Assembly: GCA_016213945.1 (NCBI GenBank)
Contig: JACQZF010000029.1
Span: forward strand, 3,981 to 67,980
Length of the DNA: 64,000 nucleotides
From: Nitrospirota bacterium
Lineage (GTDB): Bacteria; Nitrospirota; Thermodesulfovibrionia; UBA6902
Reading direction: 5' to 3'
Shown here: in pieces, positions 1-64,000 of the stretch
Numbering within the stretch: position 1 is the first letter of the stretch
Layout of the letters: the number at the start of each line of letters is the position of its first letter
Notes under the pieces: generated by a model
What the model saw: only the letters and a program-made list of their open reading frames with translations
What the model was told of the DNA's origin: nothing
The model's database searches: none
Position numbers and translations under genes: made by a program

Positions 1-118
1 ATATCAGTTCACCTCCCTCTCGATAAGATTACGAATAATATACATTTTATCAACGGGTTAAAGCAAGGGTCAAACCATTTTTTTCTTTAAAGAATTTAAA
101 ACGGATAAAAGGAAAAAG

Positions 119-469
119 TTATTTTGCTATCCGGTTTTTTTCATCAAGCTTAATAATGACAGGAGCAAAATCCTTAATCTCGTTTTCTGCATAATAACCG
201 TAGGAAAAGATTATTATGATATCGCCTACTGTGCCTTTCCTCGCCGTAGGGCCATTAAGGCAGATGATCCCGGAATTTCTTTTGCCGGGGATTACATAAG
301 TCTCAAACCTCTCACCATTGTTAAGATTGCTGATCATTACCTGCTCATACGGTTTTATGTCGGTAGCGTCGAGCAACGCCTCATCCACGGTCAGGCTTCC
401 TTCATAAGCAATATTTGATTCCGTGACAGTTGCTCTGTGTATTTTAGCTCTGAGTATACATCTTAACAT
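119..469 (-). CDS. panD: Aspartate 1-decarboxylase proenzyme
   Basis: KIHRATVT, YEGSLTVD (G-S self-cleavage site), NGERFETY, LNGPTAR motifs. Confidence 0.96.
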   Translation of the reverse strand: MLRCILRAKIHRATVTESNIAYEGSLTVDEALLDATDIKPYEQVMISNLNNGERFETYVIPGKRNSGIICLNGPTARKGTVGDIIIIFSYGYYAENEIKDFAPVIIKLDEKNRIAK

Positions 470-482
470 GGTGCCTCCGTTG

Positions 483-755
483 TCATTCGATTATCTTAGG
501 CACTCTGTAAAAACTCTCGTCTTTATCGGGGGCATTCTGCAGGGCGTTTTCCCGCGGGAGAGAGGCGGTCAAGCTGTCTTCCCTGAGGACATTTTTCACT
601 GAAAGCACATGGGCCGTAGGCTCAACGCTCGTTGTGTCAAGTTCGTTCAGTTTATTTATGTAGTCAATGATACTGCCGACCTGTCTGGAGAAAAGTTCTT
701 CTTCATGCGTTGTAAGCTTCAGCCTTGCGAGCATGGCTATATGTTCAATCTTCAT
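483..755 (-). CDS. gatC: Asp/Glu-tRNA amidotransferase subunit C
   Basis: HIAMLARL, LNELDT..VEPT, NAP...YRVPKII; 90 aa. Confidence 0.95.
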   Translation of the reverse strand: MKIEHIAMLARLKLTTHEEELFSRQVGSIIDYINKLNELDTTSVEPTAHVLSVKNVLREDSLTASLPRENALQNAPDKDESFYRVPKIIE

Positions 756-2863
756 TATATCTTTTCAAGGTTGGCGAATTTAAGGGAAAGCCTTTTCATG
801 CCAACGGACGGAAAGTTTACTGTAACTTTTAAATCATCAGTCTCGCCGTAACTGTCTCTCACGACTCCTATTCCCCACTTGGGGTGTTTTACCCTCGAAC
901 CCGTTACAAACGGAGATACGTTCAACAGCTTGGACGGCACCTTAACAACATTCGAAGTGAATACGTCAGCTCTTGGCCTTTTCTGAATTAAGCAGTAGCA
1001 TGCTTCAGGTATGTCGGAAAGGAATCTCGACGGCTGCTGCTCCTGCACGGAAGTATATAAGCGTCTTTTCTTGGCGGCTGTTAAAAAGAGACGGTCCTGC
1101 GCCCTTGTGATACCGACGTAAAATAGTCTCCGTTCTTCGGCAAGCTCATCTTTGTCATTAATGGCATGAAAATGCGGTACAAGCCCGTCTTCAAACCCTG
1201 CAATAAATACCACGGGAAATTCAAGCCCCTTGGCGCAATGAAGTGTCATAAGAGAGACAGTGCTGTCATCGCTTACTTCGTCAGTGCCGCTGTAAAGCGA
1301 GGCGGTATCAATAAAGCTCCTTATATCCTTGCCTTCGGTAAAGTTCACAAGCTCCATCACATTCCCAGCTCTCTCTTCCCCGACCCACTCGAGATACCCG
1401 GTTTTTTCAAAGATCAATTTCAAAAGTTCAGGCAGGGCAATATCTTCATGAGCGATCAATTCATCCATGATACAGACAAAGCCGCTCAGTTTGTCCTTTA
1501 AGGCAGTTGTATATGCGCTGCTTTTTACAATATGTTTCATTGTCCTGTAAAGACTCTCTTCTCTCTTGCGAGCTTCATTCTCCACCCTCACAACGGTTGC
1601 GTCTCCGATCTGACGCGCTGGACAATTAACGATCCTTTTGAGACTGACGGAGTCATCCGGATTGGCGATAACCCTCAAGTAGGAAATAATGTCTTTAACC
1701 TCTTTCCGGTGAAAGAAACTTATTCCCCCGTAGATGCGGTACGGCAGGTTATTTTCCCTCAACGCCTCTTCCATGACCCGTGACTGCTGATTCACCCTGT
1801 AGAGAATGGCGATGTCTTTATAGGAATACTTGCCCATCAGATACAATTCTTTAATAGTCTGGGCTATGTATCTTGCTTCCTCCACCTCATTGCTTGCAGT
1901 GCAGTAAAATATTTTCTCGCCTTCGCCCCGGTCTGTCCAGAGCTTCTTGTGCATCCTTGCGGGATTTTGCGCGATGATGCTTCCGGCTATGTTGAGTATA
2001 TTTTGCGTGGACCTGTAATTCTGTTCAAGGCGTATGACTTTTGACTTTGAGTAATCCTTTTTAAAGCTGTGGATATTCTTTACTTCAGCGCCCCTGAATT
2101 TGTAAATGCTCTGGTCGTCGTCTCCCACGACACAGATGTTTTTATGTTTTGAGGCAAAGAGCCTTGCGAGCCGGTACTGTGATGTGTTGGTGTCCTGAAA
2201 CTCATCGATCATCAGATGCGAAAATTCATTTTGATATTTCTTCAGCACCGCAGGATGTTTTTCACACAGTTTTACGCACAGCATTATAAGGTCGTCAAAG
2301 TCGAGGGCGTTATTTTTCTTAAGTTCGTCCTGATATCTCACATAAACCCTTGCGAATTTTTCGTCAAAACCATAACTGTCTTCATTGGCAAGCAGTTCTT
2401 CCGGGCCAACCAAAGATGCCTTCAGGGAAGATATCTTTGACAAAATGCCTTTATAAAGGGCTTCATGAATCTTAAACTCTTTTAATATTGAGCGGACCAG
2501 GTTGCCTGAATCATCCTCGTCATAGATGCAGAAATCTTTCCGGTAACCAAGCTGTTCAATCTCTTTTCTCAAAATCCTTGCGGACAATGAATGAAACGTA
2601 CCGATCCACAGACCCTTTGTGCTCTTTCCCGTAAGGGATTCTATCCTTCCCCTCATCTCGTCGGCCGCCTTGTTTGTAAATGTCATTGACAGTATGGACT
2701 GAGGATGAACCTTCTGCGCAGTTGTAAGATGCGCAAAACGATGCGTAATAACCTTCGTCTTTCCGCTTCCCGCCCCCGCAAGGACGAGAAGGGGACCGTC
2801 AGTGTGAAGGACCGCTTCTTTTTGTTGAGGATTAAGATCGTTTAGTAACACCTGTCTTGTCAT
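755..2863 (-). CDS. pcrA: PcrA/UvrD SF1 DNA helicase with C-terminal Tudor-like domain
   Basis: LNPQQ, AGAGSGKT, DEFQDTN, VGDDDQSIY, LEQNYRS, KGLEFP, EERRLFYVGITRA; C-terminal RVKHPKWGIG. Confidence 0.93.
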   Translation of the reverse strand: MTRQVLLNDLNPQQKEAVLHTDGPLLVLAGAGSGKTKVITHRFAHLTTAQKVHPQSILSMTFTNKAADEMRGRIESLTGKSTKGLWIGTFHSLSARILRKEIEQLGYRKDFCIYDEDDSGNLVRSILKEFKIHEALYKGILSKISSLKASLVGPEELLANEDSYGFDEKFARVYVRYQDELKKNNALDFDDLIMLCVKLCEKHPAVLKKYQNEFSHLMIDEFQDTNTSQYRLARLFASKHKNICVVGDDDQSIYKFRGAEVKNIHSFKKDYSKSKVIRLEQNYRSTQNILNIAGSIIAQNPARMHKKLWTDRGEGEKIFYCTASNEVEEARYIAQTIKELYLMGKYSYKDIAILYRVNQQSRVMEEALRENNLPYRIYGGISFFHRKEVKDIISYLRVIANPDDSVSLKRIVNCPARQIGDATVVRVENEARKREESLYRTMKHIVKSSAYTTALKDKLSGFVCIMDELIAHEDIALPELLKLIFEKTGYLEWVGEERAGNVMELVNFTEGKDIRSFIDTASLYSGTDEVSDDSTVSLMTLHCAKGLEFPVVFIAGFEDGLVPHFHAINDKDELAEERRLFYVGITRAQDRLFLTAAKKRRLYTSVQEQQPSRFLSDIPEACYCLIQKRPRADVFTSNVVKVPSKLLNVSPFVTGSRVKHPKWGIGVVRDSYGETDDLKVTVNFPSVGMKRLSLKFANLEKI

Positions 2864-3114
2864 CGTATCCCCTTATGGTGAAATATATATAATGTGTAAA
2901 ACAAACTGCAGACCGTACAACTTACCTTGATAATTATATCATAGATTAGCGATAAAATTGTTACATCGTTATCAGGTAATTGAGAAAACTTATATAAAAT
3001 GAATTCTCAAAGATATTTAAGCTGTTAAATGTTTAGCGAGCGAATGAAAAAATTATAATTCATTGCATTAAGATTCCCAGCGGGGGAATCTTAAATACCT
3101 TTGATTCGTTTTTT

Positions 3115-3173
3115 TGTCATGCCGGCTTGTCGGGAATCTTTCTTTAGAGAGAGATTCCCGACAAGCGGGAATG
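3115..3173. repeat. Intergenic palindromic repeat family A (GTCATT.CGGCTTGTC.GGAATC...GATTCCCGACAAGCGGGAATGAC), copy 1
   Basis: tgtcatgccggcttgtcgggaatc...gattcccgacaagcgggaatga; same arms recur 7 more times in the window. Confidence 0.9.
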
Positions 3174-3193
3174 AAAATGTTTGCTATGGAATC

Positions 3194-5026
3194 TTACTCG
3201 ACCGTTACGCTTTTTGCGAGGTTCCTCGGCTGATCTACATTGCATTTTCTCAGCACCGCCATGTGATAAGCAAGCAGATGAAGCGGGATCGAGAAAATAA
3301 TGGGTGTCAGATAGTAATTTGTCTTCGGCATAGACAATACATGCGAGGCATGTGAAAGGACTTTGGTATTTCCCTCTGTCGCCACGGCTATCACTTTTCC
3401 ACCTCGGCTCTTGACCTCTTCCATGTTTGAAATTATCTTTTCAAAAACATTGTCGTCAGGCGCCAGCGCGAGCACGGGCATATCATTATCAATAAGGGCT
3501 ATGGGGCCGTGCTTCATTTCCCCGGCGGGATAGCCCTCTGCGTGAATGTATGAGATTTCTTTCAGTTTCAAAGCGCCCTCAAGCGCAATAGGGTAATTTA
3601 TCCCCCTGCCTAAATATAGGAAATCCCGCACCTGGCAAAATTTCCTGGCTATCTTTAAAACAGCGCTGTTACACTGAAGGGCCTTTCCAACTTTTTCAGG
3701 CAGCAGCAGCAATTCATTAAACAGTTTCTTTACTTCACGGGAATGAAGTTTCCCCTTAGCCTTTGCAAGCGCTATCGAAAAAAGATAAAGCCCCGTCAAT
3801 TGAGTAGTAAATGCCTTTGTCGAGGCCACGCCGATCTCAGGGCCTGAATGTGTGTAAAATACGCTGTCAGCCTCTCTTGCCGAGGTGCTGTCTACCACGT
3901 TGCAGATAGTAAGGACCCTGGCCCCTAATTTTTTTGACTCCTTCTGGGCCGCCAGAGTGTCAGCGGTCTCTCCCGATTGTGTTATGACGATAACAAGGCT
4001 GCCTTTTGGGATGAAAGGTTTTCTGTATCTGAACTCGGACGCGATATCAACCTCACACGGCACTCTTGCCATGTCTTCGATCATGTATTTTCCAATGAGG
4101 GCGGAATGCCATGATGTGCCGCAGGCAACAAGGAATATCTTGTTCAGATTTTTTAAAGCGCTCTCCTTCATGGAAAACTCATCGAGATTGACTTCGCCCT
4201 TTCCAACTGAAAATCTTCCCCTGATCGTATCAGCGATGGCCCTCGGCTGTTCAAATATTTCCTTGAGCATGAAATGTTTGTAGCCGCCTTTTTCCGCCAT
4301 CGAAGGGCTCCACGAGATCTTTGAGGGCACTTTCTTTAAAGGTTTTTTGGTTTGAACATTGGAGAATGAAACGCCCTGGTGCGTAAGCATCGCCATGTCG
4401 CCGTTTTCAAGGATCACCACGTTCTTTGTATATTTAAGAAATGCCGGGATGTCCGAGGCTATAAAAAATTCCCCGTCGCCTGTGCCCACTACAAGAGGGC
4501 TGTCCTTTTTCACGGCTATGATCTTGTCCGGCTCTTTCTCATTTATGATCCCGACTGCGTAGGCGCCCTCCACGTGTTTCAATGCCTCTCGCGTTGCGTC
4601 CTCAAAACCAAGGCCCTTTTGCGCGTATCTGTTTATGAGGTGGCAGATGACCTCTGTATCGGTCTCGGAAGTAAAGACGTGTCCCTTTTTCTTCAGTTCC
4701 TCTCTCAGCTCGAAATAATTTTCTATGATCCCGTTATGCACGAGGACGATGCCTCCTGCCCGGTGAGGATGCGCGTTTTCTTCAGAGGGCCTGCCATGTG
4801 TCGCCCATCTGGTGTGTCCAAGGCCTATGACGCTTTTGAGGTTCTCATTTTTAATGGAGGCCTCAAGGTCCCTGATCTTGCCGGCGCAGCGCCTTACCTC
4901 TATCTTGTCATTTCTGAAAAATGCTATACCCGCGGAATCGTATCCTCGATATTCGAGACGTTTGAGCCCGTTAATAAGGACCGGTATAGAGTTTTTTTTG
5001 CCTATGTAACCGATTATTCCACACAT
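3194..5026 (-). CDS. glmS: Glutamine-fructose-6-phosphate aminotransferase
   Basis: N-terminal MCGIIG, LEYRGYDSAG, GHTRWATHG, C-terminal DQPRNLAKSVTVE. Confidence 0.98.
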   Translation of the reverse strand: MCGIIGYIGKKNSIPVLINGLKRLEYRGYDSAGIAFFRNDKIEVRRCAGKIRDLEASIKNENLKSVIGLGHTRWATHGRPSEENAHPHRAGGIVLVHNGIIENYFELREELKKKGHVFTSETDTEVICHLINRYAQKGLGFEDATREALKHVEGAYAVGIINEKEPDKIIAVKKDSPLVVGTGDGEFFIASDIPAFLKYTKNVVILENGDMAMLTHQGVSFSNVQTKKPLKKVPSKISWSPSMAEKGGYKHFMLKEIFEQPRAIADTIRGRFSVGKGEVNLDEFSMKESALKNLNKIFLVACGTSWHSALIGKYMIEDMARVPCEVDIASEFRYRKPFIPKGSLVIVITQSGETADTLAAQKESKKLGARVLTICNVVDSTSAREADSVFYTHSGPEIGVASTKAFTTQLTGLYLFSIALAKAKGKLHSREVKKLFNELLLLPEKVGKALQCNSAVLKIARKFCQVRDFLYLGRGINYPIALEGALKLKEISYIHAEGYPAGEMKHGPIALIDNDMPVLALAPDDNVFEKIISNMEEVKSRGGKVIAVATEGNTKVLSHASHVLSMPKTNYYLTPIIFSIPLHLLAYHMAVLRKCNVDQPRNLAKSVTVE

Positions 5027-5032
5027 AATAAA

Positions 5033-5067
5033 GTAGTCAGTAGTCAGTAGTTAGTAAACAGTAGTCA
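5033..5067. repeat. 7-mer tandem repeat (TAGTCAG)n
   Basis: gtagtcagtagtcagtagttagtaaacagtagtc between glmU and glmS. Confidence 0.7.
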
Positions 5068-5096
5068 AAGACAATCCCTCAACTGCCTGTTGCAAA

Positions 5097-6488
5097 CTAC
5101 TTGCTACTTTTTTCTCCTTTCGCTTTTAACTGTTTCTGCTTTACCCAGCCCACAAGGTTTTGCTGTTTGCTTCTGCTTATTGCGAGTGAGCCTGCCGGGA
5201 CATCTTTTGTTACAGTAGCTCCGGCTGCTACATACGCGCCCTTTCCAATTTTAACAGGCGCGACAAGCTGGGAGTCGCTTCCTATAAATACCCCGTTCTC
5301 AATAACAGTGGTAAATTTATTCTTCCCGTCATAATTACAGGTGATAGTGCCTGCTCCTATATTAACATCTTTGCCGACAACAGCATCTCCGAGGTATGTC
5401 AGGTGAGACGCCTTTGTCCCGTTGCCGATGTTAGATTTTTTCACTTCTACGAAATTACCTATCTTTACATCGCGGCCAATCACACTGTTGGGCCTGAGAT
5501 GCGCAAAAGGCCCGATCGTGCTTCCATTGCCTACTCTGCTTTTTTCAATAAGAGAGTTGTCCTTGACTGTAACTCCGTCACCGAGAACGCTTTCAGAGAT
5601 CCTCGCTCCCGGATATATAACGCAATTCTTACCAATCCTTGTTTTGTCCTCGAGGTAAGTGTTCGGATAAATGACCGTGTCCCTGCCAATAGTCACAGAT
5701 GGATGAACGAATGCTGTATCGGGGTCAATGAATGTAACACCGTTTTCCATCCACTTAACAATTATCCTTCTTTTTATAATGTCTGAAATTTTGTACAGTT
5801 CTTCCCTGTTATTCACTCCGCTTATCTCCTCCGCAGGACAGACATATGCCTCAAGCCTCTTGCCTGCCCTGGAGACAATCCCGACGATGTCGGTGAGATA
5901 ATATTCGCCTGAGGAACTGTTCATTTTAATCCTGTCGAGATGTTTCAGGACATCAGTCTCCATCACATAAACGCCGCCGTTTAATTCTTTAAACTTAATT
6001 TTTTCCTCAGGTGTGGCGTGTTTATCTTCCACAATGCCCGTGACCCTGCCTTTTTCATCGCGCAGGACCCTGCCATAGCCGGGCATTGAATCATCAATAA
6101 AAGTCAAAAAAGACAGGACATTTTTATTCCGCCTGTGATTTGTCAGCAGCCCTTTCAATGTCTTTGTGGTTATAAGGGGACAGTCTCCGTTAAGAACAAG
6201 GACCGTGCCTTTTTTCAATTCCTTTTTAGCGGTTGAAACAGCGTCCCCGGTGCCGAGAAGTTTTTCCTGCACAACAAATGACAGGTGATCTTCGCCATTC
6301 ATTCGTTTCTTAACGGCTTCAGCGCCGTTGCCGATGACCACTACGGTTTTTTGAGGCTTCAGAGGTTTAACTGCATCAATTGTGTATTGAAGCATAGGCC
6401 TTCCCAATGCCTCATGAAGGACTTTGGGCAGAAGGGATTTCATCCTCTTCCCTTTGCCCGCTGCAAGTATAACTACCGACAGGTTCAT
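5097..6488 (-). CDS. glmU: Bifunctional UDP-GlcNAc pyrophosphorylase / GlcN-1-P acetyltransferase
   Basis: LAAGKGKRMKS..PKVLH, GEYYLTD, hexapeptide repeats, GNFVEVKK, CNYDG. Confidence 0.98.
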   Translation of the reverse strand: MNLSVVILAAGKGKRMKSLLPKVLHEALGRPMLQYTIDAVKPLKPQKTVVVIGNGAEAVKKRMNGEDHLSFVVQEKLLGTGDAVSTAKKELKKGTVLVLNGDCPLITTKTLKGLLTNHRRNKNVLSFLTFIDDSMPGYGRVLRDEKGRVTGIVEDKHATPEEKIKFKELNGGVYVMETDVLKHLDRIKMNSSSGEYYLTDIVGIVSRAGKRLEAYVCPAEEISGVNNREELYKISDIIKRRIIVKWMENGVTFIDPDTAFVHPSVTIGRDTVIYPNTYLEDKTRIGKNCVIYPGARISESVLGDGVTVKDNSLIEKSRVGNGSTIGPFAHLRPNSVIGRDVKIGNFVEVKKSNIGNGTKASHLTYLGDAVVGKDVNIGAGTITCNYDGKNKFTTVIENGVFIGSDSQLVAPVKIGKGAYVAAGATVTKDVPAGSLAISRSKQQNLVGWVKQKQLKAKGEKSSK

Positions 6489-6589
6489 TTGAATATGATA
6501 ATCTTTTATCGCCTTGTTTGCAATTTAGTTAGTTGTCCCGCTTTACTGTGTATTAATTCGGCAGTTTTATTAAGCATCTTAATCCCAAC

Positions 6590-7691
6590 TTACATTTGCA
6601 CATATTCCTTCAGCAATGCCGGATACATAAGAGGATTGAACAGGATGTTTGTCATGAAATAACATTCATGCGTGCAATAGCAGCTTTTGTTCTGAATTGA
6701 TTGCAGGACCTTCTGCGCCCCGCTGTCTTTCAATATTTCTCTCAGATCGTAACCGCTGTCCCTCACATTTCCCATTTTCATATTAAATGATTCGCAGGGA
6801 TAGACATCTCCTGTCTCTGTCAGGACAAGGTTTAACTTCCCCGCGTAGCAGGGTATCAACTGTTTCTTCCGGGCCATTGTCTCATAGATCAAACTGCGCT
6901 GAAGTATGTCCTGTGCGGCTTTTAGCTTTGCCCCTTTGAAACTGTAGATGCCGGAAACTTTTTTCTTCAGGTTTGCTGCCAGCCTGTCAATGGTTTTGTG
7001 GTACTTTTCAATGTCAACCTCTTTCAGCCCTTTATCGGAAACACTTCCCCTTATTAGCGACACCGTGTGGGTCCTGACCTTGTCCAGCCCGTTTACAAAG
7101 TCAATAAGTTCATCAATATGGCGCTGGTTGTTCATCAATATGGCGCTGGTTCGCGGAACAAAAAACCGTATTTATGCCGAGGTCGAAATTCGGGTATGCG
7201 TCAAGCAATTCACCAAGGACTTTGTATGTTTGCAGGGTCTTCTGAAAACTTCCCTTCATTCCCCTTATCGAATCATGCATATCTTCCAGTCCCTCCATGG
7301 AAAGCTTCACGACTATCGTGCTTTTTTTGCAGTGTTTCAGTATCGCCTCGACCTTCTCTCTGATCACATCGGTGAGCAGTCCGTTGGTCGGGAAGAGGAT
7401 TATCGCAGGCTTGTTTCTTTCATAAAACACCTTTGTGATCTCCACTATGTCATCCCTCAGAAATATTTCGCCTCCTGAGAATGCGAGCCAGAGCAGGCTG
7501 CCAAGAGATGAAGATATTTTTTCAATTTCACCGAGGGACAATTCAGGCAGATTTTCTTTCTTCTCTTTCCCTGAAATATAAAAACAGAAGGGGCATCTGA
7601 GATTGCATCTTCTGGTGAGGAAGAAGGTCAATTGAATTGGGCTTCGCTTCCAGAAGACTGAACCGATATGGCGAAAAGGAGAGTAGGACAT
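6590..7691 (-). pseudogene. Radical SAM/SPASM(twitch) protein split by a 22-bp tandem duplication
   Basis: CNLRCPFC and SGGEIFLR in the 5' ORF; CYAGK..GDVYPCE..CYCTHEC in the 3' ORF; both ORFs contain NQRHIDE because gttcatcaatatggcgctggtt is duplicated (7108-7129, 7130-7151). Confidence 0.85.
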
Positions 7692-7692
7692 A

Positions 7693-8808
7693 TTAATATC
7701 CACAGATCGCGCAGATTAAAAAAGACATCTGTGTAAATTCGCGTAATCTGCGGCCCTTGAAATATTCAATCGCTCCCGCAATTGCTCCGGTCCCGACCGG
7801 AAGGGGATAGAGCATACTGTAGTATATAAAAGCCTGCACGGCGAATAAAATGCCCCCTGTCTCAAAAAACGCCTTTAACAATCTCCTGCTTATAAATGCA
7901 TTCAAAATGAAGATGAGAAGCAGAACGAACAATAAAGCAGGCTGTTGTAAAACCGCTGTCACGAGCAAAGTTATCACGCTCAGAAGATATGAAGCAACAT
8001 CGGTCTTTAATTCTACCGAGGCTGTGCCGGAGTCTGTGAGCAGGTCTTTGTTTTTCAACGAATACATGTTCCAGTATTTGGATTTCCTGTAAGCGTTCTT
8101 CAACGATCTAAGGAGAGAAAAATTAAATATGTGCTGCACCTGAATGTCAGGCTCCATAACAAGCCTGCATCCCATACTTCTCAGCCTGTGGCTGAACTCT
8201 ACGTCTTCGATAATCGGCAGAAAAACTTCAGGAAAGCCGCCGCTCATTTTAAAGATCTCCGCGTCAATTATCATTGCGTGGGCGGCGATATAATCGGGGT
8301 CCTCAATGTTTTTGGTCTCGGAATAATTTATGTATACAGACTGAAAGATGCTGAAGAAATTTCTGTCATAGGGCATCCGGGTGTATGTGCCTCCGATTAA
8401 TAATCCCCCTGTATCCCCCTTTTTCAAAGGGGGAATTCCTTCCTTACTCCTCCCCTTATCTAAGGGGAGGCCGGGTGGGGTTATGGGGTGTGAAGACACG
8501 AATGCCCTGTTTGCAATCGCCAGCGTATCTTTCTGAAAGATGCAGTCTGCGTCGGTGAAGAAGATGATCTCGCCGCTGCTGTTCTCTGCCCCGGTATTGC
8601 GCGCTTTTGATGTCCCTGAGCGTTTTTCAAGGCTGATGAGTTTGCAGGGAAACTTTCTTATGATCTCAACGGACCCGTCTTCTGAACGGTCATCAACAAC
8701 GATGACTTCAAAGTTCTTATATCGGGAGGCAAATATGGACTCAAGACATTTGCCTATAGTCGCGGCCTTATTGTAATTCGGGATGACTACGGAGATACTT
8801 TTTTCCAT
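7693..8808 (-). CDS. GT2 family glycosyltransferase with C-terminal membrane helices
   Basis: ISVVIPNYN, VVDDRSEDGS, ARNTG, FTDADC, EDVEF; carries an in-frame repeat insertion at 8402-8482. Confidence 0.9.
   Translation of the reverse strand: MEKSISVVIPNYNKAATIGKCLESIFASRYKNFEVIVVDDRSEDGSVEIIRKFPCKLISLEKRSGTSKARNTGAENSSGEIIFFTDADCIFQKDTLAIANRAFVSSHPITPPGLPLDKGRSKEGIPPLKKGDTGGLLIGGTYTRMPYDRNFFSIFQSVYINYSETKNIEDPDYIAAHAMIIDAEIFKMSGGFPEVFLPIIEDVEFSHRLRSMGCRLVMEPDIQVQHIFNFSLLRSLKNAYRKSKYWNMYSLKNKDLLTDSGTASVELKTDVASYLLSVITLLVTAVLQQPALLFVLLLIFILNAFISRRLLKAFFETGGILFAVQAFIYYSMLYPLPVGTGAIAGAIEYFKGRRLREFTQMSFLICAICGY
7698..7753. repeat. CGCAGAT/ATCTGCG tandem-palindromic repeat overlapping the GT2 3' end
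   Basis: atccacagatcgcgcagatt...atctgtgtaaattcgcgtaatctgcgg; related copy at 37612-37689. Confidence 0.75.
8402..8482. repeat. Coding-embedded double-hairpin repeat family B, copy 1
   Basis: aatccccctgtatccccctttttcaaaggggga...cctccccttatctaaggggaggccgggtggggtt; closely similar to 47244-47330. Confidence 0.9.
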
Positions 8809-8861
8809 TTCGATTGTTTTATTATAATATACCTTAAGAAAGGCTGAAAAAGGAGAGAAGA

Positions 8862-9131
8862 ATGGCTAAAAAAATAGCGGTACTCGTCAGGGACAGAAAG
8901 CCTGAGGCATTGAGGATGGCGGTCGGGGCCACGCTTGCAAATGATCAGGTAACTGTATTTGTAATGGATGATGAGCTTGAGGAAGATGATGAGATATCGC
9001 TAAACCTGGAGATGTTGAGCTCTTTAAGGGCCCGGATAATCTCCAATAACAAAAAGAACAATTTTGAACAGAAGACCACAGAAGAGATCGCCGCGATGCT
9101 CGCAGAATACGATGTCATAATCCCTTATTGA
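8862..9131 (+). CDS. Small DsrE/DsrF-like protein
   Basis: EALRMAVG..L and AEYDVIIPY, typical of DsrE/F-fold small proteins; GGAG RBS. Confidence 0.6.
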   Translation: MAKKIAVLVRDRKPEALRMAVGATLANDQVTVFVMDDELEEDDEISLNLEMLSSLRARIISNNKKNNFEQKTTEEIAAMLAEYDVIIPY

Positions 9132-9213
9132 TTACAGTTCTCAGCCGTCAACTCATTGACAAATTGCGCATATAATTCTAAATTATAATCAACCTAAAAA
9201 ATTCGAGGTATCA

Positions 9214-10482
9214 ATGCTCAATAAAGTAGAAGCACTATCGCCGACAACAAAAAGGCTCCAGATCAATATCCCGCCGGACGTCATCAAGTCCGAGACGGAC
9301 AGCGTTTACAGCAAACTAAGGACGACTACCAGGATACCGGGCTTCAGGCCTGGCAAGGTCCCCCAGGCCATTCTTGAAAAGAGGTTTAGCAAGAACGTTG
9401 AAGCCGAGGTCATAGAAAAGATCGTACCCAGGTATTATCTGGAGGCCCTCAAGGAGGCGAATTTAGAGCCGGTCAGCTATCCCAACATAGACGATAAAAT
9501 AGAGATCGTGCCGGGGCAGCCGCTTTCATTCAGTGTGACAGTGGAGGTAAAGCCGGAAATTGGGGATATAAAATATGAAGGCATCGTGCTGAGAGAAAAG
9601 GCCGTCATAATTGAAGAAGAGGATGTGGAAAAAACCCTTAAACTGATGCAGGAAAGCAAGGCCTTGTTTACGGTTACTGAAGAAGCGTTGAATGAAGACG
9701 ACATGGCCATCATCGATTGCAATGCCTTTGTTGATGGTAATGAGCTCAAGGAAATGTCATACAAGGAATATCCCATGCTCCTTGGCCCTGATGCAATGCC
9801 CAGGGAATTTGTGAGCGCCCTGATCGGCAAGAAGAAAGGCGATACTGTTGAGGCGAAGATAACCATGGAGCAGGACAATCCGAACAAGGCCATTGCGGGA
9901 AAAGAGGTTTTATTTAAAATAAATATTACAGAGGCCAAGAAGAAAAATGTTCCGCCCCTGGATGATGAATTTGCAAAGGAAGCCGAATGCGGCAGCCTTG
10001 ATGAGCTGAAAAACAGGGTCCGCGAAAATCTCTCCGCCAGAAAGAAAAGCCAGATAAACCTGGAATACAAAAAAGACATCCTGAACGAGTTGATTAATAA
10101 ACATGCTTTTGACATCCCGGACTCTATGCTGCATGGTGAGATCGAATCCCTTATCTACCAGGCAAAGCAGAATGCGGAGAGAAAGGGCGAGGCCATAACA
10201 ACCCCTGAAGAAGAATTGAAAAGGCAATATGAAGTAACCGCAAAAGAAAACGTCAAGGGCGTGCTCCTTCTTGAGGCAATCGGCAGGCAGGCACACATTG
10301 AGGTAAGCGATGCCGATGTTAAAGAAGCGGTCGGCGAGATCGCAGCCCGTAACGGCCTGAAACCCGAAGAGGTGATGCGGCTTTACAGTATGAGAGAAGG
10401 CTCAATGGACGCCATGAAAAGCAGGCTGTTCGCGGACAAGGTCCTCGAATTTATCTTAGGCAAAGCTACGATAGAAAATTAA
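9214..10482 (+). CDS. tig: Trigger factor
   Basis: [10 protein letters not shown] ribosome-binding motif, LDDEFAK; upstream of clpP-clpX. Confidence 0.96.
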
Positions 10483-10483
10483 C

Positions 10484-10508
10484 GGGGTGTATCGCGATAC
10501 GCCTCTAC
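10484..10508 (-). repeat. Single REP-like palindrome with GTAG foot
   Basis: Minus strand reads GTAG-AGGCGTATCG-CGATACACCCC. Confidence 0.5.
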
Positions 10509-10528
10509 TTTCCAACCAAGGAGACAAA

Positions 10529-11125
10529 ATGAGTTTAATACCAATTGTAATAGAACAAACCGGCAGGTCTGAAAGGGCGTATGATATCTATTCAAGGCTT
10601 CTGAAAGACAGGATCGTCTTTATAGGCACTCCCATTGACGATATAGTGTCAAATACGGTCATTGCCCAGTTGCTTTTTCTTCAGACCGAAGACGCTGAAA
10701 AAGACATTCACCTTTATATAAATTCTCCCGGCGGCGTTGTTTCCTCGGGCCTCGCAATCTATGACACGATGCAATATATCAAGCCGGACATCTCAACATA
10801 CTGCATCGGGCAGGCAGCCAGTATGGGCGCGCTCCTTTTGACCGCCGGCACAAAAGGAAAAAGGTTTGTGCTGCCTAATTCCCGCGTCATGATACACCAG
10901 CCTATTGGAGGTTTCTACGGGCAGGCCACGGATGTGGAGATCCACGCAAGGGAGATCCTGAAGATGAAGGACAATCTCAATAAGATCCTCGCAAAACATA
11001 CAGGCCAGACTCTTGAAAAGATACAGGTTGACACCGAAAGGGACTATTTCATGTCCGGGCAGGAAGCCAAGGACTACGGCCTCGTTGATGAAGTGATAGA
11101 GACCCTGAAAAAGCGGGCGGAATAA
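10529..11125 (+). CDS. clpP: ATP-dependent Clp protease proteolytic subunit
   Basis: [33 protein letters not shown]; start placed at the ATG after GGAG. Confidence 0.98.
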
Positions 11126-11149
11126 TCAAGGTAATTTTGGAGATTCACT

Positions 11150-12403
11150 ATGAATGATAAAAAAACAAACAAAAACGAAAACAGTATCCTAACATGCTCT
11201 TTCTGCGGCAAGACCCAGAAGGAGGTAAGAAAGCTCATTGCCGGGCCTACAGTGTATATCTGCGATGAATGCATAAACCTCTGTAACGAAATAATGGCAG
11301 AGGAGCTCAGTTCATCCTTTGACATCAATATTACACAGAAGATCCCCACCCCGAAGGAGATAAAGCACTTTCTTAGTGATTACGTCATAGAGCAGGACCA
11401 TGCCAAGAAGATCCTGTCAGTAGCGGTGCACAATCATTACAAGAGGGTAAACAGCCCCAAGCAGGCAGATATTGAACTGCAAAAGAGCAACATCCTTCTC
11501 ATTGGCCCGACCGGAACAGGCAAGACCATTCTCGCGCAGACGCTCGCGAAATTCCTTGACGTGCCTTTTACCATTGCTGACGCCACAACGCTTACGGAAG
11601 CTGGATATGTCGGGGAAGACGTTGAGAACATTATCCTCAAGCTCATACAGGCTGCGGATTATGACGTTGAAAGGGCGCAGCGCGGCATCATCTACATTGA
11701 CGAGATCGACAAGATAAGCCGTAAGACCGAGAACGTTTCAATAACGAGAGATGTCTCAGGCGAAGGTGTTCAGCAGGCGCTTCTGAAAATCATAGAAGGC
11801 ACCATTGCGAATGTCCCGCCCCAGGGCGGCAGGAAACACCCGCAGCAGGAATACATCCCGGTCAACACGGCCAACATACTCTTTATCTGCGGAGGCGCGT
11901 TTATCGGCCTTGAAAAAATCATAGAGGACAGAATGGGCAAGAAGGTTGTCGGCTTCGGCTCAGAGCCGAAGGTGCACGGCAAAAAAATAGATGAGTCGCT
12001 CAAGCATGTGCAGCCCCAGGACCTGATCAAGTACGGGCTTATCCCTGAATTCGTGGGCAGGCTCCCTGTTGTTGCAACACTGGAAGAGCTGAGCGAATCA
12101 GCGCTTGTTAGAATCCTCACGGAACCAAAGAATGCGATCATAAAACAGTACCAGAGGCTTCTCTCTTTTGATAATGTTAAGCTGAAATTCACAGACACTG
12201 CGCTTGCGGCCATCGCAAAAGAGGCCATCAGGCGCAAGACCGGCGCGCGCGGCTTGAGGGCGATCCTCGAAGACATCATGCTTGATGTCATGTACGAGAT
12301 GCCGTCACAGAGCGAAGTCAGGGAATGTCTGATAACGGAAGAAGTGGTCACCAAGAGGGAAAAGCCTATCCTCGGTTATAAAGAACACGCAGAGTCCGCG
12401 TAG
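11150..12403 (+). CDS. clpX: Clp protease ATP-binding subunit ClpX
   Basis: CSFCGK..CDEC zinc domain, [31 protein letters not shown]. Confidence 0.98.
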
Positions 12404-12419
12404 TGTATCAGAAAAAAAC

Positions 12420-13346
12420 GTGATGGGAAAGAAGACCTATCTTGTCACAGATACAAAGGCGGAAAGACTTGATGCGTATATTTCTTCACAGAGCGGCCTC
12501 ACGCGCTCGCACGTTCAAAAGCTCATAAAAGAAGGCCATGTCCTCGTTAATTCATCTTCGGCAAAAGCCGGTCATAAAGCAAAAATAGGTGACCGGATAG
12601 AGCTGACGCTGCCGGCCGCGCTGGAAGGGTTACTCATTCCTGAAGACATACCCTTAGACGTCATCTACGACGACGAATATATGATTGTCATAAACAAACC
12701 TCCCGGCATGGTAATGTATCCGGGCCTGGGCCATGACAGCGGAACACTTATGAATGCCGTCGCCTCAATATCAGGTAAGCTCTCCTCGGTCGGAGCGCCT
12801 CTGCGGCCGGGCGTTGTACACCGCCTGGACCAGGACACCTCAGGGCTGATAGTCATAGCCAAAGACGACACAGCCCATCATGAACTTGTAAAACAATTCA
12901 GGGAGCGCGAGGTTGAAAAGCATTACCTGACCCTCCTGTATGGAAATTTAAAAGCCGACAGCGGCGAAATAAAGACCCTCATCGGCAGGTCCGCGTCAAG
13001 CAGGAAGAAGATGTCGGCGAAACCCAGAAGCGGCAAGGAGGCCGTTACCCGGTACGAAGTGGTTAAGAGGTTTAAATTCGCCACGCTGACAAAAGTCAGG
13101 ATCATCACCGGAAGGACCCACCAGATTAGGGTCCATTTCGCATCAATCGGGTTCCCTGTGTTAGGCGATAAAACGTACGGCAAGAAAACCGCGATCCAGT
13201 TCGCGCAAAAAACTATCAGCTTCCCGCGCCAGATGCTTCACGCATATAGTTTAAAGCTCAAACATCCTGTCAGCGGAGAGGCCATGGAATTCACCGCCCC
13301 GATGCCGGAAGATATAAAAAAAGCGATGGAGGAGTTTGAGGGATAA
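12420..13346 (+). CDS. rluD: RluA/RluD family pseudouridine synthase with S4 domain
   Basis: RLDAY, NKPPGM, VVHRLDQDTSG, TGRTHQIRVH, RQMLHA. Confidence 0.9.
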   Translation: MMGKKTYLVTDTKAERLDAYISSQSGLTRSHVQKLIKEGHVLVNSSSAKAGHKAKIGDRIELTLPAALEGLLIPEDIPLDVIYDDEYMIVINKPPGMVMYPGLGHDSGTLMNAVASISGKLSSVGAPLRPGVVHRLDQDTSGLIVIAKDDTAHHELVKQFREREVEKHYLTLLYGNLKADSGEIKTLIGRSASSRKKMSAKPRSGKEAVTRYEVVKRFKFATLTKVRIITGRTHQIRVHFASIGFPVLGDKTYGKKTAIQFAQKTISFPRQMLHAYSLKLKHPVSGEAMEFTAPMPEDIKKAMEEFEG

Positions 13347-13355
13347 TTCTCCTGC

Positions 13356-13384
13356 TTGACAAATGCTTTTAGAGTATATACTAT
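13356..13384 (+). promoter_or_regulatory. Sigma70-type promoter of the TA operon with an overlapping palindrome
   Basis: TTGACA (13356-13361), 17 bp, TACTAT (13379-13384); palindrome AGTATATACT at 13373-13382. Confidence 0.65.
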
Positions 13385-13409
13385 GGGTAGTACCAGAGGA
13401 GGTAAAATC

Positions 13410-13649
13410 ATGTCTAAGACACTTTCGTTAAAACTTAAAGATGAAGTTTTTAATGAGACGGAAGACATTCTCGAAAAAATACATAAACCGAGGAATTCAT
13501 ATATTAATGAAGCAGTAAGTTTCTACAACAAATTTATTAAAAGAAACTTACTTAGGAAACGTTTAAAAAAAGAATCCCGTGTGGTGTCCGCATCTTCTCT
13601 TGCAGTTTTACATGAACTGGAACTTTTAGAAGATGAGATACCCGAGTGA
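13410..13649 (+). CDS. Putative type II antitoxin (RHH-like)
   Basis: GGAGG RBS; KTLSLKL..RNSYINEAV RHH-like N-terminus; acidic tail; GTGA overlap with the toxin. Confidence 0.75.
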   Translation: MSKTLSLKLKDEVFNETEDILEKIHKPRNSYINEAVSFYNKFIKRNLLRKRLKKESRVVSASSLAVLHELELLEDEIPE

Positions 13650-13987
13650 CCATCCGTAAATTCCATGTTTATACGGCAGACTTGAATCCGGGAATAGGCA
13701 CAGAGCCGGGCAAGATAAGACCTGTTGTTGTTGTTCAGACTAACCTGTTAAATGATGACCATCCCAGCACCATCATTTGTCCCGTTACAACCCGGACCCA
13801 GCCTAAAAGCAATATCTTACGGGTCCATTTGAAGGGATTTGAATCCGGCTTAAAAAAAGAGTCCGACATCCTCGTCGATCAGATCAGGGCAATCGACAAT
13901 AGAAGGTTCAAGGAGCACATTGGCGAGCTTTCGACTGACAATAAAAAGATACTGCTAAAGAATTTAAGAATTATTATTCTGGAGTAA
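13646..13987 (+). CDS. MazF/PemK family toxin
   Basis: ADLNP..GTEPGKIRPVVVVQ, IICPVTT, DQIRAIDNRR. Confidence 0.92.
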   Translation: MTIRKFHVYTADLNPGIGTEPGKIRPVVVVQTNLLNDDHPSTIICPVTTRTQPKSNILRVHLKGFESGLKKESDILVDQIRAIDNRRFKEHIGELSTDNKKILLKNLRIIILE

Positions 13988-14014
13988 ATTCATATCTGCC
14001 GGAAAGGGGACAAC

Positions 14015-14302
14015 ATGCTTAATAATATCTTCTGCAAAAACCTTCTTTTCATTTCCTTCATCATCGTAATATTAATAATTCCAGTTCTTGTCTTTGCTGA
14101 CGCAGACAAGATTTTCAAGAAAAACAGCAAGGCGGTTGTGGTTGTTGTGACGCTTAATGAGAAGGGCGAGCCGATAAGTCAGGGCAGCGGGTTTATCGTA
14201 AGAGCAGACGGAGCAGTGGTAACGAACTATCATGTCATCAGCAATGCAAAGGATATCAAGGTTAAGACAGGGGATAAGGTTTTAGATGTTCCCACATCAT
14301 GA
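14015..14302 (+). pseudogene. Truncated trypsin-like (S1C) serine protease
   Basis: Signal peptide, QGSGFIV, VTNYHVI (catalytic His); ORF stops before the catalytic Asp/Ser motifs. Confidence 0.75.
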
Positions 14303-14525
14303 CCCGGAAGGACTTAAGGAAAAAGCAAGACCCGCGCTTGCAACCCATTGGGATGATTTAACAAGTCGAAATAAATTCATCGTTATTCAAAAAAGAATAG
14401 AAGATACGTCTTGGACGGTCGTGGGTTCTTGGGGGTTCAGATTCGTTATATATGAGAAATGCCTTAAGATATTTCTCTATGCACTGCTGACAATGGAAAC
14501 AGATAGAGTTGGGAAGTTTCTCATT

Positions 14526-16778
14526 TCAAGCAGGCTGTTCGCTGCCGCTCGGCTGAAGCTCTTCCTTATACCCGCATTCTTTTTTAAGGCACGCGAGGAC
14601 TTGTTCTTTCTTGGTCTTTTTCTCTATTAAAATGCCCGCGCCGCATTTGGGGCACTGCTTATTCACCGGCTTATACCATGTCGCAAATTTGCATTTTGGA
14701 TAATTACCGCAGCTGAAAAACACCTTGCCCTTTTTCGTCCTTTTCTCGACGATCTCTCCACCGTCTTCAGGGCACTTGACGCCGATACTCAGGGCCTTTG
14801 TTGTCTTGCACTCGGGATATTTGCTGCATGAAATAAATTTCCCGAACCTGCCTGTCCTGAGCACCATCGGTGAGCCGCATTTCTCGCATTTCTCATCCAG
14901 TTCCTGCAGCACGGCATTTTGCGCTGCATTGCCGGCTCCTTCCTGTTCAAGGGGTTTTGTGGTTTTGCATTCTGGATATCCAGTGCACGCGATGAACCTG
15001 CCGTGCCTGCCCCACTTGATGACCATCGGCTTGCCGCATTTTTCACAGACCTGGTCCGTTGGAATGTCCTGGGGCTTTACCTTGCCGATGATTGCCATTG
15101 CCTCTGCGAGGTCCTTGTCAAAAGGCTTGTAAAAATCATTCACGACATCAATCCACTTGAAGCCGCCTTCTTCTATTTTGTCGAGATTGTCCTCCATGTT
15201 CGCGGTAAAGTTATAGTCCATGATATCAGCGAACCTTTCAACAAGCAGGTCGCTTACAACAACGCCGAGCTCTGTCGGCTTGAATTTGCCTTCGGCCTTT
15301 TCCGCGTATTTCCTGTCCTGTATCGTTGAAAGTATGGAGGCGTATGTGCTCGGCCTTCCGATGCCCTTGGCCTCAAGCTCTTTTACAAGCGAAGCCTCAG
15401 TGTATCTTGGAGGAGGCTGGGTGAAATGCTGTTTCGGGGTAATGCCGAGAGACTTCAGTACCTCATTCTCTGATAATGAAGGCAGAAGCCCTTCTTCTTC
15501 TTTTCCGTTATCGGTGCTTTCAATATACAGCGTCATAAATCCGGGGAATGTAACGACTGTGCCTGATGCGCGGAAGGTGTATTTGTCAGCGCCTATATCA
15601 ATTGAGGTCTGCTCAAGCTGCGCTGATTCCATCTGGCTCGCGACAAAGCGTTCCCAGATGAGCTTATAGAGTTTGTACTGGTCCGCCTCAAGAAATTTCT
15701 TTACGGCGGCAGGCGTCCTGTAAGCAGACGTAGGCCTGATCGCCTCGTGCGCCTCCTGCGCTGATTTCTTGCTTTTGTAAACAGGCGGTTTTGGCGGAGC
15801 ATAATCCTTGCCGTATTCTTTGATGATGAATTCCCTTGCCTCATGCTGCGCCTCGGATGCCGTCCGGACAGAATCAGTTCTCATATAGGTTATAAGGCCG
15901 GTTGGACCTTCTTCGCCGAGTTCAACGCCCTCGTAGAGTTTCTGCGCCAACATCATGGTTTTTTTTGCTGTGTATCTGAGCTTCCTCGCGGCATCCTGCT
16001 GAAGTGTGCTTGTGATAAAAGGCGGTGAGGGTGAGCGTTTCCTCTTCTTCTTTTCAATCCTGGCGACGATAAAACTCTTGCCCTGCAGATCTTCAACTAT
16101 GCCCCGCGCCTGCTCTTCATTTTTAATATCAGCCTTCTGACCGGCGACCTGAAAAAGTCTCGCCTCAAACTGCGGCGGCAGTTTGCCTTCCAGGGCCGCG
16201 GTGATGCTCCAGTATTCTTCTGATTTGAAGGCCTCTATCTCGCGCTCCCGGTCAACTACGAGCCGGACCGCAACAGACTGCACCCTTCCGGCGCTGAGAC
16301 CGCGCCGCACCTTGCGCCACAGAAGCGGCGAGAGTTTGTACCCGACGAGCCTGTCAAGGACCCTTCGCGCCTGCTGGGCGTCAAAAAGATTCGAATTGAT
16401 TTTCCTCGGATGCTTGATGGCCTCTGTCACGGCCTTTTCCGTTATCTCATTAAATTCCACCCTGAATACTTTTGCGGAATCGCCGTTCAACTCTTCGGCA
16501 ATGTGCCACGCGATCGCTTCCCCTTCTCTGTCAGGGTCGGGACCGAGAAACACCTGATCAGCCGCCTTCGCCGCCTTCTTCAGGTCCTTCATTACCTTCT
16601 CTTTCCCCTCAATCACAACATATGTGGGGGCGAAGTTATTTTCAACATCAACGCCGATGTCTTTTTTGGGAAGGTCTTTGACGTGGCCGATTGACGCCTT
16701 GATGGTAAAATCCTTGCCAAGAAATTTACTGAGCGTCTTTACCTTGGCCGGAGACTCAACGATTAAAAGTGATTTCAT
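14526..16778 (-). CDS. topA: DNA topoisomerase I with C-terminal zinc ribbons
   Basis: IVESPAK, DPDREGE, SAGRVQS, ITYMRTDS, repeated CxxC zinc ribbons. Confidence 0.98.
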   Translation of the reverse strand: MKSLLIVESPAKVKTLSKFLGKDFTIKASIGHVKDLPKKDIGVDVENNFAPTYVVIEGKEKVMKDLKKAAKAADQVFLGPDPDREGEAIAWHIAEELNGDSAKVFRVEFNEITEKAVTEAIKHPRKINSNLFDAQQARRVLDRLVGYKLSPLLWRKVRRGLSAGRVQSVAVRLVVDREREIEAFKSEEYWSITAALEGKLPPQFEARLFQVAGQKADIKNEEQARGIVEDLQGKSFIVARIEKKKRKRSPSPPFITSTLQQDAARKLRYTAKKTMMLAQKLYEGVELGEEGPTGLITYMRTDSVRTASEAQHEAREFIIKEYGKDYAPPKPPVYKSKKSAQEAHEAIRPTSAYRTPAAVKKFLEADQYKLYKLIWERFVASQMESAQLEQTSIDIGADKYTFRASGTVVTFPGFMTLYIESTDNGKEEEGLLPSLSENEVLKSLGITPKQHFTQPPPRYTEASLVKELEAKGIGRPSTYASILSTIQDRKYAEKAEGKFKPTELGVVVSDLLVERFADIMDYNFTANMEDNLDKIEEGGFKWIDVVNDFYKPFDKDLAEAMAIIGKVKPQDIPTDQVCEKCGKPMVIKWGRHGRFIACTGYPECKTTKPLEQEGAGNAAQNAVLQELDEKCEKCGSPMVLRTGRFGKFISCSKYPECKTTKALSIGVKCPEDGGEIVEKRTKKGKVFFSCGNYPKCKFATWYKPVNKQCPKCGAGILIEKKTKKEQVLACLKKECGYKEELQPSGSEQPA

Positions 16779-16896
16779 CTGATAATACCTCTTGCATTAA
16801 AAATACTGTCCGCTAATCGCGATGCTTATGCCGGTTATCTAATCGGCAGTTAAAGGGAAACCTTTACATTGGTTTAATTGTTATTAATCCGGAAAA

Positions 16897-16965
16897 TGTC
16901 ATTCCGGCTTGTCGAGAATCTATCTAAATACTCATTCCCGACGCGCTTCGCTTGCGGGAATGACA
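16897..16965. repeat. Repeat family A, copy 2 (variant right arm)
   Basis: tgtcattccggcttgtcgagaatc...attcccgacgcgcttcgcttgcgggaatgaca. Confidence 0.85.
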
Positions 16966-16970
16966 GAAAC

Positions 16971-18068
16971 CTAATTCAGGGAAAAGTTCTTTCCCTGTGA
17001 CTGCCTTACAACTCCTTTTAGTTCAAGACTCAAAAGTATTGACAGGGCCTTGCTCGTGGGCATATTTATATCTCTGATAATAGAATCTACATGCTTCGGC
17101 TCACTGCCCAAATAATTGTAAAGCGCCTTTTCGTCGTCGCTCATAACGGGCAGTGATTTTTCAGCGCATATTTTATCTTCTTTTAGAATACCTTTTATCA
17201 GAGGGCGGAGTTCCTCCAGCACCTCTTCAGCGCTTTCCACGAGTTTTGCGCCCTTCTTAATAAGATCGTTTGTACCCTTTGAATTCTTTGACGTGATGTT
17301 CCCCGGGACCGCAAAGACCTCCCTGCCCTGCTCAAGTGCATAGGCTACTGTAATGAGAGAACCGCTGTCAAGTGCGGCTTCTACAACAATGACTCCAAGC
17401 GATAATGCGCTGATGATCCTGTTCCTCCTTGGAAAATTCTCCCTGTTTGGCAAAGTGCCGAAAGGAAACTCACTGATAACGGCCCCGGACGAGGCTATCT
17501 CATCAACGAGTTTTCTGTTCTCCGGCGGATAAGGGACGTCAATGCCCGAGCCTAACACGGCAATCGTCCTGCCGCCCGCCTTCAATGCGCTTTTATGAGA
17601 AACGCTGTCTATTCCTCTTGCCATACCGCTTACCACAGTCAATCCTGACGCAGACAGTTTATAACTCATTTTTTCTGCCGTCTGCATACCGTAATTGGTT
17701 GAAGTCCTCGAACCTACCATTGCTATAGCATACTTGTCAGAGTCTTTCAACCCGCCCCTGACATAAAGCACAGCAGGGGCGCCGTGGATGCGTTTCAATA
17801 TTTCGGGGTATGACTTATCGTTGCGGGTAATAAGATGCACATTATTTTTTTCCGCCTTCTCGATTTCCTTCTGCACCTTCTGCCACTGATTAAAAGCGGC
17901 AATATTCCTCGCCCTGTTCTCGCCGATGTCCTCAACCTGCCTTAATTCCCTGACAGACATCTGAAAGATATTTTCAGGGCTGCCGAATGCAGCCAGCAAC
18001 CGTCCCGCGGAAACAGGGCCGATGTCGGGAACGAAATTCAGGGCAAGCCAGTATTTCAGGTCAGACAT
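16971..18068 (-). CDS. dprA: DNA-processing protein DprA
   Basis: AMVGSR, VSGMARGID, FPRRNRIIS, SGSLIT, VFAVPG; upstream of topA. Confidence 0.96.
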   Translation of the reverse strand: MSDLKYWLALNFVPDIGPVSAGRLLAAFGSPENIFQMSVRELRQVEDIGENRARNIAAFNQWQKVQKEIEKAEKNNVHLITRNDKSYPEILKRIHGAPAVLYVRGGLKDSDKYAIAMVGSRTSTNYGMQTAEKMSYKLSASGLTVVSGMARGIDSVSHKSALKAGGRTIAVLGSGIDVPYPPENRKLVDEIASSGAVISEFPFGTLPNRENFPRRNRIISALSLGVIVVEAALDSGSLITVAYALEQGREVFAVPGNITSKNSKGTNDLIKKGAKLVESAEEVLEELRPLIKGILKEDKICAEKSLPVMSDDEKALYNYLGSEPKHVDSIIRDINMPTSKALSILLSLELKGVVRQSQGKNFSLN

Positions 18069-18117
18069 AATTTATATAATGCAAAATGAGAAAGGAAAAA
18101 TGCAAAATCAGGATCTT

Positions 18118-19317
18118 TTATTTTCCGCTCCGCAGCTTCCGCATTTTCAGGCGCAACGCATTGAGTTTTATAAATCCCTCCGCGTCCTTCTGATTGTAAA
18201 CAGTCTCGGCCTCGAATGTCGCAAGCTGAGGATTGTACAAAGACCTTGGGGATTTTCTGCCGGCCACAATGCAATTGCCTTTATAAAGCTTTAAACGCAC
18301 AGTCCCTGTCGCGCCTTTCTGGGCCTCGTCAATAAGGCTCTGCAGTGCCAGCCTTTCAGGAGAGAACCAGAAACCGTAATAGATCATCTCCGCGTATTTT
18401 GGCATCAGGGAATCTTTCAGATGCATGACCTCCCTGTCGAGTGTGATTGATTCAATCGCGCGATGGGCGATCTGGAGCGCTGTCCCGCCCGGTGTCTCGT
18501 ACACGCCCCTGGATTTTATACCGACAAACCTGTTTTCAACCATGTCCAGCCTGCCGATGCCGTGTCTTCCAGCGATGTCGTTGAGTTTTTTCAGGAGGTT
18601 TGCGGGCGAGAGTTTTTTCCCGTCAACGGAGACAGGGTTGCCATCCGCGTAACCGATCTCGATGTACCGGGGCTTTGCCGGGGCTTTCTCAGGAGACACG
18701 CTCATTGTAAACATGTCAGCGGGAGGCTCAGCCCACGGGTCTTCCAAAATTCCTCCTTCATAACTTATGTGAAAGAGGTTCATGTCAGAGCTGTATGGTT
18801 TCTTTTTCGTAACGGGGACAGGGATGCCGTTCTTCTTCGCATAGTTTATCAATGATTCCCGTGAATCGAATTTCCATTCCCTCCACGGGGCGATGACCTT
18901 TATATCAGGTTTTAACGCATAGTACGTCAATTCAAAACGCACCTGGTCATTGCCTTTGCCTGTTGCGCCGTGGGCAACCGCGTCCGCCTTTTCCTTTTTC
19001 GCTATTTCTATCTGCTTCTTAGCAATCAGAGGACGCGCTATTGACGTGCCCATAAGATAAGCGCCTTCGTACACGGCATTTGCCCTCAGCATCGGGAACA
19101 CATATTCCTTAACGAACTCTTCTCTCAAATCCACAACATAAGCCTTTGAGGCGCCTGTCTTCAGGGCCTTACTTTTTACTGCCTTAAGATCTTCACCCTG
19201 TCCGAGGTCTGCGCAGAAGGCGATAACCTCGCAATTGTAGGTCTCCTTCAGCCATTTGATAATTACAGATGTATCAAGCCCGCCGGAATATGCGAGCACT
19301 ACTTTTTTTATCTTCAT
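18118..19317 (-). CDS. argG: Argininosuccinate synthase
   Basis: [34 protein letters not shown]. Confidence 0.98.
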
Positions 19318-19389
19318 TTGCTTTCTCCTGAAATTGTTTTTTGATGAAACATTATACCTCAACATAGGTTGAAATGTTAAAATCTATTC

Positions 19390-19617
19390 ATGAGAAAAAA
19401 CGCCTCTTTCATCGCGATCTTCTTTTTCGTAGCAGTCCTTCTGTATATGCTCTCAAGAAAGGAATTCTCGCCCATCCCTGCCGACGAAAAACACGTCAAC
19501 GTAACTGTCAAGGAAAGATGCCTCGATTGTCATGCAAAGGACAAAGAGTCGCCCCTGAAAAAAGAACACCCTCCAAAAGACCAGTGCTTTGAATGCCATA
19601 AAAGAGCGAAAAAATAA
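19390..19617 (+). CDS. Small membrane-anchored diheme c-type cytochrome
   Basis: N-terminal hydrophobic segment; two CxxCH motifs (CLDCH, CFECH) plus extra His residues. Confidence 0.75.
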   Translation: MRKNASFIAIFFFVAVLLYMLSRKEFSPIPADEKHVNVTVKERCLDCHAKDKESPLKKEHPPKDQCFECHKRAKK

Positions 19618-19644
19618 GGGGGACAAGAAATCATCCCCCTTATT
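19613..19644. terminator. Putative intrinsic terminator hairpin
   Basis: aataaggggga/tcccccttatt inverted repeat at the cytochrome stop, between convergent genes. Confidence 0.5.
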
Positions 19645-19847
19645 AAAGTATGAAGGTATATAGCCTTCGCAGTATTTATTGGAGCTTTAATTCAGACTTG
19701 GGTGCTCCATCATCTTCACCAGGGCTTCTTTTACCCCGCCGCTGATTGCCGTTGAAACATCTGTGGTGCCGCCTAAACTGCCGGTGAGCAAATCGACGTT
19801 GTCATTGTAAGCTAACTTGGCTTCCTTCTTAATAGCGGCGGGATTAA

Positions 19848-20321
19848 TTATCTGAAGAGACCTGTTTGTTCTGCTTCTGACTGGCTGAGGGTGTGTTTTG
19901 CTTTGATAAGCCTTTTTAAATATGCTGTGACTTTGACGGAGTTTTTTGATCTGAGCGCCTTTAATAAATCGCCTTCAAGCTCTGCAACTTCAAGGCGCTT
20001 ATAATAATCAAGAGATTCTTTGAGGTGAGCCAAGACGATTTTCCCAGTCAAAATCGGGTGATTGTTCGTTACGTTTGCGTCCTTAAATCTCATACCGTGT
20101 TCTAACTCTACTTCAAGCCCTGCAAGAAAATCATGAAGGCTCAGCTTCATTCCGCCGGAATTGATTTCTCTTAAAATAATTTTAGCTTCTTTTGGCAGGA
20201 TTTTATTTTTTTTCAGGTTAGTCCAATCCCTGACTCCAAGTTCTTTGCAGACCCTTCTGACTTCATTAACTGTAATATACTCCGGGAGTTTCAAGGCAGG
20301 CACCTTCTTTCGTGTTGGCAT
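19848..20321 (-). CDS. DUF5661-like protein
   Basis: GLEVELEHG..NVTNNHPILTGKIVLAHLKE..DYY motif. Confidence 0.7.
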   Translation of the reverse strand: MPTRKKVPALKLPEYITVNEVRRVCKELGVRDWTNLKKNKILPKEAKIILREINSGGMKLSLHDFLAGLEVELEHGMRFKDANVTNNHPILTGKIVLAHLKESLDYYKRLEVAELEGDLLKALRSKNSVKVTAYLKRLIKAKHTLSQSEAEQTGLFR

Positions 20322-20641
20322 CAGGCGTAGGAATTTACGCGCATTCCCTTTTCCTGGGAAAATTGAACTGATTTGCCTTTCCTGTCATAGGTCGTGGTTG
20401 CTTCAAAAGGAACAATAAAATTGACATCCTTGCGGTGAAGACTTGAGCCCTTATCAGGAACAGCCACTAACTGATTATTAGGCGTTACATCAATGATATC
20501 TACAGGTTCTCCCTTTGCTTCTGAATAATTTTGTCTCCTGTTGTCAAAATACTGGTTATGCGTGCGAATGTCATTTATTGTATAGTTGTTAAGCTTCAGT
20601 TTGAAGAAATTAAGAAAGTTCAGATTGATTACCGTTGTCAT
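20321..20641 (-). CDS. Hypothetical protein
   Basis: 106-aa ORF with GAGG RBS, abutting the next gene; C-terminus TYDRKG...KGMRVNSYA. Confidence 0.55.
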   Translation of the reverse strand: MTTVINLNFLNFFKLKLNNYTINDIRTHNQYFDNRRQNYSEAKGEPVDIIDVTPNNQLVAVPDKGSSLHRKDVNFIVPFEATTTYDRKGKSVQFSQEKGMRVNSYA

Positions 20642-20936
20642 AAAGCCCTCTTTTCAAAATAGCCCGGCAAATCCTGAGGTTATGAGTTTGGAATTTATTA
20701 TACCAAGTCATAAGAAGAATTTAAATACATCGATCTTAACTAACACGGATAATACATTATTGACCTATTCCGATGCAGTATCTACAATATACTTTAATCA
20801 AATTACATAATAGTCGTGGTACGATTTTACATTTCAGGGAACACGCGCTTAAAATAGTTAACAACCGGTTAAATTGATACGGTCCCTTGAATCCCTTGTA
20901 TAAAGAGAAACATTCAAGAATTATCACGGTCAAAAT

Positions 20937-22358
20937 ATGATAAGAAAAAGATTGGGAGTGTTCTTACTTTTTCTAATTGACATCGCAGCAGTCTTTCTTG
21001 TACTTGAGAGCGCGATGTTTATAAGAAAAAATACCCTGCCGTATTTCGTCCGGTTTCCGGAGTATCCATCAATAGATTTCACATTTTTCTGGTGGATCTT
21101 TCCGGTATGGGTGTTTTTTTTCGCATATGAAGGGTTGTATACGAAAAGGTTCTCATTCTGGGATGAAGTTAAAGTATTGTGGAAGGCGATTTTCTTTTCA
21201 ACGCTCGGGATGTTTACAATTCTCTACTTAGGCAAGTTTGGAGCGCAGGTGTCGAGGACCACTGTAGTATTAATGGGCATCATCTCATTCCCTGTCCTGC
21301 CTGTTATCCGGATTAACGCCAAGAGGCTTTTAATAAATACCGGGTTGCTTAAAAGTAAAGTCCTTGTTCTCGGCGCCGGAAAAACAGGCAGACTCATTGC
21401 AAAGGCATTAAAGAGAGATGTAAACCTCGGTCTCAATGTCGTCGGCTTTCTTGATGACGACCCGGAGAAGGTTGGCAAGAAACTGGAAGGGATAAAGATA
21501 CACGGAGGGGTTGATAAGGCTCAGAAGTATATCGGCAGGTGCGGGATAGAGGATGTTGTCATCGCAATGCCTGGTTTCGATAAAGTGAAAACCATATCGT
21601 TAATCAACAAGTTGCAGCACAAGACCCAGAATATCCTGCTTATCCCCGACCTGTTCGGGATAACCGTACTCGGTACAAATCTTCAGCACTTTTTTCAGGA
21701 ACAGGCTATCGGGCTTGAGGTCAAGAACAATCTTGCGCAACCGGTAAATGTCTTCATAAAAAAGCTATTCGATATAGCTGCCAGTATTATATTTTTAATT
21801 ATCCTCGCATTACCGATGTTGTTAATCTTTATTCTCATTAGGACTACCTCGAATGGACCTGCAATATTTTCACAGGAGCGAAGGGGTAAAAACAACGTCC
21901 CTTTCAGGTGTTTCAAATTCAGGACCATGTATAATGATGCAGAAGAGAGACTTGAGGCACTGTTAGAAAGCAATCAAAAGGCTCAAAGTGAGTGGAAAAA
22001 CAATTGGAAACTCAGGGATGATCCGAGGGTGACCAGGATCGGCAGGTTTTTAAGGAAGACTTCTCTTGATGAACTGCCGCAGATATTTAATGTCTTAAAA
22101 GGCGATATGAGCCTTGTAGGTCCAAGGCCGGTCACAAAGGCGGAAATAGATGAATACTATAAGGACGCAGCAAAACTATGTTTCTGTGTACCCCCAGGCC
22201 TTACTGGCTTATGGCAGGTGAGCGGCAGGAGCAATACTGATTATGATTACAGGATTACTCTTGATTCGTGGTATGTCAGGAATTGGAATTTATGGCTGGA
22301 TATTGTTATCCTATTCAAAACTGTGAGGGTGGTGTTTAAGATGGAAGGGGCAGTTTAG
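20937..22358 (+). CDS. wbaP: Undecaprenyl-phosphate hexose-1-phosphate transferase (WbaP-type)
   Basis: TM N-terminus, VLVLGAG..GFLDDD, KFRTM, DDPRVT, SLDELPQ, PGLTGLWQVSGR. Confidence 0.88.
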   Translation: MIRKRLGVFLLFLIDIAAVFLVLESAMFIRKNTLPYFVRFPEYPSIDFTFFWWIFPVWVFFFAYEGLYTKRFSFWDEVKVLWKAIFFSTLGMFTILYLGKFGAQVSRTTVVLMGIISFPVLPVIRINAKRLLINTGLLKSKVLVLGAGKTGRLIAKALKRDVNLGLNVVGFLDDDPEKVGKKLEGIKIHGGVDKAQKYIGRCGIEDVVIAMPGFDKVKTISLINKLQHKTQNILLIPDLFGITVLGTNLQHFFQEQAIGLEVKNNLAQPVNVFIKKLFDIAASIIFLIILALPMLLIFILIRTTSNGPAIFSQERRGKNNVPFRCFKFRTMYNDAEERLEALLESNQKAQSEWKNNWKLRDDPRVTRIGRFLRKTSLDELPQIFNVLKGDMSLVGPRPVTKAEIDEYYKDAAKLCFCVPPGLTGLWQVSGRSNTDYDYRITLDSWYVRNWNLWLDIVILFKTVRVVFKMEGAV

Positions 22359-22393
22359 GGTTAGAAGTCTAATTAGAGTAACAGGAGGAGAAT

Positions 22394-22552
22394 ATGGAAA
22401 AATGGAAATGTTCAATTTGTGGTTATGTATATGATCCGGAGGCAGGAGACCCTGATGGAAATGTCCCGCCTAACACACCCTTTGAAAAAATCCCTGATAA
22501 TTGGGTATGTCCTGTCTGCGGGGCAACAAAAGATCAGTTTGAAAAGGTTTAG
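22394..22552 (+). CDS. Rubredoxin (52 aa; not in ORF track)
   Basis: [52 protein letters not shown]; GGAGG RBS. Confidence 0.96.
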
Positions 22553-22560
22553 CACAGTTT

Positions 22561-22620
22561 CGTGATGCGTAACGCGTAATGAGTGAAAAGAATAACTCAC
22601 AACGCATTACTCATGACGCG
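22561..22620. repeat. GTAACGC/GTGACG-type tandem-palindromic repeat
   Basis: cgtgatgcgtaacgcgtaatgagt...actcacaacgcattactcatgacgcg; related copy at 33763-33839. Confidence 0.7.
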
Positions 22621-22636
22621 TTCGAGACGGATTGCC

Positions 22637-22816
22637 TTATTCAATATTGAATACCGCCACTTCCTTTATTCCAGGCAGGTATTCACCTACAGGCACAAGT
22701 TTCTTTCCATCGCTGACGCAGCCGATGATTATCGTCCATAATTGATTAAGCTCTGCCTTTTCCCTGTCATTCTCCGGAATCATTTTAAGAAGTGAGCCGT
22801 CAAGTTCTATTTTCAT
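22637..22816 (-). CDS. Small hypothetical protein (59 aa; not in ORF track)
   Basis: MKIELDGSLLKMIPENDREKAELNQLWTIIIGCVSDGKKLVPVGEYLPGIKEVAVFNIE; GGAGG RBS. Confidence 0.75.
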   Translation of the reverse strand: MKIELDGSLLKMIPENDREKAELNQLWTIIIGCVSDGKKLVPVGEYLPGIKEVAVFNIE

Positions 22817-22944
22817 TATTAATAGCCTCCTTTACTACTTAAATTTATCAGGGTCTACCACAAACCATACATTTCCGACTTTATTGCCGAGTGTGTCTCC
22901 GGGTTTTCGGCTGATACCATTTCACTTCAAATAATTCCTGATAC

Positions 22945-22982
22945 AAAAAAAGAGGGATAAAAGCGTCAGGACTTTTATCCCT
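22945..22982 (-). terminator. Rho-independent terminator
   Basis: 11-bp stem agggataaaag/cttttatccct followed by a T tract on the minus strand. Confidence 0.8.
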
Positions 22983-23022
22983 TTATGACATCTAAGCATC
23001 TTTCTGTTTCCTCCTCAAGGTG

Positions 23023-23196
23023 TTATTCATTGTGGACGCGTTTCTTCCAACTGTCCAGATAGTCTTTTGTAAGTCTCTTTATCCCGTGATGGGTTTTCGC
23101 ATGGGCTGCCGTCTTCTTTAAAACGTCGTCAACCGTCTTGCCTTTAGCTACAAAGTCACATTCAACACCTACGTCTTTGCATCCGAGTACCTTCAT
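23023..23196 (-). CDS. DUF1059-like small metal-binding protein (57 aa; not in ORF track)
   Basis: MKVLGCKDVGVECDFVAKGKTVDDVLKKTAAHAKTHHG...; CxDxGxxC and HxxxxH pattern; AAGGAGG RBS. Confidence 0.85.
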   Translation of the reverse strand: MKVLGCKDVGVECDFVAKGKTVDDVLKKTAAHAKTHHGIKRLTKDYLDSWKKRVHNE

Positions 23197-23251
23197 ATCA
23201 CCACCTCCTTCAACTCACTCTCTAATTAAATTATAGCAGACAATAAACAGA

Positions 23252-24223
23252 TTACAACTGCCTCGTAAACTCCTCTTCCGCCTCTTTTATCAGCGCTTCC
23301 GGCTCATCAATGTATCTGGGTGAAAAGTGAACAGGCTCTATCCTTCCTACACCTGCATCCCTTGCAATGCTTCCAGCCATTTTTGCAGTAAGATGGCAGC
23401 GCTCTTTTGCCCTGTCTTTGTCCTTATCCATAAAAAAAGTTTCTATATAAAGGACATCCGAGCCTTTTACAAGTTCAATAATTTTCCTGATATTTTCTTT
23501 GCTGCCCAGTGCATCCACAACATAGGATATCTTCTGCCCTTTTGTAATGTTTGCAATTTCCCGAAGTTCCGCAAAGGTGCGGGACTTGCCTTTAATTGAA
23601 AATACACTGTCTGTCAGCCCTTCTCTTATTGCCTTTTTGAATTCTCCAAGCCATGGGCCTACAGGGAGGTTCATTTTATCCAGCTTATCTTTGTCAATAT
23701 TTATATGGAAGTCTTCATCAAGGCTGAAGGCAAGGCACTGGACCTGATGATCAAGGATTGCAGCAGAAACCCTGAAAAAGGATCCCTTCATTATAGTACT
23801 GTCAGATAATTCAGCCTCTGACTCCTCACGTTTAAAATAGTTCTGCGCCTTGAAGGATGCCCTTTTAATAAACTTGTCCGTCACCTCAGAAACTTCGAGC
23901 ACAAGCGGGTAGTCCCCGATAAGATTCCACGTATAACTTCTCAATTTGCCCTCAATGCGGTCGGTAAAGCCTTCGGGGCCGTAAAATCTTAGAGGGGTTT
24001 CTTTTTTCAGACTGACCCTGAGAATGTTATCGAAACCGATGAAGTGGTCAATGTGAGTATGAGAAATAAAGATATCGGTGGTCTTGAGAATGTCCCTTGC
24101 CGAAAGGTTGACAGTGAATCCAGCGTCAAACATCAGCGCCATGCCTTCCCTAACTATCCTCACGTAAAGACAAGGGTCATCAAAGGGACCGTTGAGAAGC
24201 CTTGCATGGAAAGAGGGTTTCAT
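23252..24223 (-). CDS. RNase Z-like metallo-beta-lactamase
   Basis: NGPFDDP, ISHTHIDHFIG, HLTA, HFSPRY. Confidence 0.85.
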   Translation of the reverse strand: MKPSFHARLLNGPFDDPCLYVRIVREGMALMFDAGFTVNLSARDILKTTDIFISHTHIDHFIGFDNILRVSLKKETPLRFYGPEGFTDRIEGKLRSYTWNLIGDYPLVLEVSEVTDKFIKRASFKAQNYFKREESEAELSDSTIMKGSFFRVSAAILDHQVQCLAFSLDEDFHINIDKDKLDKMNLPVGPWLGEFKKAIREGLTDSVFSIKGKSRTFAELREIANITKGQKISYVVDALGSKENIRKIIELVKGSDVLYIETFFMDKDKDRAKERCHLTAKMAGSIARDAGVGRIEPVHFSPRYIDEPEALIKEAEEEFTRQL

Positions 24224-24381
24224 ATTTAAAATAATAGCTTAATTAGTGATATAATAACACTTGTCATTGATTGTTAATCATTTTTTAGGCCGGCAGCTAA
24301 ATATCTGCCATAGAATTGCCGATTTAGTATTGAGTAGTACAGAGGGACACATTTAATTTCTATTAATGGATGGAGGATTGA

Positions 24382-25374
24382 ATGCCTGAGTTAAGAAAGG
24401 ACCCGGTATCCGGCAGATGGGTTATTATTTCAGTTGAAAGGGGCAAGCGCCCTACTGATTTCGGAATGAGGACCCTCACGAAAAAAGGGGGCTTCTGCGC
24501 CTTCTGCGAGGGTAACGAGCGTACAACACCTGTAGAAATTTTAGCCTTCAGACCGGATGGCAGCAAACCTAATACACCCGGGTGGACTCTCAGGGTTGTT
24601 CCGAATAAATTCCCCGCCCTGCACATTGAGGGCAACTTAAACAGGGCCGGCGAAGGCATATTTGACAAGATGAACGGCATCGGCGCGCATGAGGTAATTG
24701 TAGAAACCCCCAATCACAGCCTGACGCTATCAACCATGCCACTGAAATCAATTGAGGATGCCCTCTGGGCATTTCATCACCGGATCACAGACCTTAAAAG
24801 GGACCCGCGTTTTAAATATGTGCTCGTTTTTAAAAATGAAGGCGAGGAGGCAGGCGCTTCGCTTGAACACACACATTCTCAACTGATAGCCCTCCCCATT
24901 GTCCCGCACCTGGTAGAGGAAGAAATTGAACAGGCAAAGCAATATTACAGCTATAAAGAGCGCTGCATTTTCTGCGACATAATGCGTCAGGAGCTAAACA
25001 GCAAGGCACGCGTCATCTCAGAGAATGACGATTTCATTGCGCTTGCGCCGTTTGCGCCACGTTCGCCGTTTGAGACAATGATATTGCCCAGGAAGCATGA
25101 ATCCAGTTTTATGCCTGACGGCAAGTTCACCCTTCTGGCGCAGATCCTTCAAAAAACGCTGAAGCAGATTGACAAGGTGCTTGAGATGCCGCCGTATAAT
25201 CTGATGATCCACACATCGCCGTTTAAAATCGAGACGAATGAATATTACCACTGGCATATAGAAATAATACCCAAACTCACAAAGATTGCAGGTTTTGAAT
25301 GGGGGTCGGGGTTTTATATTAACCCCATGCCGCCTGAAGACGCCGCGAAATTCATGAGAGAAGCGGAGATATAG
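24382..25374 (+). CDS. galT: Galactose-1-phosphate uridylyltransferase family
   Basis: MPELRKDP, CAFCEGNE, NKFPAL, AGASLEHTHSQ (HxHxQ), AGFEWGSG. Confidence 0.92.
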   Translation: MPELRKDPVSGRWVIISVERGKRPTDFGMRTLTKKGGFCAFCEGNERTTPVEILAFRPDGSKPNTPGWTLRVVPNKFPALHIEGNLNRAGEGIFDKMNGIGAHEVIVETPNHSLTLSTMPLKSIEDALWAFHHRITDLKRDPRFKYVLVFKNEGEEAGASLEHTHSQLIALPIVPHLVEEEIEQAKQYYSYKERCIFCDIMRQELNSKARVISENDDFIALAPFAPRSPFETMILPRKHESSFMPDGKFTLLAQILQKTLKQIDKVLEMPPYNLMIHTSPFKIETNEYYHWHIEIIPKLTKIAGFEWGSGFYINPMPPEDAAKFMREAEI

Positions 25375-25407
25375 CTATTAGCTATTAGCTGATAGCCATT
25401 AGCTTAA

Positions 25408-28400
25408 ATGGCTGAAATAGCGGAAAACAAACAGCACAGCACAAAATCCCCTGATGTGGAAGTTTTAATCAGAGTCGCCCAGATTGCGAGTTCAGCTCTT
25501 GAACTCAGAGAGATTCTTGACACAATCTCGCATGTCATAGTAGATACCCTCGGTAAGGATTTGTGTTCCATCTGTCTTTTAAAACCTGAAAAAAAGGTCA
25601 TCTGCATTGAATCCGCAAAAGGCAGCACCAAGGAATCCGTTGTTGCCTTCTGCATTAAGAACCAGGACGGCATTATTAATAAACTGTTTAATGAGGCGCA
25701 GCCGATTGCTATAGACGACATCAGAAAAGAGCCCGATGTAAAGGCGATCCTCAATCCCGAGACAGAAGATATGCTGTCTCTTCTGGCAATCCCGATAGTA
25801 AAAGACACTACGGTTACCGGGATCCTCATGGTCCAGACCAGGCAGCCTCATGTTTACAGCGATGATGAAATCAACATTTTCACCATTATCTCACACAGCG
25901 TCAGCGCCGCCATCCGGAATGCGGAGCTTTACAGGAGTGTTAAATCCCAGCTTGATGAACTAAAGGTGATACACGAAGTCGGCAAGGCGATAACCTCCAT
26001 CCTGAACATCGATGAACTCCTTCCGTATATTTGCGAAGAGATATCGAAAGTCTTTAATGTAACCGGCTGCATTCTCAGACTCCTTGAAGGAGAGAACCTT
26101 CAGATAAAAGCCTCCTACGGGGTGTCTGATCTGATCAAGCAAAAGATGGCGCTTCGCATCGGTGAAGGCGTAGCAGGCCATGTCGCGCTTACAGGCGAGC
26201 CGCTTGTTATCGACGACGTATCCACTATGCCTGAAAATTTGCACGTGCCCGAGATCCAGGCAACCTCCGTACTCTGCGTCCCGCTCACTATAGGAGAGAA
26301 TGTAATCGGCACCCTTGGGCTCTACGACAAAAAGGACGAGTGGGGAATTACAACATTCACAAAGGATGATGTAAATACACTTATGACATTCGCATCCGCC
26401 TCATCCATTGCAATAGAAAACGCAAGGCTCTACAGGGCCGAGATTGAAAAAGAAAAAGAAGTGACCCAGACAAAAGATTACCTGAAAGGCCTTATTGATA
26501 ACTCCGCTGACGCTATTATCACATCGGATTTAGACGGGGTAGTCACCTCCTGGAATAAAGGGGCCGAGATAATTTACGGATTTAAACAGGACGAGGCAAT
26601 AAACACTTTTCTGCCGATGATCCCGCCGTTTCTGGTAGAAGAAGAAAAGGCGTTTATGGAAAAAATTCATCAGAAAGAGACCTTAAGAAATATAGAAACA
26701 ATAAGGCAGACAAAAAACGGCAGGCTTATTGAAGTAAGCCTTACACTTTCGCCGATACTGGACCCGTCAGGGAATGTTACCGGTATAAGCGGCATATCCA
26801 GGGACATCTCCGAAAAGAAGATGGTCGAAAAAGAGCTGATCAGGAAGAACCAGGAGCTGTCCAGATTATTTTTTATAAATTCCGTTGTAAGAAGCACGCT
26901 TGAATTAGACAAACTTCTCAAGATGGTTCTTACAGTAGTTACAATGGGCGACGGACTCGGGTTTAACAGGGCCATACTTTTTCTCGTTGACGAATCCCGG
27001 ACTGAGCTTCACGGAATGATGGGGGTGGGACCGGGAGGGCCTGATGAAGCAAGAGAGATATGGCTTTCCATGGAAGGCAAAAGTCTTGGAGCTATTATAG
27101 AAGATATTGAAAAAGGCCCCATATATCTCGACTCATATCTGGATAAACTGAGCCAGAACTTGACCATACCTCTTGACTCGGATTGTATCCTTACCCGCTG
27201 TATTCAGGAGAAGAGGCCGTTCAATGTTCAGAACGCAAAATTGGAACCGCTCGTAACACCATACCTTATCCAGATGACCGGCGCTCCGGCGTTCGGCATC
27301 GTGCCTCTTATATCAAGAGACAAGGTGATTGGCGTAATCTGGGTTGATAATCTTTTCACCGGGAAACCCATTAAAGATGAAGACCTGCAGTTCCTGATGG
27401 GATTTTCAAGCCATATTGCCTCAGCCATCGAAAATGCGAGACTTTTTGAAAACGTGTCCCTTGCAAGGTCGGAGCTTAAAAATATTTTCGAATCAATATC
27501 AGACATGGTCTATTTTACGGACAACGATTTCAACATAAAGCGCATAAACCAGGCTGTGATCAACAGGATCGGGAAACCGGAACAAGAGATCATAGGAAAG
27601 AAATGCTACGAAATATTTCACGGCAAAGACAAACCCTGGGAGGCCTGCCCTCATTCAAAATCCGTAAGTCTGAAAAAATCCTTTGTGGGAGAGCTGGAAG
27701 ACCCGTATCTCGGGGCCACATTTGTTGTTTCAAACTCGCCTATCTTTGATTCAGCAGGGAATTTTGTTGGAACAGTCCATCTGTCACGCGATATAACGGA
27801 GCTCCGCACTTTGAGAGAACGGGTGACCCATTCCGAAAGAATGGCGGCCCTCGGAGAGCTGGCCGCGAGGGTAGCTCATGAGATAAGAAACCCGCTTATT
27901 TCCGTTGGCGGTTTTGCCAGAAGGCTGGAGAAAAAACTTTCTGGCGACACACAGGAATATGCAAAGATCATCGTCAATGAAGTAGCACGGCTCGAAAATA
28001 TCCTGAAAGAAATCTTAGGCTTTGTAAAAAGCTCACGGGTAAACAAGGTCAATGTGAATATTAATGAACTGGTAAACGGCATCGTGGATTTTATCTCTCC
28101 TGAAATACACGAAAAAGCAAACATAATAATAAGGGAAATATCAGAGACCCCGATAATAACAGCCGTAGACCCTGACAGGATAAAAGAGGCCCTCCTGAAC
28201 ATTATTACAAATGCCTCTCAGGCAACTGACCACGGAACGATTACCATTAGAACAAGACGCGAAGATAAAGAGGCCATTATTGAGATGATGGATAACGGCT
28301 GTGGTATAAGGGCTGATGACCTTAAAAGTATTTTCAACCCGTTCTTTACGACAAAACCTCACGGGACAGGCCTCGGCCTTGCAGTGACCCACAAGATCAT

Positions 28401-28500
28401 TCAGGAGCATAACGGCAAGATCAAGGTCGAAAGCATATGGGGCGGCGGCACCGCTTTCAAAATATATCTGCCGGTTGAAGAAAAAGATGATAAAAAATAA
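25408..28500 (+). CDS. Cytoplasmic GAF-GAF-PAS-GAF-PAS histidine kinase
   Basis: Three GAF-closing AI(E/R)NA motifs, two PAS regions, AHEIRNPL H-box, NIITNA, DNGCG, PFFTTK, GTGLGL. Confidence 0.93.
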   Translation: MAEIAENKQHSTKSPDVEVLIRVAQIASSALELREILDTISHVIVDTLGKDLCSICLLKPEKKVICIESAKGSTKESVVAFCIKNQDGIINKLFNEAQPIAIDDIRKEPDVKAILNPETEDMLSLLAIPIVKDTTVTGILMVQTRQPHVYSDDEINIFTIISHSVSAAIRNAELYRSVKSQLDELKVIHEVGKAITSILNIDELLPYICEEISKVFNVTGCILRLLEGENLQIKASYGVSDLIKQKMALRIGEGVAGHVALTGEPLVIDDVSTMPENLHVPEIQATSVLCVPLTIGENVIGTLGLYDKKDEWGITTFTKDDVNTLMTFASASSIAIENARLYRAEIEKEKEVTQTKDYLKGLIDNSADAIITSDLDGVVTSWNKGAEIIYGFKQDEAINTFLPMIPPFLVEEEKAFMEKIHQKETLRNIETIRQTKNGRLIEVSLTLSPILDPSGNVTGISGISRDISEKKMVEKELIRKNQELSRLFFINSVVRSTLELDKLLKMVLTVVTMGDGLGFNRAILFLVDESRTELHGMMGVGPGGPDEAREIWLSMEGKSLGAIIEDIEKGPIYLDSYLDKLSQNLTIPLDSDCILTRCIQEKRPFNVQNAKLEPLVTPYLIQMTGAPAFGIVPLISRDKVIGVIWVDNLFTGKPIKDEDLQFLMGFSSHIASAIENARLFENVSLARSELKNIFESISDMVYFTDNDFNIKRINQAVINRIGKPEQEIIGKKCYEIFHGKDKPWEACPHSKSVSLKKSFVGELEDPYLGATFVVSNSPIFDSAGNFVGTVHLSRDITELRTLRERVTHSERMAALGELAARVAHEIRNPLISVGGFARRLEKKLSGDTQEYAKIIVNEVARLENILKEILGFVKSSRVNKVNVNINELVNGIVDFISPEIHEKANIIIREISETPIITAVDPDRIKEALLNIITNASQATDHGTITIRTRREDKEAIIEMMDNGCGIRADDLKSIFNPFFTTKPHGTGLGLAVTHKIIQEHNGKIKVESIWGGGTAFKIYLPVEEKDDKK

Positions 28501-28587
28501 GCGATTAACAATTGTGCTATACTTCAAAATAAAAGTATCGGAAACCTTGGCAAATAAAAAACACCAAACAAGAAAGGGGGAAGCTAT

Positions 28588-28935
28588 ATGAGGCTTCTTG
28601 TAGTTGATGACGATTTAAATATACAACGTCTTTATAAGGAAGAATTGGAGGAAGAAGGATACGAGGTAGTCATTGCAAGCACCGGGAAAGAAGCCCTGGA
28701 GATTTTCGCAAAAGAGAACTTTGACGTAGTAACGCTTGATATACTCATGCCCGATATTGACGGGATAAGCCTCCTGCGGAAGATGAAGGAACAGCGCCCG
28801 GCCATCCCTATTATAATGTCAACTGCTTATGATTACAGGGACGACTTCGCAGTATGGGCGTCTGAGGCATACATTGTGAAATCATCCGACCTCAGTGAAT
28901 TAAAGAGCACTATTAAAAAGCTTATGACCGCGTAA
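28588..28935 (+). CDS. Single-domain response regulator
   Basis: LVVDDD, LDILMP..DG, TAY, YIVKS. Confidence 0.93.
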   Translation: MRLLVVDDDLNIQRLYKEELEEEGYEVVIASTGKEALEIFAKENFDVVTLDILMPDIDGISLLRKMKEQRPAIPIIMSTAYDYRDDFAVWASEAYIVKSSDLSELKSTIKKLMTA

Positions 28936-29141
28936 TTCTAAACCGCTGTAACCTTTTAAAAGTGGTTCCATTCTTTTTCTATCACTGCAGGACGCGGGAT
29001 TTTAAAAAATCTTCAGGCCTGCATCTTATTTTTCGCTTTGAAAGAAAATTTGAATGTCTGGAAAGGTTTACAAAATAAGCAGCTATTGGGTAATATTCAA
29101 TGGTAGCTGATAGCAGGTAGCTGTCAGTTGATAACTATTTT

Positions 29142-29234
29142 GGAGAGGTGGCCGAGCCGGTCGAAGGCAGCCGCCTGCTAAGCGGTTGTGGGGGTAACAC
29201 CTCACCCAGGGTTCGAATCCCTGCCTCTCCGCCA
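29142..29234 (+). tRNA. tRNA-Ser(GCT)
   Basis: GGAGAGG/CCTCTCC acceptor stem, anticodon arm gccgc-ctGCTaa-gcggt, long variable arm, GTTCGAATCC, encoded CCA. Confidence 0.97.
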
Positions 29235-29264
29235 TTAACCTTAACTTTTAGCAGGAGGACTTGA

Positions 29265-29570
29265 ATGCAGGAGAACAAACTTTATGTAGGGAATCTCAGC
29301 TACTCTGTAACCAATGATCAACTGGCAAAATTATTTGCCGATTACGGAGAGGTTAAACAGGTAAATATAATTGAAGGCAAAGGCTTTGGATTTGTTGAAA
29401 TGTCAAACGACTCAGAGGCAGATAAAGCGCGCGAGGCCTTAAACGGGACCGATTTTAACGGAAGGGCCCTGAAGGTTGATAAAGCCCGCCCTCCAAAAAG
29501 CACTGGACCAAGAAGAGACTTCCCAAGAAGAGACAGCAGGGACAGGGATGACAGAAGGGGGAGATTTTAA
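29265..29570 (+). CDS. RRM RNA-binding protein
   Basis: RNP2 LYVGNL, RNP1 KGFGFVEM, Arg/Asp-rich tail. Confidence 0.93.
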   Translation: MQENKLYVGNLSYSVTNDQLAKLFADYGEVKQVNIIEGKGFGFVEMSNDSEADKAREALNGTDFNGRALKVDKARPPKSTGPRRDFPRRDSRDRDDRRGRF

Positions 29571-30134
29571 ATGAAAAAAACATTCTTGATAATATTAGCA
29601 GCCGTCGTACTATTTTCATTCTTGTCATGCAAGAGGAAAGAGGAGCAGAAACCCGTGCCTCAACAAAGCACTTCCGCCCCAAGAGGGCCGATTGTGGACT
29701 CTCCACTGACCCCTCCGCCCGGCCATGGCACGCCTGGACAGGGACAAAAGGTTGAGTTCCAGGTGGTCGTTCCTCCTGAGGTGAGCGCTAAATGGTCTGG
29801 GGTAAAATTCATTGTTGAAGACCGGAAGGAGAATAAGAAGCTGGAACTTACCGCACCCGTTGGCAGTGAGTTAAAAATTCCCGACTCAAACCTGGTTGTC
29901 AAGGTAGGCCCCTTTCTCCCAGACTTCAAGATGAACGGCCCGGTTATTACTTCGGCTTCTAACGAGATGACCAATCCCGCAGTTGGCGTGACGGTCCTTG
30001 AAAACGGCTCCCAGATATTTCCGGCGCCGGGAGGGACCGCAAAGTGGGGATGGCTTTATCAGAAATTCCCGGCAGTTCACGCTTTTCAGCATGAGCGCTT
30101 TGCCCTGGCTTTGAAAGAAGGGATACAGAAATAA
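29571..30134 (+). CDS. Lipoprotein, DUF2155-like
   Basis: Signal peptide with lipobox FLSC, Pro-rich linker, FLPDF.M...ITS.SN...NPA, GWLY.KFP. Confidence 0.6.
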   Translation: MKKTFLIILAAVVLFSFLSCKRKEEQKPVPQQSTSAPRGPIVDSPLTPPPGHGTPGQGQKVEFQVVVPPEVSAKWSGVKFIVEDRKENKKLELTAPVGSELKIPDSNLVVKVGPFLPDFKMNGPVITSASNEMTNPAVGVTVLENGSQIFPAPGGTAKWGWLYQKFPAVHAFQHERFALALKEGIQK

Positions 30135-30140
30135 GACGAT

Positions 30141-30217
30141 GCGCCCATAGCTCAATTGGATAGAGTGCCGGACTACGAATCCGTAGGTTGCAGGTTCGAC
30201 TCCTGCTGGGCGCGCCA
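30141..30217 (+). tRNA. tRNA-Arg(ACG)
   Basis: GCGCCCA/TGGGCGC acceptor stem, TAGCTCAATTGGATAGAG D-arm, ctACGaa loop, GTTCGACTCC, encoded CCA. Confidence 0.96.
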
Positions 30218-30220
30218 GTT

Positions 30221-31261
30221 TTACCCCGTTTTATACCAGATATTGCACGCCCCTTCAAAAGATACCATGCACGGGCCCTTCGGTGTTTTCGGCGTGCATA
30301 CTTTTTTAAACAGTTTACAGGCAGAGGGATAAGCCTTCCCGAGGATAATCGTCCCGCAAATGCATCCGGGTATTTTTGCTTCTTTCACTTCTTTAAGCTC
30401 AAAGACCTTCCTCGCATCCCTTGAAGAATATTTGTCCCTCAATTCAAGTCCCGAACCGGGGATATATCCGATGCCCCTCCAGTTTACGTTCGCGACTTCA
30501 AGATACTTCTCCATAAGTTTCTGCGCCTGAGTATTGCCTTCCGGTTTCACCACTCCTTTATACACATTTCCTGTTTGTGCTTTTCCGCTCTTCAACTGCC
30601 GGAGTATTTCCACAATGCCAAGCAAAAGGTTGTCCGCCTCAAAGCCGGCTACAACGGTCGGGATGCCGTATTTTTCGGAAAACACATTCCACGCATTAGA
30701 GCCAACTATTGCAGAGACATGTCCGGGAGCGATGAACCCGTCAATGCCGATCTCAGCGTCTTTGATGAGTATCTCCATTATCGTGGGCGTCAGCCTGTGC
30801 GAACTCAGGATGAACAAATTATCGGGCACTCCCATTTCCAGAATACCCGCAGTCGGGGCTGTAGTTGTCTCAAAGCCGATAGAGAAGAACACTATCTTCT
30901 TGCCGGGATTTGATTTCGCAATGTTCAATGCCTCAAAAGGAGAGGTGATCATCCTGAAGTTTTTCCCTTCAGCCCGGATGGAGCCTTTTTGCGTCGGCAC
31001 CCTCAGCATATCGCCGTAAGTAACCAGAATGACGTCGTCTATCTTTGAAAGATTTATCGCATTGATGATATCGCTCTCAGGACAAACGCACACAGGACAG
31101 CCGGGCCCGGGGATGATCTCAAGATTTTCAGGCATCAAACTCCTCATCCCCGAAAATGCGATAGTATGCTCATGCGACCCGCAGACATTCATAATGCGGA
31201 TTTTCTTGTCATGAGGAACGAGTGAGTGAATGAGCTTGATTATGTTATTTGTCTTGTCCAT
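30221..31261 (-). CDS. hypD: Hydrogenase maturation protein HypD
   Basis: VCGSHE, GPGCPVCVCP, GFETT, PGHVS, C-terminal Fe-S cysteines. Confidence 0.96.
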   Translation of the reverse strand: MDKTNNIIKLIHSLVPHDKKIRIMNVCGSHEHTIAFSGMRSLMPENLEIIPGPGCPVCVCPESDIINAINLSKIDDVILVTYGDMLRVPTQKGSIRAEGKNFRMITSPFEALNIAKSNPGKKIVFFSIGFETTTAPTAGILEMGVPDNLFILSSHRLTPTIMEILIKDAEIGIDGFIAPGHVSAIVGSNAWNVFSEKYGIPTVVAGFEADNLLLGIVEILRQLKSGKAQTGNVYKGVVKPEGNTQAQKLMEKYLEVANVNWRGIGYIPGSGLELRDKYSSRDARKVFELKEVKEAKIPGCICGTIILGKAYPSACKLFKKVCTPKTPKGPCMVSFEGACNIWYKTG

Positions 31262-31306
31262 GGTTTTAGCTATTAGCTTATTGCTGAAAGCTAATAGCTG
31301 CCTTCC

Positions 31307-32299
31307 TCAGCATATCCTCGGCAGCATATCTTCTTCAAGCATATCCAGCAGGCGTTCGCCGCCGATCTTTGTTCTCAGCCTCACTCCCTTAAATTTAGAT
31401 GTAACGTGTCCGATGACTGATGCGTTTTGCCCTAATGGATGTTTCTTTAGAATGGTTAGAATTTTATTCGCACTTTCATGCGACGCGATAATGATCGCCT
31501 TGCCTTCATTTGCAAGATAGAGCGGGTCGTAGCCAAGCATGTCGGAAATAAAACGGACATCCTCTCTCACGGGCACGTTCTCTTCAAAGATCTCCACTCC
31601 GAGTCCGGTTACGTCGGAGACTTCAGCAAGCACTGTTGCAACCCCGCCCCTTGTCGGGTCTCTCATCCACTTTAGTCCGTCTATCTCAAAAAGAGGCTGA
31701 AGCAGGTCATTCAACGGAGCGCAATCACTTGCGAGATTCGCAGTTATGGTGAATTCATCCCGCACCAGCGCAATGGCCGTCCCGTGGTCTCCGATCGTGC
31801 CTGTTATCAGCACCATGTCTCCCACTGATACATTATCCAGAGGCAGGGGCTTAACGATCTCGCCGATGCCTGTTGTATTAATGTACATGCCGTCGCATTT
31901 GTCTTTCTCGACAACCTTGGTATCTCCGGTAACTATGTGAACGCCGGATTGTTTAGCGGATTCCGCAATGCCTTTAAGAATTTCCTCAAGATGCTCTATG
32001 GGGAACCCTTCTTCCAGTATGAAGCCCACAGAAAGATATCTGGGGACCGCGCCGCTTACGGCAAGGTCATTGACTGTGCCGCAGACAGCAAGCTTGCCTA
32101 TATTGCCTCCGGGGAAAAACAGCGGCCGGACAACATATGAATCCGTGGTCATAGCGGCATGATGATGTCTAAGGTTGATATACGCGGCGTCTTCAAGCGG
32201 CTTCAATTCTTCCGAACCCAGATATTTCAGAAATAGTTTTTGTATCAGGTCCCGCGTAAGCCTGCCGCCGCTGCCGTGGCCGATTTCAATTTTTTTCAT
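31307..32299 (-). CDS. hypE: Hydrogenase maturation protein HypE
   Basis: HGSGG, TTDSY, GTVNDL, MRDPTRGG, C-terminal PRIC. Confidence 0.97.
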   Translation of the reverse strand: MKKIEIGHGSGGRLTRDLIQKLFLKYLGSEELKPLEDAAYINLRHHHAAMTTDSYVVRPLFFPGGNIGKLAVCGTVNDLAVSGAVPRYLSVGFILEEGFPIEHLEEILKGIAESAKQSGVHIVTGDTKVVEKDKCDGMYINTTGIGEIVKPLPLDNVSVGDMVLITGTIGDHGTAIALVRDEFTITANLASDCAPLNDLLQPLFEIDGLKWMRDPTRGGVATVLAEVSDVTGLGVEIFEENVPVREDVRFISDMLGYDPLYLANEGKAIIIASHESANKILTILKKHPLGQNASVIGHVTSKFKGVRLRTKIGGERLLDMLEEDMLPRIC

Positions 32300-32310
32300 A
32301 CTGAATATTT

Positions 32311-32386
32311 AGCCACTAATTTACACGAATGTTCACGAATTGAAAGACAATATTTCATTAGTGAAAATTCGTGCTTATTCGTGGCT
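32311..32386. repeat. CACGAAT/ATTCGTG tandem-palindromic repeat
   Basis: agccactaatttacacgaatgttcacgaat...attagtgaaaattcgtgcttattcgtggct; supplies the hypB stop codon. Confidence 0.8.
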
Positions 32387-33121
32387 GATTAAATGTTCCT
32401 TTAAAAATTTAATCCAATCATCCATACCTTCTCCGGTTTTTGATGACAATTCAATAGTTGCCAGAGAAGGGTTCAGGGACAGCGCGTCTTTTTTGATCTT
32501 CTGCATATCAAAATCAAAATATTGCACGAGATCGGTCTTTGAGATGATAAGCAGATGTGCGGTCTTGATGGCCTTCGGGTATTTTAAAGGCTTGTCATGC
32601 CCTTCGGGAACTGATATGAGCACAACCCTTAAATGCTCGCCGAGGTCAAAGAATGAAGGGCACACAAGATTGCCCACGTTTTCTATGAAGAGGACATCAA
32701 GCCTCTTGCCGTTTAAACTATGCTCCAGTGAATGGAACCCTTTGTGAACAAGAATGGAATCCAGATGACACGCGCCTCCGGTTGTAAGCTGTACGGCGGG
32801 GACGCCTTTTTTCCTGATCCTCTCGGCATCGAGGTCTGTCTCGATGTCGCCTTCGAGCACGCCGATATTGATCTCGCCTTTCAGCGCGTCAATGGTCTTT
32901 TCAAGCAGCGTGGTCTTGCCGGAGCCGGGGGAGCTTATGATGTTAATTGCGAAGATCCCGTCTTCGTCAAAGTGCCTTCTGTTTCCAGCGGCAGCATCTT
33001 CGTTTGCTTTGAGAAGGCTCTGATTCACGTCTATAACTTTAACCTCTTTTTGTCCCCCATTTTCAAGGGGGGAAACAGGGGGGTGTTGATGCTCATGACC
33101 GCATCCGCACACGTCACACAT
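32375..33121 (-). CDS. hypB: Hydrogenase nickel-incorporation GTPase HypB
   Basis: N-terminal CxxCGC, SSPGSGKTT, ACHL, ENVGNLVCP, DKPLKYP. Confidence 0.97.
   Translation of the reverse strand: MCDVCGCGHEHQHPPVSPLENGGQKEVKVIDVNQSLLKANEDAAAGNRRHFDEDGIFAINIISSPGSGKTTLLEKTIDALKGEINIGVLEGDIETDLDAERIRKKGVPAVQLTTGGACHLDSILVHKGFHSLEHSLNGKRLDVLFIENVGNLVCPSFFDLGEHLRVVLISVPEGHDKPLKYPKAIKTAHLLIISKTDLVQYFDFDMQKIKKDALSLNPSLATIELSSKTGEGMDDWIKFLKEHLISHE
33053..33085. repeat. Repeat family B half copy inside hypB (opposite orientation)
   Basis: Minus strand cacccccctgtttccccccttgaaaatggggga resembles plus strand aatccccctgtatccccctttttcaaaggggga at 8402; encodes HPPVSPLENGG. Confidence 0.65.
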
Positions 33122-33482
33122 GGGATTCCTCCTCGGTCTCTATTTCCACGTTTTCAATATGCATCTCTTCTCCTGACAAAAGTTTCAGGCTGTATGATTC
33201 ACAAAACGGGCATGTTTGAAAGGAAAGATTGTCTGTCTCAAAAGTTTTCTTGCAAGTATTGCATTCATAAACCAAAGGGACTTCTTCAATGGAAATTGCG
33301 GCGGAAGACATGAGTGGATGCTCAAGCTTTACGGCGTCAAAGGCGAATATCAGCGAATCAGCAACAATGCCGGACATCTTCCCGATCTTTAATTTCACGC
33401 CAGTGACCTTCGTTGCATTATTTTCGAGTGCTATCCTCGTAAGCTCCTTAACCATCCCGATGGCTATTGATACTTCGTGCAC
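33114..33482 (-). CDS. hypA: Hydrogenase maturation nickel metallochaperone HypA
   Basis: GTG start giving MHEVSIA after GAGGAGG; CxxC...CPxC; GEEM. Confidence 0.95.
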   Translation of the reverse strand: MHEVSIAIGMVKELTRIALENNATKVTGVKLKIGKMSGIVADSLIFAFDAVKLEHPLMSSAAISIEEVPLVYECNTCKKTFETDNLSFQTCPFCESYSLKLLSGEEMHIENVEIETEEESHV

Positions 33483-33720
33483 CTTCGTCCTCCTCATCCA
33501 TGACGCGGAGGACTTCATCCAGCGCCTCCCATATTTCGTCAGCAAGCTGTTTGTCCACCTTTTCTATGGCAAACCCGACATGCACAATGACATGGTCGCC
33601 GATCCTGATCTGGTCCTCCGGTAAAAGCTGAAGCCCTATTTCCCTTTTCACGCCTTTGGCTTCCGCTACTCCTGAAGGATAATGAATTTCAACAATCTGC
33701 ATCGGGACACCGACACACAT
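33448..33720 (-). CDS. hypC: Hydrogenase assembly chaperone HypC
   Basis: MCVGVP, GDHVIVHVGFAI. Confidence 0.96.
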   Translation of the reverse strand: MCVGVPMQIVEIHYPSGVAEAKGVKREIGLQLLPEDQIRIGDHVIVHVGFAIEKVDKQLADEIWEALDEVLRVMDEEDEGARSINSHRDG

Positions 33721-33762
33721 AACGCCTCCGTTTGTATCAGTTTACCACACCGTTGTTACAAA

Positions 33763-33839
33763 GTAACGGGTAACGCGTGACGAGTAACGCGTGAAAAATC
33801 TCATCCGGTTCCCGTCACTCGTTACTCGTCACTTATCAC
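33763..33839. repeat. GTAACGC/GTGACGA tandem-palindromic repeat
   Basis: gtaacgggtaacgcgtgacgagtaacgcgtga...gtcactcgttactcgtcacttatcac. Confidence 0.8.
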
Positions 33840-34117
33840 TTAGCGTAACTATCTCAGCCTCTTTGGTATGCGTATCGAATATCATGACCGTTGCTGAATT
33901 ACCGAAGCCGTGGGCTGTTCCGGGATTGAGAGCCAAGGTGTTCCCCGTCTTTTCGTATTCACATTTATGCGTGTGCCCGTAGATGACAACATCATATTTG
34001 CCGCATTGGATCAAGGCGTCTTTCATCTGTAACTCCGTCCCGTGGTAACAGGCAAACTTCAGATTTTTTAATGTTCTCAATATGGTCATGCGAATCCGAG
34101 ATGATGCCGATTTTCAT
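33829..34117 (-). pseudogene. YfcE/MJ0936 metallophosphoesterase with internal deletion
   Basis: ATG at 34117 gives MKIGIISDSHDHIENIKKS, joined out of frame to LKFACYHGT..YGHTH..LNPG; the GD and GNND motifs are missing. Confidence 0.8.
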
Positions 34118-34127
34118 TTTGTCTCCG

Positions 34128-34724
34128 TTACTCGAACATCAACGCCTTTTTGACTTTCTTCATGTCAGCCTTCCCGTTCAGCATCTCAAGAAGCTTGAAT
34201 GCAACATCAATTGAGGTGTCGGGTCCCCTGTTGGTGATCACCCTGCCGGAGACGACGATCCTTTTATTAACCGGAATTGCTCCGCAGTCGCGGAGGATTT
34301 GCAGGTTGTCATGCCGCTTGCTCGCGGTGTAAGTCGTGGCCTTCCTGCCTTTGAGAATTCCGGATTTCGCGGCGGGGAGGGCTCCTACACACATACAAAC
34401 AATAATGCCGCCGCTTGAGTAAACCTTCTTTATCAATGAAAGCACTTCCTCTTTGAATACCTCGGTCCATCCGCTGTCATTGAATCCGCCCGGGATAACA
34501 AGCGCGCTATATTCCTTCGCATTTACATCCTTAAGCAGCATGTGGGTTTTAATTATGAGATTGTGTTTGGATGGGACGGTCCGTTTAAAACCGGATATAA
34601 CCACATCGACAGGCGTTACTTCCTTTAACACCCTCGTCCAGCCGAGGATATCCGTAAAGGCCGCAACCTCGATGTCTTCAAATCCCCGTGGAAGAAAGAG
34701 AAGGACCTTCTTGTTGATTCCCAT
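34128..34724 (-). CDS. DJ-1/PfpI family protein
   Basis: GFEDIE, ALVIPGGF, MCVGA nucleophile elbow, ITNRGP. Confidence 0.92.
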   Translation of the reverse strand: MGINKKVLLFLPRGFEDIEVAAFTDILGWTRVLKEVTPVDVVISGFKRTVPSKHNLIIKTHMLLKDVNAKEYSALVIPGGFNDSGWTEVFKEEVLSLIKKVYSSGGIIVCMCVGALPAAKSGILKGRKATTYTASKRHDNLQILRDCGAIPVNKRIVVSGRVITNRGPDTSIDVAFKLLEMLNGKADMKKVKKALMFE

Positions 34725-34758
34725 AGTTGTCCTGATTATGTCGCTATTATGTCTACAG

Positions 34759-36132
34759 TTAATTTTTTTGTTTTTTTGATAGCTTTAATTTTTTATCCAG
34801 GCTACTAACAGGAACATAATAAAATGTTCGTCCCTTCTTAAATTTTTCCAGTAACCCTTTTTTATCAAGCCGGAGAAGATCTGCCCGTGCTGTTTCGTAT
34901 GTAATTGCACAGGTATTCATATGAGATTCGATTGTATACATTACATCTGCGTGTGTTAATGCATGATATAGAAGCGCGGATTGCCTGTCATTTAACCCTG
35001 GGTAGCGGATTAAAGAAGTTGTCACTTCTTTAATCTCTGTTGTTTTCTTAGCTAAATACTTCCTTAATTCTTCGATAGCTAAACGTATTGCACGAAGATG
35101 AAAAGATAAGAAATATGTAATATCCTGTTCATCTTTTTCAGAATAAAGAAAAGCCCTGTAATATTGAGAAGGGGCTTTTTTAATAACTCTTGATATTGAG
35201 AGATATTCTGTTAACCAATATCCACTTTTCAACATATACCAATAGAACAATGCTCTGGCAGTTCTTCCATTTCCGTCCACAAATGGATGGTCATAAGCTA
35301 ACCAAAAGTGTAAAATTATAGCCCTTACTACAGGATGAGTAAATTCATTCTCATTGTTCTCGTTCGCAAACTGGCAGAGAAGTTTTATCCTTTCCGGCAG
35401 TTCATGCGCTGGCGGAGGAGTATGTAACAATTCACCACCGGGATTTACTACCTCTATAGGCTCATCTTCTTTTCTAAATCTCCCCGATGTGTTTGGGTCA
35501 TCCAGCGTATTTTGTGTCAGAGATGCCTGTAGTGCTTTCAGGACATCAGGCGACAATGGTTCAGCTATAATATTCTTGATATTTTTTATTGTGACATAGT
35601 TGTTATAAATCATTTGTTCTGCATGGTTCGTGGGTTTTCTTCCAAATCTCAACATTTCCTTGGCTACTTTTCTTGTCGTAGCCGCACCTTCCAATTGGCT
35701 TGAGGCAATAGCTTCTTCCATAAGAGAACTTATCAAAAAGCGTTCTTTTTCTTTTGCATGAACATGAGGACTATCTACTAAAATTTCTCCAGCAGCATGT
35801 TGATCCAGGTAGTGTAATTCTTTAAATAATGAATCAGGTAGCCAATAACCAAATTCTTTGCTTTGAGTATCCGTTAAGGGAATTTTCTTCTTATGACTAT
35901 TGCGTGTTGCCCGTAAAAGAGACCATGCAACCTCCATAGAGGTTAAATTTAAATTGTAAATATGTTTAAATTTATCCCAATATATATATCCTCTATTGCA
36001 TTTATTAATAAATGCAATAAAATCCTGGTTAGATGAAATATTAATAAATTCTTCGACGTTTTCTTTCTTTAATACCGCCTTCCAATCAGGCGGACTCTCT
36101 ATCATTTTCATATAAGCCTCTCTACTTTCCAA
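34759..36132 (-). CDS. Fic family protein with C-terminal winged HTH
   Basis: HPFVDGNGRTAR Fic motif, SSQLEG, C-terminal TARADLLRL..KGLL; alternative ATG at 36111. Confidence 0.93.
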   Translation of the reverse strand: MESREAYMKMIESPPDWKAVLKKENVEEFINISSNQDFIAFINKCNRGYIYWDKFKHIYNLNLTSMEVAWSLLRATRNSHKKKIPLTDTQSKEFGYWLPDSLFKELHYLDQHAAGEILVDSPHVHAKEKERFLISSLMEEAIASSQLEGAATTRKVAKEMLRFGRKPTNHAEQMIYNNYVTIKNIKNIIAEPLSPDVLKALQASLTQNTLDDPNTSGRFRKEDEPIEVVNPGGELLHTPPPAHELPERIKLLCQFANENNENEFTHPVVRAIILHFWLAYDHPFVDGNGRTARALFYWYMLKSGYWLTEYLSISRVIKKAPSQYYRAFLYSEKDEQDITYFLSFHLRAIRLAIEELRKYLAKKTTEIKEVTTSLIRYPGLNDRQSALLYHALTHADVMYTIESHMNTCAITYETARADLLRLDKKGLLEKFKKGRTFYYVPVSSLDKKLKLSKKQKN

Positions 36133-36134
36133 GC

Positions 36135-36227
36135 AAATACTAATTCTGTATAAATTAGTATATATTAGTAGTTAACAGGCGTCAAGCTAAATACTAATTG
36201 GGTATAGATTAGTATTTATTAGTATTT
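36135..36227 (-). promoter_or_regulatory. fic promoter with two palindromic operators
   Basis: TTGACG (36185-36180), 17 bp, TATACT (36162-36157); AAATACTAAT-N9-ATTAGTAT at 36135-36163 and 36189-36217, each followed by an extra ATTAGTA. Confidence 0.75.
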
Positions 36228-36298
36228 ACAGGGGATTATATTTTGTTATTAAGAAGTTATAATTGTTAAGAGAAACCAGTAGCATGTCAGGGACTATT

Positions 36299-37585
36299 TC
36301 AAAACTTATAGATCACCATCCCGGTCAAAAGCTTCGGGTAGAAATAAGTCGACTTCGGCGGCATTCTTTCACCCGCGATAGCGACTTCCTTGACGTCATG
36401 AATTCTTGTTGGATTCAGAAAAAAAACCGCCTCGAACGAACCCTTCCTGGCCCTTTCCAGCGCGACAGCAGCGTCCATTTCATATTCATAATGCTCTATC
36501 TTTAACAGCTTCTCAAATACCAGCTTGTGAAGCACCGTCACATCAAGATTTTTCAAACACTCCGGCATGTCCAATTCGATTTTTGAACCGCTTGTCGAAA
36601 GAGTGTAATAGTTATTTGTGTTGGTAAGGAACATCCCGAAGGAATGCGCCTTATTTCGCATGGCCTCAAACATCTGCTGACGCGCCTGCTGCTCCGGTAC
36701 GCCGGGCGCGCTCATTTTCTGTATGTCGAAATATTTTTTCAGGGTCTCTTTTATGTTGATGTTTGAATCCACCTCAACGATCCTGTGTGTTGGCAGGAGG
36801 GTCAGGCCGTCGTCTTCTATGTTGGCAAGAAACATCAGGGTATAATTATACGGTTCCTCTCCAGTCTGAATGAGCCCTTTTTCTTCCATCTCTTTCTTGA
36901 ACTTGAGAGATGTCTCATAACGGTGATGCCCGTCGGCGATGAAAATGTCCTTGTCAGCCATCTCTTTTTTGATCGTATCGATTGCGACATTGTCATTTAT
37001 GCGCCATAGCCTGTGAATGAAACCGTCTCCGTTCTTTGCCTCTATAAAAGGTTTCTCCGCGGAAATGTTTTCAAGAATGGAAGAAGTCCTCTTCTCCTTA
37101 CTGCTGTAAAGTGAAAAAATCGGGCTTGTGTGCGCCTGGCAATATTTAAGAATATTGAGCCTGTCGGATTTCGGCTTTGAATAAGTCATCTCATGCGGAT
37201 GGATCCTGCCCGTTCCAAGCTCTTCAATCCTTACAGCGCCGAGAAAGCCCCGTGCCTTTAAAATCTCCCCTTCCCCTCCTTTGGGTGAGGGGAGGTTATA
37301 ACTAATTTCATAACAATAAAATGCCGGCTCCGCGTCCCGGTTTAACACTCCCTCATCCAGCCAGTCAGAAATAAAATTTGCCGCCCTTGTGTAACGGTTT
37401 TCATTTTCATTGTCATCATCGCTGTCCTTGCCGAAATCAATGCGGATGATATTGTGTGGGCTTTTTCTATAAAGCGTTTCCTTGAATTCAGGCGTAACAA
37501 TATCATACGGCGGCGCCATCGTTACATTGGCGTCCACCTTCTGCGGATTATACAAAACACCTTTAAACGGAATTACCTCTGCCAT
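36299..37585 (-). CDS. DUF1015 family protein
   Basis: PFKG..Y, APPYDIV, IHPHE.T, IADGHHRYET, MPPKSTYFYPKL. Confidence 0.93.
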   Translation of the reverse strand: MAEVIPFKGVLYNPQKVDANVTMAPPYDIVTPEFKETLYRKSPHNIIRIDFGKDSDDDNENENRYTRAANFISDWLDEGVLNRDAEPAFYCYEISYNLPSPKGGEGEILKARGFLGAVRIEELGTGRIHPHEMTYSKPKSDRLNILKYCQAHTSPIFSLYSSKEKRTSSILENISAEKPFIEAKNGDGFIHRLWRINDNVAIDTIKKEMADKDIFIADGHHRYETSLKFKKEMEEKGLIQTGEEPYNYTLMFLANIEDDGLTLLPTHRIVEVDSNINIKETLKKYFDIQKMSAPGVPEQQARQQMFEAMRNKAHSFGMFLTNTNNYYTLSTSGSKIELDMPECLKNLDVTVLHKLVFEKLLKIEHYEYEMDAAVALERARKGSFEAVFFLNPTRIHDVKEVAIAGERMPPKSTYFYPKLLTGMVIYKF

Positions 37586-37611
37586 AATTTTTTTATTCAA
37601 TGGTAAATTTT

Positions 37612-37689
37612 ATCCGCAGATTTCGCAGATTGCACAGATTAAAGAAAAATCTTTTAAATAATCTGTGGGAATCTGAGTAATCTGTGGAT
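37612..37689. repeat. CGCAGAT/ATCTGTG tandem-palindromic repeat
   Basis: atccgcagatttcgcagattgcacagatt...aatctgtgggaatctgagtaatctgtggat. Confidence 0.8.
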
Positions 37690-37738
37690 TATTTTTTCTT
37701 CTTCGTGCCTCTGTGGTAATTTATCCATCTAACATATA

Positions 37739-38272
37739 CTAATCTCCCTCAAACTCCGTGAGATAGTAATATTTGTATCCTTTTTCTTTTAATTTTTTCG
37801 CTCCGCCGACATCCGGGAGATTGACGATAAAAGCCATTTCAACTACAACTCCTCCGAGCTTTTCGATCAGCGCTGCCGCAGCCAATGCAGTGCCTCCTGT
37901 TGCGAGGAGATCGTCAACAATAAGGACTTTCGCCCCTTTGACCATCGCATCCTTATGAATTTCAATCGTATCAGTCCCGTATTCTAATTGATACTCGTGC
38001 CTTATAACCTCAGCGGGCAGCTTGCCGACTTTCCTGACAGGCACGAAACCTTTTCCAAGGGTGTAAGACAATGCGCCGCCGATAATAAAACCCCTTGCTT
38101 CAATGCCGACGATAAGATCGAAATTAATGTCGCCTTTTATGTATCTCTGTGTGAAGTTGTCAATCACAAGCCTGAAACCCACCGGGTCTTTGATAAGGGT
38201 AGTGATGTCCCTGAACATAATCCCCTTCTTGGGGTGATCGGGAATGGTCCTTATTTTTGATTTGATCGGCAT
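37739..38272 (-). CDS. apt: Adenine phosphoribosyltransferase
   Basis: GIMFRDIT, GIEARGF, LEYG, IVDDLLATGGT; start at MPIKS after GGAG. Confidence 0.97.
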   Translation of the reverse strand: MPIKSKIRTIPDHPKKGIMFRDITTLIKDPVGFRLVIDNFTQRYIKGDINFDLIVGIEARGFIIGGALSYTLGKGFVPVRKVGKLPAEVIRHEYQLEYGTDTIEIHKDAMVKGAKVLIVDDLLATGGTALAAAALIEKLGGVVVEMAFIVNLPDVGGAKKLKEKGYKYYYLTEFEGD

Positions 38273-38296
38273 ATCGTTCTCCTTTATAAATTGTTT

Positions 38297-38456
38297 AGTC
38301 ACGAATCAACACGAATTGTCACGAATTAAAATTCATGCTCCTGAATCCTGACCGTCATTCTGGCTTGTCCAGAATCTTTTAAAAGCAGGATTCCCGACAA
38401 GCGGGAATGACAGACACTTTATAAATATTAGTGTAAATTCGTGTTCACTCGTGGCT
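38297..38456. repeat. CACGAAT tandem-palindromic repeat with a nested family A copy (38354-38412)
   Basis: agtcacgaatcaacacgaattgtcacgaat...[gtcattctggcttgtccagaatc...gattcccgacaagcgggaatgac]...attagtgtaaattcgtgttcactcgtggct. Confidence 0.85.
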
Positions 38457-38471
38457 GAAAGATTATTCATA

Positions 38472-39233
38472 TTAAATGCAACCATCATCATATTCTTTTA
38501 TCTTAGGTATCACATCCAGGAACAATTTGATGACATTGCTGGCATTTTTTTTCATTGTATCAAGGATCATCTCCCAGGTTACAGGCGCCTCTTCCTCGTG
38601 CCAGCAGTCATAATCCGTTGACATCGCTATCGCGGCGTAGTGCATTTTCTTCTCCCTGGCAAGAACAACTTCGGGGACCGTGCTCATGTTGATCACATCT
38701 GCGTTCCAGCTTCTGAACATGTGGCTTTCAGCCTTTGTGGAGAAGCGGGGGCCTTCAATTGTGATAACGGTCTTGTTTTTATGAAAAGGCAATCCCATAT
38801 GATTTGCCGACAGTGAAAGCAGATCAATAAGATTCTGACAGAACGGCTCAGCCATCGGTGTATGCACGACAACGTCCTCGTCAAAAAATGTAGTCTCTCT
38901 CCTCCTCGTGTGGTCAATGAACTGGCTGGGGAATACAAGATGTCCCGGCGCTATGTCCTGCCGCAGTGAACCTACAGCGGTCGAGGCAAGGATGTGCGTG
39001 CAGCCCTGTTCTTTCAAGGCATAAATGTTGGCCCTGAAATTTACCTTGCTCGGATAGATCGAGTGGTTCTTGCCGTGGCGGGCGATGATAACAACGTCCA
39101 CCCCTTCAATTGAGCCGCACGTAAGTACCGACGTAGGTGAGCCGTACGGCGTTTCAACTTCAATCTCCCTTGCGTTTTTGAGGATATTGGGGTCATCAAG
39201 TCCCGACCCGCCGATAATTCCAACCTTAATCAT
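38472..39233 (-). CDS. mtnP: S-methyl-5'-thioadenosine phosphorylase
   Basis: GIIGGSG, TPYG, ARHG..H, EGPRFST.AES, NMST.PE, TDYDCW. Confidence 0.95.
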   Translation of the reverse strand: MIKVGIIGGSGLDDPNILKNAREIEVETPYGSPTSVLTCGSIEGVDVVIIARHGKNHSIYPSKVNFRANIYALKEQGCTHILASTAVGSLRQDIAPGHLVFPSQFIDHTRRRETTFFDEDVVVHTPMAEPFCQNLIDLLSLSANHMGLPFHKNKTVITIEGPRFSTKAESHMFRSWNADVINMSTVPEVVLAREKKMHYAAIAMSTDYDCWHEEEAPVTWEMILDTMKKNASNVIKLFLDVIPKIKEYDDGCI

Positions 39234-39457
39234 GATTGCTCCTTGAATTTTATTGATATGTCGATTGAAAAAGACTGCCTATGATTATAGACGATTCAAT
39301 ATTTACAACTCAACTTGTTTAATTTTTCTCCATGATCGTGAATGGGGGGGCCGCCAGCATTTTTTCATATCGGTTTTTTCTTTGTCGGAAAGTTTCGAGC
39401 CTTGTCTGAGTTTGTTGCTGATTTCAAAGGCGAAGGTTATCCAGGATACGCTAAATT

Positions 39458-40091
39458 TTATTTCGACGGCGGCCAGAGGTTTTCTCTCAGAAGCCTCTTG
39501 TCAATAACTTGCTCGGATACTTCAAAATACCGTGCGATTGCATGCGCAATATATTCCCGCGCTGATTCTCCGGATGAATCCCATGTATTAAAGCCTGAAC
39601 TTTCCAACAGTAAGACAGCTTCATTTAGCTTCTCAACGAGTTTCTCTCTTGGCACAAGCAGCCGTCCTGCAAATTCGTAGGCATGTTGTTCGATCCACGT
39701 GTACTGATCATCAGGGATTCTGTCAAAGAAATCTATCCATTCTTCAAGCGAAGCATATTGGATTTTTGAGAATACATCGGAATGAAGAACGTAATGCCCG
39801 ATCTCATGAGCAATTGAAAATCTTAGCCTGTTCTGTGCCCGGTCACTCAGAAAGTCGTTCTGGTCTACCACTATAGTTTTTAAATTACCAAGCAGGAGAG
39901 CATCCACGTCTCCGGCTTCCCGCAAATTGAAGATTGTGCGGATTTCTATATCAAGACCGAATTCCAGAATGTCGAAGATGTCTATCGGGGATAGTATCTT
40001 GGGGCCAGTATCGCATACGGAGATCATCCGCTGCTTTTCTTATATCTTCAATTTTTATAAACGGGGCTTTAAAGTTTTTGGGATCTAACAC
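39458..40091 (-). pseudogene. ImmA/IrrE (peptidase M78) metallopeptidase with a +1 frameshift
   Basis: RFSIAHEIGH and EQHAYEFAGRLLVP; the N-terminus from GTG 40091 (VLDPKNFKAPFIKIEDIRKAADDLRMRYWPQDTIP) joins IDIFDILEF only if one base of the G4 run at 39987-39990 is removed. Confidence 0.8.
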
Positions 40092-40097
40092 GGCATA

Positions 40098-40475
40098 TCA
40101 ACTCTTCTTGATTTTAGCTGCCAACTTCCTCATTTCTTCTTCTGTCGGTTTTTGACCACGCAACGTCCTGAAAAAGGCAGGAAGCATCCTAACTACTTCA
40201 GGGTCCGACATAATGTCTTTGGGAATAATTCCCCGGTTGGCAGCGGCAAGGTCAAAAAAAGCATACCAGTCATTGCTGCCCTTTGTGATACCAAGGGCTT
40301 CTGCATAGCGTTCCAGTATGTCGGGGTCCTGAGGAGGAGGCATTGCGCCCCGTTCGATCCGGCTGATATTGGCTGGGTCAGCGGATGCTTTGAGACAAAA
40401 TTCTCTGAGAGTTACTTTCTTTTTTTTTCGAAGGTGTTTTAAGAAGTCACCAAAAGACTTAAATTCGTTGCTCAT
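40098..40475 (-). CDS. XRE-family HTH transcriptional regulator
   Basis: FGDFLKHLRKK..TLREFC...DPANISRIERG; GGAGG RBS. Confidence 0.92.
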   Translation of the reverse strand: MSNEFKSFGDFLKHLRKKKKVTLREFCLKASADPANISRIERGAMPPPQDPDILERYAEALGITKGSNDWYAFFDLAAANRGIIPKDIMSDPEVVRMLPAFFRTLRGQKPTEEEMRKLAAKIKKS

Positions 40476-40502
40476 ACTCGCCCCTCCGTTAATTTGTGCT
40501 TG

Positions 40503-40539
40503 TTGTACAATTATTACAAATTAATCAGGGTAAAGTCAA
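40503..40539 (-). promoter_or_regulatory. Putative promoter/operator of the XRE-ImmA pair
   Basis: TTGACT (40539-40534), 17 bp, TAATAA (40516-40511); adjacent TTGTACAA palindrome at 40503-40510. Confidence 0.45.
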
Positions 40540-40578
40540 TGATTGGTGAGTGTGCCACCATAGAAGTTTTCCAGACGA

Positions 40579-43500
40579 TTACATCTTATTATATTTCTCA
40601 TACAAGCCCCTCAGGAATTCATAACCTTTCATCCCGTAAATATTACATATGTTATCAGCATCTTCTTTATTCTGGTTGATATACAGTTTTTCAACAATTG
40701 ACCGGATATGCTCTTGTCTGAAATCAGCAATAAAATGTTCAAGCATTTTCAAGAATATCTTGCCTACATAGCCAATGCTTTTTGGATCGTCAAATTTATC
40801 GAGATATTCAATAATGAATGAAGAATGATAATTTTCATTTATATAAGGAGCTGCTAATAGTAACCACCTTGAATATTCTGCATTAATATGAGGAAGAAAG
40901 ATGGTAAGTTTTCCCAGGGCAGACAGGATTTTTTTGTCATCTGCGCCTATGTCCGTCTCTGGTTTTGTCTTATATCTATTATCATAGATCCATTTCCAGC
41001 AAGAGATAATTTTATCGACAATTTTCCGGCTCTCTTCTTTTTCATCCTCAATATATTTCTGCTGTGACCATAAGAAGCTGACAACGTCCAATATTTGTTC
41101 TCGATTCCAAGCATTTAAAACCTTCCTGAATAAACTTTCAGGGTTGTTTACATCTTCTTTTCCAAGCAAATATTCAAGGGCTATATGCTGTGCCAAATGT
41201 TCATTATCATGTTTATTTTTAAACTCATGTGTTATTCCATATTTATAGTGAGGAATCATAAGGTTATAAAGTTCATCGTAAACTTGCCCAATTGATAAGT
41301 ATCCGTCTATAAAAGCTTCCCAGTATTTATCATCTGTCACCGGATACAAGCTTTTCACTTTCTCTTCAGCCCATGTTTTGTCCAAATAGAACAAATTAGG
41401 CAGATATCGACCAAGCATCGTATAGCTTTCAATGATTTTAATTTTTAACAGCTCATTATATTTTCCCTTAATTTCATCACTCCACTTAACTTCCGATGTA
41501 TCCCCTTTCTTATCTTTGACACGGGCAATACGCAATGCATGATTAATGAGTGCGATGATCGTCTTCCCATGAGGGGAGTTTAGGGCATGTGTTACATAGT
41601 CCGTTATCTCCTTTTCTTCTTCAGCTTCTAACTTGCTGAGAATCAGGAAAATTATTTCTTCTGCCTTTGGGAAATATTTTTCATCATATGCCCATGAATC
41701 ATCTCTTGTTCCGTCTTGTACGAGCTGCATAATTGCACCGATAATCCAGAAATGATTGGCTCCGCCGAGAAAGTCTCCTTTTTCAACTATGAATTCATCT
41801 CTCCCAAATTCATCTCTGTTAATATACAGATGCATAAATTCAAATAATTTGTCCCAGGCAATGTCCAGCTTTTTACTCCATGCTTCCCTTGCGCCATCAA
41901 GAATTTCATAAATATAGGTAAATCCGGAGTTAATGAATGGATATAAGTCATCGATAAATTTATTTGGTTTCTCAGCAACACATTCTTTTATCAATCTTGC
42001 CAATCCTCCAACCGTGGGGCCTTCTTCCCAAAAACCTGTTGACTTAAAATCCTTGAGGTATGAAGGGAGTGTTTTTGCAGACAACATTTTCAGGATTTCT
42101 TCTTTGGATAATGGTGAAGGTCCCCCGCCTTCACGGACGTGAATCTCCCCTACGGCAGCATGTAAGCCAACATCCCTTCCAGTTTGAGACTTAAGAGATT
42201 CATATAATTCTTTAAATTCTGGAAATTTTACAAGTGCCTGACATCTTTCCTGTTTCCACTCTGCAATGTGTCTTTCTGCATCTTCCTCAGGAACGAATCC
42301 GGGGCCATCCTTTAGTTTCTTGATTATTAATTCTTTCTGATGAGGTGATAGTTCTGTTAAATTCTCTAAAATGTGTTTCAACTCATCTCCGAAGTATATT
42401 TCCCCAAAGATAAGATTACTCGTATCTTTTCCCAATACATTCCAGAATATGTCGTTATATATATTGGCATTATTACCGATGATATAAAGAGCCATCTTCG
42501 GGAAATAAAAATATTTATCCATGAAAAAGTCTTCCAATATCTTTTTTGTTTCATCGGCATGGTTTCTTGACCGTATCATTAGAATACTTTTCAAGACAAA
42601 TGAAAGTACCTCAAGCGGGTCTGTGAGGTGGGTTCTTGATCCATCATAAAAACTTGCATGTGTTTCCTCATCATGAAAGTTGAAATATAGCCTATAAATA
42701 TCTCTTTTCAATTCTTTTGTCTCTATGCTCTTAAACAGCACATCTTTCGTTAAATCATCAAACAGGTTAGATGAGAAGTTATCTAATGTCGTCTCATCCA
42801 TTGTTATTTTCTGAAGTGGTGTTCCTTCCAGTTTCTTCTTCATAAACACATATTCATAGACATCAGACCCAGATTTCTCGCCCATGTCAAAAACCTTTAC
42901 TAAATATTTACCGTCAACAGATGTAAGCGCTAACAGATATGCTTTATCTCCTGCCTCGAAAGGAATTAATGAGTCATCTTTTTTCAGTAGAGTGCGTATC
43001 TTTTCACATAAAGCATAAACAACACTGTTCGTACACTTTTCTCCAATGTCCTTGATGTGCTTTTCAAATATATCCTTTACCCAGTATGAATCTATAACAA
43101 GCTTATATTCCTCTTCCCTGTTATAGATTCTGGCTCTCTCTTCGGACAACTTAACGGACTTCACATTAGTTATATAATCAACAATTCGCTCGGCTTTAGT
43201 AATATCCTCTGAGAAAGGATTTCCAGACAAAAAATTAGGCAATAATTTAAGGCCAAGTTCTGAGCCGACAAGAGATGCATCAAACCTGGAACTAAGCCAA
43301 ACAGGAATTAACTCAATAATATTAATCGGTATTTTTTCTCTCGGAATATTAAGCAAGATTAATACAAAGCTTCGCCATGTATGGTAGTTATCAACATGTT
43401 GGCCATCTGAGTTTTTATGGTTTGAAACTTCTTTAATGATTTGCAGTAACTCATCTATATACTTTTCATTGCCTCGTTCTTTGACTTGCTCAGACACCTT

Positions 43501-44193
43501 TTCCAAATAAGATAGAACATTCCACCAAGGGATTGAATAAAACCCTTCTTGCTCAGCAGGCTTGGGGCCAAGTGCATTTATTGCATCGAAATATTCCCCA
43601 GCTTTTAAAACATTGAACCAGTGGAGTGCTGTAACTTGTTTGAAAAAATAATTTTTATAAGGTTCATTTTGTATCAACTCCAGAATGAAGTTCACTTCAT
43701 GACGAGACGGTCCTTGCTTTTTCAAAATCAAATCGACATGTTCAATATTTTCAAAGTATTTATCCTGATATTTTGATATTTCCTCCGTCTTTGTTTTTTT
43801 TCTGATTGGTTCAATTAATTTTTGATATTGTGAATCTACAATAAAATTGCGCTCGAATTTTACACTATAAATATCATGAAGCAATGGAGGGGCCTCATTA
43901 AATTCTAATTCGAGCAATACTGGAAGTATTACAACGTAATCTTTACCCATCTGTCTCATCAATGTTGAATTAAGCTCCCTCAAAACCCACTCACTTTTGA
44001 TGGAATATTCGGAAATAACTACAATCAAGAAACTGCTCTTTTCTAAGCCTTCGCTAATCTTTTGAACAATGGAATCACCAATTTCTAATTCCCAATCGTC
44101 AATCCACACATCGATATTATCTTTTTTCATCTTTCCTGCTAATTGCAGCACAAAATCATGATCTTTAGATGTGTGTGATATAAATACTTTCAT
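40579..44193 (-). CDS. TIR-domain protein with ~1050-aa predicted helical C-terminal region (putative defence sensor/effector)
   Basis: MKVFISH..KD, VWID, SSFLIVVIS, SEWVLREL (catalytic Glu intact); AT-rich; ATGA overlap with the upstream SIR2 gene. Confidence 0.88.
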   Translation of the reverse strand: MKVFISHTSKDHDFVLQLAGKMKKDNIDVWIDDWELEIGDSIVQKISEGLEKSSFLIVVISEYSIKSEWVLRELNSTLMRQMGKDYVVILPVLLELEFNEAPPLLHDIYSVKFERNFIVDSQYQKLIEPIRKKTKTEEISKYQDKYFENIEHVDLILKKQGPSRHEVNFILELIQNEPYKNYFFKQVTALHWFNVLKAGEYFDAINALGPKPAEQEGFYSIPWWNVLSYLEKVSEQVKERGNEKYIDELLQIIKEVSNHKNSDGQHVDNYHTWRSFVLILLNIPREKIPINIIELIPVWLSSRFDASLVGSELGLKLLPNFLSGNPFSEDITKAERIVDYITNVKSVKLSEERARIYNREEEYKLVIDSYWVKDIFEKHIKDIGEKCTNSVVYALCEKIRTLLKKDDSLIPFEAGDKAYLLALTSVDGKYLVKVFDMGEKSGSDVYEYVFMKKKLEGTPLQKITMDETTLDNFSSNLFDDLTKDVLFKSIETKELKRDIYRLYFNFHDEETHASFYDGSRTHLTDPLEVLSFVLKSILMIRSRNHADETKKILEDFFMDKYFYFPKMALYIIGNNANIYNDIFWNVLGKDTSNLIFGEIYFGDELKHILENLTELSPHQKELIIKKLKDGPGFVPEEDAERHIAEWKQERCQALVKFPEFKELYESLKSQTGRDVGLHAAVGEIHVREGGGPSPLSKEEILKMLSAKTLPSYLKDFKSTGFWEEGPTVGGLARLIKECVAEKPNKFIDDLYPFINSGFTYIYEILDGAREAWSKKLDIAWDKLFEFMHLYINRDEFGRDEFIVEKGDFLGGANHFWIIGAIMQLVQDGTRDDSWAYDEKYFPKAEEIIFLILSKLEAEEEKEITDYVTHALNSPHGKTIIALINHALRIARVKDKKGDTSEVKWSDEIKGKYNELLKIKIIESYTMLGRYLPNLFYLDKTWAEEKVKSLYPVTDDKYWEAFIDGYLSIGQVYDELYNLMIPHYKYGITHEFKNKHDNEHLAQHIALEYLLGKEDVNNPESLFRKVLNAWNREQILDVVSFLWSQQKYIEDEKEESRKIVDKIISCWKWIYDNRYKTKPETDIGADDKKILSALGKLTIFLPHINAEYSRWLLLAAPYINENYHSSFIIEYLDKFDDPKSIGYVGKIFLKMLEHFIADFRQEHIRSIVEKLYINQNKEDADNICNIYGMKGYEFLRGLYEKYNKM

Positions 44194-45062
44194 CTTAATC
44201 CTTCTGTCTTATTGTTCACAGCTTTATATAAAGCATCTATTACTTTTAGTAGTACCTCATGCCCTTCTTCATCTATATAATAAGGAATTAAGTGAGTATT
44301 ATAGTTCTCTTTCATTGTAGTTTTTCTAATCTTTAAATAGTCCTCTCTGTTTCGGCTACTCTCCTCTAACCAATAATGAGTTTTTCTTTTCTTTGTAAGA
44401 GATAGCGCTCTTTTTATATCATCTTCTCTCAAGCCATATCCTACGAATAAAACATTATAATTATCAAAGATATTTATCAAAAATTTCATACATGATGCAT
44501 CATCAATAATGTAGCCCTTATTGTATTGAGCTCTTGTAAATATCCAGGTGTCTTCCTTGTCTACCCTTCCATGAATATAATTAAGCAACTTAGGAGAATT
44601 TCCCAAATTTGGATTAATTGTTACCAACTCGTCAGGTACACCTATAAATTGCTGATAACTCCTGTCTATATTTGTAGTAACAAAAAAATTATTCCAATTA
44701 TTCAGTCTATTTAAATAAGCATAGATTTCATTATTGCTTTTTTGTTCATCATCACAAAAAATGCTCTTGATCCCTTTAATAAAAAGAGGTTTATCAAGAG
44801 CATATAAAAAATTAAAAGCCTCAATAACATCTTCATGTTTTTTAAAATATTCGCAAAAACTATAATCAAGTGTCTTTCTTTTATCTTCAGAAATAGCAGT
44901 CCTGTTAGTCCAGAAAAAATCAATCACACCATCTCTCAATTCGTTCCATAATTTATATCCAGCCAACTTAGAAACCCCAGCGCCAAAAAATATGCAAGTT
45001 CCGCTTGATAAAGAATATAGTAATGTTTCGTATTGAGGTAAATTGAAATTAGGTATACTCAA
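44190..45062 (-). CDS. Stand-alone SIR2-like (SIR2_2) NAD-consuming domain protein
   Basis: FFGAGVS, VTTNID, YIHG, VLFVGYG motifs; 290 aa with no additional domain. Confidence 0.9.
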   Translation of the reverse strand: MSIPNFNLPQYETLLYSLSSGTCIFFGAGVSKLAGYKLWNELRDGVIDFFWTNRTAISEDKRKTLDYSFCEYFKKHEDVIEAFNFLYALDKPLFIKGIKSIFCDDEQKSNNEIYAYLNRLNNWNNFFVTTNIDRSYQQFIGVPDELVTINPNLGNSPKLLNYIHGRVDKEDTWIFTRAQYNKGYIIDDASCMKFLINIFDNYNVLFVGYGLREDDIKRALSLTKKRKTHYWLEESSRNREDYLKIRKTTMKENYNTHLIPYYIDEEGHEVLLKVIDALYKAVNNKTEGLR

Positions 45063-45138
45063 ATCAAGTTTCCATAATGCTTAATGCATAGTTCATTTAT
45101 TAATCATCTTTTTTCCCATCCACCGCCTGCCTGAACAT

Positions 45139-45238
45139 TTTAATCTCTTAGGGTCTAATTCCCCGTAGCTCTGCTACGTTCTGATAAGATGATGTTGTTC
45201 TTTGATACCTCGTTAGCTCTGCTGCGAGGTAGTTCATT
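45139..45238. mobile_element. Possible non-autonomous hairpin-ended element remnant
   Basis: Two related hairpins, cgtagc-tct-gctacg (45164-45178) and tacctcg...cgaggta (45206-45231), sharing agctctgct; at the island edge. Confidence 0.4.
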
Positions 45239-45257
45239 GTCTTTTTTGAACTGATTC

Positions 45258-46013
45258 TCAATTCATCCCGCAGCACTTCTTGTATTTCTTGCCGCTGCCG
45301 CAGGGACATGGATCATTACGGCCGATTCTCACTGTATGACTTGCAACGGATTGAGTAAAAGGGTGAAGGTGTTCTTTCCCCAGCGTTTTTGCATAAGCCT
45401 GCACTGTTGAAACAGCTCTTGGCAACAAGGCGAAAAGGGTAGCCTCCAACTTCAAGTCAGAATCATTTATCTCAGGATCATGCCCTGTTTTTTCAAAAAC
45501 CTCAGGGATGTTCTCCGGCGTTGCAACCGAAATAATGATACCGAGACTGGTTACAATTTCCTGCTCTTCCTCTGTTATTGTCTCTTCAGCACGGTCCCCA
45601 AATTCCCAGATTTCATACCGTAAAGTTATTGCCTGATAAAGACCATACGTCCAGTCGCGTATACGCGGAATGTCCCCTTTTTTCAACGCCCCTATATCGA
45701 AGGGGAAGAAAAGTCTTTCGCTATGGTTTTCATCAGACAGTATGTTACAGATTTTGAAAAGATGCCCCATTAACTCCTCTGCTTCACCTTCGCTCTCAAA
45801 TTCCATCATCTCTTCACCGAAAGCTACTGGCAGCCACTCACTCGGTTTAATCAGTTCCGGAGTGATTGCAAGACCGAAGAGAAAGCCGTGTAGAGCCTCC
45901 AGATTAAATGCCTCAACCGGGTCAACTACTCTGGATAACAGCTTCATGAGGTTTTTCTTGTCTTTTGTAGTAAACATATCAGTGGTTGTATAACGATTAC
46001 GTCCACGATTCAC
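45258..46013 (-). CDS. UPF0149/YecA family protein with SEC-C motif
   Basis: [19 protein letters not shown]; [18 protein letters not shown]. Confidence 0.9.
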
Positions 46014-46171
46014 CGCTTAATTCTAATCAAATGAAGAATAAACGGCAAGACAAAAATAGTTCAAAAGAGCAATAGAGCAGAAGAGCAAAAGCGAAGAAGA
46101 TCAAAAGGGTGCAAGTGTTACAGTGCTAACGTGCAGACGCTTCATAAATAATGGGGTGTGCTCTTAATTAT

Positions 46172-49162
46172 CTACAGCTCAGTATAGATCGTAACATACA
46201 CCTGTGTCTCGCCGTCTTTTGTGACTCCTTGAGCAATGCCGAAAGCAGGGGTTATTTTCAATTTATATCCAAGCACCATGTCCAGCCGGGCTTCAGCGCC
46301 AACACCGACTGAGATATCGTTAGAGTGAAATTTTTTCTCGCGTCCCCAGACATTGCCTGCGTCAGCAAAGGCGGCGACATGCACTCTGTCCCAGAAGAAC
46401 GGTTTTGTGTTTATGCCCCTGAGGATGTACTTCACAGGTAACCTGTACTCAAGCGTTCCCTTTGCAACGTGTTTGCCTGTCTGAAAACCTGAAGAAAATC
46501 CCCTGATGGAATATTCATTGCCGGGGATGCCGCCAACGCTGAACGCCTGCTGGGCGATCAGGTCCCCGCCTGATGCGGCCCCCTTCAGGTTTATATAGAG
46601 CACATGGTGTTTCCACGTTTTGATGTACTCTTCATATTTCAATTTATACTCTTCCTGGCCCAGGTCGCTGCCGATGTCCCCGGAATAATTTTTGTAAAGA
46701 AAGGAAATGTTCCTTCCTTCTTCCCTGCTTATTGAATAGGGGTATTTCAACGCGTTTGTAAATTCAAGGCCCGCAAAAACGTTGCTCCTTCTGCCCTCAA
46801 ATACTTCAAGCCCGTCAACTCTTCTGCCCTCTACGTCCGTCAGATGCTTGAGCGTTTCCGTATTGAAGCCGGCAACAAGGTTGAGACTTGTCTCAAGGTT
46901 GGTAAAGAGCGGGAACCTTGCTCCGGCAGTGAAGCCGCTCCGCCTCTCGTAGAAATTGTCGTCGTCATTGAAGAATTCCGAATAGAAAATTGGCGCGCTG
47001 TACGCCCTGATAAAAAAAGTAGGATACCATCTGTCATAGATATAATTTAAATTGTAATACCCTCTATGGCCCACGCCGTATCCGCCCTGCAGTATGTAGG
47101 TATGGTATCCAAGCACGTCCTGCCCCGCGGTGAATGCGCCGAATACCGCGCCGTCATTATCAAACGAAAGAGTAGGCATCCAGAACTTGGGCAGCAGGGT
47201 TTTTCCCGGGCAGTACGGCCTTTTTTCAGAGGGCTGTTTTAAAAATCCCCCTTCATCCCCCTTTTTCAAAGGGGGACTTGATTCCCCCTCTTCACTCCTC
47301 CCCTTTTTTAAGGGGAGGCCGGGAGGGGTTACTGCTAAATCATTTGTTTTTGGTGCATCGCTTTTCCATTCCGGGGTTATCCTTGGGCTCAATGTATCAG
47401 ACCATTGAGAGACGTCATAGGGCATCTCCGCAAGGTAAAAACCTTTTGAACTGTATCCGGTAAAGAATATTTTCCCGTCCTTTGATACTTCGGGGTGAAA
47501 GGTCCCGCCTAACACATGCGATACCTGAAAGAGTTTCTTGTCCGTGATGGAATACGCAAAGAGGTTATACACCCCCGTCCTGTCCGATGCAAATATAATA
47601 GTCTTTCCGTCAGGGGCCCACGAAGGATAAACGTTATTGTAATTGTTGGTGATGAGTGTCTCCGCTGTTTTTGTCTCAACGTTGAGCAGCTCAATGGATG
47701 TTTGCCCTGAGTAGTTGTGTCTTGCAAAGGCAATAGCCCTTCCGTCAGGCGACCATCTCGGAGATGACAGGGCTGAATCCTGAAAATCAGCAATGACATT
47801 AATCCTGTTAGAAGCAATATCCAAAACAGAAATGTTTTGCCTGCCGGTCTCCACCTTTACAAAAGCAATCTGTTTGCTGTCAGAAGAAACGTCAACATCC
47901 TTGGCGCGTAAATTCTCTGTTATGCGGCTGACTGCCCTCATTGCAAGGTCATATGAATAAATATCCTGATAAAGATTGTAGACGTTCCTCAATTCAGCCT
48001 GCGTGAAATAAAGTTTCTGCCCGTCAGGCGACCATGAAAGATTTGAATCAGATGGAAATCTTCTGACGGCTGCAACCTCTTTAAGCGTTGCTGTTTCAAC
48101 GATCACGATTTCCTCATGCTGGTGCGGGTCTTTCCTGTTAATGGCGAGATATCTGCCATCAGGAGAGAGCCGTGCGTTTGTAACCCTCTCGCCTTCAATT
48201 TTCAATTTAGTGTAATTTGTCAGGGGCCTTGCATTCAGCTCCTGTATTTTTTTGTTCTGGTCTTTTTTCAGGTCGGCAATCGTGTCTTCATAGAGCTCTG
48301 AGTAATTCTTTCCCGTAATTCTCTCTGGAGGGCCGCTTATGAGAAACGGAAGCCGTCCCGCGTGCGCGTAGCTGAGCTTGCCGATATTTTCATTTCCATA
48401 GGTTTGCGCGATATGTTTTTCAAGCAGCATCCCGTAGATGTAAGGGATGTTTCCTGACGGCCAGTAGGGTATGTCCCCGTTTATCTGGTCCACGCCTGGA
48501 AGGCTATCCTCCAAAACCGCCATCCTGAATATCATTTCAACATAAGGGCTCTTTCCCCTTCCTGCCTGGGTGTATTCGCTCTCCGCCCATGTGGCAGTGC
48601 CTTCAAGCCACCAGTCAGGCATGAATACATTCGGCGGGGCAGTCAATAAAAACACGAGAAACGACAGCGGGTCGTATCCCGGCAGTGGCTTGCCGAAGAT
48701 GCTTCTCGTTATCTCTGAATAGCCTCTTGAGGTGTCCATTGTAATGATATGTGTATATTCGTGGAGAATGATATACCCGAGCCAGTCATCATACTCCGCA
48801 ATGGTCATGTCAGGCATCGGGGGCACGGCAAAAATATATATCATGTTATAGGGAAGGACATTGGCAAAACCGTTTGCGAAATCGGAATGGTCGATAAGAA
48901 CGATCTGGGTTTTTTCTTTGGGATACCACTGAAAGCTGCCGGACAATTTCTGATGAATATCTTCGGCAATTGCAGCCGCCCTGTTTGCGGTCTCGTCTTC
49001 GCCCTGATGGAAGTGGATGGAGAAATGTGCCGTCTCGATGGTTGAAAATCTAAATGACGGGTCAATGGTTGCCGAAAGGGCAGTCAGGGGAATTGTAAAA
49101 ACTACAGCCGTGAAAAGCAGAAAAAAAAATAACAGGTGCGGTTTATATGTCTTTTTTTTCAT
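46172..49162 (-). CDS. Outer-membrane protein: gluzincin-like domain, TolB/PD40 propeller and Omp85/BamA-like barrel
   Basis: Signal peptide, HEYTH..WWLEGTA, repeated WSPDG, IRGF..EYRLP..FADAGNVW; in-frame repeat in the linker. Confidence 0.8.
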   Translation of the reverse strand: MKKKTYKPHLLFFFLLFTAVVFTIPLTALSATIDPSFRFSTIETAHFSIHFHQGEDETANRAAAIAEDIHQKLSGSFQWYPKEKTQIVLIDHSDFANGFANVLPYNMIYIFAVPPMPDMTIAEYDDWLGYIILHEYTHIITMDTSRGYSEITRSIFGKPLPGYDPLSFLVFLLTAPPNVFMPDWWLEGTATWAESEYTQAGRGKSPYVEMIFRMAVLEDSLPGVDQINGDIPYWPSGNIPYIYGMLLEKHIAQTYGNENIGKLSYAHAGRLPFLISGPPERITGKNYSELYEDTIADLKKDQNKKIQELNARPLTNYTKLKIEGERVTNARLSPDGRYLAINRKDPHQHEEIVIVETATLKEVAAVRRFPSDSNLSWSPDGQKLYFTQAELRNVYNLYQDIYSYDLAMRAVSRITENLRAKDVDVSSDSKQIAFVKVETGRQNISVLDIASNRINVIADFQDSALSSPRWSPDGRAIAFARHNYSGQTSIELLNVETKTAETLITNNYNNVYPSWAPDGKTIIFASDRTGVYNLFAYSITDKKLFQVSHVLGGTFHPEVSKDGKIFFTGYSSKGFYLAEMPYDVSQWSDTLSPRITPEWKSDAPKTNDLAVTPPGLPLKKGRSEEGESSPPLKKGDEGGFLKQPSEKRPYCPGKTLLPKFWMPTLSFDNDGAVFGAFTAGQDVLGYHTYILQGGYGVGHRGYYNLNYIYDRWYPTFFIRAYSAPIFYSEFFNDDDNFYERRSGFTAGARFPLFTNLETSLNLVAGFNTETLKHLTDVEGRRVDGLEVFEGRRSNVFAGLEFTNALKYPYSISREEGRNISFLYKNYSGDIGSDLGQEEYKLKYEEYIKTWKHHVLYINLKGAASGGDLIAQQAFSVGGIPGNEYSIRGFSSGFQTGKHVAKGTLEYRLPVKYILRGINTKPFFWDRVHVAAFADAGNVWGREKKFHSNDISVGVGAEARLDMVLGYKLKITPAFGIAQGVTKDGETQVYVTIYTEL
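47244..47330. repeat. Coding-embedded double-hairpin repeat family B, copy 2
   Basis: aatcccccttcatccccctttttcaaaggggga...cctccccttttttaaggggaggccgggaggggtt. Confidence 0.9.
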
Positions 49163-49247
49163 AACTCAACTGAATATATTTACTGATAATTAACAGCCGG
49201 ACAAGTGCTTTAATATATATTATTCAGCCGGAAATGTTAAGAGGATT

Positions 49248-50243
49248 TCAACCGCGCGAATTGTTCTTCATTTCTTCTTGAATTGCTGCAAAGACTTTCT
49301 TTTGAACTTCTTTCAGCGGCCCTTTTATCCTGCATCCTGCGGCAGCGAAGTGCCCGCCTCCGCCGAAGCTCTTTGCGATCTTCTCGACACTGATCCTGCC
49401 TTTTGATCGAAGGCTGAGCTTGAAGACATCTTTATCATCTTCCCTGAAAAAAACAGCAGCCTCGATACCCTTGACCTTTCTGGGGAAATCGACAAAGTCT
49501 TCAGAGTCCTCGGCTGTTGCGCCGGTTTCTCTGAACATATCCGCTGTTGTGGTAATCCAGGCTATCCCGTCTTGAGTATCAAGAGTTGCCAGTGAAAGTC
49601 CTAAAAGCTTCATCGATTTGTAGGGGACGCTCTCGAATAGCTCTTTTGCTATATCCCATGGTCTTGCGCCGGCCTGGATGAGATGGTATGCTATCTTTAA
49701 TGATTCAGGCGAGGTGTTGGAATATCTGAATCCTCCGGTGTCTACAAGCAATGCTGTATATAAATTCGTGGCAATGTTTTTATCAATAGTTACCTTGAGC
49801 GCGGATAGGAGCTTGTAAATGAGTATCCCTGTTGCCGCGGCTCCGGTATCAATGACGCTTGCCGACAATTTCCTGTACAGTTCGGATTTTTCCGCATCAT
49901 CAGGCGGGACATGGTGGTCGATGATAATAGTGTGTTTGGCTTTCAATTCCTTAAAACCGGTTCGTTCCAGCGTATTACAGTCTACGATGCACAAGACATC
50001 CACTTCTTTTTTAGGAGGGGTCTGCTTTATCGTCTTTGACAAAGGCAGGAACCTCAAGATTTCAGGCACGCCGTCATTGCTCAGGGTATAGATTTCTTTC
50101 TTTCCCATCTGCTTAAGTCCGAGCGCAAGCGCCAGTACCGAGCCGATTGCGTCACCTTCAGGATTGATATGCCCGACAAGTATAAAAGATTTATTCTGCT
50201 TTATAACATTAAGAAGCTTAGAGGAGATCTTCGTCTTCATCAT
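49248..50243 (-). CDS. nrnA: DHH/DHHA1 phosphoesterase (NrnA-like)
   Basis: HINPEGDAIGS, IDHH, DTGGF, SLRSK, GGGGH..AAG; downstream of rbfA. Confidence 0.88.
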   Translation of the reverse strand: MMKTKISSKLLNVIKQNKSFILVGHINPEGDAIGSVLALALGLKQMGKKEIYTLSNDGVPEILRFLPLSKTIKQTPPKKEVDVLCIVDCNTLERTGFKELKAKHTIIIDHHVPPDDAEKSELYRKLSASVIDTGAAATGILIYKLLSALKVTIDKNIATNLYTALLVDTGGFRYSNTSPESLKIAYHLIQAGARPWDIAKELFESVPYKSMKLLGLSLATLDTQDGIAWITTTADMFRETGATAEDSEDFVDFPRKVKGIEAAVFFREDDKDVFKLSLRSKGRISVEKIAKSFGGGGHFAAAGCRIKGPLKEVQKKVFAAIQEEMKNNSRG

Positions 50244-50595
50244 GGGGGCCCCTTTCCGATTTGATTTCATTAAGTAGTTTGTCAATTTTCATGCCGTATT
50301 GAATGGACTCATCAATTTTGAAAGTAAGAGACGGGACGTACTTCATCTTCAGTCTCCTGCCGAGTTCGCCCCTGAAAAGCGCTGACAATGAGCTTAGTTT
50401 CCGCACAGTCTTTTCAGCATCTTCTACTTTCAGGACGCTGATATATACGGTCGCATTTCTCAGATCATCGCTCACCTTTGCGCCTGTGACAGTAACAAAC
50501 CCGAGGTTTTTGTGTTTGATCTTGTTCATTATCATGTCGGCGATCTCTTCCCTGATCAAATCACCGACCCTTGCCGAACGTTTGTATGGATGCAT
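50218..50595 (-). CDS. rbfA: Ribosome-binding factor A
   Basis: RSARV, VTVT..VSDDLR.ATVY, VPSLTF..DES. Confidence 0.95.
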   Translation of the reverse strand: MHPYKRSARVGDLIREEIADMIMNKIKHKNLGFVTVTGAKVSDDLRNATVYISVLKVEDAEKTVRKLSSLSALFRGELGRRLKMKYVPSLTFKIDESIQYGMKIDKLLNEIKSERGPHDEDEDLL

Positions 50596-50610
50596 GGTTT
50601 CCTCTTTTTA

Positions 50611-50635
50611 TGTCATTCCCGCTTGTCGGGAATCC
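50611..50635. repeat. Repeat family A half copy (reverse orientation)
   Basis: tgtcattcccgcttgtcgggaatcc is the reverse complement of the family A right arm. Confidence 0.8.
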
Positions 50636-50814
50636 GAATTTATAATTTCATATTCAAACCAGACACATGAATAAAATGTGGTTTAATTTTAGCATAATTA
50701 TCTAAATGGATGGGAGGGGGTGCAAAGCGCAGAAGCGCAATAGTGCAAAAGTCAAAAGTGCAGAAGATGGAAAGAAGGGAACTCCGGGAACAAGTTCAGA
50801 CAATCAATTTTCTA

Positions 50815-51096
50815 TTACAGCAGCTCCATTGTTGCATCTATTAATTCCACCGAGTGGATGCTGATCACCAGGTTCTTTATCTGCTCGAAGACCTTGTTTA
50901 TCATGACTGTCTCATTGGAGACAAATGCAATGCCGATCACGCTTCGCTGCCAGAGGTCATTGGCGTCAACCTCCGCCACGGAGACATTGAACTTGTTTTT
51001 TATCCTGTCGATCAAGCTTTTGATGACGAAGCGTTTCTCTTTAAGGGAGTGTGACTCGCGGATGTGTAAATCAAGTGTGAGGAGACCTACGATCAT
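50815..51096 (-). CDS. DUF503 (YlxP) family protein
   Basis: SHSLKEKR, KFNVSVAEV..DLWQR; between infB and rbfA. Confidence 0.93.
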   Translation of the reverse strand: MIVGLLTLDLHIRESHSLKEKRFVIKSLIDRIKNKFNVSVAEVDANDLWQRSVIGIAFVSNETVMINKVFEQIKNLVISIHSVELIDATMELL

Positions 51097-51135
51097 GATT
51101 TTAAATATTAGCTATCAACGTAAAACATAAATGTC

Positions 51136-51197
51136 TGTCATTACGGCTTGTCCGCAATCCTTCTTAAAAGAAAGATTCCCGGCAAGCGGGAATGACA
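51136..51197. repeat. Repeat family A copy
   Basis: tgtcattacggcttgtccgcaatcc...gattcccggcaagcgggaatgaca. Confidence 0.88.
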
Positions 51198-51247
51198 ACT
51201 AAGCGGACTCTTATGAATTTATCTGCAATAATTGCTGAGGACAGGTT

Positions 51248-53665
51248 CTATTCCAGTTTTGAGGCGACCTCTTCCTTGACGTAATTTTCAATTATGTCGC
51301 CCACCTTGAGGTCATTGAAGTTTTCTATCATGATGCCGCATTCAAAACCTGAAAGCGCTTCTTTTATATCTTCCTTGAATCTCTTCAGCGACGACAGTTT
51401 GCTTTCATAGATGACGACGTTGTCTCTGATCACCCTGACGCCGGAGCTGGCCCTTGTAATTTTCCCGTCGGTCACGTAACAGCCCGCGACTGTTCCGAGC
51501 CGCGATATATAGAAGAGGTTTCTTACCTCCGCCCTTCCCAAGATCTTTTCAGTAATGGTAGGAGCGAGGAGGCCTTCGAGGGCTTTTTTGATTTCATCGA
51601 TCGCTTCGTAAATTATGTTATAGAACCTGACGTCGACACCTTCTTTTTCTATAAGGGCTGACGCCTTTGCATCCGGGCGTATGTTAAATCCTATAATGAT
51701 CGCGTTCGATGCGGTGGCGAGCATGACGTCGGATTCGTTAATGCCGCCTGCGCTTGCGTGGATTACGTTTACTTTTACCTGCGGGTGCGTGATGGCTGAA
51801 AGTGCGTCTTTGACCGCTTCCGCTGAACCCTGGACATCGGCTTTGATAATGACGTTAAGGTCCCGTATTTCACCCTGTTTTACTTTTTCATAAATTTCAT
51901 CAAGGGTAAGTTTCTTCATATGCGAGGCGGCGGCGGTCTTCTGCTTTTGCATCCTGTTCAGGGCGATCTGCCTTGCCTTCCTCTCATCATCCATGACAAT
52001 AAAGATGTCGCCTGCCTGCGGCACATCGGGGAATCCTATAACTTCAACGGGAGTTGACGGTCCTGCCTTGTCAATCTTCTTGCCGGTATCGTCGATAAGC
52101 GCCCTTACCCTGCCTGCGACTGTTCCAACGAGAAATGAGTCCCCGACTTTCAGCTCTCCGGCGTTGACAAGCACAGTGCCAACAGGCCCCCTGCCTTTAT
52201 CAAGCTTGGCTTCAACGATTGTGCCCTTTGCGGGTCTGTTGTAATTCGCCTTGAGCTCCATTACCTCTGACTGAAGCAGGATCATCTCGAGCACTTTCTC
52301 GATCCCTATTCTCTTTTTAGCGGAAACCTCAACGAATATGTTCTGTCCTCCCCAATCCTCGGAAACCACTCCGTACTGGGAGAGTTCATTTCTCACCCTT
52401 GTAACGTTTGCTTCAGGTTTATCGATTTTATTTATCGCTACCACAATAGGCACGTTTGCCGCCTTTGCGTGGTTGATGGCCTCGATGGTCTGCGGCATTA
52501 CGCTGTCATCGGCCGCAACTACAAGTACCACGATATCAGTGACCTTTGCGCCTCTGGCCCTCATCATTGTAAACGCCTCATGACCCGGGGTATCGAGAAA
52601 TGTTATCTCTTTATCTTTAAGCTTCACCTTATATGCGCCTATGTGCTGCGTTATCCCGCCTGCCTCGGTTTCAGTGACCTTTGTCTGCCTTATTGCATCA
52701 AGCAGGGTGGTCTTACCGTGGTCGACATGACCCATGATGGTGACGATCGGCGGGCGGGGACTAAGCACGGTTTCATCAGAATCCTTCTCTTCAAGGATCG
52801 CTTCTTCATCTTCTATCTGCGCCATTTCGATTTTTAGACCGAAGGCCTCCGCGACAATCTGCGCCGCGTCAGCGTCAACGGGCTGATTAATCGTCGGCAT
52901 GTAGCCAAGCTCCATGAATTTCTTTATGACTTCATTGATCTTCTGTCCTATGAGATCGGCAAATTCCTTTACTGTTGTGCCTTCCTGAAATTTAATAACA
53001 CGCTTCCTCGGCTGGGTGATCTGGGGAGGAGGAGCAGGTTCTGTCTTCTGGGCAAACGGCCTTTTGTCGTGCTTTTTAAACTGGGGTTTGAAATCCTGGA
53101 TCTTCTTTGTTACATCAACCCTTCTTATGGAATCAAAGGCCCTCTGCATCCCAGGTTTGGCCTTGAACTTATCAAGTTTTCCTCGCTCGATTTCCTTTTT
53201 GAACCTGTCAAGGACTAACAAGTCTTCTTCTTCTGTTGTTGCTTTTGTCTCTAAGGGCGCCACAGGCGGGTTGACCTCTTTAGCAGGTTCTTTGTGGGCC
53301 GTTTTAACCGGGGCTTCGGGTTTATGTTCTTTAACGGGTTTCTCAGTCTTCGGTTTTTCAACAGAATGTCTTATAATAGCAGGAGCTTTCTCAACAGGTT
53401 TGGCTGCTTCCGCGGGTTTCTTTTCTTCCTGGGGAATGGCAGGTTTTACTGCAGGGGCTTCTTTTTTAGGGGGGGGAGTTTTTTCCTCCGCCTTTTTTAA
53501 TAACTCTTTTTTCCCGAAGATGTCCGCCAGCTTGTCGACAAGTGCAGCGTCAAGATTGGACATGTGGGTCTTTACCTGGATCCCCATGCCTGCAAGCTTG
53601 ACAATAATTTCCTTATTGGTAACGTTTATCTTTTTTGACAGCTCGTATATTCTCATTCCGGGCAT
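51248..53665 (-). CDS. infB: Translation initiation factor IF-2
   Basis: RIYELSK N-domain, GHVDHGKTT, GGITQHIGA, DTPGHEAF, SLKRFKED. Confidence 0.98.
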   Translation of the reverse strand: MPGMRIYELSKKINVTNKEIIVKLAGMGIQVKTHMSNLDAALVDKLADIFGKKELLKKAEEKTPPPKKEAPAVKPAIPQEEKKPAEAAKPVEKAPAIIRHSVEKPKTEKPVKEHKPEAPVKTAHKEPAKEVNPPVAPLETKATTEEEDLLVLDRFKKEIERGKLDKFKAKPGMQRAFDSIRRVDVTKKIQDFKPQFKKHDKRPFAQKTEPAPPPQITQPRKRVIKFQEGTTVKEFADLIGQKINEVIKKFMELGYMPTINQPVDADAAQIVAEAFGLKIEMAQIEDEEAILEEKDSDETVLSPRPPIVTIMGHVDHGKTTLLDAIRQTKVTETEAGGITQHIGAYKVKLKDKEITFLDTPGHEAFTMMRARGAKVTDIVVLVVAADDSVMPQTIEAINHAKAANVPIVVAINKIDKPEANVTRVRNELSQYGVVSEDWGGQNIFVEVSAKKRIGIEKVLEMILLQSEVMELKANYNRPAKGTIVEAKLDKGRGPVGTVLVNAGELKVGDSFLVGTVAGRVRALIDDTGKKIDKAGPSTPVEVIGFPDVPQAGDIFIVMDDERKARQIALNRMQKQKTAAASHMKKLTLDEIYEKVKQGEIRDLNVIIKADVQGSAEAVKDALSAITHPQVKVNVIHASAGGINESDVMLATASNAIIIGFNIRPDAKASALIEKEGVDVRFYNIIYEAIDEIKKALEGLLAPTITEKILGRAEVRNLFYISRLGTVAGCYVTDGKITRASSGVRVIRDNVVIYESKLSSLKRFKEDIKEALSGFECGIMIENFNDLKVGDIIENYVKEEVASKLE

Positions 53666-53832
53666 TTATTTTCCTGAAAAATATAAGTGTTAAATCGTTG
53701 CAAGCCCTTAAACTTCAGAAAAATTTTGATGTAGTTTAAGGGTTGTAAGTTTGTCTGGGTTAATGTTATCATAACTTCTCTTTTTAAAGCAATTATACCG
53801 TCCGTTTAATAACTTAAGGAGGTAAGAAAACA

Positions 53833-54021
53833 ATGGCAGAATGTTCAATTTGCGGGAAGAAAAAGGTGACCGGCAACAATGTCAGTCATGCCAATAACAG
53901 GACCAAGCGCGTATTTATGCCTAATCTGCAGAAGGTGAAGATGCAGACCGCTCATGGAATAAGAAGGTCTTCTGTCTGCACCAGATGCCTGCGCTCAGGA
54001 AAAGTTAAAAAGGCAGTGTAA
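53833..54021 (+). CDS. rpmB: 50S ribosomal protein L28 (zinc-ribbon form)
   Basis: [30 protein letters not shown]; AAGGAGG RBS. Confidence 0.97.
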
Positions 54022-54132
54022 CTTTTAGACGCTGAGAAGATAAGAAGCTTGGAAGATGAGAAAAACAAGAGCACGCACCTGATCTCATCTTCTCAACTTC
54101 ATATCTTCTTTTCATGATTTTTTTAATGACAC

Positions 54133-54564
54133 ATGCAGTCCCTTCAGAATATCCTCAATACATTCATCAAAGATTACGGCATTGAAGGCGGTGTGGCCCT
54201 CAATGCCATCAGAATTCAATGGGACAAACTCGTCGGACAGGCCGTTGCAGCGCACACCTTCCCGGATACCATTAAAAACAAAGTCATTACTTTAATAGTA
54301 GACACACCTCAGTGGCTGCATCATCTCGGTTTTTTCAAGGAAGAGATTATCACAAAACTCAAACCTTATAATATAAGCGAGATACGTTTCAGGATCGGCA
54401 GGCTCCCGGAAAAGACAAAAGAAAAACAGGAGACGCAGGACAATGAATTATCCGAAGATGATTTGAGGTTTCTCGAAAATACGCTCAAGGGCCTGAAGGA
54501 TGAGGAACTGAAGGAAAAATTCAGGACCCTGATTGTGCACGGGTTAAAGAGGGGGAAGAAGTAA
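54133..54564 (+). CDS. DUF721/DciA-like helicase-loading protein
   Basis: WDKLVG..VAAHTFP..I....L.VD.P.W pattern. Confidence 0.78.
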   Translation: MQSLQNILNTFIKDYGIEGGVALNAIRIQWDKLVGQAVAAHTFPDTIKNKVITLIVDTPQWLHHLGFFKEEIITKLKPYNISEIRFRIGRLPEKTKEKQETQDNELSEDDLRFLENTLKGLKDEELKEKFRTLIVHGLKRGKK

Positions 54565-54634
54565 CGGCTTGTCCGGAATTTTTTTGCAAGCAATATGATT
54601 AATAAAAGAAAGATTCCCGACAAGCGGGAATGAC
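54565..54634. repeat. Repeat family A copy (left arm clipped at the gene stop)
   Basis: cggcttgtccggaatt...agattcccgacaagcgggaatgac. Confidence 0.82.
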
Positions 54635-54714
54635 TCTTCTTGGAAATTGCATATTCTATTTTAGAGAGCCTCTTTCAACTTATTAAATACGTAAGAGGGA
54701 AAATTTATAAAAAA

Positions 54715-55476
54715 TTATAGACTGAATATCCCTGTTGCCTTGTAGCGGCTTGCGGTGTATAAGGTAAGATTTTCACCCGCAATTTGCTGGTGTGTCTTGA
54801 GTGCCGTCGCAGGAGTGTTATTGTTCTCGGAAATATGGGCAAGGCATGCCCATTTCAGGCGGCTGCCGGACTGAAGCAGTTCAGCAGCTTCGGCATTGGA
54901 GAGGTGTCCCTGAAATCCCCGTATCCTTTTTTTAAGAAAAGCGGGATAAGGTCCCCTGTCAAGCATCTCTGGGTCATAATTGCTCTCAATGAAGACCGCG
55001 TCAAGCGATGCCATTACTGAAACGAGGTCCTTAAATACATGCCCGAGGTCTGTCAATATGCCTAATTGTTTTTCGCAGGAAGTGACAACGAATGCCACGC
55101 CGTCAACCCCGTCGTGAGGGCAGGGGATGGTCTGAATGGATACACCGTTGAAATAAAGTATTTCTCCTGATTGAAAGCAGCTGATATTATCCAGTCGTCC
55201 CAGCCCGTTCTTTTCATTTGCCTTTTCAAGAGTCTTCGGTGTGATAAAAACCGGCAGGCCGAACTTCCTCTGATATACGCCTGCGTAACGCGCGTGGTCG
55301 GAATGGTCATGGGAGATGATAAGGGCATCGACTTCCCGGATATCGCGTTCAAATGCGGCGAGCCTGCGGGAGGCCTCGATGCCGGAGATGCCGGCGTCAA
55401 ACAGCAGCTTCACGCCGCCAGTCTCGACGTAAATACAGTTGCCGCTGCTTCCGGATTGAAGCGAGATCGCAATCAC
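54715..55476 (-). CDS. MBL-fold hydrolase, YycJ/WalJ-like
   Basis: SGSSGN, SHDHSDH, PHD, TDLG, ESNYD, GHLSN, AHISENNN. Confidence 0.9.
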   Translation of the reverse strand: MIAISLQSGSSGNCIYVETGGVKLLFDAGISGIEASRRLAAFERDIREVDALIISHDHSDHARYAGVYQRKFGLPVFITPKTLEKANEKNGLGRLDNISCFQSGEILYFNGVSIQTIPCPHDGVDGVAFVVTSCEKQLGILTDLGHVFKDLVSVMASLDAVFIESNYDPEMLDRGPYPAFLKKRIRGFQGHLSNAEAAELLQSGSRLKWACLAHISENNNTPATALKTHQQIAGENLTLYTASRYKATGIFSL

Positions 55477-55602
55477 GCTTTTATACTCTCATACAAGGGC
55501 CGGAGATTACAAGAGAGAAGCAGGTCGCCTACCTTTTGAGTTCATTAGTTGTTATAATTACTGTGCATTTTATGGTTAAAACGATATCCTTGCATTCATT
55601 TC

Positions 55603-55664
55603 TGTCATTGCGGCTTGTCCGCAATCCTTCTTTGAAGAAAGATTCCCGGCAAGCGGGAATGACA
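55603..55664. repeat. Repeat family A copy
   Basis: tgtcattgcggcttgtccgcaatcc...gattcccggcaagcgggaatgaca. Confidence 0.88.
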
Positions 55665-55704
55665 ATCAATGGCGTGAACTTATTTGTGATTTCCTGAGAC
55701 CATT

Positions 55705-56784
55705 ATGATTATTCAGCGAAAAATATTTAAAGAGCTCCTGGTAAACCTGCTCGTCATCATATTTTCCCTTTCGGTAATACTCTTCATGGAAAAGTTCGTG
55801 AGGCTGTCAAGGCTCTTTATGGGGAGAGGGGCGGACATTCTGGACATCATCAAGATATTTGTGTATATCCAGCCCTCGCTTTTATTGCTATCCATCCCCA
55901 TGTCGCTGCTCATGGCAGTCTTTCTCACATACGGCAGAATGGCGGCTGACAGTGAAATAGTTGTATTAAAGGCAAGCGGCATGAGTTTCTGGGGAATATC
56001 CAGGGCCGCCGTTATCCTCTCGGTTTTGTCCTGCATGGTCCTTTTATTCATCAGCATCTATTTATTGCCGCGCGGCATGTTTGCATTTAAAAAGACAGTA
56101 TATGAGACGATAGTAAAAAAAGCCTCCATGACCTTTGAGGAGGAGACATTCTCCGATGTATTCAAGGACACGGTCATCTATGTGAAGGGAATACCCGGTA
56201 AAGACGAATTGAAGGGGATCTTTGTCTACAGGGAGGGTGATAAAACATTCAAAGACCCTGTAGTGATTGTCGCCGAGAACGGCGTATTGACCTCTAACCC
56301 CGGCGAAGGCCAGATAAAACTTACCATGAATAAAGGGTTGATACATACATACTCTGGAAACAGTTCATCGGAAATTATATTTTCAACTTTTGATCTGGTG
56401 CTTATGACCGGGATAGATCCGATGGATAAGGCAAAGCCTGAAGAGATTAAAACCGGCAAGCTTTGGAAGGAAAGCGGAAGTTCAATTTCGTGGGCGATAG
56501 AACTGCACAGGAGACTGGCGCTGCCTTTTACCTGTATAATTTTCGGCATTCTCGGACCGGCGCTCTCCGGCAGGATTGGAAAGGTAGGGCGTCTCGGCGG
56601 TTTTTCCATGAGCATGTCGGTCCTTATGCTTTACTATCTGCTTCTTATAACAGGCGAATCTTTTGTTAAAGCCGGGAAGCTACCGGCTTTTGTAGGAGAA
56701 TGGGCCCCAAACATATTTTTCAGTGTACTTTCGGCACTGTTTTTTTATAAGGCATACATGGATAAACCGATCAGGAAATTTTAG
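55705..56784 (+). CDS. lptF: LPS export permease LptF
   Basis: RMAADSEIVVLKASG, ELHRRLALP; paired with lptG. Confidence 0.88.
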   Translation: MIIQRKIFKELLVNLLVIIFSLSVILFMEKFVRLSRLFMGRGADILDIIKIFVYIQPSLLLLSIPMSLLMAVFLTYGRMAADSEIVVLKASGMSFWGISRAAVILSVLSCMVLLFISIYLLPRGMFAFKKTVYETIVKKASMTFEEETFSDVFKDTVIYVKGIPGKDELKGIFVYREGDKTFKDPVVIVAENGVLTSNPGEGQIKLTMNKGLIHTYSGNSSSEIIFSTFDLVLMTGIDPMDKAKPEEIKTGKLWKESGSSISWAIELHRRLALPFTCIIFGILGPALSGRIGKVGRLGGFSMSMSVLMLYYLLLITGESFVKAGKLPAFVGEWAPNIFFSVLSALFFYKAYMDKPIRKF

Positions 56785-56790
56785 GGCATC

Positions 56791-57861
56791 ATGAAAATTC
56801 TCAGGAAATACTTTTTAAAAGAATTCATCAGGTATCTGGTAATCCTACTTCTGAGTTTTACGAGTATCGCGATCGTCGCCGAGTTTTTTGACAAGATAAA
56901 CGAGTTCTACACCCACAAAGCCCCTGCTTACCTGATAGGCCAGTATTTCTTATTGCAGGCCCCGGGCGTTATGTTGTATGCCCTGCCGTTTGCCTCTCTG
57001 TTCTCCGTTCTCATGACTATCGGAATGGCTTCAAAATGGAGAGAGGTCTTAATTATCAAGGCATCAGGGTGCAGCACAAAAAGACTCTTTTCGGGTTTCA
57101 TTTTAATCGGGATTATTTTCAGCCTGCTCGCCCTGCTGTTAGGCGAGACAGCAGTGCCAGTTGCTGCCAGAAAGGCGGCGTGGATAAGGAAGGTGAAGAT
57201 CCTGAAAGAATCGCCCCGGATCAGTCTCAGGGAAGGGGAACTGTGGCTGAAGGGGATTGATAAAAGCCTGGTCCGTATCGACGGTTTTGTTGCAGACCAG
57301 AATAAGATCTTGAAAACGAGCATATTCAGTTTTAACCCTTCGTTTGTTCTGGAAAAGAGGACTGAAGCCGCGGAGGCTGTGTGGGAAGACGGCGTATGGA
57401 AACTTAAAAACGTAACCGTCTTTGATTTCTCCGCCAACACATCAAAGAAATATGATTCTCTCATATCCTCCGCGATCGAGGAGCCAAAGATGTTCGACGA
57501 GGAAATGAAAAAACCAGCGGAGATGAATTTTGCCGAGCTTTACTCTTATTACACGAGGCTGGAGAGGGCCGGATTTAAAAACCTGAGATATGCCGTGCGT
57601 CTCTATGAAAAACTTTCCTATCCCGCGATAAATTTCATCATGGTCCTCTTTGGCGTGGCCCTTGCTTTAAACTCAAGACTGGGCGGGGGCATCAAGTCTG
57701 CTGGTATAGGTGTGCTTGTAAGCGTGGCTTACTGGCTGATCTATTCTGTAAGCATATCGCTCGGCAACACAGGCGCCCTGCCTGCGTGGTTTGCCCCGTG
57801 GATCGGGCTGATCGTCTTCGGCATAACAGGAAGTGTTTTGTATCTGAGAATCAGAGATTGA
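56791..57861 (+). CDS. lptG: LPS export permease LptG
   Basis: MKILRKY, E...IKASG.S, PAEMNF.EL, KLSYP. Confidence 0.88.
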   Translation: MKILRKYFLKEFIRYLVILLLSFTSIAIVAEFFDKINEFYTHKAPAYLIGQYFLLQAPGVMLYALPFASLFSVLMTIGMASKWREVLIIKASGCSTKRLFSGFILIGIIFSLLALLLGETAVPVAARKAAWIRKVKILKESPRISLREGELWLKGIDKSLVRIDGFVADQNKILKTSIFSFNPSFVLEKRTEAAEAVWEDGVWKLKNVTVFDFSANTSKKYDSLISSAIEEPKMFDEEMKKPAEMNFAELYSYYTRLERAGFKNLRYAVRLYEKLSYPAINFIMVLFGVALALNSRLGGGIKSAGIGVLVSVAYWLIYSVSISLGNTGALPAWFAPWIGLIVFGITGSVLYLRIRD

Positions 57862-57866
57862 GAATT

Positions 57867-57971
57867 AACCACAGAGACACAGAGGCACTGAGAAAGAAGA
57901 TAAGAGGAAAGAAAAATGAGAAACCTCGACTTCACTTTTTATTTTCTCTGTGTCTCTGTGCCTCAGTGGTT
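57867..57971. repeat. CACAGAG/CTCTGTG tandem-palindromic repeat
   Basis: aaccacagagacacagaggcactgag...ctctgtgtctctgtgcctcagtggtt. Confidence 0.85.
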
Positions 57972-57991
57972 TTTTAATAATTATTTTCCAG

Positions 57992-58984
57992 CTAAAACAC
58001 GGCAGCGCCCCACGGGGAGCCGGAGTAGGGGCTGTTCGGGGTAAGTCCCAGCTTTACCGTGCCGGTAACTTCATTGGTCCTCATGTAGATTATGGATACG
58101 CTGCTGTCTGCATGGTTGATTACGTACGCTTTATTTTTAGAGATGTCTATAGCTATGCCGATCGGCTCCCTGCCTACCCTGATTGTATCTATGACTTTAT
58201 TAGTTACAGTATCTATAACCGAAACCGTGTTAGAACCTCTATTGGTAACATAGGCCATGTTCCTTGAAGGATCAATTCCTATGTGCCAGGGCTTCTTATC
58301 AACCTCTATGGTTGCTGAGACCTTGTCTTCCCTGGCATTGATGACGGTAACCGTATTTTTGCCGTGATTAGCCACGTAAACCTTCCGGTTAACAGGGTCT
58401 GCGGCTATGCCGAGCGGGGTCTCGTTAACCTTTATCGTGGCGGTTACAGTTCTGCTTTTTGTACTGATAACCGAGACCGTCTTATCGCCTGAATTGCTGA
58501 CATAAAGCTTGTCGCCGATAATGCCAGCGTCGAAGGCGCCCATGCCAACCTTTATCTTTCCGGCAACTGTATTCTTCTCAAGGTCTATTATCGAAATGGT
58601 CCGCTCCTTGTTTTCGGGATGGGTCACATACGCGAGCCTTGCAGCGGAATCAATTGCAATGTGCATGGGACTGCTGCTGACCTTTATCGTTGACAGTACC
58701 GAATTACTGTTTAAACCAATAACGGAGATGCTGCTGTCGCCGGGATTTGAATTGACGACATACATCCGGCCCGTATTCTGATCGATAGCTATACCGGAAG
58801 GCCATACGCCGACTCTCAGAGTCATCGTTACTTCATTCTTTAAGGTGTCAAGGACCGAGACCGTATTGTTGCCGACGTTGGTTATATAAACACGTTTAGG
58901 CAAAGGCTGGGCGAAGGCGTTGTTTACTGAAATTATTGACAGTAAAATAAGACAAATTGGAAGTAACAAGTTTTTTGGTTTCAT
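57992..58984 (-). CDS. Secreted YVTN/YncE beta-propeller protein
   Basis: Signal peptide; about 7 repeats of YV(T/A)N....TVSVI. Confidence 0.9.
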   Translation of the reverse strand: MKPKNLLLPICLILLSIISVNNAFAQPLPKRVYITNVGNNTVSVLDTLKNEVTMTLRVGVWPSGIAIDQNTGRMYVVNSNPGDSSISVIGLNSNSVLSTIKVSSSPMHIAIDSAARLAYVTHPENKERTISIIDLEKNTVAGKIKVGMGAFDAGIIGDKLYVSNSGDKTVSVISTKSRTVTATIKVNETPLGIAADPVNRKVYVANHGKNTVTVINAREDKVSATIEVDKKPWHIGIDPSRNMAYVTNRGSNTVSVIDTVTNKVIDTIRVGREPIGIAIDISKNKAYVINHADSSVSIIYMRTNEVTGTVKLGLTPNSPYSGSPWGAAVF

Positions 58985-59048
58985 TTAGCTTCCTTTCCAA
59001 GATTTAAACTTGGTAAATACCTGTACCTTAATAAAGGGTTCCTTTTTC

Positions 59049-59123
59049 TGTCATTCTGGCTTGTCCAGAATCTTTTTGTGATTCTCAAAAAGTCAGAAAG
59101 ATTCCCGACAAGCGGGAATGACA
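59049..59123. repeat. Repeat family A copy
   Basis: tgtcattctggcttgtccagaatc...gattcccgacaagcgggaatgaca. Confidence 0.88.
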
Positions 59124-59175
59124 GCATAATAGCTGCTCAGCTCAGACCCTTCTCCGAATTTACGCATAATACTGG

Positions 59176-60039
59176 CTATATAGGTATCACGTAATTAAAC
59201 AGGGTGGAGACAAAAACTGTGACGCTTATGTATCCGTTCATATTGAAAAAGGCGATATTGAGCTTGCTCAAATCATGGGGTTTTACGAGTGAATGCTCAT
59301 AAAGCAGAAGCCCTGTGGCCAATAAAACGCCGAATAAATAAAAACCGTTTAATTTAAAAATAGGTATCAGGCTTAACAGCAGCCCTATGGTGATTATGTG
59401 GAATGTGCGCGCTGTCCAGAGCGAGGCATTTATGCCGAAGATGCTCGGGATGGAATAGAGCCCGTGTTTTTTGTCGAAGTCAATGTCCTGCAGGCCGTAA
59501 AGCGCGTCAAAGCCCGCAACCCAGAACATGACCGCGAAACAGAGTGGCAGTATTTCTGCATCGAAAGTCCCCTTCACGGCAATCCACGCGCCGAGGGGTG
59601 CAAGTGAGAGCGCGATTCCCAAAATGATGTGACAAAGCCATGTAAATCTTTTCGTATATGAATAAGTAAAAAGCACAAGGAGGAACAGCGGAGAAATTTT
59701 GAAGCAGAGAGGATTAAGCTTGTAAGCGGAAAGCAGCAGAAGGGCGAACGCAATGGCAGTAAAGATAAAGGCCTCCCATGTTTTTATGACCCCCCTCGGA
59801 AGTTCCCTGTTTCTGGTCCTCGGATTAAGCGCGTCAATGTTTTTGTCAACTATCCTGTTCATGCCCATCGCGCCGGTCCGGCCGCTGACCATTGCAACCG
59901 TAATCCAGAATATCTGATTCAGGGACGGCAGGCCCCCCGCGGCAATTATCGCCGAAGTAAAAGCAAAAGGAAGCGCAAATATGGAATGCGAGAATTTTAT
60001 CAGCCGCAAATAATCCGTAATCTTTTTAAAGAGAGTCAT
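59176..60039 (-). CDS. UbiA-like prenyltransferase (MqnP-type, futalosine menaquinone pathway)
   Basis: IKFSHSIFALPFA, NRIVD..ID..NPRT..RELP, YSYTKRF, AGFD..Y.LQD, AFFNMNG. Confidence 0.88.
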   Translation of the reverse strand: MTLFKKITDYLRLIKFSHSIFALPFAFTSAIIAAGGLPSLNQIFWITVAMVSGRTGAMGMNRIVDKNIDALNPRTRNRELPRGVIKTWEAFIFTAIAFALLLLSAYKLNPLCFKISPLFLLVLFTYSYTKRFTWLCHIILGIALSLAPLGAWIAVKGTFDAEILPLCFAVMFWVAGFDALYGLQDIDFDKKHGLYSIPSIFGINASLWTARTFHIITIGLLLSLIPIFKLNGFYLFGVLLATGLLLYEHSLVKPHDLSKLNIAFFNMNGYISVTVFVSTLFNYVIPI

Positions 60040-60242
60040 AAGAGCTACCCTAATAATGGAATCTGTTTTATTGTAATTTTTAAGGCCATTAAATGCAACA
60101 GGATTTTATGAAAAGCGCAAAAGAGCAAAAGTTCAAAAGTGCAGAAGTAAAAAAACGACTGAAATTTATTTTTTTAATTATTGCGCTATTGCTCTTTTGC
60201 ACTTCCGCGCTTCCTTCTTGTTTAGGGTATAATATCTCATCT

Positions 60243-60419
60243 ATGAAGAGAGATATCTGGATATTCCTTTTTGTCCTCGGGGCTGTCCTTTTCAGTTGGC
60301 CTGTCGTCAGCATATTCAAATACGACCTGTCGAAATATTTTTTCATGGCGTGGCTTATTTTCATCGCCCTGATCTTCTTTGCAACAATATACTCAAAAAA
60401 GAAAAACAACGGAGGTTGA
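60243..60419 (+). CDS. Small two-TM protein preceding the SSS-kinase (58 aa)
   Basis: MKRDIWIFLFVLGAVLFSWP...YFFMAWLIFIALIF; directly abuts the SSS gene. Confidence 0.7.
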   Translation: MKRDIWIFLFVLGAVLFSWPVVSIFKYDLSKYFFMAWLIFIALIFFATIYSKKKNNGG

Positions 60420-61386
60420 TTGTTTTCTCCCGCAGCCTTGATCTCCATCATATTCGCCTATCTGATGCTGCTCTTTCTGATAGCCTATTACGCCGAAAGG
60501 AAAGAGCGCAAAGGCAGCAATCTCGTATCAAACCCTTATGTATATTCGCTTTCCCTCGCGGTTTACTGCACGTCGTGGACCTTCTACGGCAGCGTGGGCA
60601 AGGCGGCAAACGCGGGCCTGAGCTTTCTCACAATTTATATCGGCCCCACCCTAATGGCCGCTTTGTGGTGGGTGGTCCTTGGAAAAATCGTTTACATCTG
60701 CAAGGAGAACAGGATCACAACGATGTCGGACTTCATAGCGTCTCGCTACGGCAATTCGCTTTTCCTTTCAGCCCTCGTGACCCTTGTCGCTGTTATCGGC
60801 ATAACGCCGTACCTCGGGCTGCAGCTCAAGGCAGTCATGACCACCTTCGCTATCCTCTCGGGTGAACCGGAGGGGGGCCAGTTCGCGGGATGGTTTATCA
60901 CTCTCGTGTTAGGTGTCTTCGCGATCTTTTTCGGGGCGAGAAAGGTTGACGTTTCAGAGCGCCACGGCGGCCTTATCTTTGCCATTGCCTTTGAATCGGC
61001 GATAAAACTTGTTGCCTTCATATCCGTAGGGCTTTTTGTGACCTACGGGCTGTTTGACGGAGTGGGCGGCATATTCGAGAAGATCAGGAATTCGCAATTC
61101 TCAAACCTTATGCTCCTCGGTCAGGATTCAAACGTGAGTTTCACCGAATGGACTTCCCTGACGTTCCTCTCGATGATGGCTATCATGTTTCTTCCAAGAC
61201 AGTTTCACGTGTCTGTTGTTGAAAACTCTTCATATGAGCACATTCATATGAGCACATTAAAAAAGCCATGGACTTGGGTTGAGTATCTGCTATGGCATAA
61301 TAAAGGACCACAACGGAACAATAAACGTGAAGAGCAAAAAGGGAGAAGGCACAACATTTATAATAAGGCTGCCGAAAACGGTATGA
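60420..61386 (+). pseudogene. SLC5/SSS-domain sensor histidine kinase (CbrA/CrbS/PrlS-like) with a large internal deletion
   Basis: YSLSLAVYCTSWTFYGSVG and LPRQFHV.VVE; 14-bp duplication at 61231-61258; then 61270-61386 encodes the HATPase tail GLGLSICYGIIKDHNGTINVKSKKGEGTTFIIRLP. Confidence 0.85.
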
Positions 61387-61624
61387 GGCTTCAATTTTAT
61401 CTGAGCGTAAAAATATTTAAAGTTGTTCAAGACAGAGAAAGCGGTTTCAGTATTTCTATGATCGACAGGATGTTGAAATTTTTGTTACATGCAATCGATA
61501 TTGGTTTATTAACTCTATGCTCTTTGCCCTATGCCCTATGCTTATTCTTAAAGGTGTCGCATAGAAATCCTTCAACCGCTTCCCCTGTCTTATTGGGCAG
61601 TTCTAATCTGATAATGGGGTAAAC

Positions 61625-62002
61625 ATGGAGAAAAAATTAATCATTGTTGAGGACGAAGAGACCTTGTGTGAATCCCTGAAACGGGTGCTCACAAGAGAAG
61701 GCTATGCCGTTGACGCGGTCAACTCCGCTGAAGACGCCTTCACCATGCTGGAAGAAAAAGAGTATGACCTGATAATCACCGACATCATACTTCCGGGCCT
61801 TAACGGGATAAAGCTGATAAAGAGGATCAAAGAGAAAAATCCGGAGCAGACCGTTGTGGTGATGACGGCATATGCTTCACTGGAAACCGCTGAAGAGGCG
61901 CTAAGGGCAGGCGCTTTTGATTATATTGTTAAGCCGGTGATGCATGAAGAGATAAAACAGATCGTCAAAAACGCCCTCACGCGGGAGACGCCGCAAAAGT
62001 GA
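61625..62002 (+). CDS. Single-domain response regulator
   Basis: IVEDE, ITDIILPG.NG, MTAY, YIVKP. Confidence 0.92.
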   Translation: MEKKLIIVEDEETLCESLKRVLTREGYAVDAVNSAEDAFTMLEEKEYDLIITDIILPGLNGIKLIKRIKEKNPEQTVVVMTAYASLETAEEALRAGAFDYIVKPVMHEEIKQIVKNALTRETPQK

Positions 62003-62035
62003 TCGTTCGCAGCTTGTGCCGGCCACGCGATCAGT

Positions 62036-64000
62036 TCACCCCTTTATCCCCAGTTCGATCAGCTTGTTCTTGATTGCCTTTATCCGGTCTCTCAGCTCCG
62101 CGGCTTTTTCGAAATCGAGTTTCGCCGCGGCCTGCTTCATTTCATCTTCAAGTTTTTTGATCGCTGCTTCATCGCCGTATTCGACCTTTTCCTCCGCCAC
62201 AACAGGCACGGTCCAGTAGTCCGCTTCGTAGATTGAACTGAGGATGTTCGTTATCTCCTTCTTGATAGACGTCGGCGTTATGTTGTGCTTTTTGTTGTAG
62301 GCCTCCTGGATCTTTCGCCGTCTGTTGGTTTCGTCCATGGCGTTTTTCATCGAGCCTGTAATTCTATCAGCGTAGAATATGACCATGCCGTTAATGTTTC
62401 TCGCTGCCCTGCCCATTGTCTGGATCAGTGAACGTGTGGAACGAAGAAACCCTTCCTTGTCAGCGTCGAATATCGCGACAAGCGACACCTCCGGGATGTC
62501 CAGTCCTTCCCTCAATAAATTTACCCCGATGAGCACGTCAAATTTTCCAAGCCTCAGGTCTCTGAGTATCTCCACCCTCTCAAGGGTGTCAATATCCGAA
62601 TGCAGGTAGCGGGCCTTCAAACTTAATTCAGAATAATACTCAGTGATGTCCTCGGCCATTTTCTTTGTCAGCGTGGTTACCAGGACCCTTTCTCCTCTTT
62701 CAGCCCTCGTTCTGATCTCACCGAGGAGATCATCGATCTGCCCGGCTACGGGACGCACTTCAATGACCGGATCCATTAACCCGGTGGGCCTGACGATCTG
62801 CTCCGCTATCCTGAGGTTTGATTTTTTGACCTCATAGTCAGATGGGGTCGCGGACACGTAGATCGCCTGCTTGACCCTGTGTTCAAATTCGTTGAACCTG
62901 AGCGGTCGGTTATCAAGAGCCGACGGCAGGCGGAAGCCGTAATCCACAAGCGTCTGTTTCCTCGACCTGTCGCCCTCGTACATCCCGCCGATCTGCGGGA
63001 TTGTCGCGTGGGATTCGTCAATGACAAGGAGAAAGTCTTCAGGGAAATAATCAATGAGGCAGAACGGCGGCTCCCCCGGGGCCCTGCCGCTTAAGTGTCG
63101 CGAATAATTTTCAATCCCGTGGCAGTATCCGAATTCCTTGAGCATCTCCATGTCAAAGCGCGTCTTCTGCTCAAGCCTCTTTGCCTCAAGGTGTTTGTCC
63201 TGCCTGAGAAAAAAAGTGAGCCGCTCATCAAGTTCTTTGATGATCTCTTTCATGGCCCTCTCTATCCTCGGCCTCGGCGTTATCCAGTGGCTGTTCGGAT
63301 AGAGTGCGATCTTTTCAAGACGCCTTTTGACACTGCCTGAGAGGGAATCAAACTCATACAGGCCGTCAATGTCGTCGCCGAAGAATTCCACCCTCAGCGC
63401 ATTGTCGCCTGAGAACGAGGGGAATATCTCGACAACATCTCCCCGCACCCTGAATGTCCCGCGTTTAAAATCCTCGCTGCGCTCATAAAGCATGTCCACA
63501 AGCTTTCTCAAAAACGCGTCCCTCTCGGTGCGCATCCCCTCCTCAATTAAAAGATGCATCCCCATATAATCCTCAGGCGAGCCGATGCCGTAAATGCACG
63601 AGACCGAGGCGACAACAATAGTGTCGTTCCTCTCCAGCACGGAGCGTGTCGCCGCGTGCCTCAGCCTGTCAATGTCCTCGTTTATCATGGAGTCTTTTTC
63701 AATATACGTGTCGGTGGACGGGAGGTACGCTTCAGGCTGGTAGTAATCGTAGAAGCTCACAAAATATTCCACGGCGTTTTCCGGGAAGAAGGACTTGAAC
63801 TCACCGTAAAGCTGCGCCGCAAGGGTCTTGTTGTGGGCAATGACGAGCGTCGGTTTATTCACATTCTCGATGACGTTAGCAACCGTGAACGTCTTGCCCG
63901 AACCTGTGACACCGAGGAGCACCTGGTGCTTGTGGTCTTTCAGGATGCCTTCATTGAGCGTCTCAATCGCCTTCGGCTGGTCACCCGTAGGCTCGAAGTC
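62036..64000 (-). CDS. uvrB: Excinuclease ABC subunit B (5' end beyond the window)
   Basis: Frame open to the edge ([12 protein letters not shown]...), [28 protein letters not shown]-terminal UVR domain. Confidence 0.98.

Follow-up and report, generated by a model that had tools for sequence, protein, structure and literature searches.

Triplex-type palindromic repeats in unrelated genes of a Nitrospirota bacterium, with a DUF559 nuclease as candidate partner

The palindromic inserts found in unrelated proteins of a 64,000-nt stretch of Nitrospirota DNA (the window, to which all coordinates refer) are probably copies, lacking the gene, of the structured ends of a small DUF559 cassette; the nuclease likely drives their spread. 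Copies within genes persist if they leave the reading frame open, and their likely fate is translation into short Pro/Gly loops. Judged by unit layout and mirror triads, the repeats belong to the known BoxC/PIT/TM class of intrastrand triplex motifs. The account is built on the observed unit anatomy, mirror covariation, insertion polymorphism, reading-frame filter and bracketing of DUF559 genes; from sequence, we infer that DUF559 would be the mover of the repeats. The preliminary description had likened the inserts to Rickettsia palindromic elements (RPEs) of another sequence family, and both points were upheld, i.e., repeat-derived insertions occur in frame in unrelated proteins, as RPEs do, and the family is not RPE. 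Palindromic inserts that keep the frame have been described before, which makes this part alone only moderately surprising.

Repeat units in the window

Two double hairpins described previously, at 8402-8482 and 47244-47330, were recovered with the same orientation and frame, and both quoted peptides were exact. The first lies in a family-2 glycosyltransferase (GT2) gene (7693..8808, minus strand, 371 aa). It comprises a triplex-motif unit without mismatches (9-bp stem, 3-nt loop, 3-nt loop, 9-nt mirror strand) at 8402..8434 on the minus strand, with the predicted peptide PPLKKGDTGG, and a second unit with a first loop of 4 nt, placed by the strict finder at 8449..8482 on the plus strand. The opposite-strand predicted translation of the latter is TPPGLPLDKGR, and alignment of orthologues showed that it is shared with a close relative, G005. 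The other doublet occupies the linker between propeller and barrel in a PD40 beta-propeller and Omp85-like barrel protein (46172..49162, minus strand, 996 aa), where the strict finder identified units at 47244..47276 (minus strand; predicted peptide SPPLKKGDEGG) and 47297..47330 (plus strand; opposite-strand predicted translation TPPGLPLKKGR). The same linker contains a different, GTAG-type palindrome in G005 and is empty in G004; loose ends of further metagenome contigs cluster at 47242 and 47276.

Two further copies, earlier quoted as HPPVSPLENGG in hypB and NLPSPKGGEGE in a DUF1015 gene, were present where claimed. The former is a single unit at 33053..33085 (plus strand), identified by a looser finder with one stem and one triad mismatch, and its predicted peptide falls in the His-rich linker near the N-terminus of HypB (32375..33121, minus strand, 248 aa; TIGR00073 above cut-off). 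The latter, at 37262..37297 (strand not assigned) within the DUF1015 gene (36299..37600, minus strand, 433 aa), is an internally deleted 36-nt copy of leader, partial hairpin and tail that neither finder scored. It is predicted to encode NLPSPKGGEGEI and, by orthologue alignment, takes the place of about seven ancestral codons; at this site G008 has a 45-nt copy of another subtype. Linker placement of the inserts is based on alignments and domain borders. A structure prediction for the DUF1015 host, at a mean pLDDT of 43 too uncertain to count as evidence, rendered the insert as a coil that joins two strands. All four reading frames are open, as had been reported, and the gene labels were backed by Pfam/NCBIfam, including the PD40 propeller, with a weak match for Omp85. 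The suggestion that inserts should appear as gaps against orthologues was borne out within the genus: the site was empty in 8 of 10 orthologues for hypB, 8 of 9 for DUF1015 and 5 of 9 usable ones for GT2. A G-run at 53450-53487 was rejected as a unit, being part of the IF-2 gene. Rfam, applied to the whole window at the gathering threshold, returned two tRNAs only and no match at the repeats.

The unit had been described as a hairpin. The stem is indeed present, but a third (mirror) strand had been missed, and the class, BoxC/PIT/TM, was one already described. Each unit is a 33-nt module with a 9-bp stem, a 3-nt loop and a 9-nt mirror strand; among 191 units, the first loop was 3 nt in 159 and the second loop 3 nt in 152. 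Composites of 44–47 nt and 72–110 nt also occur. The repeats may resemble the CIR repeats of Caulobacter and SDR5 of cyanobacteria. Across 188 hairpin/side pairs whose second loop is 3 nt long, 7.71 of the 9 tail positions mirrored the purine arm, compared with 6.57 ± 0.07 for shuffled tails (0 of 2000 shuffles reached 7.71), a statistic in which copies of the same subtype are not independent. G in the arm paired with G in the tail, and A with either A or T. A direct-repeat model of the tail was rejected, since it reached 5.5 of 9 at best, against 7.7 for the mirror model. The units have the 9/(3-6)/9/3/9 layout that, in TM-ECO, formed a triplex in vitro by CD and NMR in PMC4666352; that study did not find a stable triplex in vivo.

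Distribution across the genome and the reading-frame filter

The strict finder identified 191 units at 130 loci in the genome and none in the reversed-genome control, while the core pattern matched 159 times and 2 times respectively; therefore, the repeats are not due to chance. These genome counts use the strict list, since a first list of 156 elements contained about six false positives by eye. Most loci (81 of 130) fell entirely within genes, among them dnaE, priA and mnmG, and 71 genes had predicted repeat-derived peptides. An earlier remark that no clearly intergenic copy existed held for the window, but an intergenic pair lies 700–790 nt before its start, and genome-wide 49 of the 130 loci were not wholly inside a called gene.

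Comparison with G005, which was based on the first list of 156 elements rather than the strict one, showed that 31 of 33 coding length differences were divisible by three, but only 7 of 24 non-coding ones (Fisher p = 3e-7). The inserts have therefore been filtered as translated sequence. One codon phase was also avoided, with 7 of 121 units. Among 31 insert-bearing genes, dN/dS had a median of about 0.11 and a maximum of 0.22, and was slightly higher with an insert than in 997 other genes (0.106 vs 0.081, p = 0.002). Copies were gained, lost and decayed between close relatives. At 28 hand-picked differing sites, the test for a MITE, i.e., target-site duplication, found an overlap in none; all 28 showed a replaced patch, although the relative may carry the derived allele. 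Most dispersed pairs faced outward (25, and a further 32 in which one hairpin was shared), with only 4 facing inward in the manner of a cassette, and so simple internal deletion of a cassette does not account for them. Contigs of four DNA runs from one study, in which rare variants are dropped, gave no empty allele at any of the sites in the window.

The DUF559 cassette and how the repeats may move

The sole DUF559 gene of the genome, which encodes a Vsr-like nuclease, is flanked on both sides by units that face inward. At the orthologous site, G005 lacks the entire cassette and has a short heptamer-type repeat; one cassette of G005 is missing in this genome. The proposed DUF559-partnered element was defined by units on both sides of the gene and polymorphism of the whole as a single block, and this is the pattern found. 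The association extended to relatives: 21 of 22 DUF559 loci (21 from relatives plus the resident one) had a unit within 150 nt, 18 of them on both sides, compared with 0 of 85 control windows. Of 23 DUF559 loci in other taxa, only one (L227) lacked repeats, and the strict finder scored both sides in four. In E. coli, an exact TM motif lies about 170 nt past the 3' end of ycjD, on one side only; the exact TM-ECO pattern occurred at 11 of 230 loci, including this ycjD locus and, counting a duplicate, three DUF559 loci from relatives. End subtypes go with the DUF559 protein clade, even between hosts of different families and phyla. The E-x-D-G-x-x-H motif was invariant in 14 of 14 aligned DUF559 proteins; I-Bth0305I is one of the EDxHD homing endonucleases. 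The DUF559 fold matched 3HRL and the catalytic domain of the homing endonuclease I-Bth0305I.

The association of repeat number with the gene was loose and computed over kin that are not independent (Mann-Whitney p = 0.028, Spearman 0.46). The two end subtypes of the resident cassette account for 17 of the 191 units, and two genomes without a near-full-length DUF559 are nevertheless rich in repeats (G009, 99% complete, with 132 core matches, and G031 with 135). No joint across an excised cassette was seen in contigs of the four DNA runs, where rare variants are dropped. A phage collection gave four weak DUF559-like matches. Literature listings and the papers cited here gave no link of DUF559 or ycjD to BoxC/TM; the flanking-gene list in the Holder supplement may mention ycjD.

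For movement, a single-stranded G-rich strand would fold into a purine-motif DNA triplex, which DUF559 may recognise, cutting adjacent to the fold. Host repair would then insert the piece elsewhere, in most cases at the expense of a few target codons and with no target duplication. Dispersed doublets with outward third strands could stem from the joined ends of a cassette after excision or, alternatively, from solo copies left by cassettes with flanking direct repeats. The added peptides may be tolerated passengers in linkers and loops rather than a functional motif. Put in full, the proposal is that DUF559/YcjD and BoxC-type repeats form an undescribed selfish element. Here, an enzyme of about 120 aa, similar to Vsr, would take the triple helix formed by single-stranded DNA as its end signal and paste pieces of 33–110 nt, or the whole cassette, by replacing target bases, colonising coding genes, including essential ones, through translation and not splicing. 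We give this fuller proposal an even chance.

It is unlikely that the units spread without the nuclease, through polymerase stalling or breaks and copying by host repair and gene conversion, with DUF559 as a passenger between units or a gene using them as regulatory ends. Such spread would suit the local instability and the in vitro polymerase stops tied to TM sites in PMC4666352, the repeat-rich genomes without a full DUF559, and the replacement footprints without duplication at the hand-picked sites, which fit repair events. However, the tight and oriented bracketing, the intact catalytic-type residues and the match of clades to end subtypes across phyla are what an enzyme acting on its substrate should show, and are less expected of a passenger. 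It is quite improbable that shared machinery, either RAYT-like tyrosine transposases or some other factor, moves several families, or that elements target each other's structured DNA, such that families replace one another at the same spots. A different multi-copy repeat (called on at least ten 12-mers, a first and looser k-mer test having given a 9% background) was present at 11 of the 33 differing coding sites in G005, compared with 0.5% of random coding windows; the heptamer-type repeat at the cassette site and five Y1_Tnp matches in the genome point the same way. Yet rare tolerated sites would also produce co-location, and in some cases the other repeat stood beside the unit in both genomes rather than replacing it. 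None of the five Y1_Tnp matches had a triplex unit within 500 nt, and RAYT was rejected as the partner.

A role as RNA or protein, be it an RNA hairpin that is spliced or regulatory or a PPLxKGG peptide motif under selection, is very improbable. It would accommodate the excess of intergenic elements between co-directional genes (48 of 54, against 73% of gaps, p = 0.003) and the resemblance of predicted peptides across proteins. However, the orientations of units in genes were near-equal (59 vs 62), and the two codon phases in use gave different peptides; splicing would not require the frame filter, and copies turned over between close relatives. A conserved third strand also fits a purine-motif triplex, which, according to PMC4666352, is impossible in RNA; the same paper reports that promoter or terminator activity was absent.

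The mechanism and origin of triplex motifs were left unanswered in PMC4666352, which found no mobility gene nearby. The bracketing of DUF559, with the TM motif beside ycjD of E. coli K-12, makes this nuclease a candidate enzyme for them; if true, this would explain the source of a long-orphan repeat, assign a function to a DUF that is widespread and show a DNA triplex to have a biological role. The predicted repeat-derived peptides of 71 genes and their turnover between close relatives offer a natural map of insertion-tolerant protein sites.

Comparison with known systems

The nearest likeness to these putative DUF559-driven repeats is BoxC/PIT/TM-ECO (Holder et al. 2015, PMC4666352), which shares the 9-nt C-rich stem, 3–6-nt loop, 9-nt G-rich stem, 3-nt second loop and 9-nt G-rich third strand, with G.G, A.A and T.A triads. 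Inverted pairs, variable loci and a copy number strongly variable among relatives are also shared. In contrast, the stems in the window differ from the E. coli consensus, which no window unit matches; 23 of 23 copies in E. coli K-12 are intergenic, whereas most loci here are in genes; and no mobility gene was found there, while a DUF559 gene is bracketed here. Repeats R5001-5006 of Geobacter bemidjiensis (PMC2996986, Table S6) have a consensus hairpin and mirror tail near-identical to the commonest subtype here, but in the available material the copies listed (Gbem_R40xx, R5001-5006) are intergenic, and a triplex form and nuclease partner go unmentioned.

RPEs, compared by description from the available parts of PMC10969869 and PMC3733652, are likewise palindromic, in frame in unrelated genes and predicted to be translated; they measure about 100–150 bp, have a conserved peptide and are in some cases CGTC-tagged. 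The repeats here differ in their 33-nt unit without any tag seen, two phases, occurrence on both strands, several peptides and mirror third strand. REP/REPIN-RAYT systems and TIRtrons (PMC3733652, in the part available) similarly combine a small enzyme gene with flanking inverted structured repeats and many gene-less singlets or dimers elsewhere, some of them intragenic. Unlike REP/REPIN-RAYT, the enzyme here is a putative Vsr/I-Bth0305I-like nuclease and not a HUH tyrosine transposase, and there is no GTAG tag. I-Bth0305I (PDB 3R3P) and Vsr share the catalytic-domain fold and the E-x-D-G-x-x-H motif with DUF559, but the latter is a stand-alone protein of about 120–140 aa, in which a separate DNA-binding domain was not seen and which has no intron, and it is flanked by triplex units.

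Palindromic units inserted within genes

The preliminary description placed copies of a palindromic repeat in four unrelated genes, and all four were verified in the sequence with the peptides quoted there: doublets of a 33-nt unit in the genes for a GT2 enzyme (8402..8482) and a PD40-propeller/Omp85-like protein (47244..47330), and further copies in those for HypB (33053..33085) and a DUF1015 protein (37262..37297). Each host ORF was open, as had been said. Window DNA was also found in groundwater metagenomes. Across the source genome (3.5 Mb, 46% GC, 101 contigs), a strict finder identified 191 units, against 0 in the reversed genome, and a hairpin scan recovered 207 hairpins of the pyrimidine-left type versus 23 of the mirror type. 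By the strict finder, these units fell at 130 loci. Of these, 69 had one unit alone, 25 an outward-facing pair, 32 an outward pair with one common hairpin and 4 an inward pair; both doublets in the window were outward pairs.

Orthologues were sought in ten other genomes of the same genus. The proposal that the copies are insertions held for hypB (site empty in 8 of 10 orthologues), DUF1015 (8 of 9 aligned) and GT2 (5 of 9 usable). The propeller gene was found in 4 of the 10 genomes; one had an empty site, one was filled and two contained another palindrome or the remnant of one. For DUF1015, the nearest relative (92% identical) had no insert while a distant one (76%) had a copy of another subtype inserted at that very junction, which points to two independent hits.

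Comparison with this nearest relative, G005, covered 2.28 Mb of approximately 3.4 Mb, and both flanks were present for 70 of 156 elements on a first list. Length differences were multiples of three at 31 of 33 coding sites versus 7 of 24 non-coding sites, with three neighbouring pairs entered twice in these counts; the two coding exceptions were an alignment slip and an element lying across a stop. Among 28 hand-picked differing sites there was no target duplication, and a replaced patch at every one. At 11 of the 33 differing coding sites, where the source genome has a triplex-motif unit, G005 contained another multi-copy repeat (among these, palindromes of the GTAG type and arrays of heptamers or octamers), compared with 0.5% of random coding windows; at some of these sites the other repeat was present in both genomes.

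Using our own gene calls (3258 genes, 87% coding), 81 of the 130 loci were wholly within genes (71 genes), which was below the random-placement expectation. Seven of ten hand-picked host genes could be named: DNA polymerase III alpha, PriA, MnmG, GlnE, a P-type ATPase and two RND transporters. Coding units used both orientations (59 versus 62) and avoided one codon phase (7 of 121 units), in which 41% of hairpins contain a stop. Insert-bearing genes are still under purifying selection, slightly weaker than in other genes (median dN/dS 0.106, n = 31, versus 0.081, n = 997). A function at the RNA or peptide level seems very improbable. Intergenic elements favoured flanking genes that run in the same direction, which applied to 48 of 54 elements compared with 73% of gaps. 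Several genes in the source genome had two to four separate insertions each (C83:7518-13741, C18:73205-79498, C78:14218-17070), and given these, some operons are heavily colonised.

Other features of the window

A second palindromic family with GTCATT-type arms, often dimeric, was more abundant and mainly between genes, with hundreds of matches genome-wide (in the window, 3116, 16898, 38354-38411, 50612, 51137-51196, 54619, 55604-55663, 59050-59122; 37605-37720). Also between genes were tandem arrays of heptamers and octamers, together with an inverted family of the CACGAAT type (25371-25391, 31266-31279, 46039-46114, 50715-50758, 60103-60162; 32308-32406, 38289-38476). Because contigs from metagenome runs X1 and X2 have 206 extra bases at 34064/34065, next to a small ORF (33829-34026), the window may be deleted or its assembly collapsed here. 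The minus-strand gene at 40579-44193 is possibly an anti-phage gene; its 1204-aa product has a TIR domain at the N terminus and a weak Dsr1-like match at the C terminus. Two tRNA genes were found at 29142-29231 and 30141-30214.

Unit anatomy and the DUF559 cassette

Each unit comprised a 9-bp stem with a 3-nt loop, then 3 nt, then a 9-nt strand mirroring the purine arm. Among 188 hairpin/side pairs, the fit to triads (G.G, A.A, T.A) was best at 3-nt spacing, averaging 7.71/9 (shuffled tails, 6.57 +/- 0.07), and 129 pairs fitted at 8 or more positions. At variable positions, arm G was paired with tail G in 134 of 143 cases (position 5) and arm A with tail A or T in 94 of 98 (position 7), counts that overstate independence because copies of the same subtype are related.

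The source genome had one DUF559 gene, between a glycosyltransferase gene and, on sequence reading, an amidotransferase-like gene, with an inward-facing unit at both ends. The A position differs between these ends, and each tail tracks its own arm. Of the 3258 called genes, only this DUF559 gene had a single inward unit on either side; a further five had units close to both ends in other layouts. The cassette was absent from the orthologous site in G005. One G005 cassette was missing from the source genome, and a second lay within an ORF of 895 aa, keeping its frame; we read this ORF as encoding a DNA methylase (C23 near 178383-178706). The predicted DUF559 structure (pLDDT 82) matched 3HRL and the I-Bth0305I catalytic domain.

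DUF559 was matched in 27 of 41 genomes. A unit was within 150 nt of 21 of 22 near-full-length loci, the source genome's included (both sides in 18, an inward pair in 15), and in 0 of 85 control windows. Two cassettes with outward-facing ends were fused in frame, in HsdS (L011:784-2355) and a DNA methylase (L033:1-2298). Among 23 loci of other taxa, 11 had a unit on one or both sides by the strict finder, 4 of them on both; visual inspection showed a hairpin with G-rich tail at 22, the second loop often having an extra hairpin. In L227, the domain was in frame in a Tenacibaculum ORF of at least 824 aa, with no repeat recognisable next to it. In a quick 39-protein tree with many weak forks, end subtypes were common to clades across hosts, a match judged without formal test; the source genome's protein clustered with same-ended Nitrospira and Patescibacteria proteins, not with same-genus proteins.

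The reading that best fits these observations, and is probably correct, is a selfish cassette with triplex-forming ends that its own nuclease would recognise; gene-less end pieces would be left behind and survive in genes where translation is harmless. Its component of insertion and read-through is highly probable, while we infer that the nuclease cuts, that the cassette is excised and how the outward-facing pairs arose. Some cassettes had tandemly repeated ends or lay between direct repeats of whole multi-unit arrays (L021, L018, L017, L024, L207); recombination between such repeats could leave solo outward-facing doublets. Two findings speak against a tight dependence on DUF559: repeat counts, which ranged from 2 to 372 per genome, correlate with it only loosely, and most source-genome units are of subtypes that resemble the cassettes of other genomes rather than its own. 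Spread independent of the nuclease is unlikely, and a shared or different mobiliser rather less likely again.

Known repeat systems

In E. coli K-12, the DUF559 gene ycjD had an exact TM motif approximately 170 nt beyond its 3' end and a degenerate half motif at the stop; a TM motif was not found upstream. The ycjD stretch was found in 3375 of 5426 genomes and, according to the available text of PMC12817139, replaces the eef operon. The portions available of PMC3184786, PMC2267715 and a 2026 preprint contained nothing relevant to DUF559. PMC4666352 describes BoxC/PIT/TM repeats, whose geometry is identical to that of the present unit; it shows that the E. coli version forms a triplex in vitro that is not stable in vivo, places all 23 E. 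coli K-12 copies between genes and reports no mobility gene near them. In-frame palindromic inserts are already known from RPEs, REPs and Geobacter repeats, and a consensus listed for G. bemidjiensis is almost identical to the unit described here.

What the first reader, a model, noticed from the sequence alone, without database searches (positions are those of the whole stretch)
40579..45062. Candidate new anti-phage system: stand-alone SIR2 coupled to a giant TIR-sensor protein
Seen: two AT-rich genes overlapping by ATGA. One is a 290-aa SIR2 with intact GAGxS/TTNxD/HG motifs; the other is a 1204-aa protein with an N-terminal TIR (WxxxE intact) and ~1050 further residues lacking an obvious NTPase motif. 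Known: SIR2 and TIR domains consume NAD+ in Thoeris, DSR, SPARSA/SPARTA and Avs systems. This pair fits none of them: the SIR2 has no SLOG/Macro domain, the TIR is not a small ThsB, and there is no pAgo, HerA or STAND partner. Inference: C-terminal motifs (HALNSPHGKTIIALI, LPNLFYLDKTW, WEAFIDGYL) recall, from memory, the C-terminal region of Dsr1-like long sirtuins. The locus may therefore be a split DSR in which a TIR now heads the sensor and the sirtuin acts in trans, giving dual NADases or TIR-to-SIR2 signalling.
Basis: partly seen in the sequence, partly recalled or inferred. Interest (0 to 1): 0.85.

Follow-up and report, generated by a model that had tools for sequence, protein, structure and literature searches.

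The report
Split Dsr1 defence with extra TIR
Two overlapping genes encode a rare two-protein version of the known Dsr1 anti-phage system, in which the large phage sensor carries a TIR NAD-cleaving domain and is partnered by its own separate SIR2 NAD-cleaving enzyme.

Summary
On the minus strand, a 290-aa SIR2 gene (44190..45062) overlaps by ATGA a 1204-aa gene (40579..44193) encoding an AbTIR-like TIR plus a ~1030-aa helical region. Both lie in a low-GC stretch.

One PADLOC Dsr1 model matches both proteins colinearly (SIR2 E 4.7e-27, large protein E 1.4e-138). The NCBIfam Dsr1 equivalog is far from met (27 bits against 1400).

This is a Dsr1-family variant, not a new kind of system.
- **Split form is usual:** 59 of 60 TIR-less sensor genes with readable upstream DNA have a separate SIR2 gene directly upstream.
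- **TIR form keeps SIR2:** so do 20 of 23 TIR-tipped ones.
- **Module inheritance:** TIR-associated SIR2s need one change on the SIR2 tree; TIR presence needs 10 changes on the sensor tree.
- **Cassette swap:** a syntenic relative shares the sensor, HTH and M78 genes at 85% nucleotide identity but carries a different SIR2 and no TIR.

SIR2+TIR therefore looks like a portable dual-NADase cassette. Catalytic residues of both enzymes are invariant. How the two cooperate is unresolved: the complex prediction gave no verdict.

An optional CapH/CapP-like regulator pair follows. No paper found describes this pair, but closed supplements may list it. Interest is moderate.

The parts
44190..45062 (-). 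SIR2 gene (290 aa, TTG start). Stand-alone sirtuin-type NADase of the TIR-associated clade ('SIR2-b').
   Evidence: ORF. Pfam SIR2_2 E 4.3e-12. PADLOC Dsr1 PDLC04166 E 4.7e-27, aa 23-288 on model positions 26-289. GAGxS, TTNxD and HG are invariant. AF2 model pLDDT 92.7, single domain. Nearest folds are ThsA, KomC, FAM118B, DSR2 and Avs5 SIR2 domains, TMq 0.50-0.69.
44190..44193 (-). ATGA overlap: the SIR2 stop codon overlaps the TIR-sensor start codon (translational coupling).
   Evidence: Read. In related TIR loci the spacing is -38 to +16 nt, most often -4. These values depend on the first-start-codon convention.
43774..44193 (-). TIR domain (aa 1-140) of the 1204-aa protein.
   Evidence: Pfam TIR_2 E 2.4e-25. 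The best PDB relatives by sequence are AbTIR-type bacterial TIR NADases: 7uxr, 7uwg, 8g83. W69 and E73 are invariant in 17 of 17.
43684..43773 (-). Linker (aa 141-170) between TIR and sensor. The cassette-swap junction lies at its end.
   Evidence: Nucleotide similarity to the syntenic TIR-less locus L001 starts at window 43682, about aa 171.
40579..43683 (-). Dsr1-type helical sensor (aa 171-1204 plus stop codon).
   Evidence: PADLOC Dsr1 PDLC04166 E 1.4e-138. NCBIfam Dsr1 NF041818 E 6.5e-7, 27 bits, aa 851-1072 on model positions 942-1156. AF2 model pLDDT 88: an alpha-solenoid with one small beta insert. A profile search found 4215 related clusters.
45063..45257 (-). Upstream intergenic region, the likely promoter of the pair. 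It contains a twice-repeated AGCAGAGCTA.
   Evidence: Read. No promoter-like site was listed inside this interval, and site numbers in the scanned region equal chance. The function is inferred only.
40098..40475 (-). HTH (Cro/C1-type) gene, CapH-like. An optional regulator.
   Evidence: Pfam HTH_31 E 1.8e-8. PADLOC capH E 2.9e-7. 93% identical to its counterpart in syntenic L001. Also found next to the system in L012 and L014.
39458..40027 (-). M78 (ImmA/IrrE-type) metallopeptidase gene, CapP-like. Its 5' part (40028-40096) carries three in-frame stops relative to L001.
   Evidence: Pfam Peptidase_M78 E 4.2e-12. PADLOC capP E 1.3e-14, covering model positions 35-124 of 242 only. Stops seen. 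The HEIGH motif is intact.

Best explanation
The locus is a two-gene member of the Dsr1 (defence-associated sirtuin 1) family of anti-phage NAD+-depletion systems.

**Shown**
- The large helical region is a Dsr1-type sensor.
- The SIR2 that is N-terminal in canonical Dsr1 is here a separate, translationally coupled protein.
- The vacated N-terminus of the sensor carries an AbTIR-like TIR domain.
- Both enzymes keep their catalytic residues.
- This SIR2 clade and the TIR are inherited together, as one cassette exchanged among different sensors.

**Inferred**
- The sensor binds a phage structural protein. The major capsid protein is the published trigger of E. coli Dsr1.
- The SIR2 is held on the TIR-sensor protein as a stoichiometric partner.
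- Trigger binding, probably with oligomerisation, switches on NAD+ cleavage by SIR2 (to ADP-ribose and nicotinamide) and by TIR (to ADP-ribose or a cyclic isomer). NAD+ is depleted and phage replication stops.
- The HTH/M78 pair next to it may add transcriptional control of the CapH/CapP type.
For: **Homology to Dsr1**
- One PADLOC Dsr1 model matches both proteins colinearly: SIR2 on positions 26-289 at E 4.7e-27, the large protein up to position 1226 of 1227 at E 1.4e-138.
- In a six-frame search of the whole 3.5-Mb genome, NCBIfam Dsr1 matches only these two genes, again colinearly.
- Fused SIR2-sensor proteins of 1329-1377 aa belong to the same family.

**Conserved gene pair**
- 59 of 60 TIR-less sensor loci with readable upstream DNA have a separate SIR2 gene directly upstream. 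The exception, L013, is a fragment.
- 20 of 23 TIR-sensor loci do too.
- Pfam confirmed SIR2_2 in 10 of 10 upstream proteins tested.

**Cassette behaviour**
- TIR presence needs 10 changes on the sensor tree, at least 9 of them forced by well-supported branches (52 rows).
- TIR-associated SIR2s need 1 change on the SIR2 tree, with 11 of 13 in a clade at 99% support (45 rows).
- Sensor-fused TIRs form one clade at 97% support.
- Window 43682..39468 matches L001 at 84.9% nucleotide identity over 4219 nt, covering the sensor from about aa 171, the HTH gene and the M78 gene. The SIR2+TIR stretch has no nucleotide match, and L001 carries a SIR2 only 24% identical.

**Active enzymes**
- SIR2 N131, D133, H164 and G165 are invariant in 18 of 18.
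- TIR W69 and E73 are invariant in 17 of 17.
- The SIR2 model resembles defence NADases.
- The TIR aligns with AbTIR, including the WxxxE motif.

**Defence-like distribution**
- Low-GC islet among housekeeping genes.
- A full-length sensor was found in 4 of 60 related genomes searched, none with a TIR.
- The close SIR2 was found in 1 of 400 other genomes of the phylum.

**Published function of the family**
- Dsr1 depletes NAD+ on infection (10.1101/2021.12.14.472415, passages).
- The Dsr1/Avs7 sensor is triggered by phage major capsid protein (PMC12803255 section 5).
Against: - No experiment exists for this subfamily.
- The match to the canonical Dsr1 equivalog is only 27 bits against a cut-off of 1400. 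Trigger and behaviour may therefore differ from E. coli or B. subtilis Dsr1.
- 3 of 23 TIR-sensor loci lack the SIR2 gene: L036, L067, and L057 whose sensor is broken. The TIR form can apparently stand alone.
- Physical binding of SIR2 to the TIR-sensor is inferred, not shown.
- Foldseek of the sensor gives only generic solenoid matches. The best TMq is 0.33, to Avs4. No solved Dsr1 or Avs7 structure was found by sequence or among the top Foldseek hits shown, so the bilobed Dsr1 fold could not be checked.
- The sensor tree was built with FastTree.
- The loci are the best 80 of 304 metagenome matches plus 13 genome matches. They were found with patterns taken partly from the TIR, so the proportions are not population frequencies.
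Confidence: 0.7

Rival explanations
1. Thoeris-like signalling inside a Dsr1 frame. The sensor-activated TIR makes a cyclic ADP-ribose isomer or another NAD-derived signal. That signal, not protein contact, switches on the free SIR2, which then depletes NAD+.
For: - The TIR is AbTIR-like. By recall from the literature, this group makes cADPR isomers.
- The best fold match of the SIR2 is ThsA bound to gcADPR (8bto_A, TMq 0.65).
- Small SIR2 proteins of about 264 aa (KomC) are solved with a nucleotide ligand (9xvc, 8zsi). A bare SIR2 can therefore respond to a small molecule.
- The TIR-associated SIR2 clade has residues of its own: R166, W173, W231, and an insert at about aa 58-65.
Against: - The SIR2 has no SLOG, Macro or other ligand-binding domain. 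Its AF2 model is a single domain.
- Homologous split SIR2 partners work beside TIR-less sensors in 59 loci, where only protein contact can couple them.
- Overlapping genes suggest a stoichiometric complex.
Confidence: 0.12
2. Only one enzyme matters. The TIR is the working effector, and the SIR2 is a leftover or a regulator that holds the TIR off. Or the reverse: the TIR serves only as an oligomerisation scaffold.
For: - 3 of 23 TIR-sensor loci have no SIR2 gene, and they are scattered within the TIR clade.
- Most relatives manage with SIR2 alone.
- The family swaps effectors freely: TIR, SIR2, PIN_12 and an unknown domain.
Against: - Catalytic residues of both enzymes are invariant.
- The SIR2 clade has been kept with the TIR across at least nine sensor backgrounds. 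That is hard to square with a decaying remnant.
Confidence: 0.12
3. Not a defence system. The pair has a housekeeping or other NAD-related role, or the two genes are unrelated neighbours.
For: - The flanking genes are housekeeping, including infB, a DHH phosphoesterase, a nucleoside phosphorylase and hyp genes.
- No other recognised defence system lies beside it. The one exception is a PADLOC candidate-family hit on the UPF0149/SEC-C gene.
Against: - Strong match to a Dsr1 defence profile.
- Patchy distribution.
- Low GC.
- Cassette exchange between close relatives.
- Tight, conserved gene coupling.
Confidence: 0.04

Closest known systems
Dsr1 (defence-associated sirtuin 1; Gao 2020, Garb 2022; sensor characterised in PMC13581612 / PMC12803255)
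   Same: - A SIR2 NADase with the same motifs.
- A helical sensor of about 1000 aa, matched by PADLOC Dsr1 profiles (E 1.4e-138) and weakly by NCBIfam Dsr1, colinearly.
- Fused SIR2-sensor forms exist within the same sequence family.
   Different: - SIR2 is a separate gene.
- The sensor carries an extra TIR domain.
- The score is far below the NCBIfam equivalog cut-off (27 against 1400 bits).
- The SIR2 belongs to a distinct clade found only with TIR-tipped sensors.
- An optional HTH/M78 pair sits alongside.
Split SIR2 + Dsr1-type sensor pairs without TIR (e.g. L001; unnamed in the papers read)
   Same: - Same operon layout with overlapping genes.
- The sensor is 78% identical in L001, which also shares the HTH and M78 genes and the chromosomal site.
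   Different: - No TIR.
- Their SIR2 is only 23-28% identical to the window's in the 8 TIR-less genome loci where tblastn found a match at all. On the SIR2 tree, partners of TIR-less sensors fall outside the TIR-associated clade.
Type I Thoeris (ThsA SIR2-SLOG + ThsB TIR)
   Same: - It combines a TIR and a SIR2 NADase.
- The SIR2 fold is closest to ThsA.
- The TIR also scores on Pfam ThsB_TIR: 28 bits against a cut-off of 21.2.
   Different: - No SLOG domain on the SIR2.
- The TIR is fused to a sensor of about 1030 aa instead of being a small ThsB.
- Homology of both proteins points to Dsr1.
DSR2
   Same: An N-terminal SIR2 NADase plus a large helical sensor that binds a phage structural protein. 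The SIR2 fold is similar (TMq 0.60-0.65 for the DSR2 chains listed).
   Different: - No sequence match of the sensor to DSR2 chains in the PDB.
- DSR2 is a single chain with no TIR.
CapH/CapP regulators of immune operons (10.1101/2022.04.27.489752; 10.64898/2026.05.16.725639)
   Same: An HTH repressor-like gene followed by an M78 peptidase gene, beside an immune operon. PADLOC capH E 2.9e-7 and capP E 1.3e-14.
   Different: - It lies downstream here, not upstream.
- The capP match covers only model positions 35-124 of 242.
- The 5' part of the peptidase gene has stops.
- It is present at only 3 of 93 related loci.

Membership tests
Dsr1 (defence-associated sirtuin 1) | SIR2 domain with NAD-binding and catalytic motifs (GAGxS, TxNxD, HG) | tested here: met
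   Pfam SIR2_2 E 4.3e-12. The motifs are invariant in 18 of 18 homologues. The fold matches defence SIR2s.
Dsr1 (defence-associated sirtuin 1) | Large C-terminal helical sensor homologous to that of Dsr1 | tested here: met
   PADLOC Dsr1 PDLC04166 E 1.4e-138. A second PADLOC Dsr1 model (PDLC02183) gives E 1.4e-5, and NCBIfam NF041818 gives E 6.5e-7, all colinear. The relationship to the canonical E. coli or B. subtilis protein is distant.
Dsr1 (defence-associated sirtuin 1) | Reaches the NCBIfam equivalog cut-off (NF041818, 1400 bits) | tested here: not met
   27.4 bits for the sensor and 15.8 bits for the SIR2. No match in the genome is over the cut-off.
Dsr1 (defence-associated sirtuin 1) | Single polypeptide: SIR2 fused to the sensor, with no other effector domain | tested here: not met
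   Two genes overlap by ATGA, and a TIR sits at the sensor N-terminus. None of the 249 family proteins classified has SIR2, TIR and sensor in one chain.
Dsr1 (defence-associated sirtuin 1) | NAD+ depletion on phage infection; trigger is the phage major capsid protein | not testable with these tools
   Known for B. subtilis and E. coli Dsr1 only.
Thoeris (type I/II) | ThsA effector with a signal-binding domain (SLOG or Macro) next to its SIR2 or TM part | tested here: not met
   The SIR2 protein is 290 aa with a single Pfam domain and a single-domain model. PADLOC ThsA matches are weak (E 5.5e-7) and confined to the SIR2 part.
Thoeris (type I/II) | Small stand-alone ThsB TIR protein | tested here: not met
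   The TIR is fused to a sensor of about 1030 aa.
Avs / STAND NTPase sensors (including Avs7) | Central STAND NTPase (NACHT / NB-ARC) domain | tested here: not met
   No NTPase family in Pfam, NCBIfam or PADLOC hits. The model is a helical solenoid.
SPARTA / SPARSA | Short pAgo partner and an APAZ domain | tested here: not met
   The PADLOC Aga_TIR hits cover only the TIR. No pAgo is among the neighbours scanned.
CapH/CapP regulator pair | HTH repressor plus full-length M78 peptidase with its regulatory C-terminal part, upstream of the operon it controls | tested here: inconclusive
   capH E 2.9e-7. capP E 1.3e-14, but covering model positions 35-124 of 242 only. The pair lies downstream. The 5' part of the peptidase gene has 3 stops. 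The pair sits upstream of the SIR2 gene in L014.

The most novel reading that the evidence does not exclude
SIR2-b plus TIR is an obligate two-enzyme effector cassette that evolved once and is plugged as a unit onto many different Dsr1/Avs7-type sensors. Two mechanisms would explain why both enzymes are kept.
- The TIR's oligomerisation or its NAD-derived product may license the free SIR2.
- The pair may destroy NAD+ by two chemistries (ADP-ribose and a cyclic isomer), so that phage NAD+-reconstitution pathways and single-enzyme inhibitors cannot rescue infection.

Either would be the first case of cooperating SIR2 and TIR NADases outside Thoeris, and a natural example of a transferable dual effector.
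Probability: 0.22. Interest if true: 0.75.

Novelty: new variant of a known kind. Interest (0 to 1): 0.55.

Why it matters
Dsr1 is among the less understood NAD+-depleting defences, and it is described as a single protein. This locus and its relatives show three things.
- In one large branch of the family, the usual form is two proteins.
- The sensor is a platform that accepts different heads: SIR2, TIR, PIN and an unknown domain.
- One head is a co-inherited pair of NADases.

The natural cassette swap between two close relatives has the same sensor, same site and same regulators, with either SIR2 alone or SIR2 plus TIR. It is a ready-made experiment on what a second NADase adds. Possibilities include stronger or faster NAD+ loss, a signal, or resistance to phage counter-measures such as NAD+ reconstitution. 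It also warns annotators that profile tools will probably label the sensor gene 'Dsr1' and miss both the partner SIR2 and the TIR.

Tried and rejected
- **Complex prediction.** SIR2 against aa 1-700 of the TIR-sensor, both as alignments, gave no verdict. The three runs scored 0.72, 0.00 and 0.00, and controls were not run. It says nothing either way about binding.
- **First genome scan.** It was repeated with a closer 12-row alignment.
- **PDB by sequence.** Neither the protein nor a family profile found a solved relative of the sensor or the SIR2. Only TIR chains matched.
- **Foldseek of the sensor model.** It gave generic HEAT/ARM/TPR solenoids with TMq at or below 0.33, so it could not test the bilobed Dsr1/Avs7 architecture.
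- **Longer proteins with this SIR2.** A search for possible SIR2-TIR-sensor fusions found none among 1233 candidates. By the tool's own note this is weak evidence.
- **Viral contigs.** No relative was found.
- **Distance correlations.** Correlations among the TIR, SIR2 and sensor of 13 loci were all high (r 0.91, 0.90, 0.78; 0 of 2000 permutations as high). They did not separate the modules, so the argument rests on the trees instead.
- **Thoeris, SPARTA/SPARSA and Avs** were each considered and rejected as families (see the membership tests).
- **Promoter and terminator scan.** It was no better than shuffled sequence: 21 sites against a mean of 21.0.
- **Earlier notes for this genome.** None lie near the locus, and none share its sequence.

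Full report
**1. What is in the sequence**

Two ORFs lie on the minus strand.
- One runs 44190..45062 (290 aa, TTG start). The other runs 40579..44193 (1204 aa, ATG start).
- The stop codon of the first overlaps the start codon of the second in ATGA.
- The three 2-kb bins from 40001 to 46000 have GC 0.378, 0.359 and 0.367. The bins on either side have 0.446 and 0.469.

Pfam assigns the following.
- SIR2_2 in the small protein: E 4.3e-12, aa 127-245.
- TIR_2 at aa 3-116 of the large one: E 2.4e-25.
- Nothing else in the large protein.

- SIR2 has G27-A28-G29-x-S31, T129-T130-N131-x-D133 and H164-G165.
- TIR has W69-x-x-x-E73.
- The SIR2 core residues are invariant in 13 of 13 TIR-associated and 32 of 32 other partner SIR2s, and in 18 of 18 rows of alignment A4.
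- W69 and E73 are invariant in 17 of 17 TIR-sensor proteins.
- By sequence, the TIR is closest to AbTIR-type bacterial TIR NADases in the PDB: 7uxr, 7uwg and 8g83, E 4e-16 to 5e-15. The WxxxE motifs align. That this glutamate is the catalytic one in AbTIR is recalled from the literature, not taken from a call.

**2. The remembered Dsr1 likeness is real**

- PADLOC model PDLC04166 (Dsr1, 1227 positions) matches the SIR2 protein at E 4.7e-27 (aa 23-288 on model positions 26-289).
- The same model matches the large protein at E 1.4e-138. There are two stretches; the best is aa 544-1203 on model positions 582-1226. Together the two genes cover one Dsr1 model, in order.
- NCBIfam's Dsr1 equivalog NF041818 agrees in direction but only weakly. 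The sensor scores 27.4 bits (aa 851-1072 on model positions 942-1156) and the SIR2 15.8 bits (aa 12-212 on 12-219). The cut-off is 1400 bits.
- In a six-frame search of the whole 3.5-Mb genome, these two genes are the only matches to that model. It matches nothing in 14 control genomes.

The locus is therefore a distant branch of the Dsr1 family, not an equivalog of the studied proteins.

**3. The family and its architectures**

A word-indexed search returned 102 other proteins. My domain classification of them gave 52 TIR-sensor, 46 sensor-only, 3 SIR2-sensor fusions and 1 with another N-terminal domain.

A profile of the sensor alone (A5, 38 rows) was searched against 1.84 billion cluster representatives.
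- 4215 clusters matched at E <= 1e-3, 3131 at <= 1e-10 and 1446 at <= 1e-30.
- Only the best 150 are listed, so only those could be classified:

| Class | Clusters |
|---|---|
| Sensor-only | 100 |
| TIR-sensor | 18 |
| SIR2-sensor fusion | 10 |
| N-terminal fragment | 8 |
| Other N-terminal domain | 14 |

Of the 14 others:
- Four are divergent TIRs. Pfam places two above and two below its cut-off.
- Four carry a PIN_12-type domain. Two were scanned.
- Six carry an unrecognised domain of about 170 aa. One of these was scanned and had no family; P0049, which carries the same domain, showed only a sub-threshold GA-module hit elsewhere in the protein.

None of the 249 family proteins classified joins SIR2, TIR and sensor in one chain.

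**4. Gene neighbourhoods**

- The genome collection gave 13 loci.
- The metagenome collection gave 304 relatives, of which the best 80 were kept. The search patterns came partly from the TIR, so proportions are not frequencies.
- I called ORFs and scored them with an HMM built from 13 partner SIR2s, and with phmmer for the TIR and the sensor. Pfam independently confirmed SIR2_2 in 10 of 10 upstream proteins tested.

The tally over all 93 loci:

| Locus type | Loci |
|---|---|
| Sensor-only, separate SIR2 gene directly upstream | 59 |
| Sensor fragment without SIR2 (L013) | 1 |
| Upstream DNA unreadable | 2 |
| Fused SIR2-sensor (L019) | 1 |
| TIR-sensor with SIR2 gene directly upstream | 20 |
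| TIR-sensor without SIR2 | 3 |
| TIR in unrelated proteins | 7 |

- Three of the 20 SIR2 genes are cut at a contig edge. One TIR ORF (L073) stops after 195 aa, near the contig end.
- The three TIR-sensor loci without SIR2 are L036, L067 and L057. The sensor of L057 is broken.
- Spacing between the SIR2 stop and the sensor start is -41 to +18 nt, most often -4 or -1. These values depend on taking the first start codon.

The two-protein form is therefore the norm in this branch, and the TIR-tipped form nearly always keeps a SIR2.

**5. SIR2 and TIR travel together**

- **Sensor tree.** Sensor region only, 52 rows, FastTree. TIR presence needs 10 changes, at least 9 forced by well-supported branches. 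The window's nearest relative is the TIR-less L001, at 78% identity.
- **SIR2 tree.** 45 rows, IQ-TREE quick, LG+G4. The 13 TIR-associated SIR2s need one change. Eleven sit in a clade at 99% support. L061 and L062 sit beside it, but the branch joining them has only 25% support.
- **TIR tree.** Sensor-fused TIRs form one clade at 97% support. The three SIR2-less cases are scattered inside it, which looks like secondary loss.
- **Direct nucleotide comparison**.
  - Window 43682..39468 matches L001 at 84.9% nucleotide identity over 4219 nt. This covers the sensor from about aa 171, the HTH gene and the M78 gene.
  - Window 45329..45240, the 3' end of the SEC-C gene, matches L001 at 83%.
  - Between these two stretches there is no nucleotide match.
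  - The window has SIR2 plus TIR there. L001 has a SIR2 only 24% identical, followed by a sensor gene whose first ~26 residues lie before the sensor match.

This is a clean cassette replacement at one chromosomal site, with its junction at the TIR/sensor boundary.

**6. Structures**

- **Sensor.** The AF2 model of aa 150-1204 (alignment A5) has mean pLDDT 88.0 and pTM 0.55. It is an alpha-solenoid with one small beta insert. Foldseek finds only generic solenoids. The best TMq is 0.33, to Avs4 bound to a phage portal, 8dgf_A.
- **SIR2.** The model has pLDDT 92.7 and pTM 0.89. It resembles defence NADases: ThsA (8bto_A, TMq 0.65), KomC (9xvc_E, 0.65), human FAM118B (9r0p_B, 0.69), DSR2 (8w56_A, 0.63) and Avs5 (9nc9_L, 0.60). 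Several of these entries are helical or filament assemblies by their titles, which hints that oligomerisation may matter here too. That is an inference.

**7. Surroundings and distribution**

- Directly downstream lie an HTH gene (40098..40475; PADLOC capH E 2.9e-7) and an M78 peptidase gene (39458..40027; capP E 1.3e-14, model positions 35-124 of 242 only).
- The same pair is 93% and 94% identical in L001. It lies upstream of the SIR2 gene in L014, the closest TIR-bearing relative. It lies 2 kb downstream in L012. That makes 3 of 93 loci.
- CapH/CapP pairs de-repress immune operons on DNA damage (abstract of 10.64898/2026.05.16.725639; listing of 10.1101/2022.04.27.489752). Here the role is only suggested.
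- The window's peptidase gene has three in-frame stops in its first ~20 codons compared with L001.
- Other neighbours are housekeeping genes: infB, a DHH/DHHA1 protein, a PD40 beta-propeller protein, a nucleoside phosphorylase, a phosphoribosyltransferase and hyp genes. There is also a Fic protein.
- A full-length sensor was found in 4 of 60 related genomes searched, none with a TIR.
- A close homologue of the SIR2 (60% identity) was found in 1 of 400 other genomes of the phylum, followed there by a TIR-sensor. The three more distant SIR2 matches are also followed by or fused to a sensor.
- Nothing was found on viral contigs.

**8. Literature**

- Dsr1 is described as a single SIR2-domain protein that depletes NAD+, transiently, against phi29 (10.1101/2021.12.14.472415, passages; PMC10952713, passages).
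- The Dsr1 sensor is homologous to the Avs7 sensor. It is bilobed, is triggered by the phage major capsid protein, and occurs with 'NADases, nucleases, and protein kinases'. [quoted passage not shown]
- In both texts TIR appears only in a reference title. The tables and figure that would list architectures are supplements or figures I could not see.
- Three searches found no paper describing a SIR2 gene coupled to a TIR-headed Dsr1-type sensor:
  - 'DSR1, SIR2, phage': 25 papers.
  - 'DSR1, cryo-EM, NAD': 17 papers.
  - 'SIR2-TIR / TIR-SIR2 / SIR2 and TIR domains / TIR and SIR2 domains': 12 papers.

**9. Reading**

Shown:
- Dsr1-family homology.
- The split architecture.
- The TIR fusion.
- Intact catalytic residues in both enzymes.
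- Conserved coupling of the two genes.
- Cassette-like co-inheritance of this SIR2 clade with the TIR.

Inferred:
- Defence function.
- A phage structural protein as the trigger.
- SIR2 bound to the TIR-sensor.
- NAD+ depletion by both enzymes.

Open:
- Whether the TIR adds a second chemistry, a signal or an assembly scaffold.

Earlier notes of this scan on other genomes (e1-2620405, e1-2620665 and others) reached the same reading. They are unchecked AI notes, not independent evidence, and I consulted them only after forming mine.

**10. Verdict**

This is a real and conserved but rare variant of a known kind of system. The claim of a new system is too strong.

Noticed in passing
window 45258..46013 (-): A UPF0149 + SEC-C (YecA-like) protein lies directly upstream of the SIR2 gene, inside the low-GC stretch. 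It matches the PADLOC candidate family PDC-S12 at E 7.6e-20 over nearly the whole model. In syntenic L001 only its last ~90 nt remain. Whether it belongs to the islet is unknown.
   Followed up: partly
window 40028..40096 (-): The 5' part of the M78 peptidase gene reads through three in-frame stops where L001 has an open frame about 22 codons longer (211 against 189 aa). The gene may be N-terminally truncated or decaying. Its HEIGH motif is intact.
   Followed up: partly
window 45063..45257 (-): The intergenic region upstream of the SIR2 gene holds AGCAGAGCTA twice, about 40 nt apart (read). It could be an operator for the neighbouring HTH protein. This was not tested.
   Followed up: no
proteins P0049, P0114, P0175, P0179, P0184, P0194, P0222 and P0221, P0230, P0247, P0248: The same sensor family also carries two other heads. 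One is an unrecognised N-terminal domain of about 170 aa with a conserved AREIExGxRD-like motif and no Pfam match. The other is a PIN_12 nuclease domain.
   Followed up: partly
G000:C73:176151-176426 (locus L095): A second TIR-like stretch lies elsewhere in the same genome, inside a 1498-aa open frame (E 5.7e-5 to the window's TIR). It was not examined.
   Followed up: no
window 34759..36132 (-): A 457-aa Fic/DOC-domain protein lies about 4.4 kb downstream of the M78 gene, among housekeeping genes. It was not examined further.
   Followed up: no
L036, L067: TIR-headed sensors without any SIR2 gene upstream. In L067 a 917-aa ORF ends 23 nt before the sensor gene. In L036 a divergent 333-aa gene lies upstream. 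These are stand-alone TIR-for-SIR2 forms of the family.
   Followed up: partly
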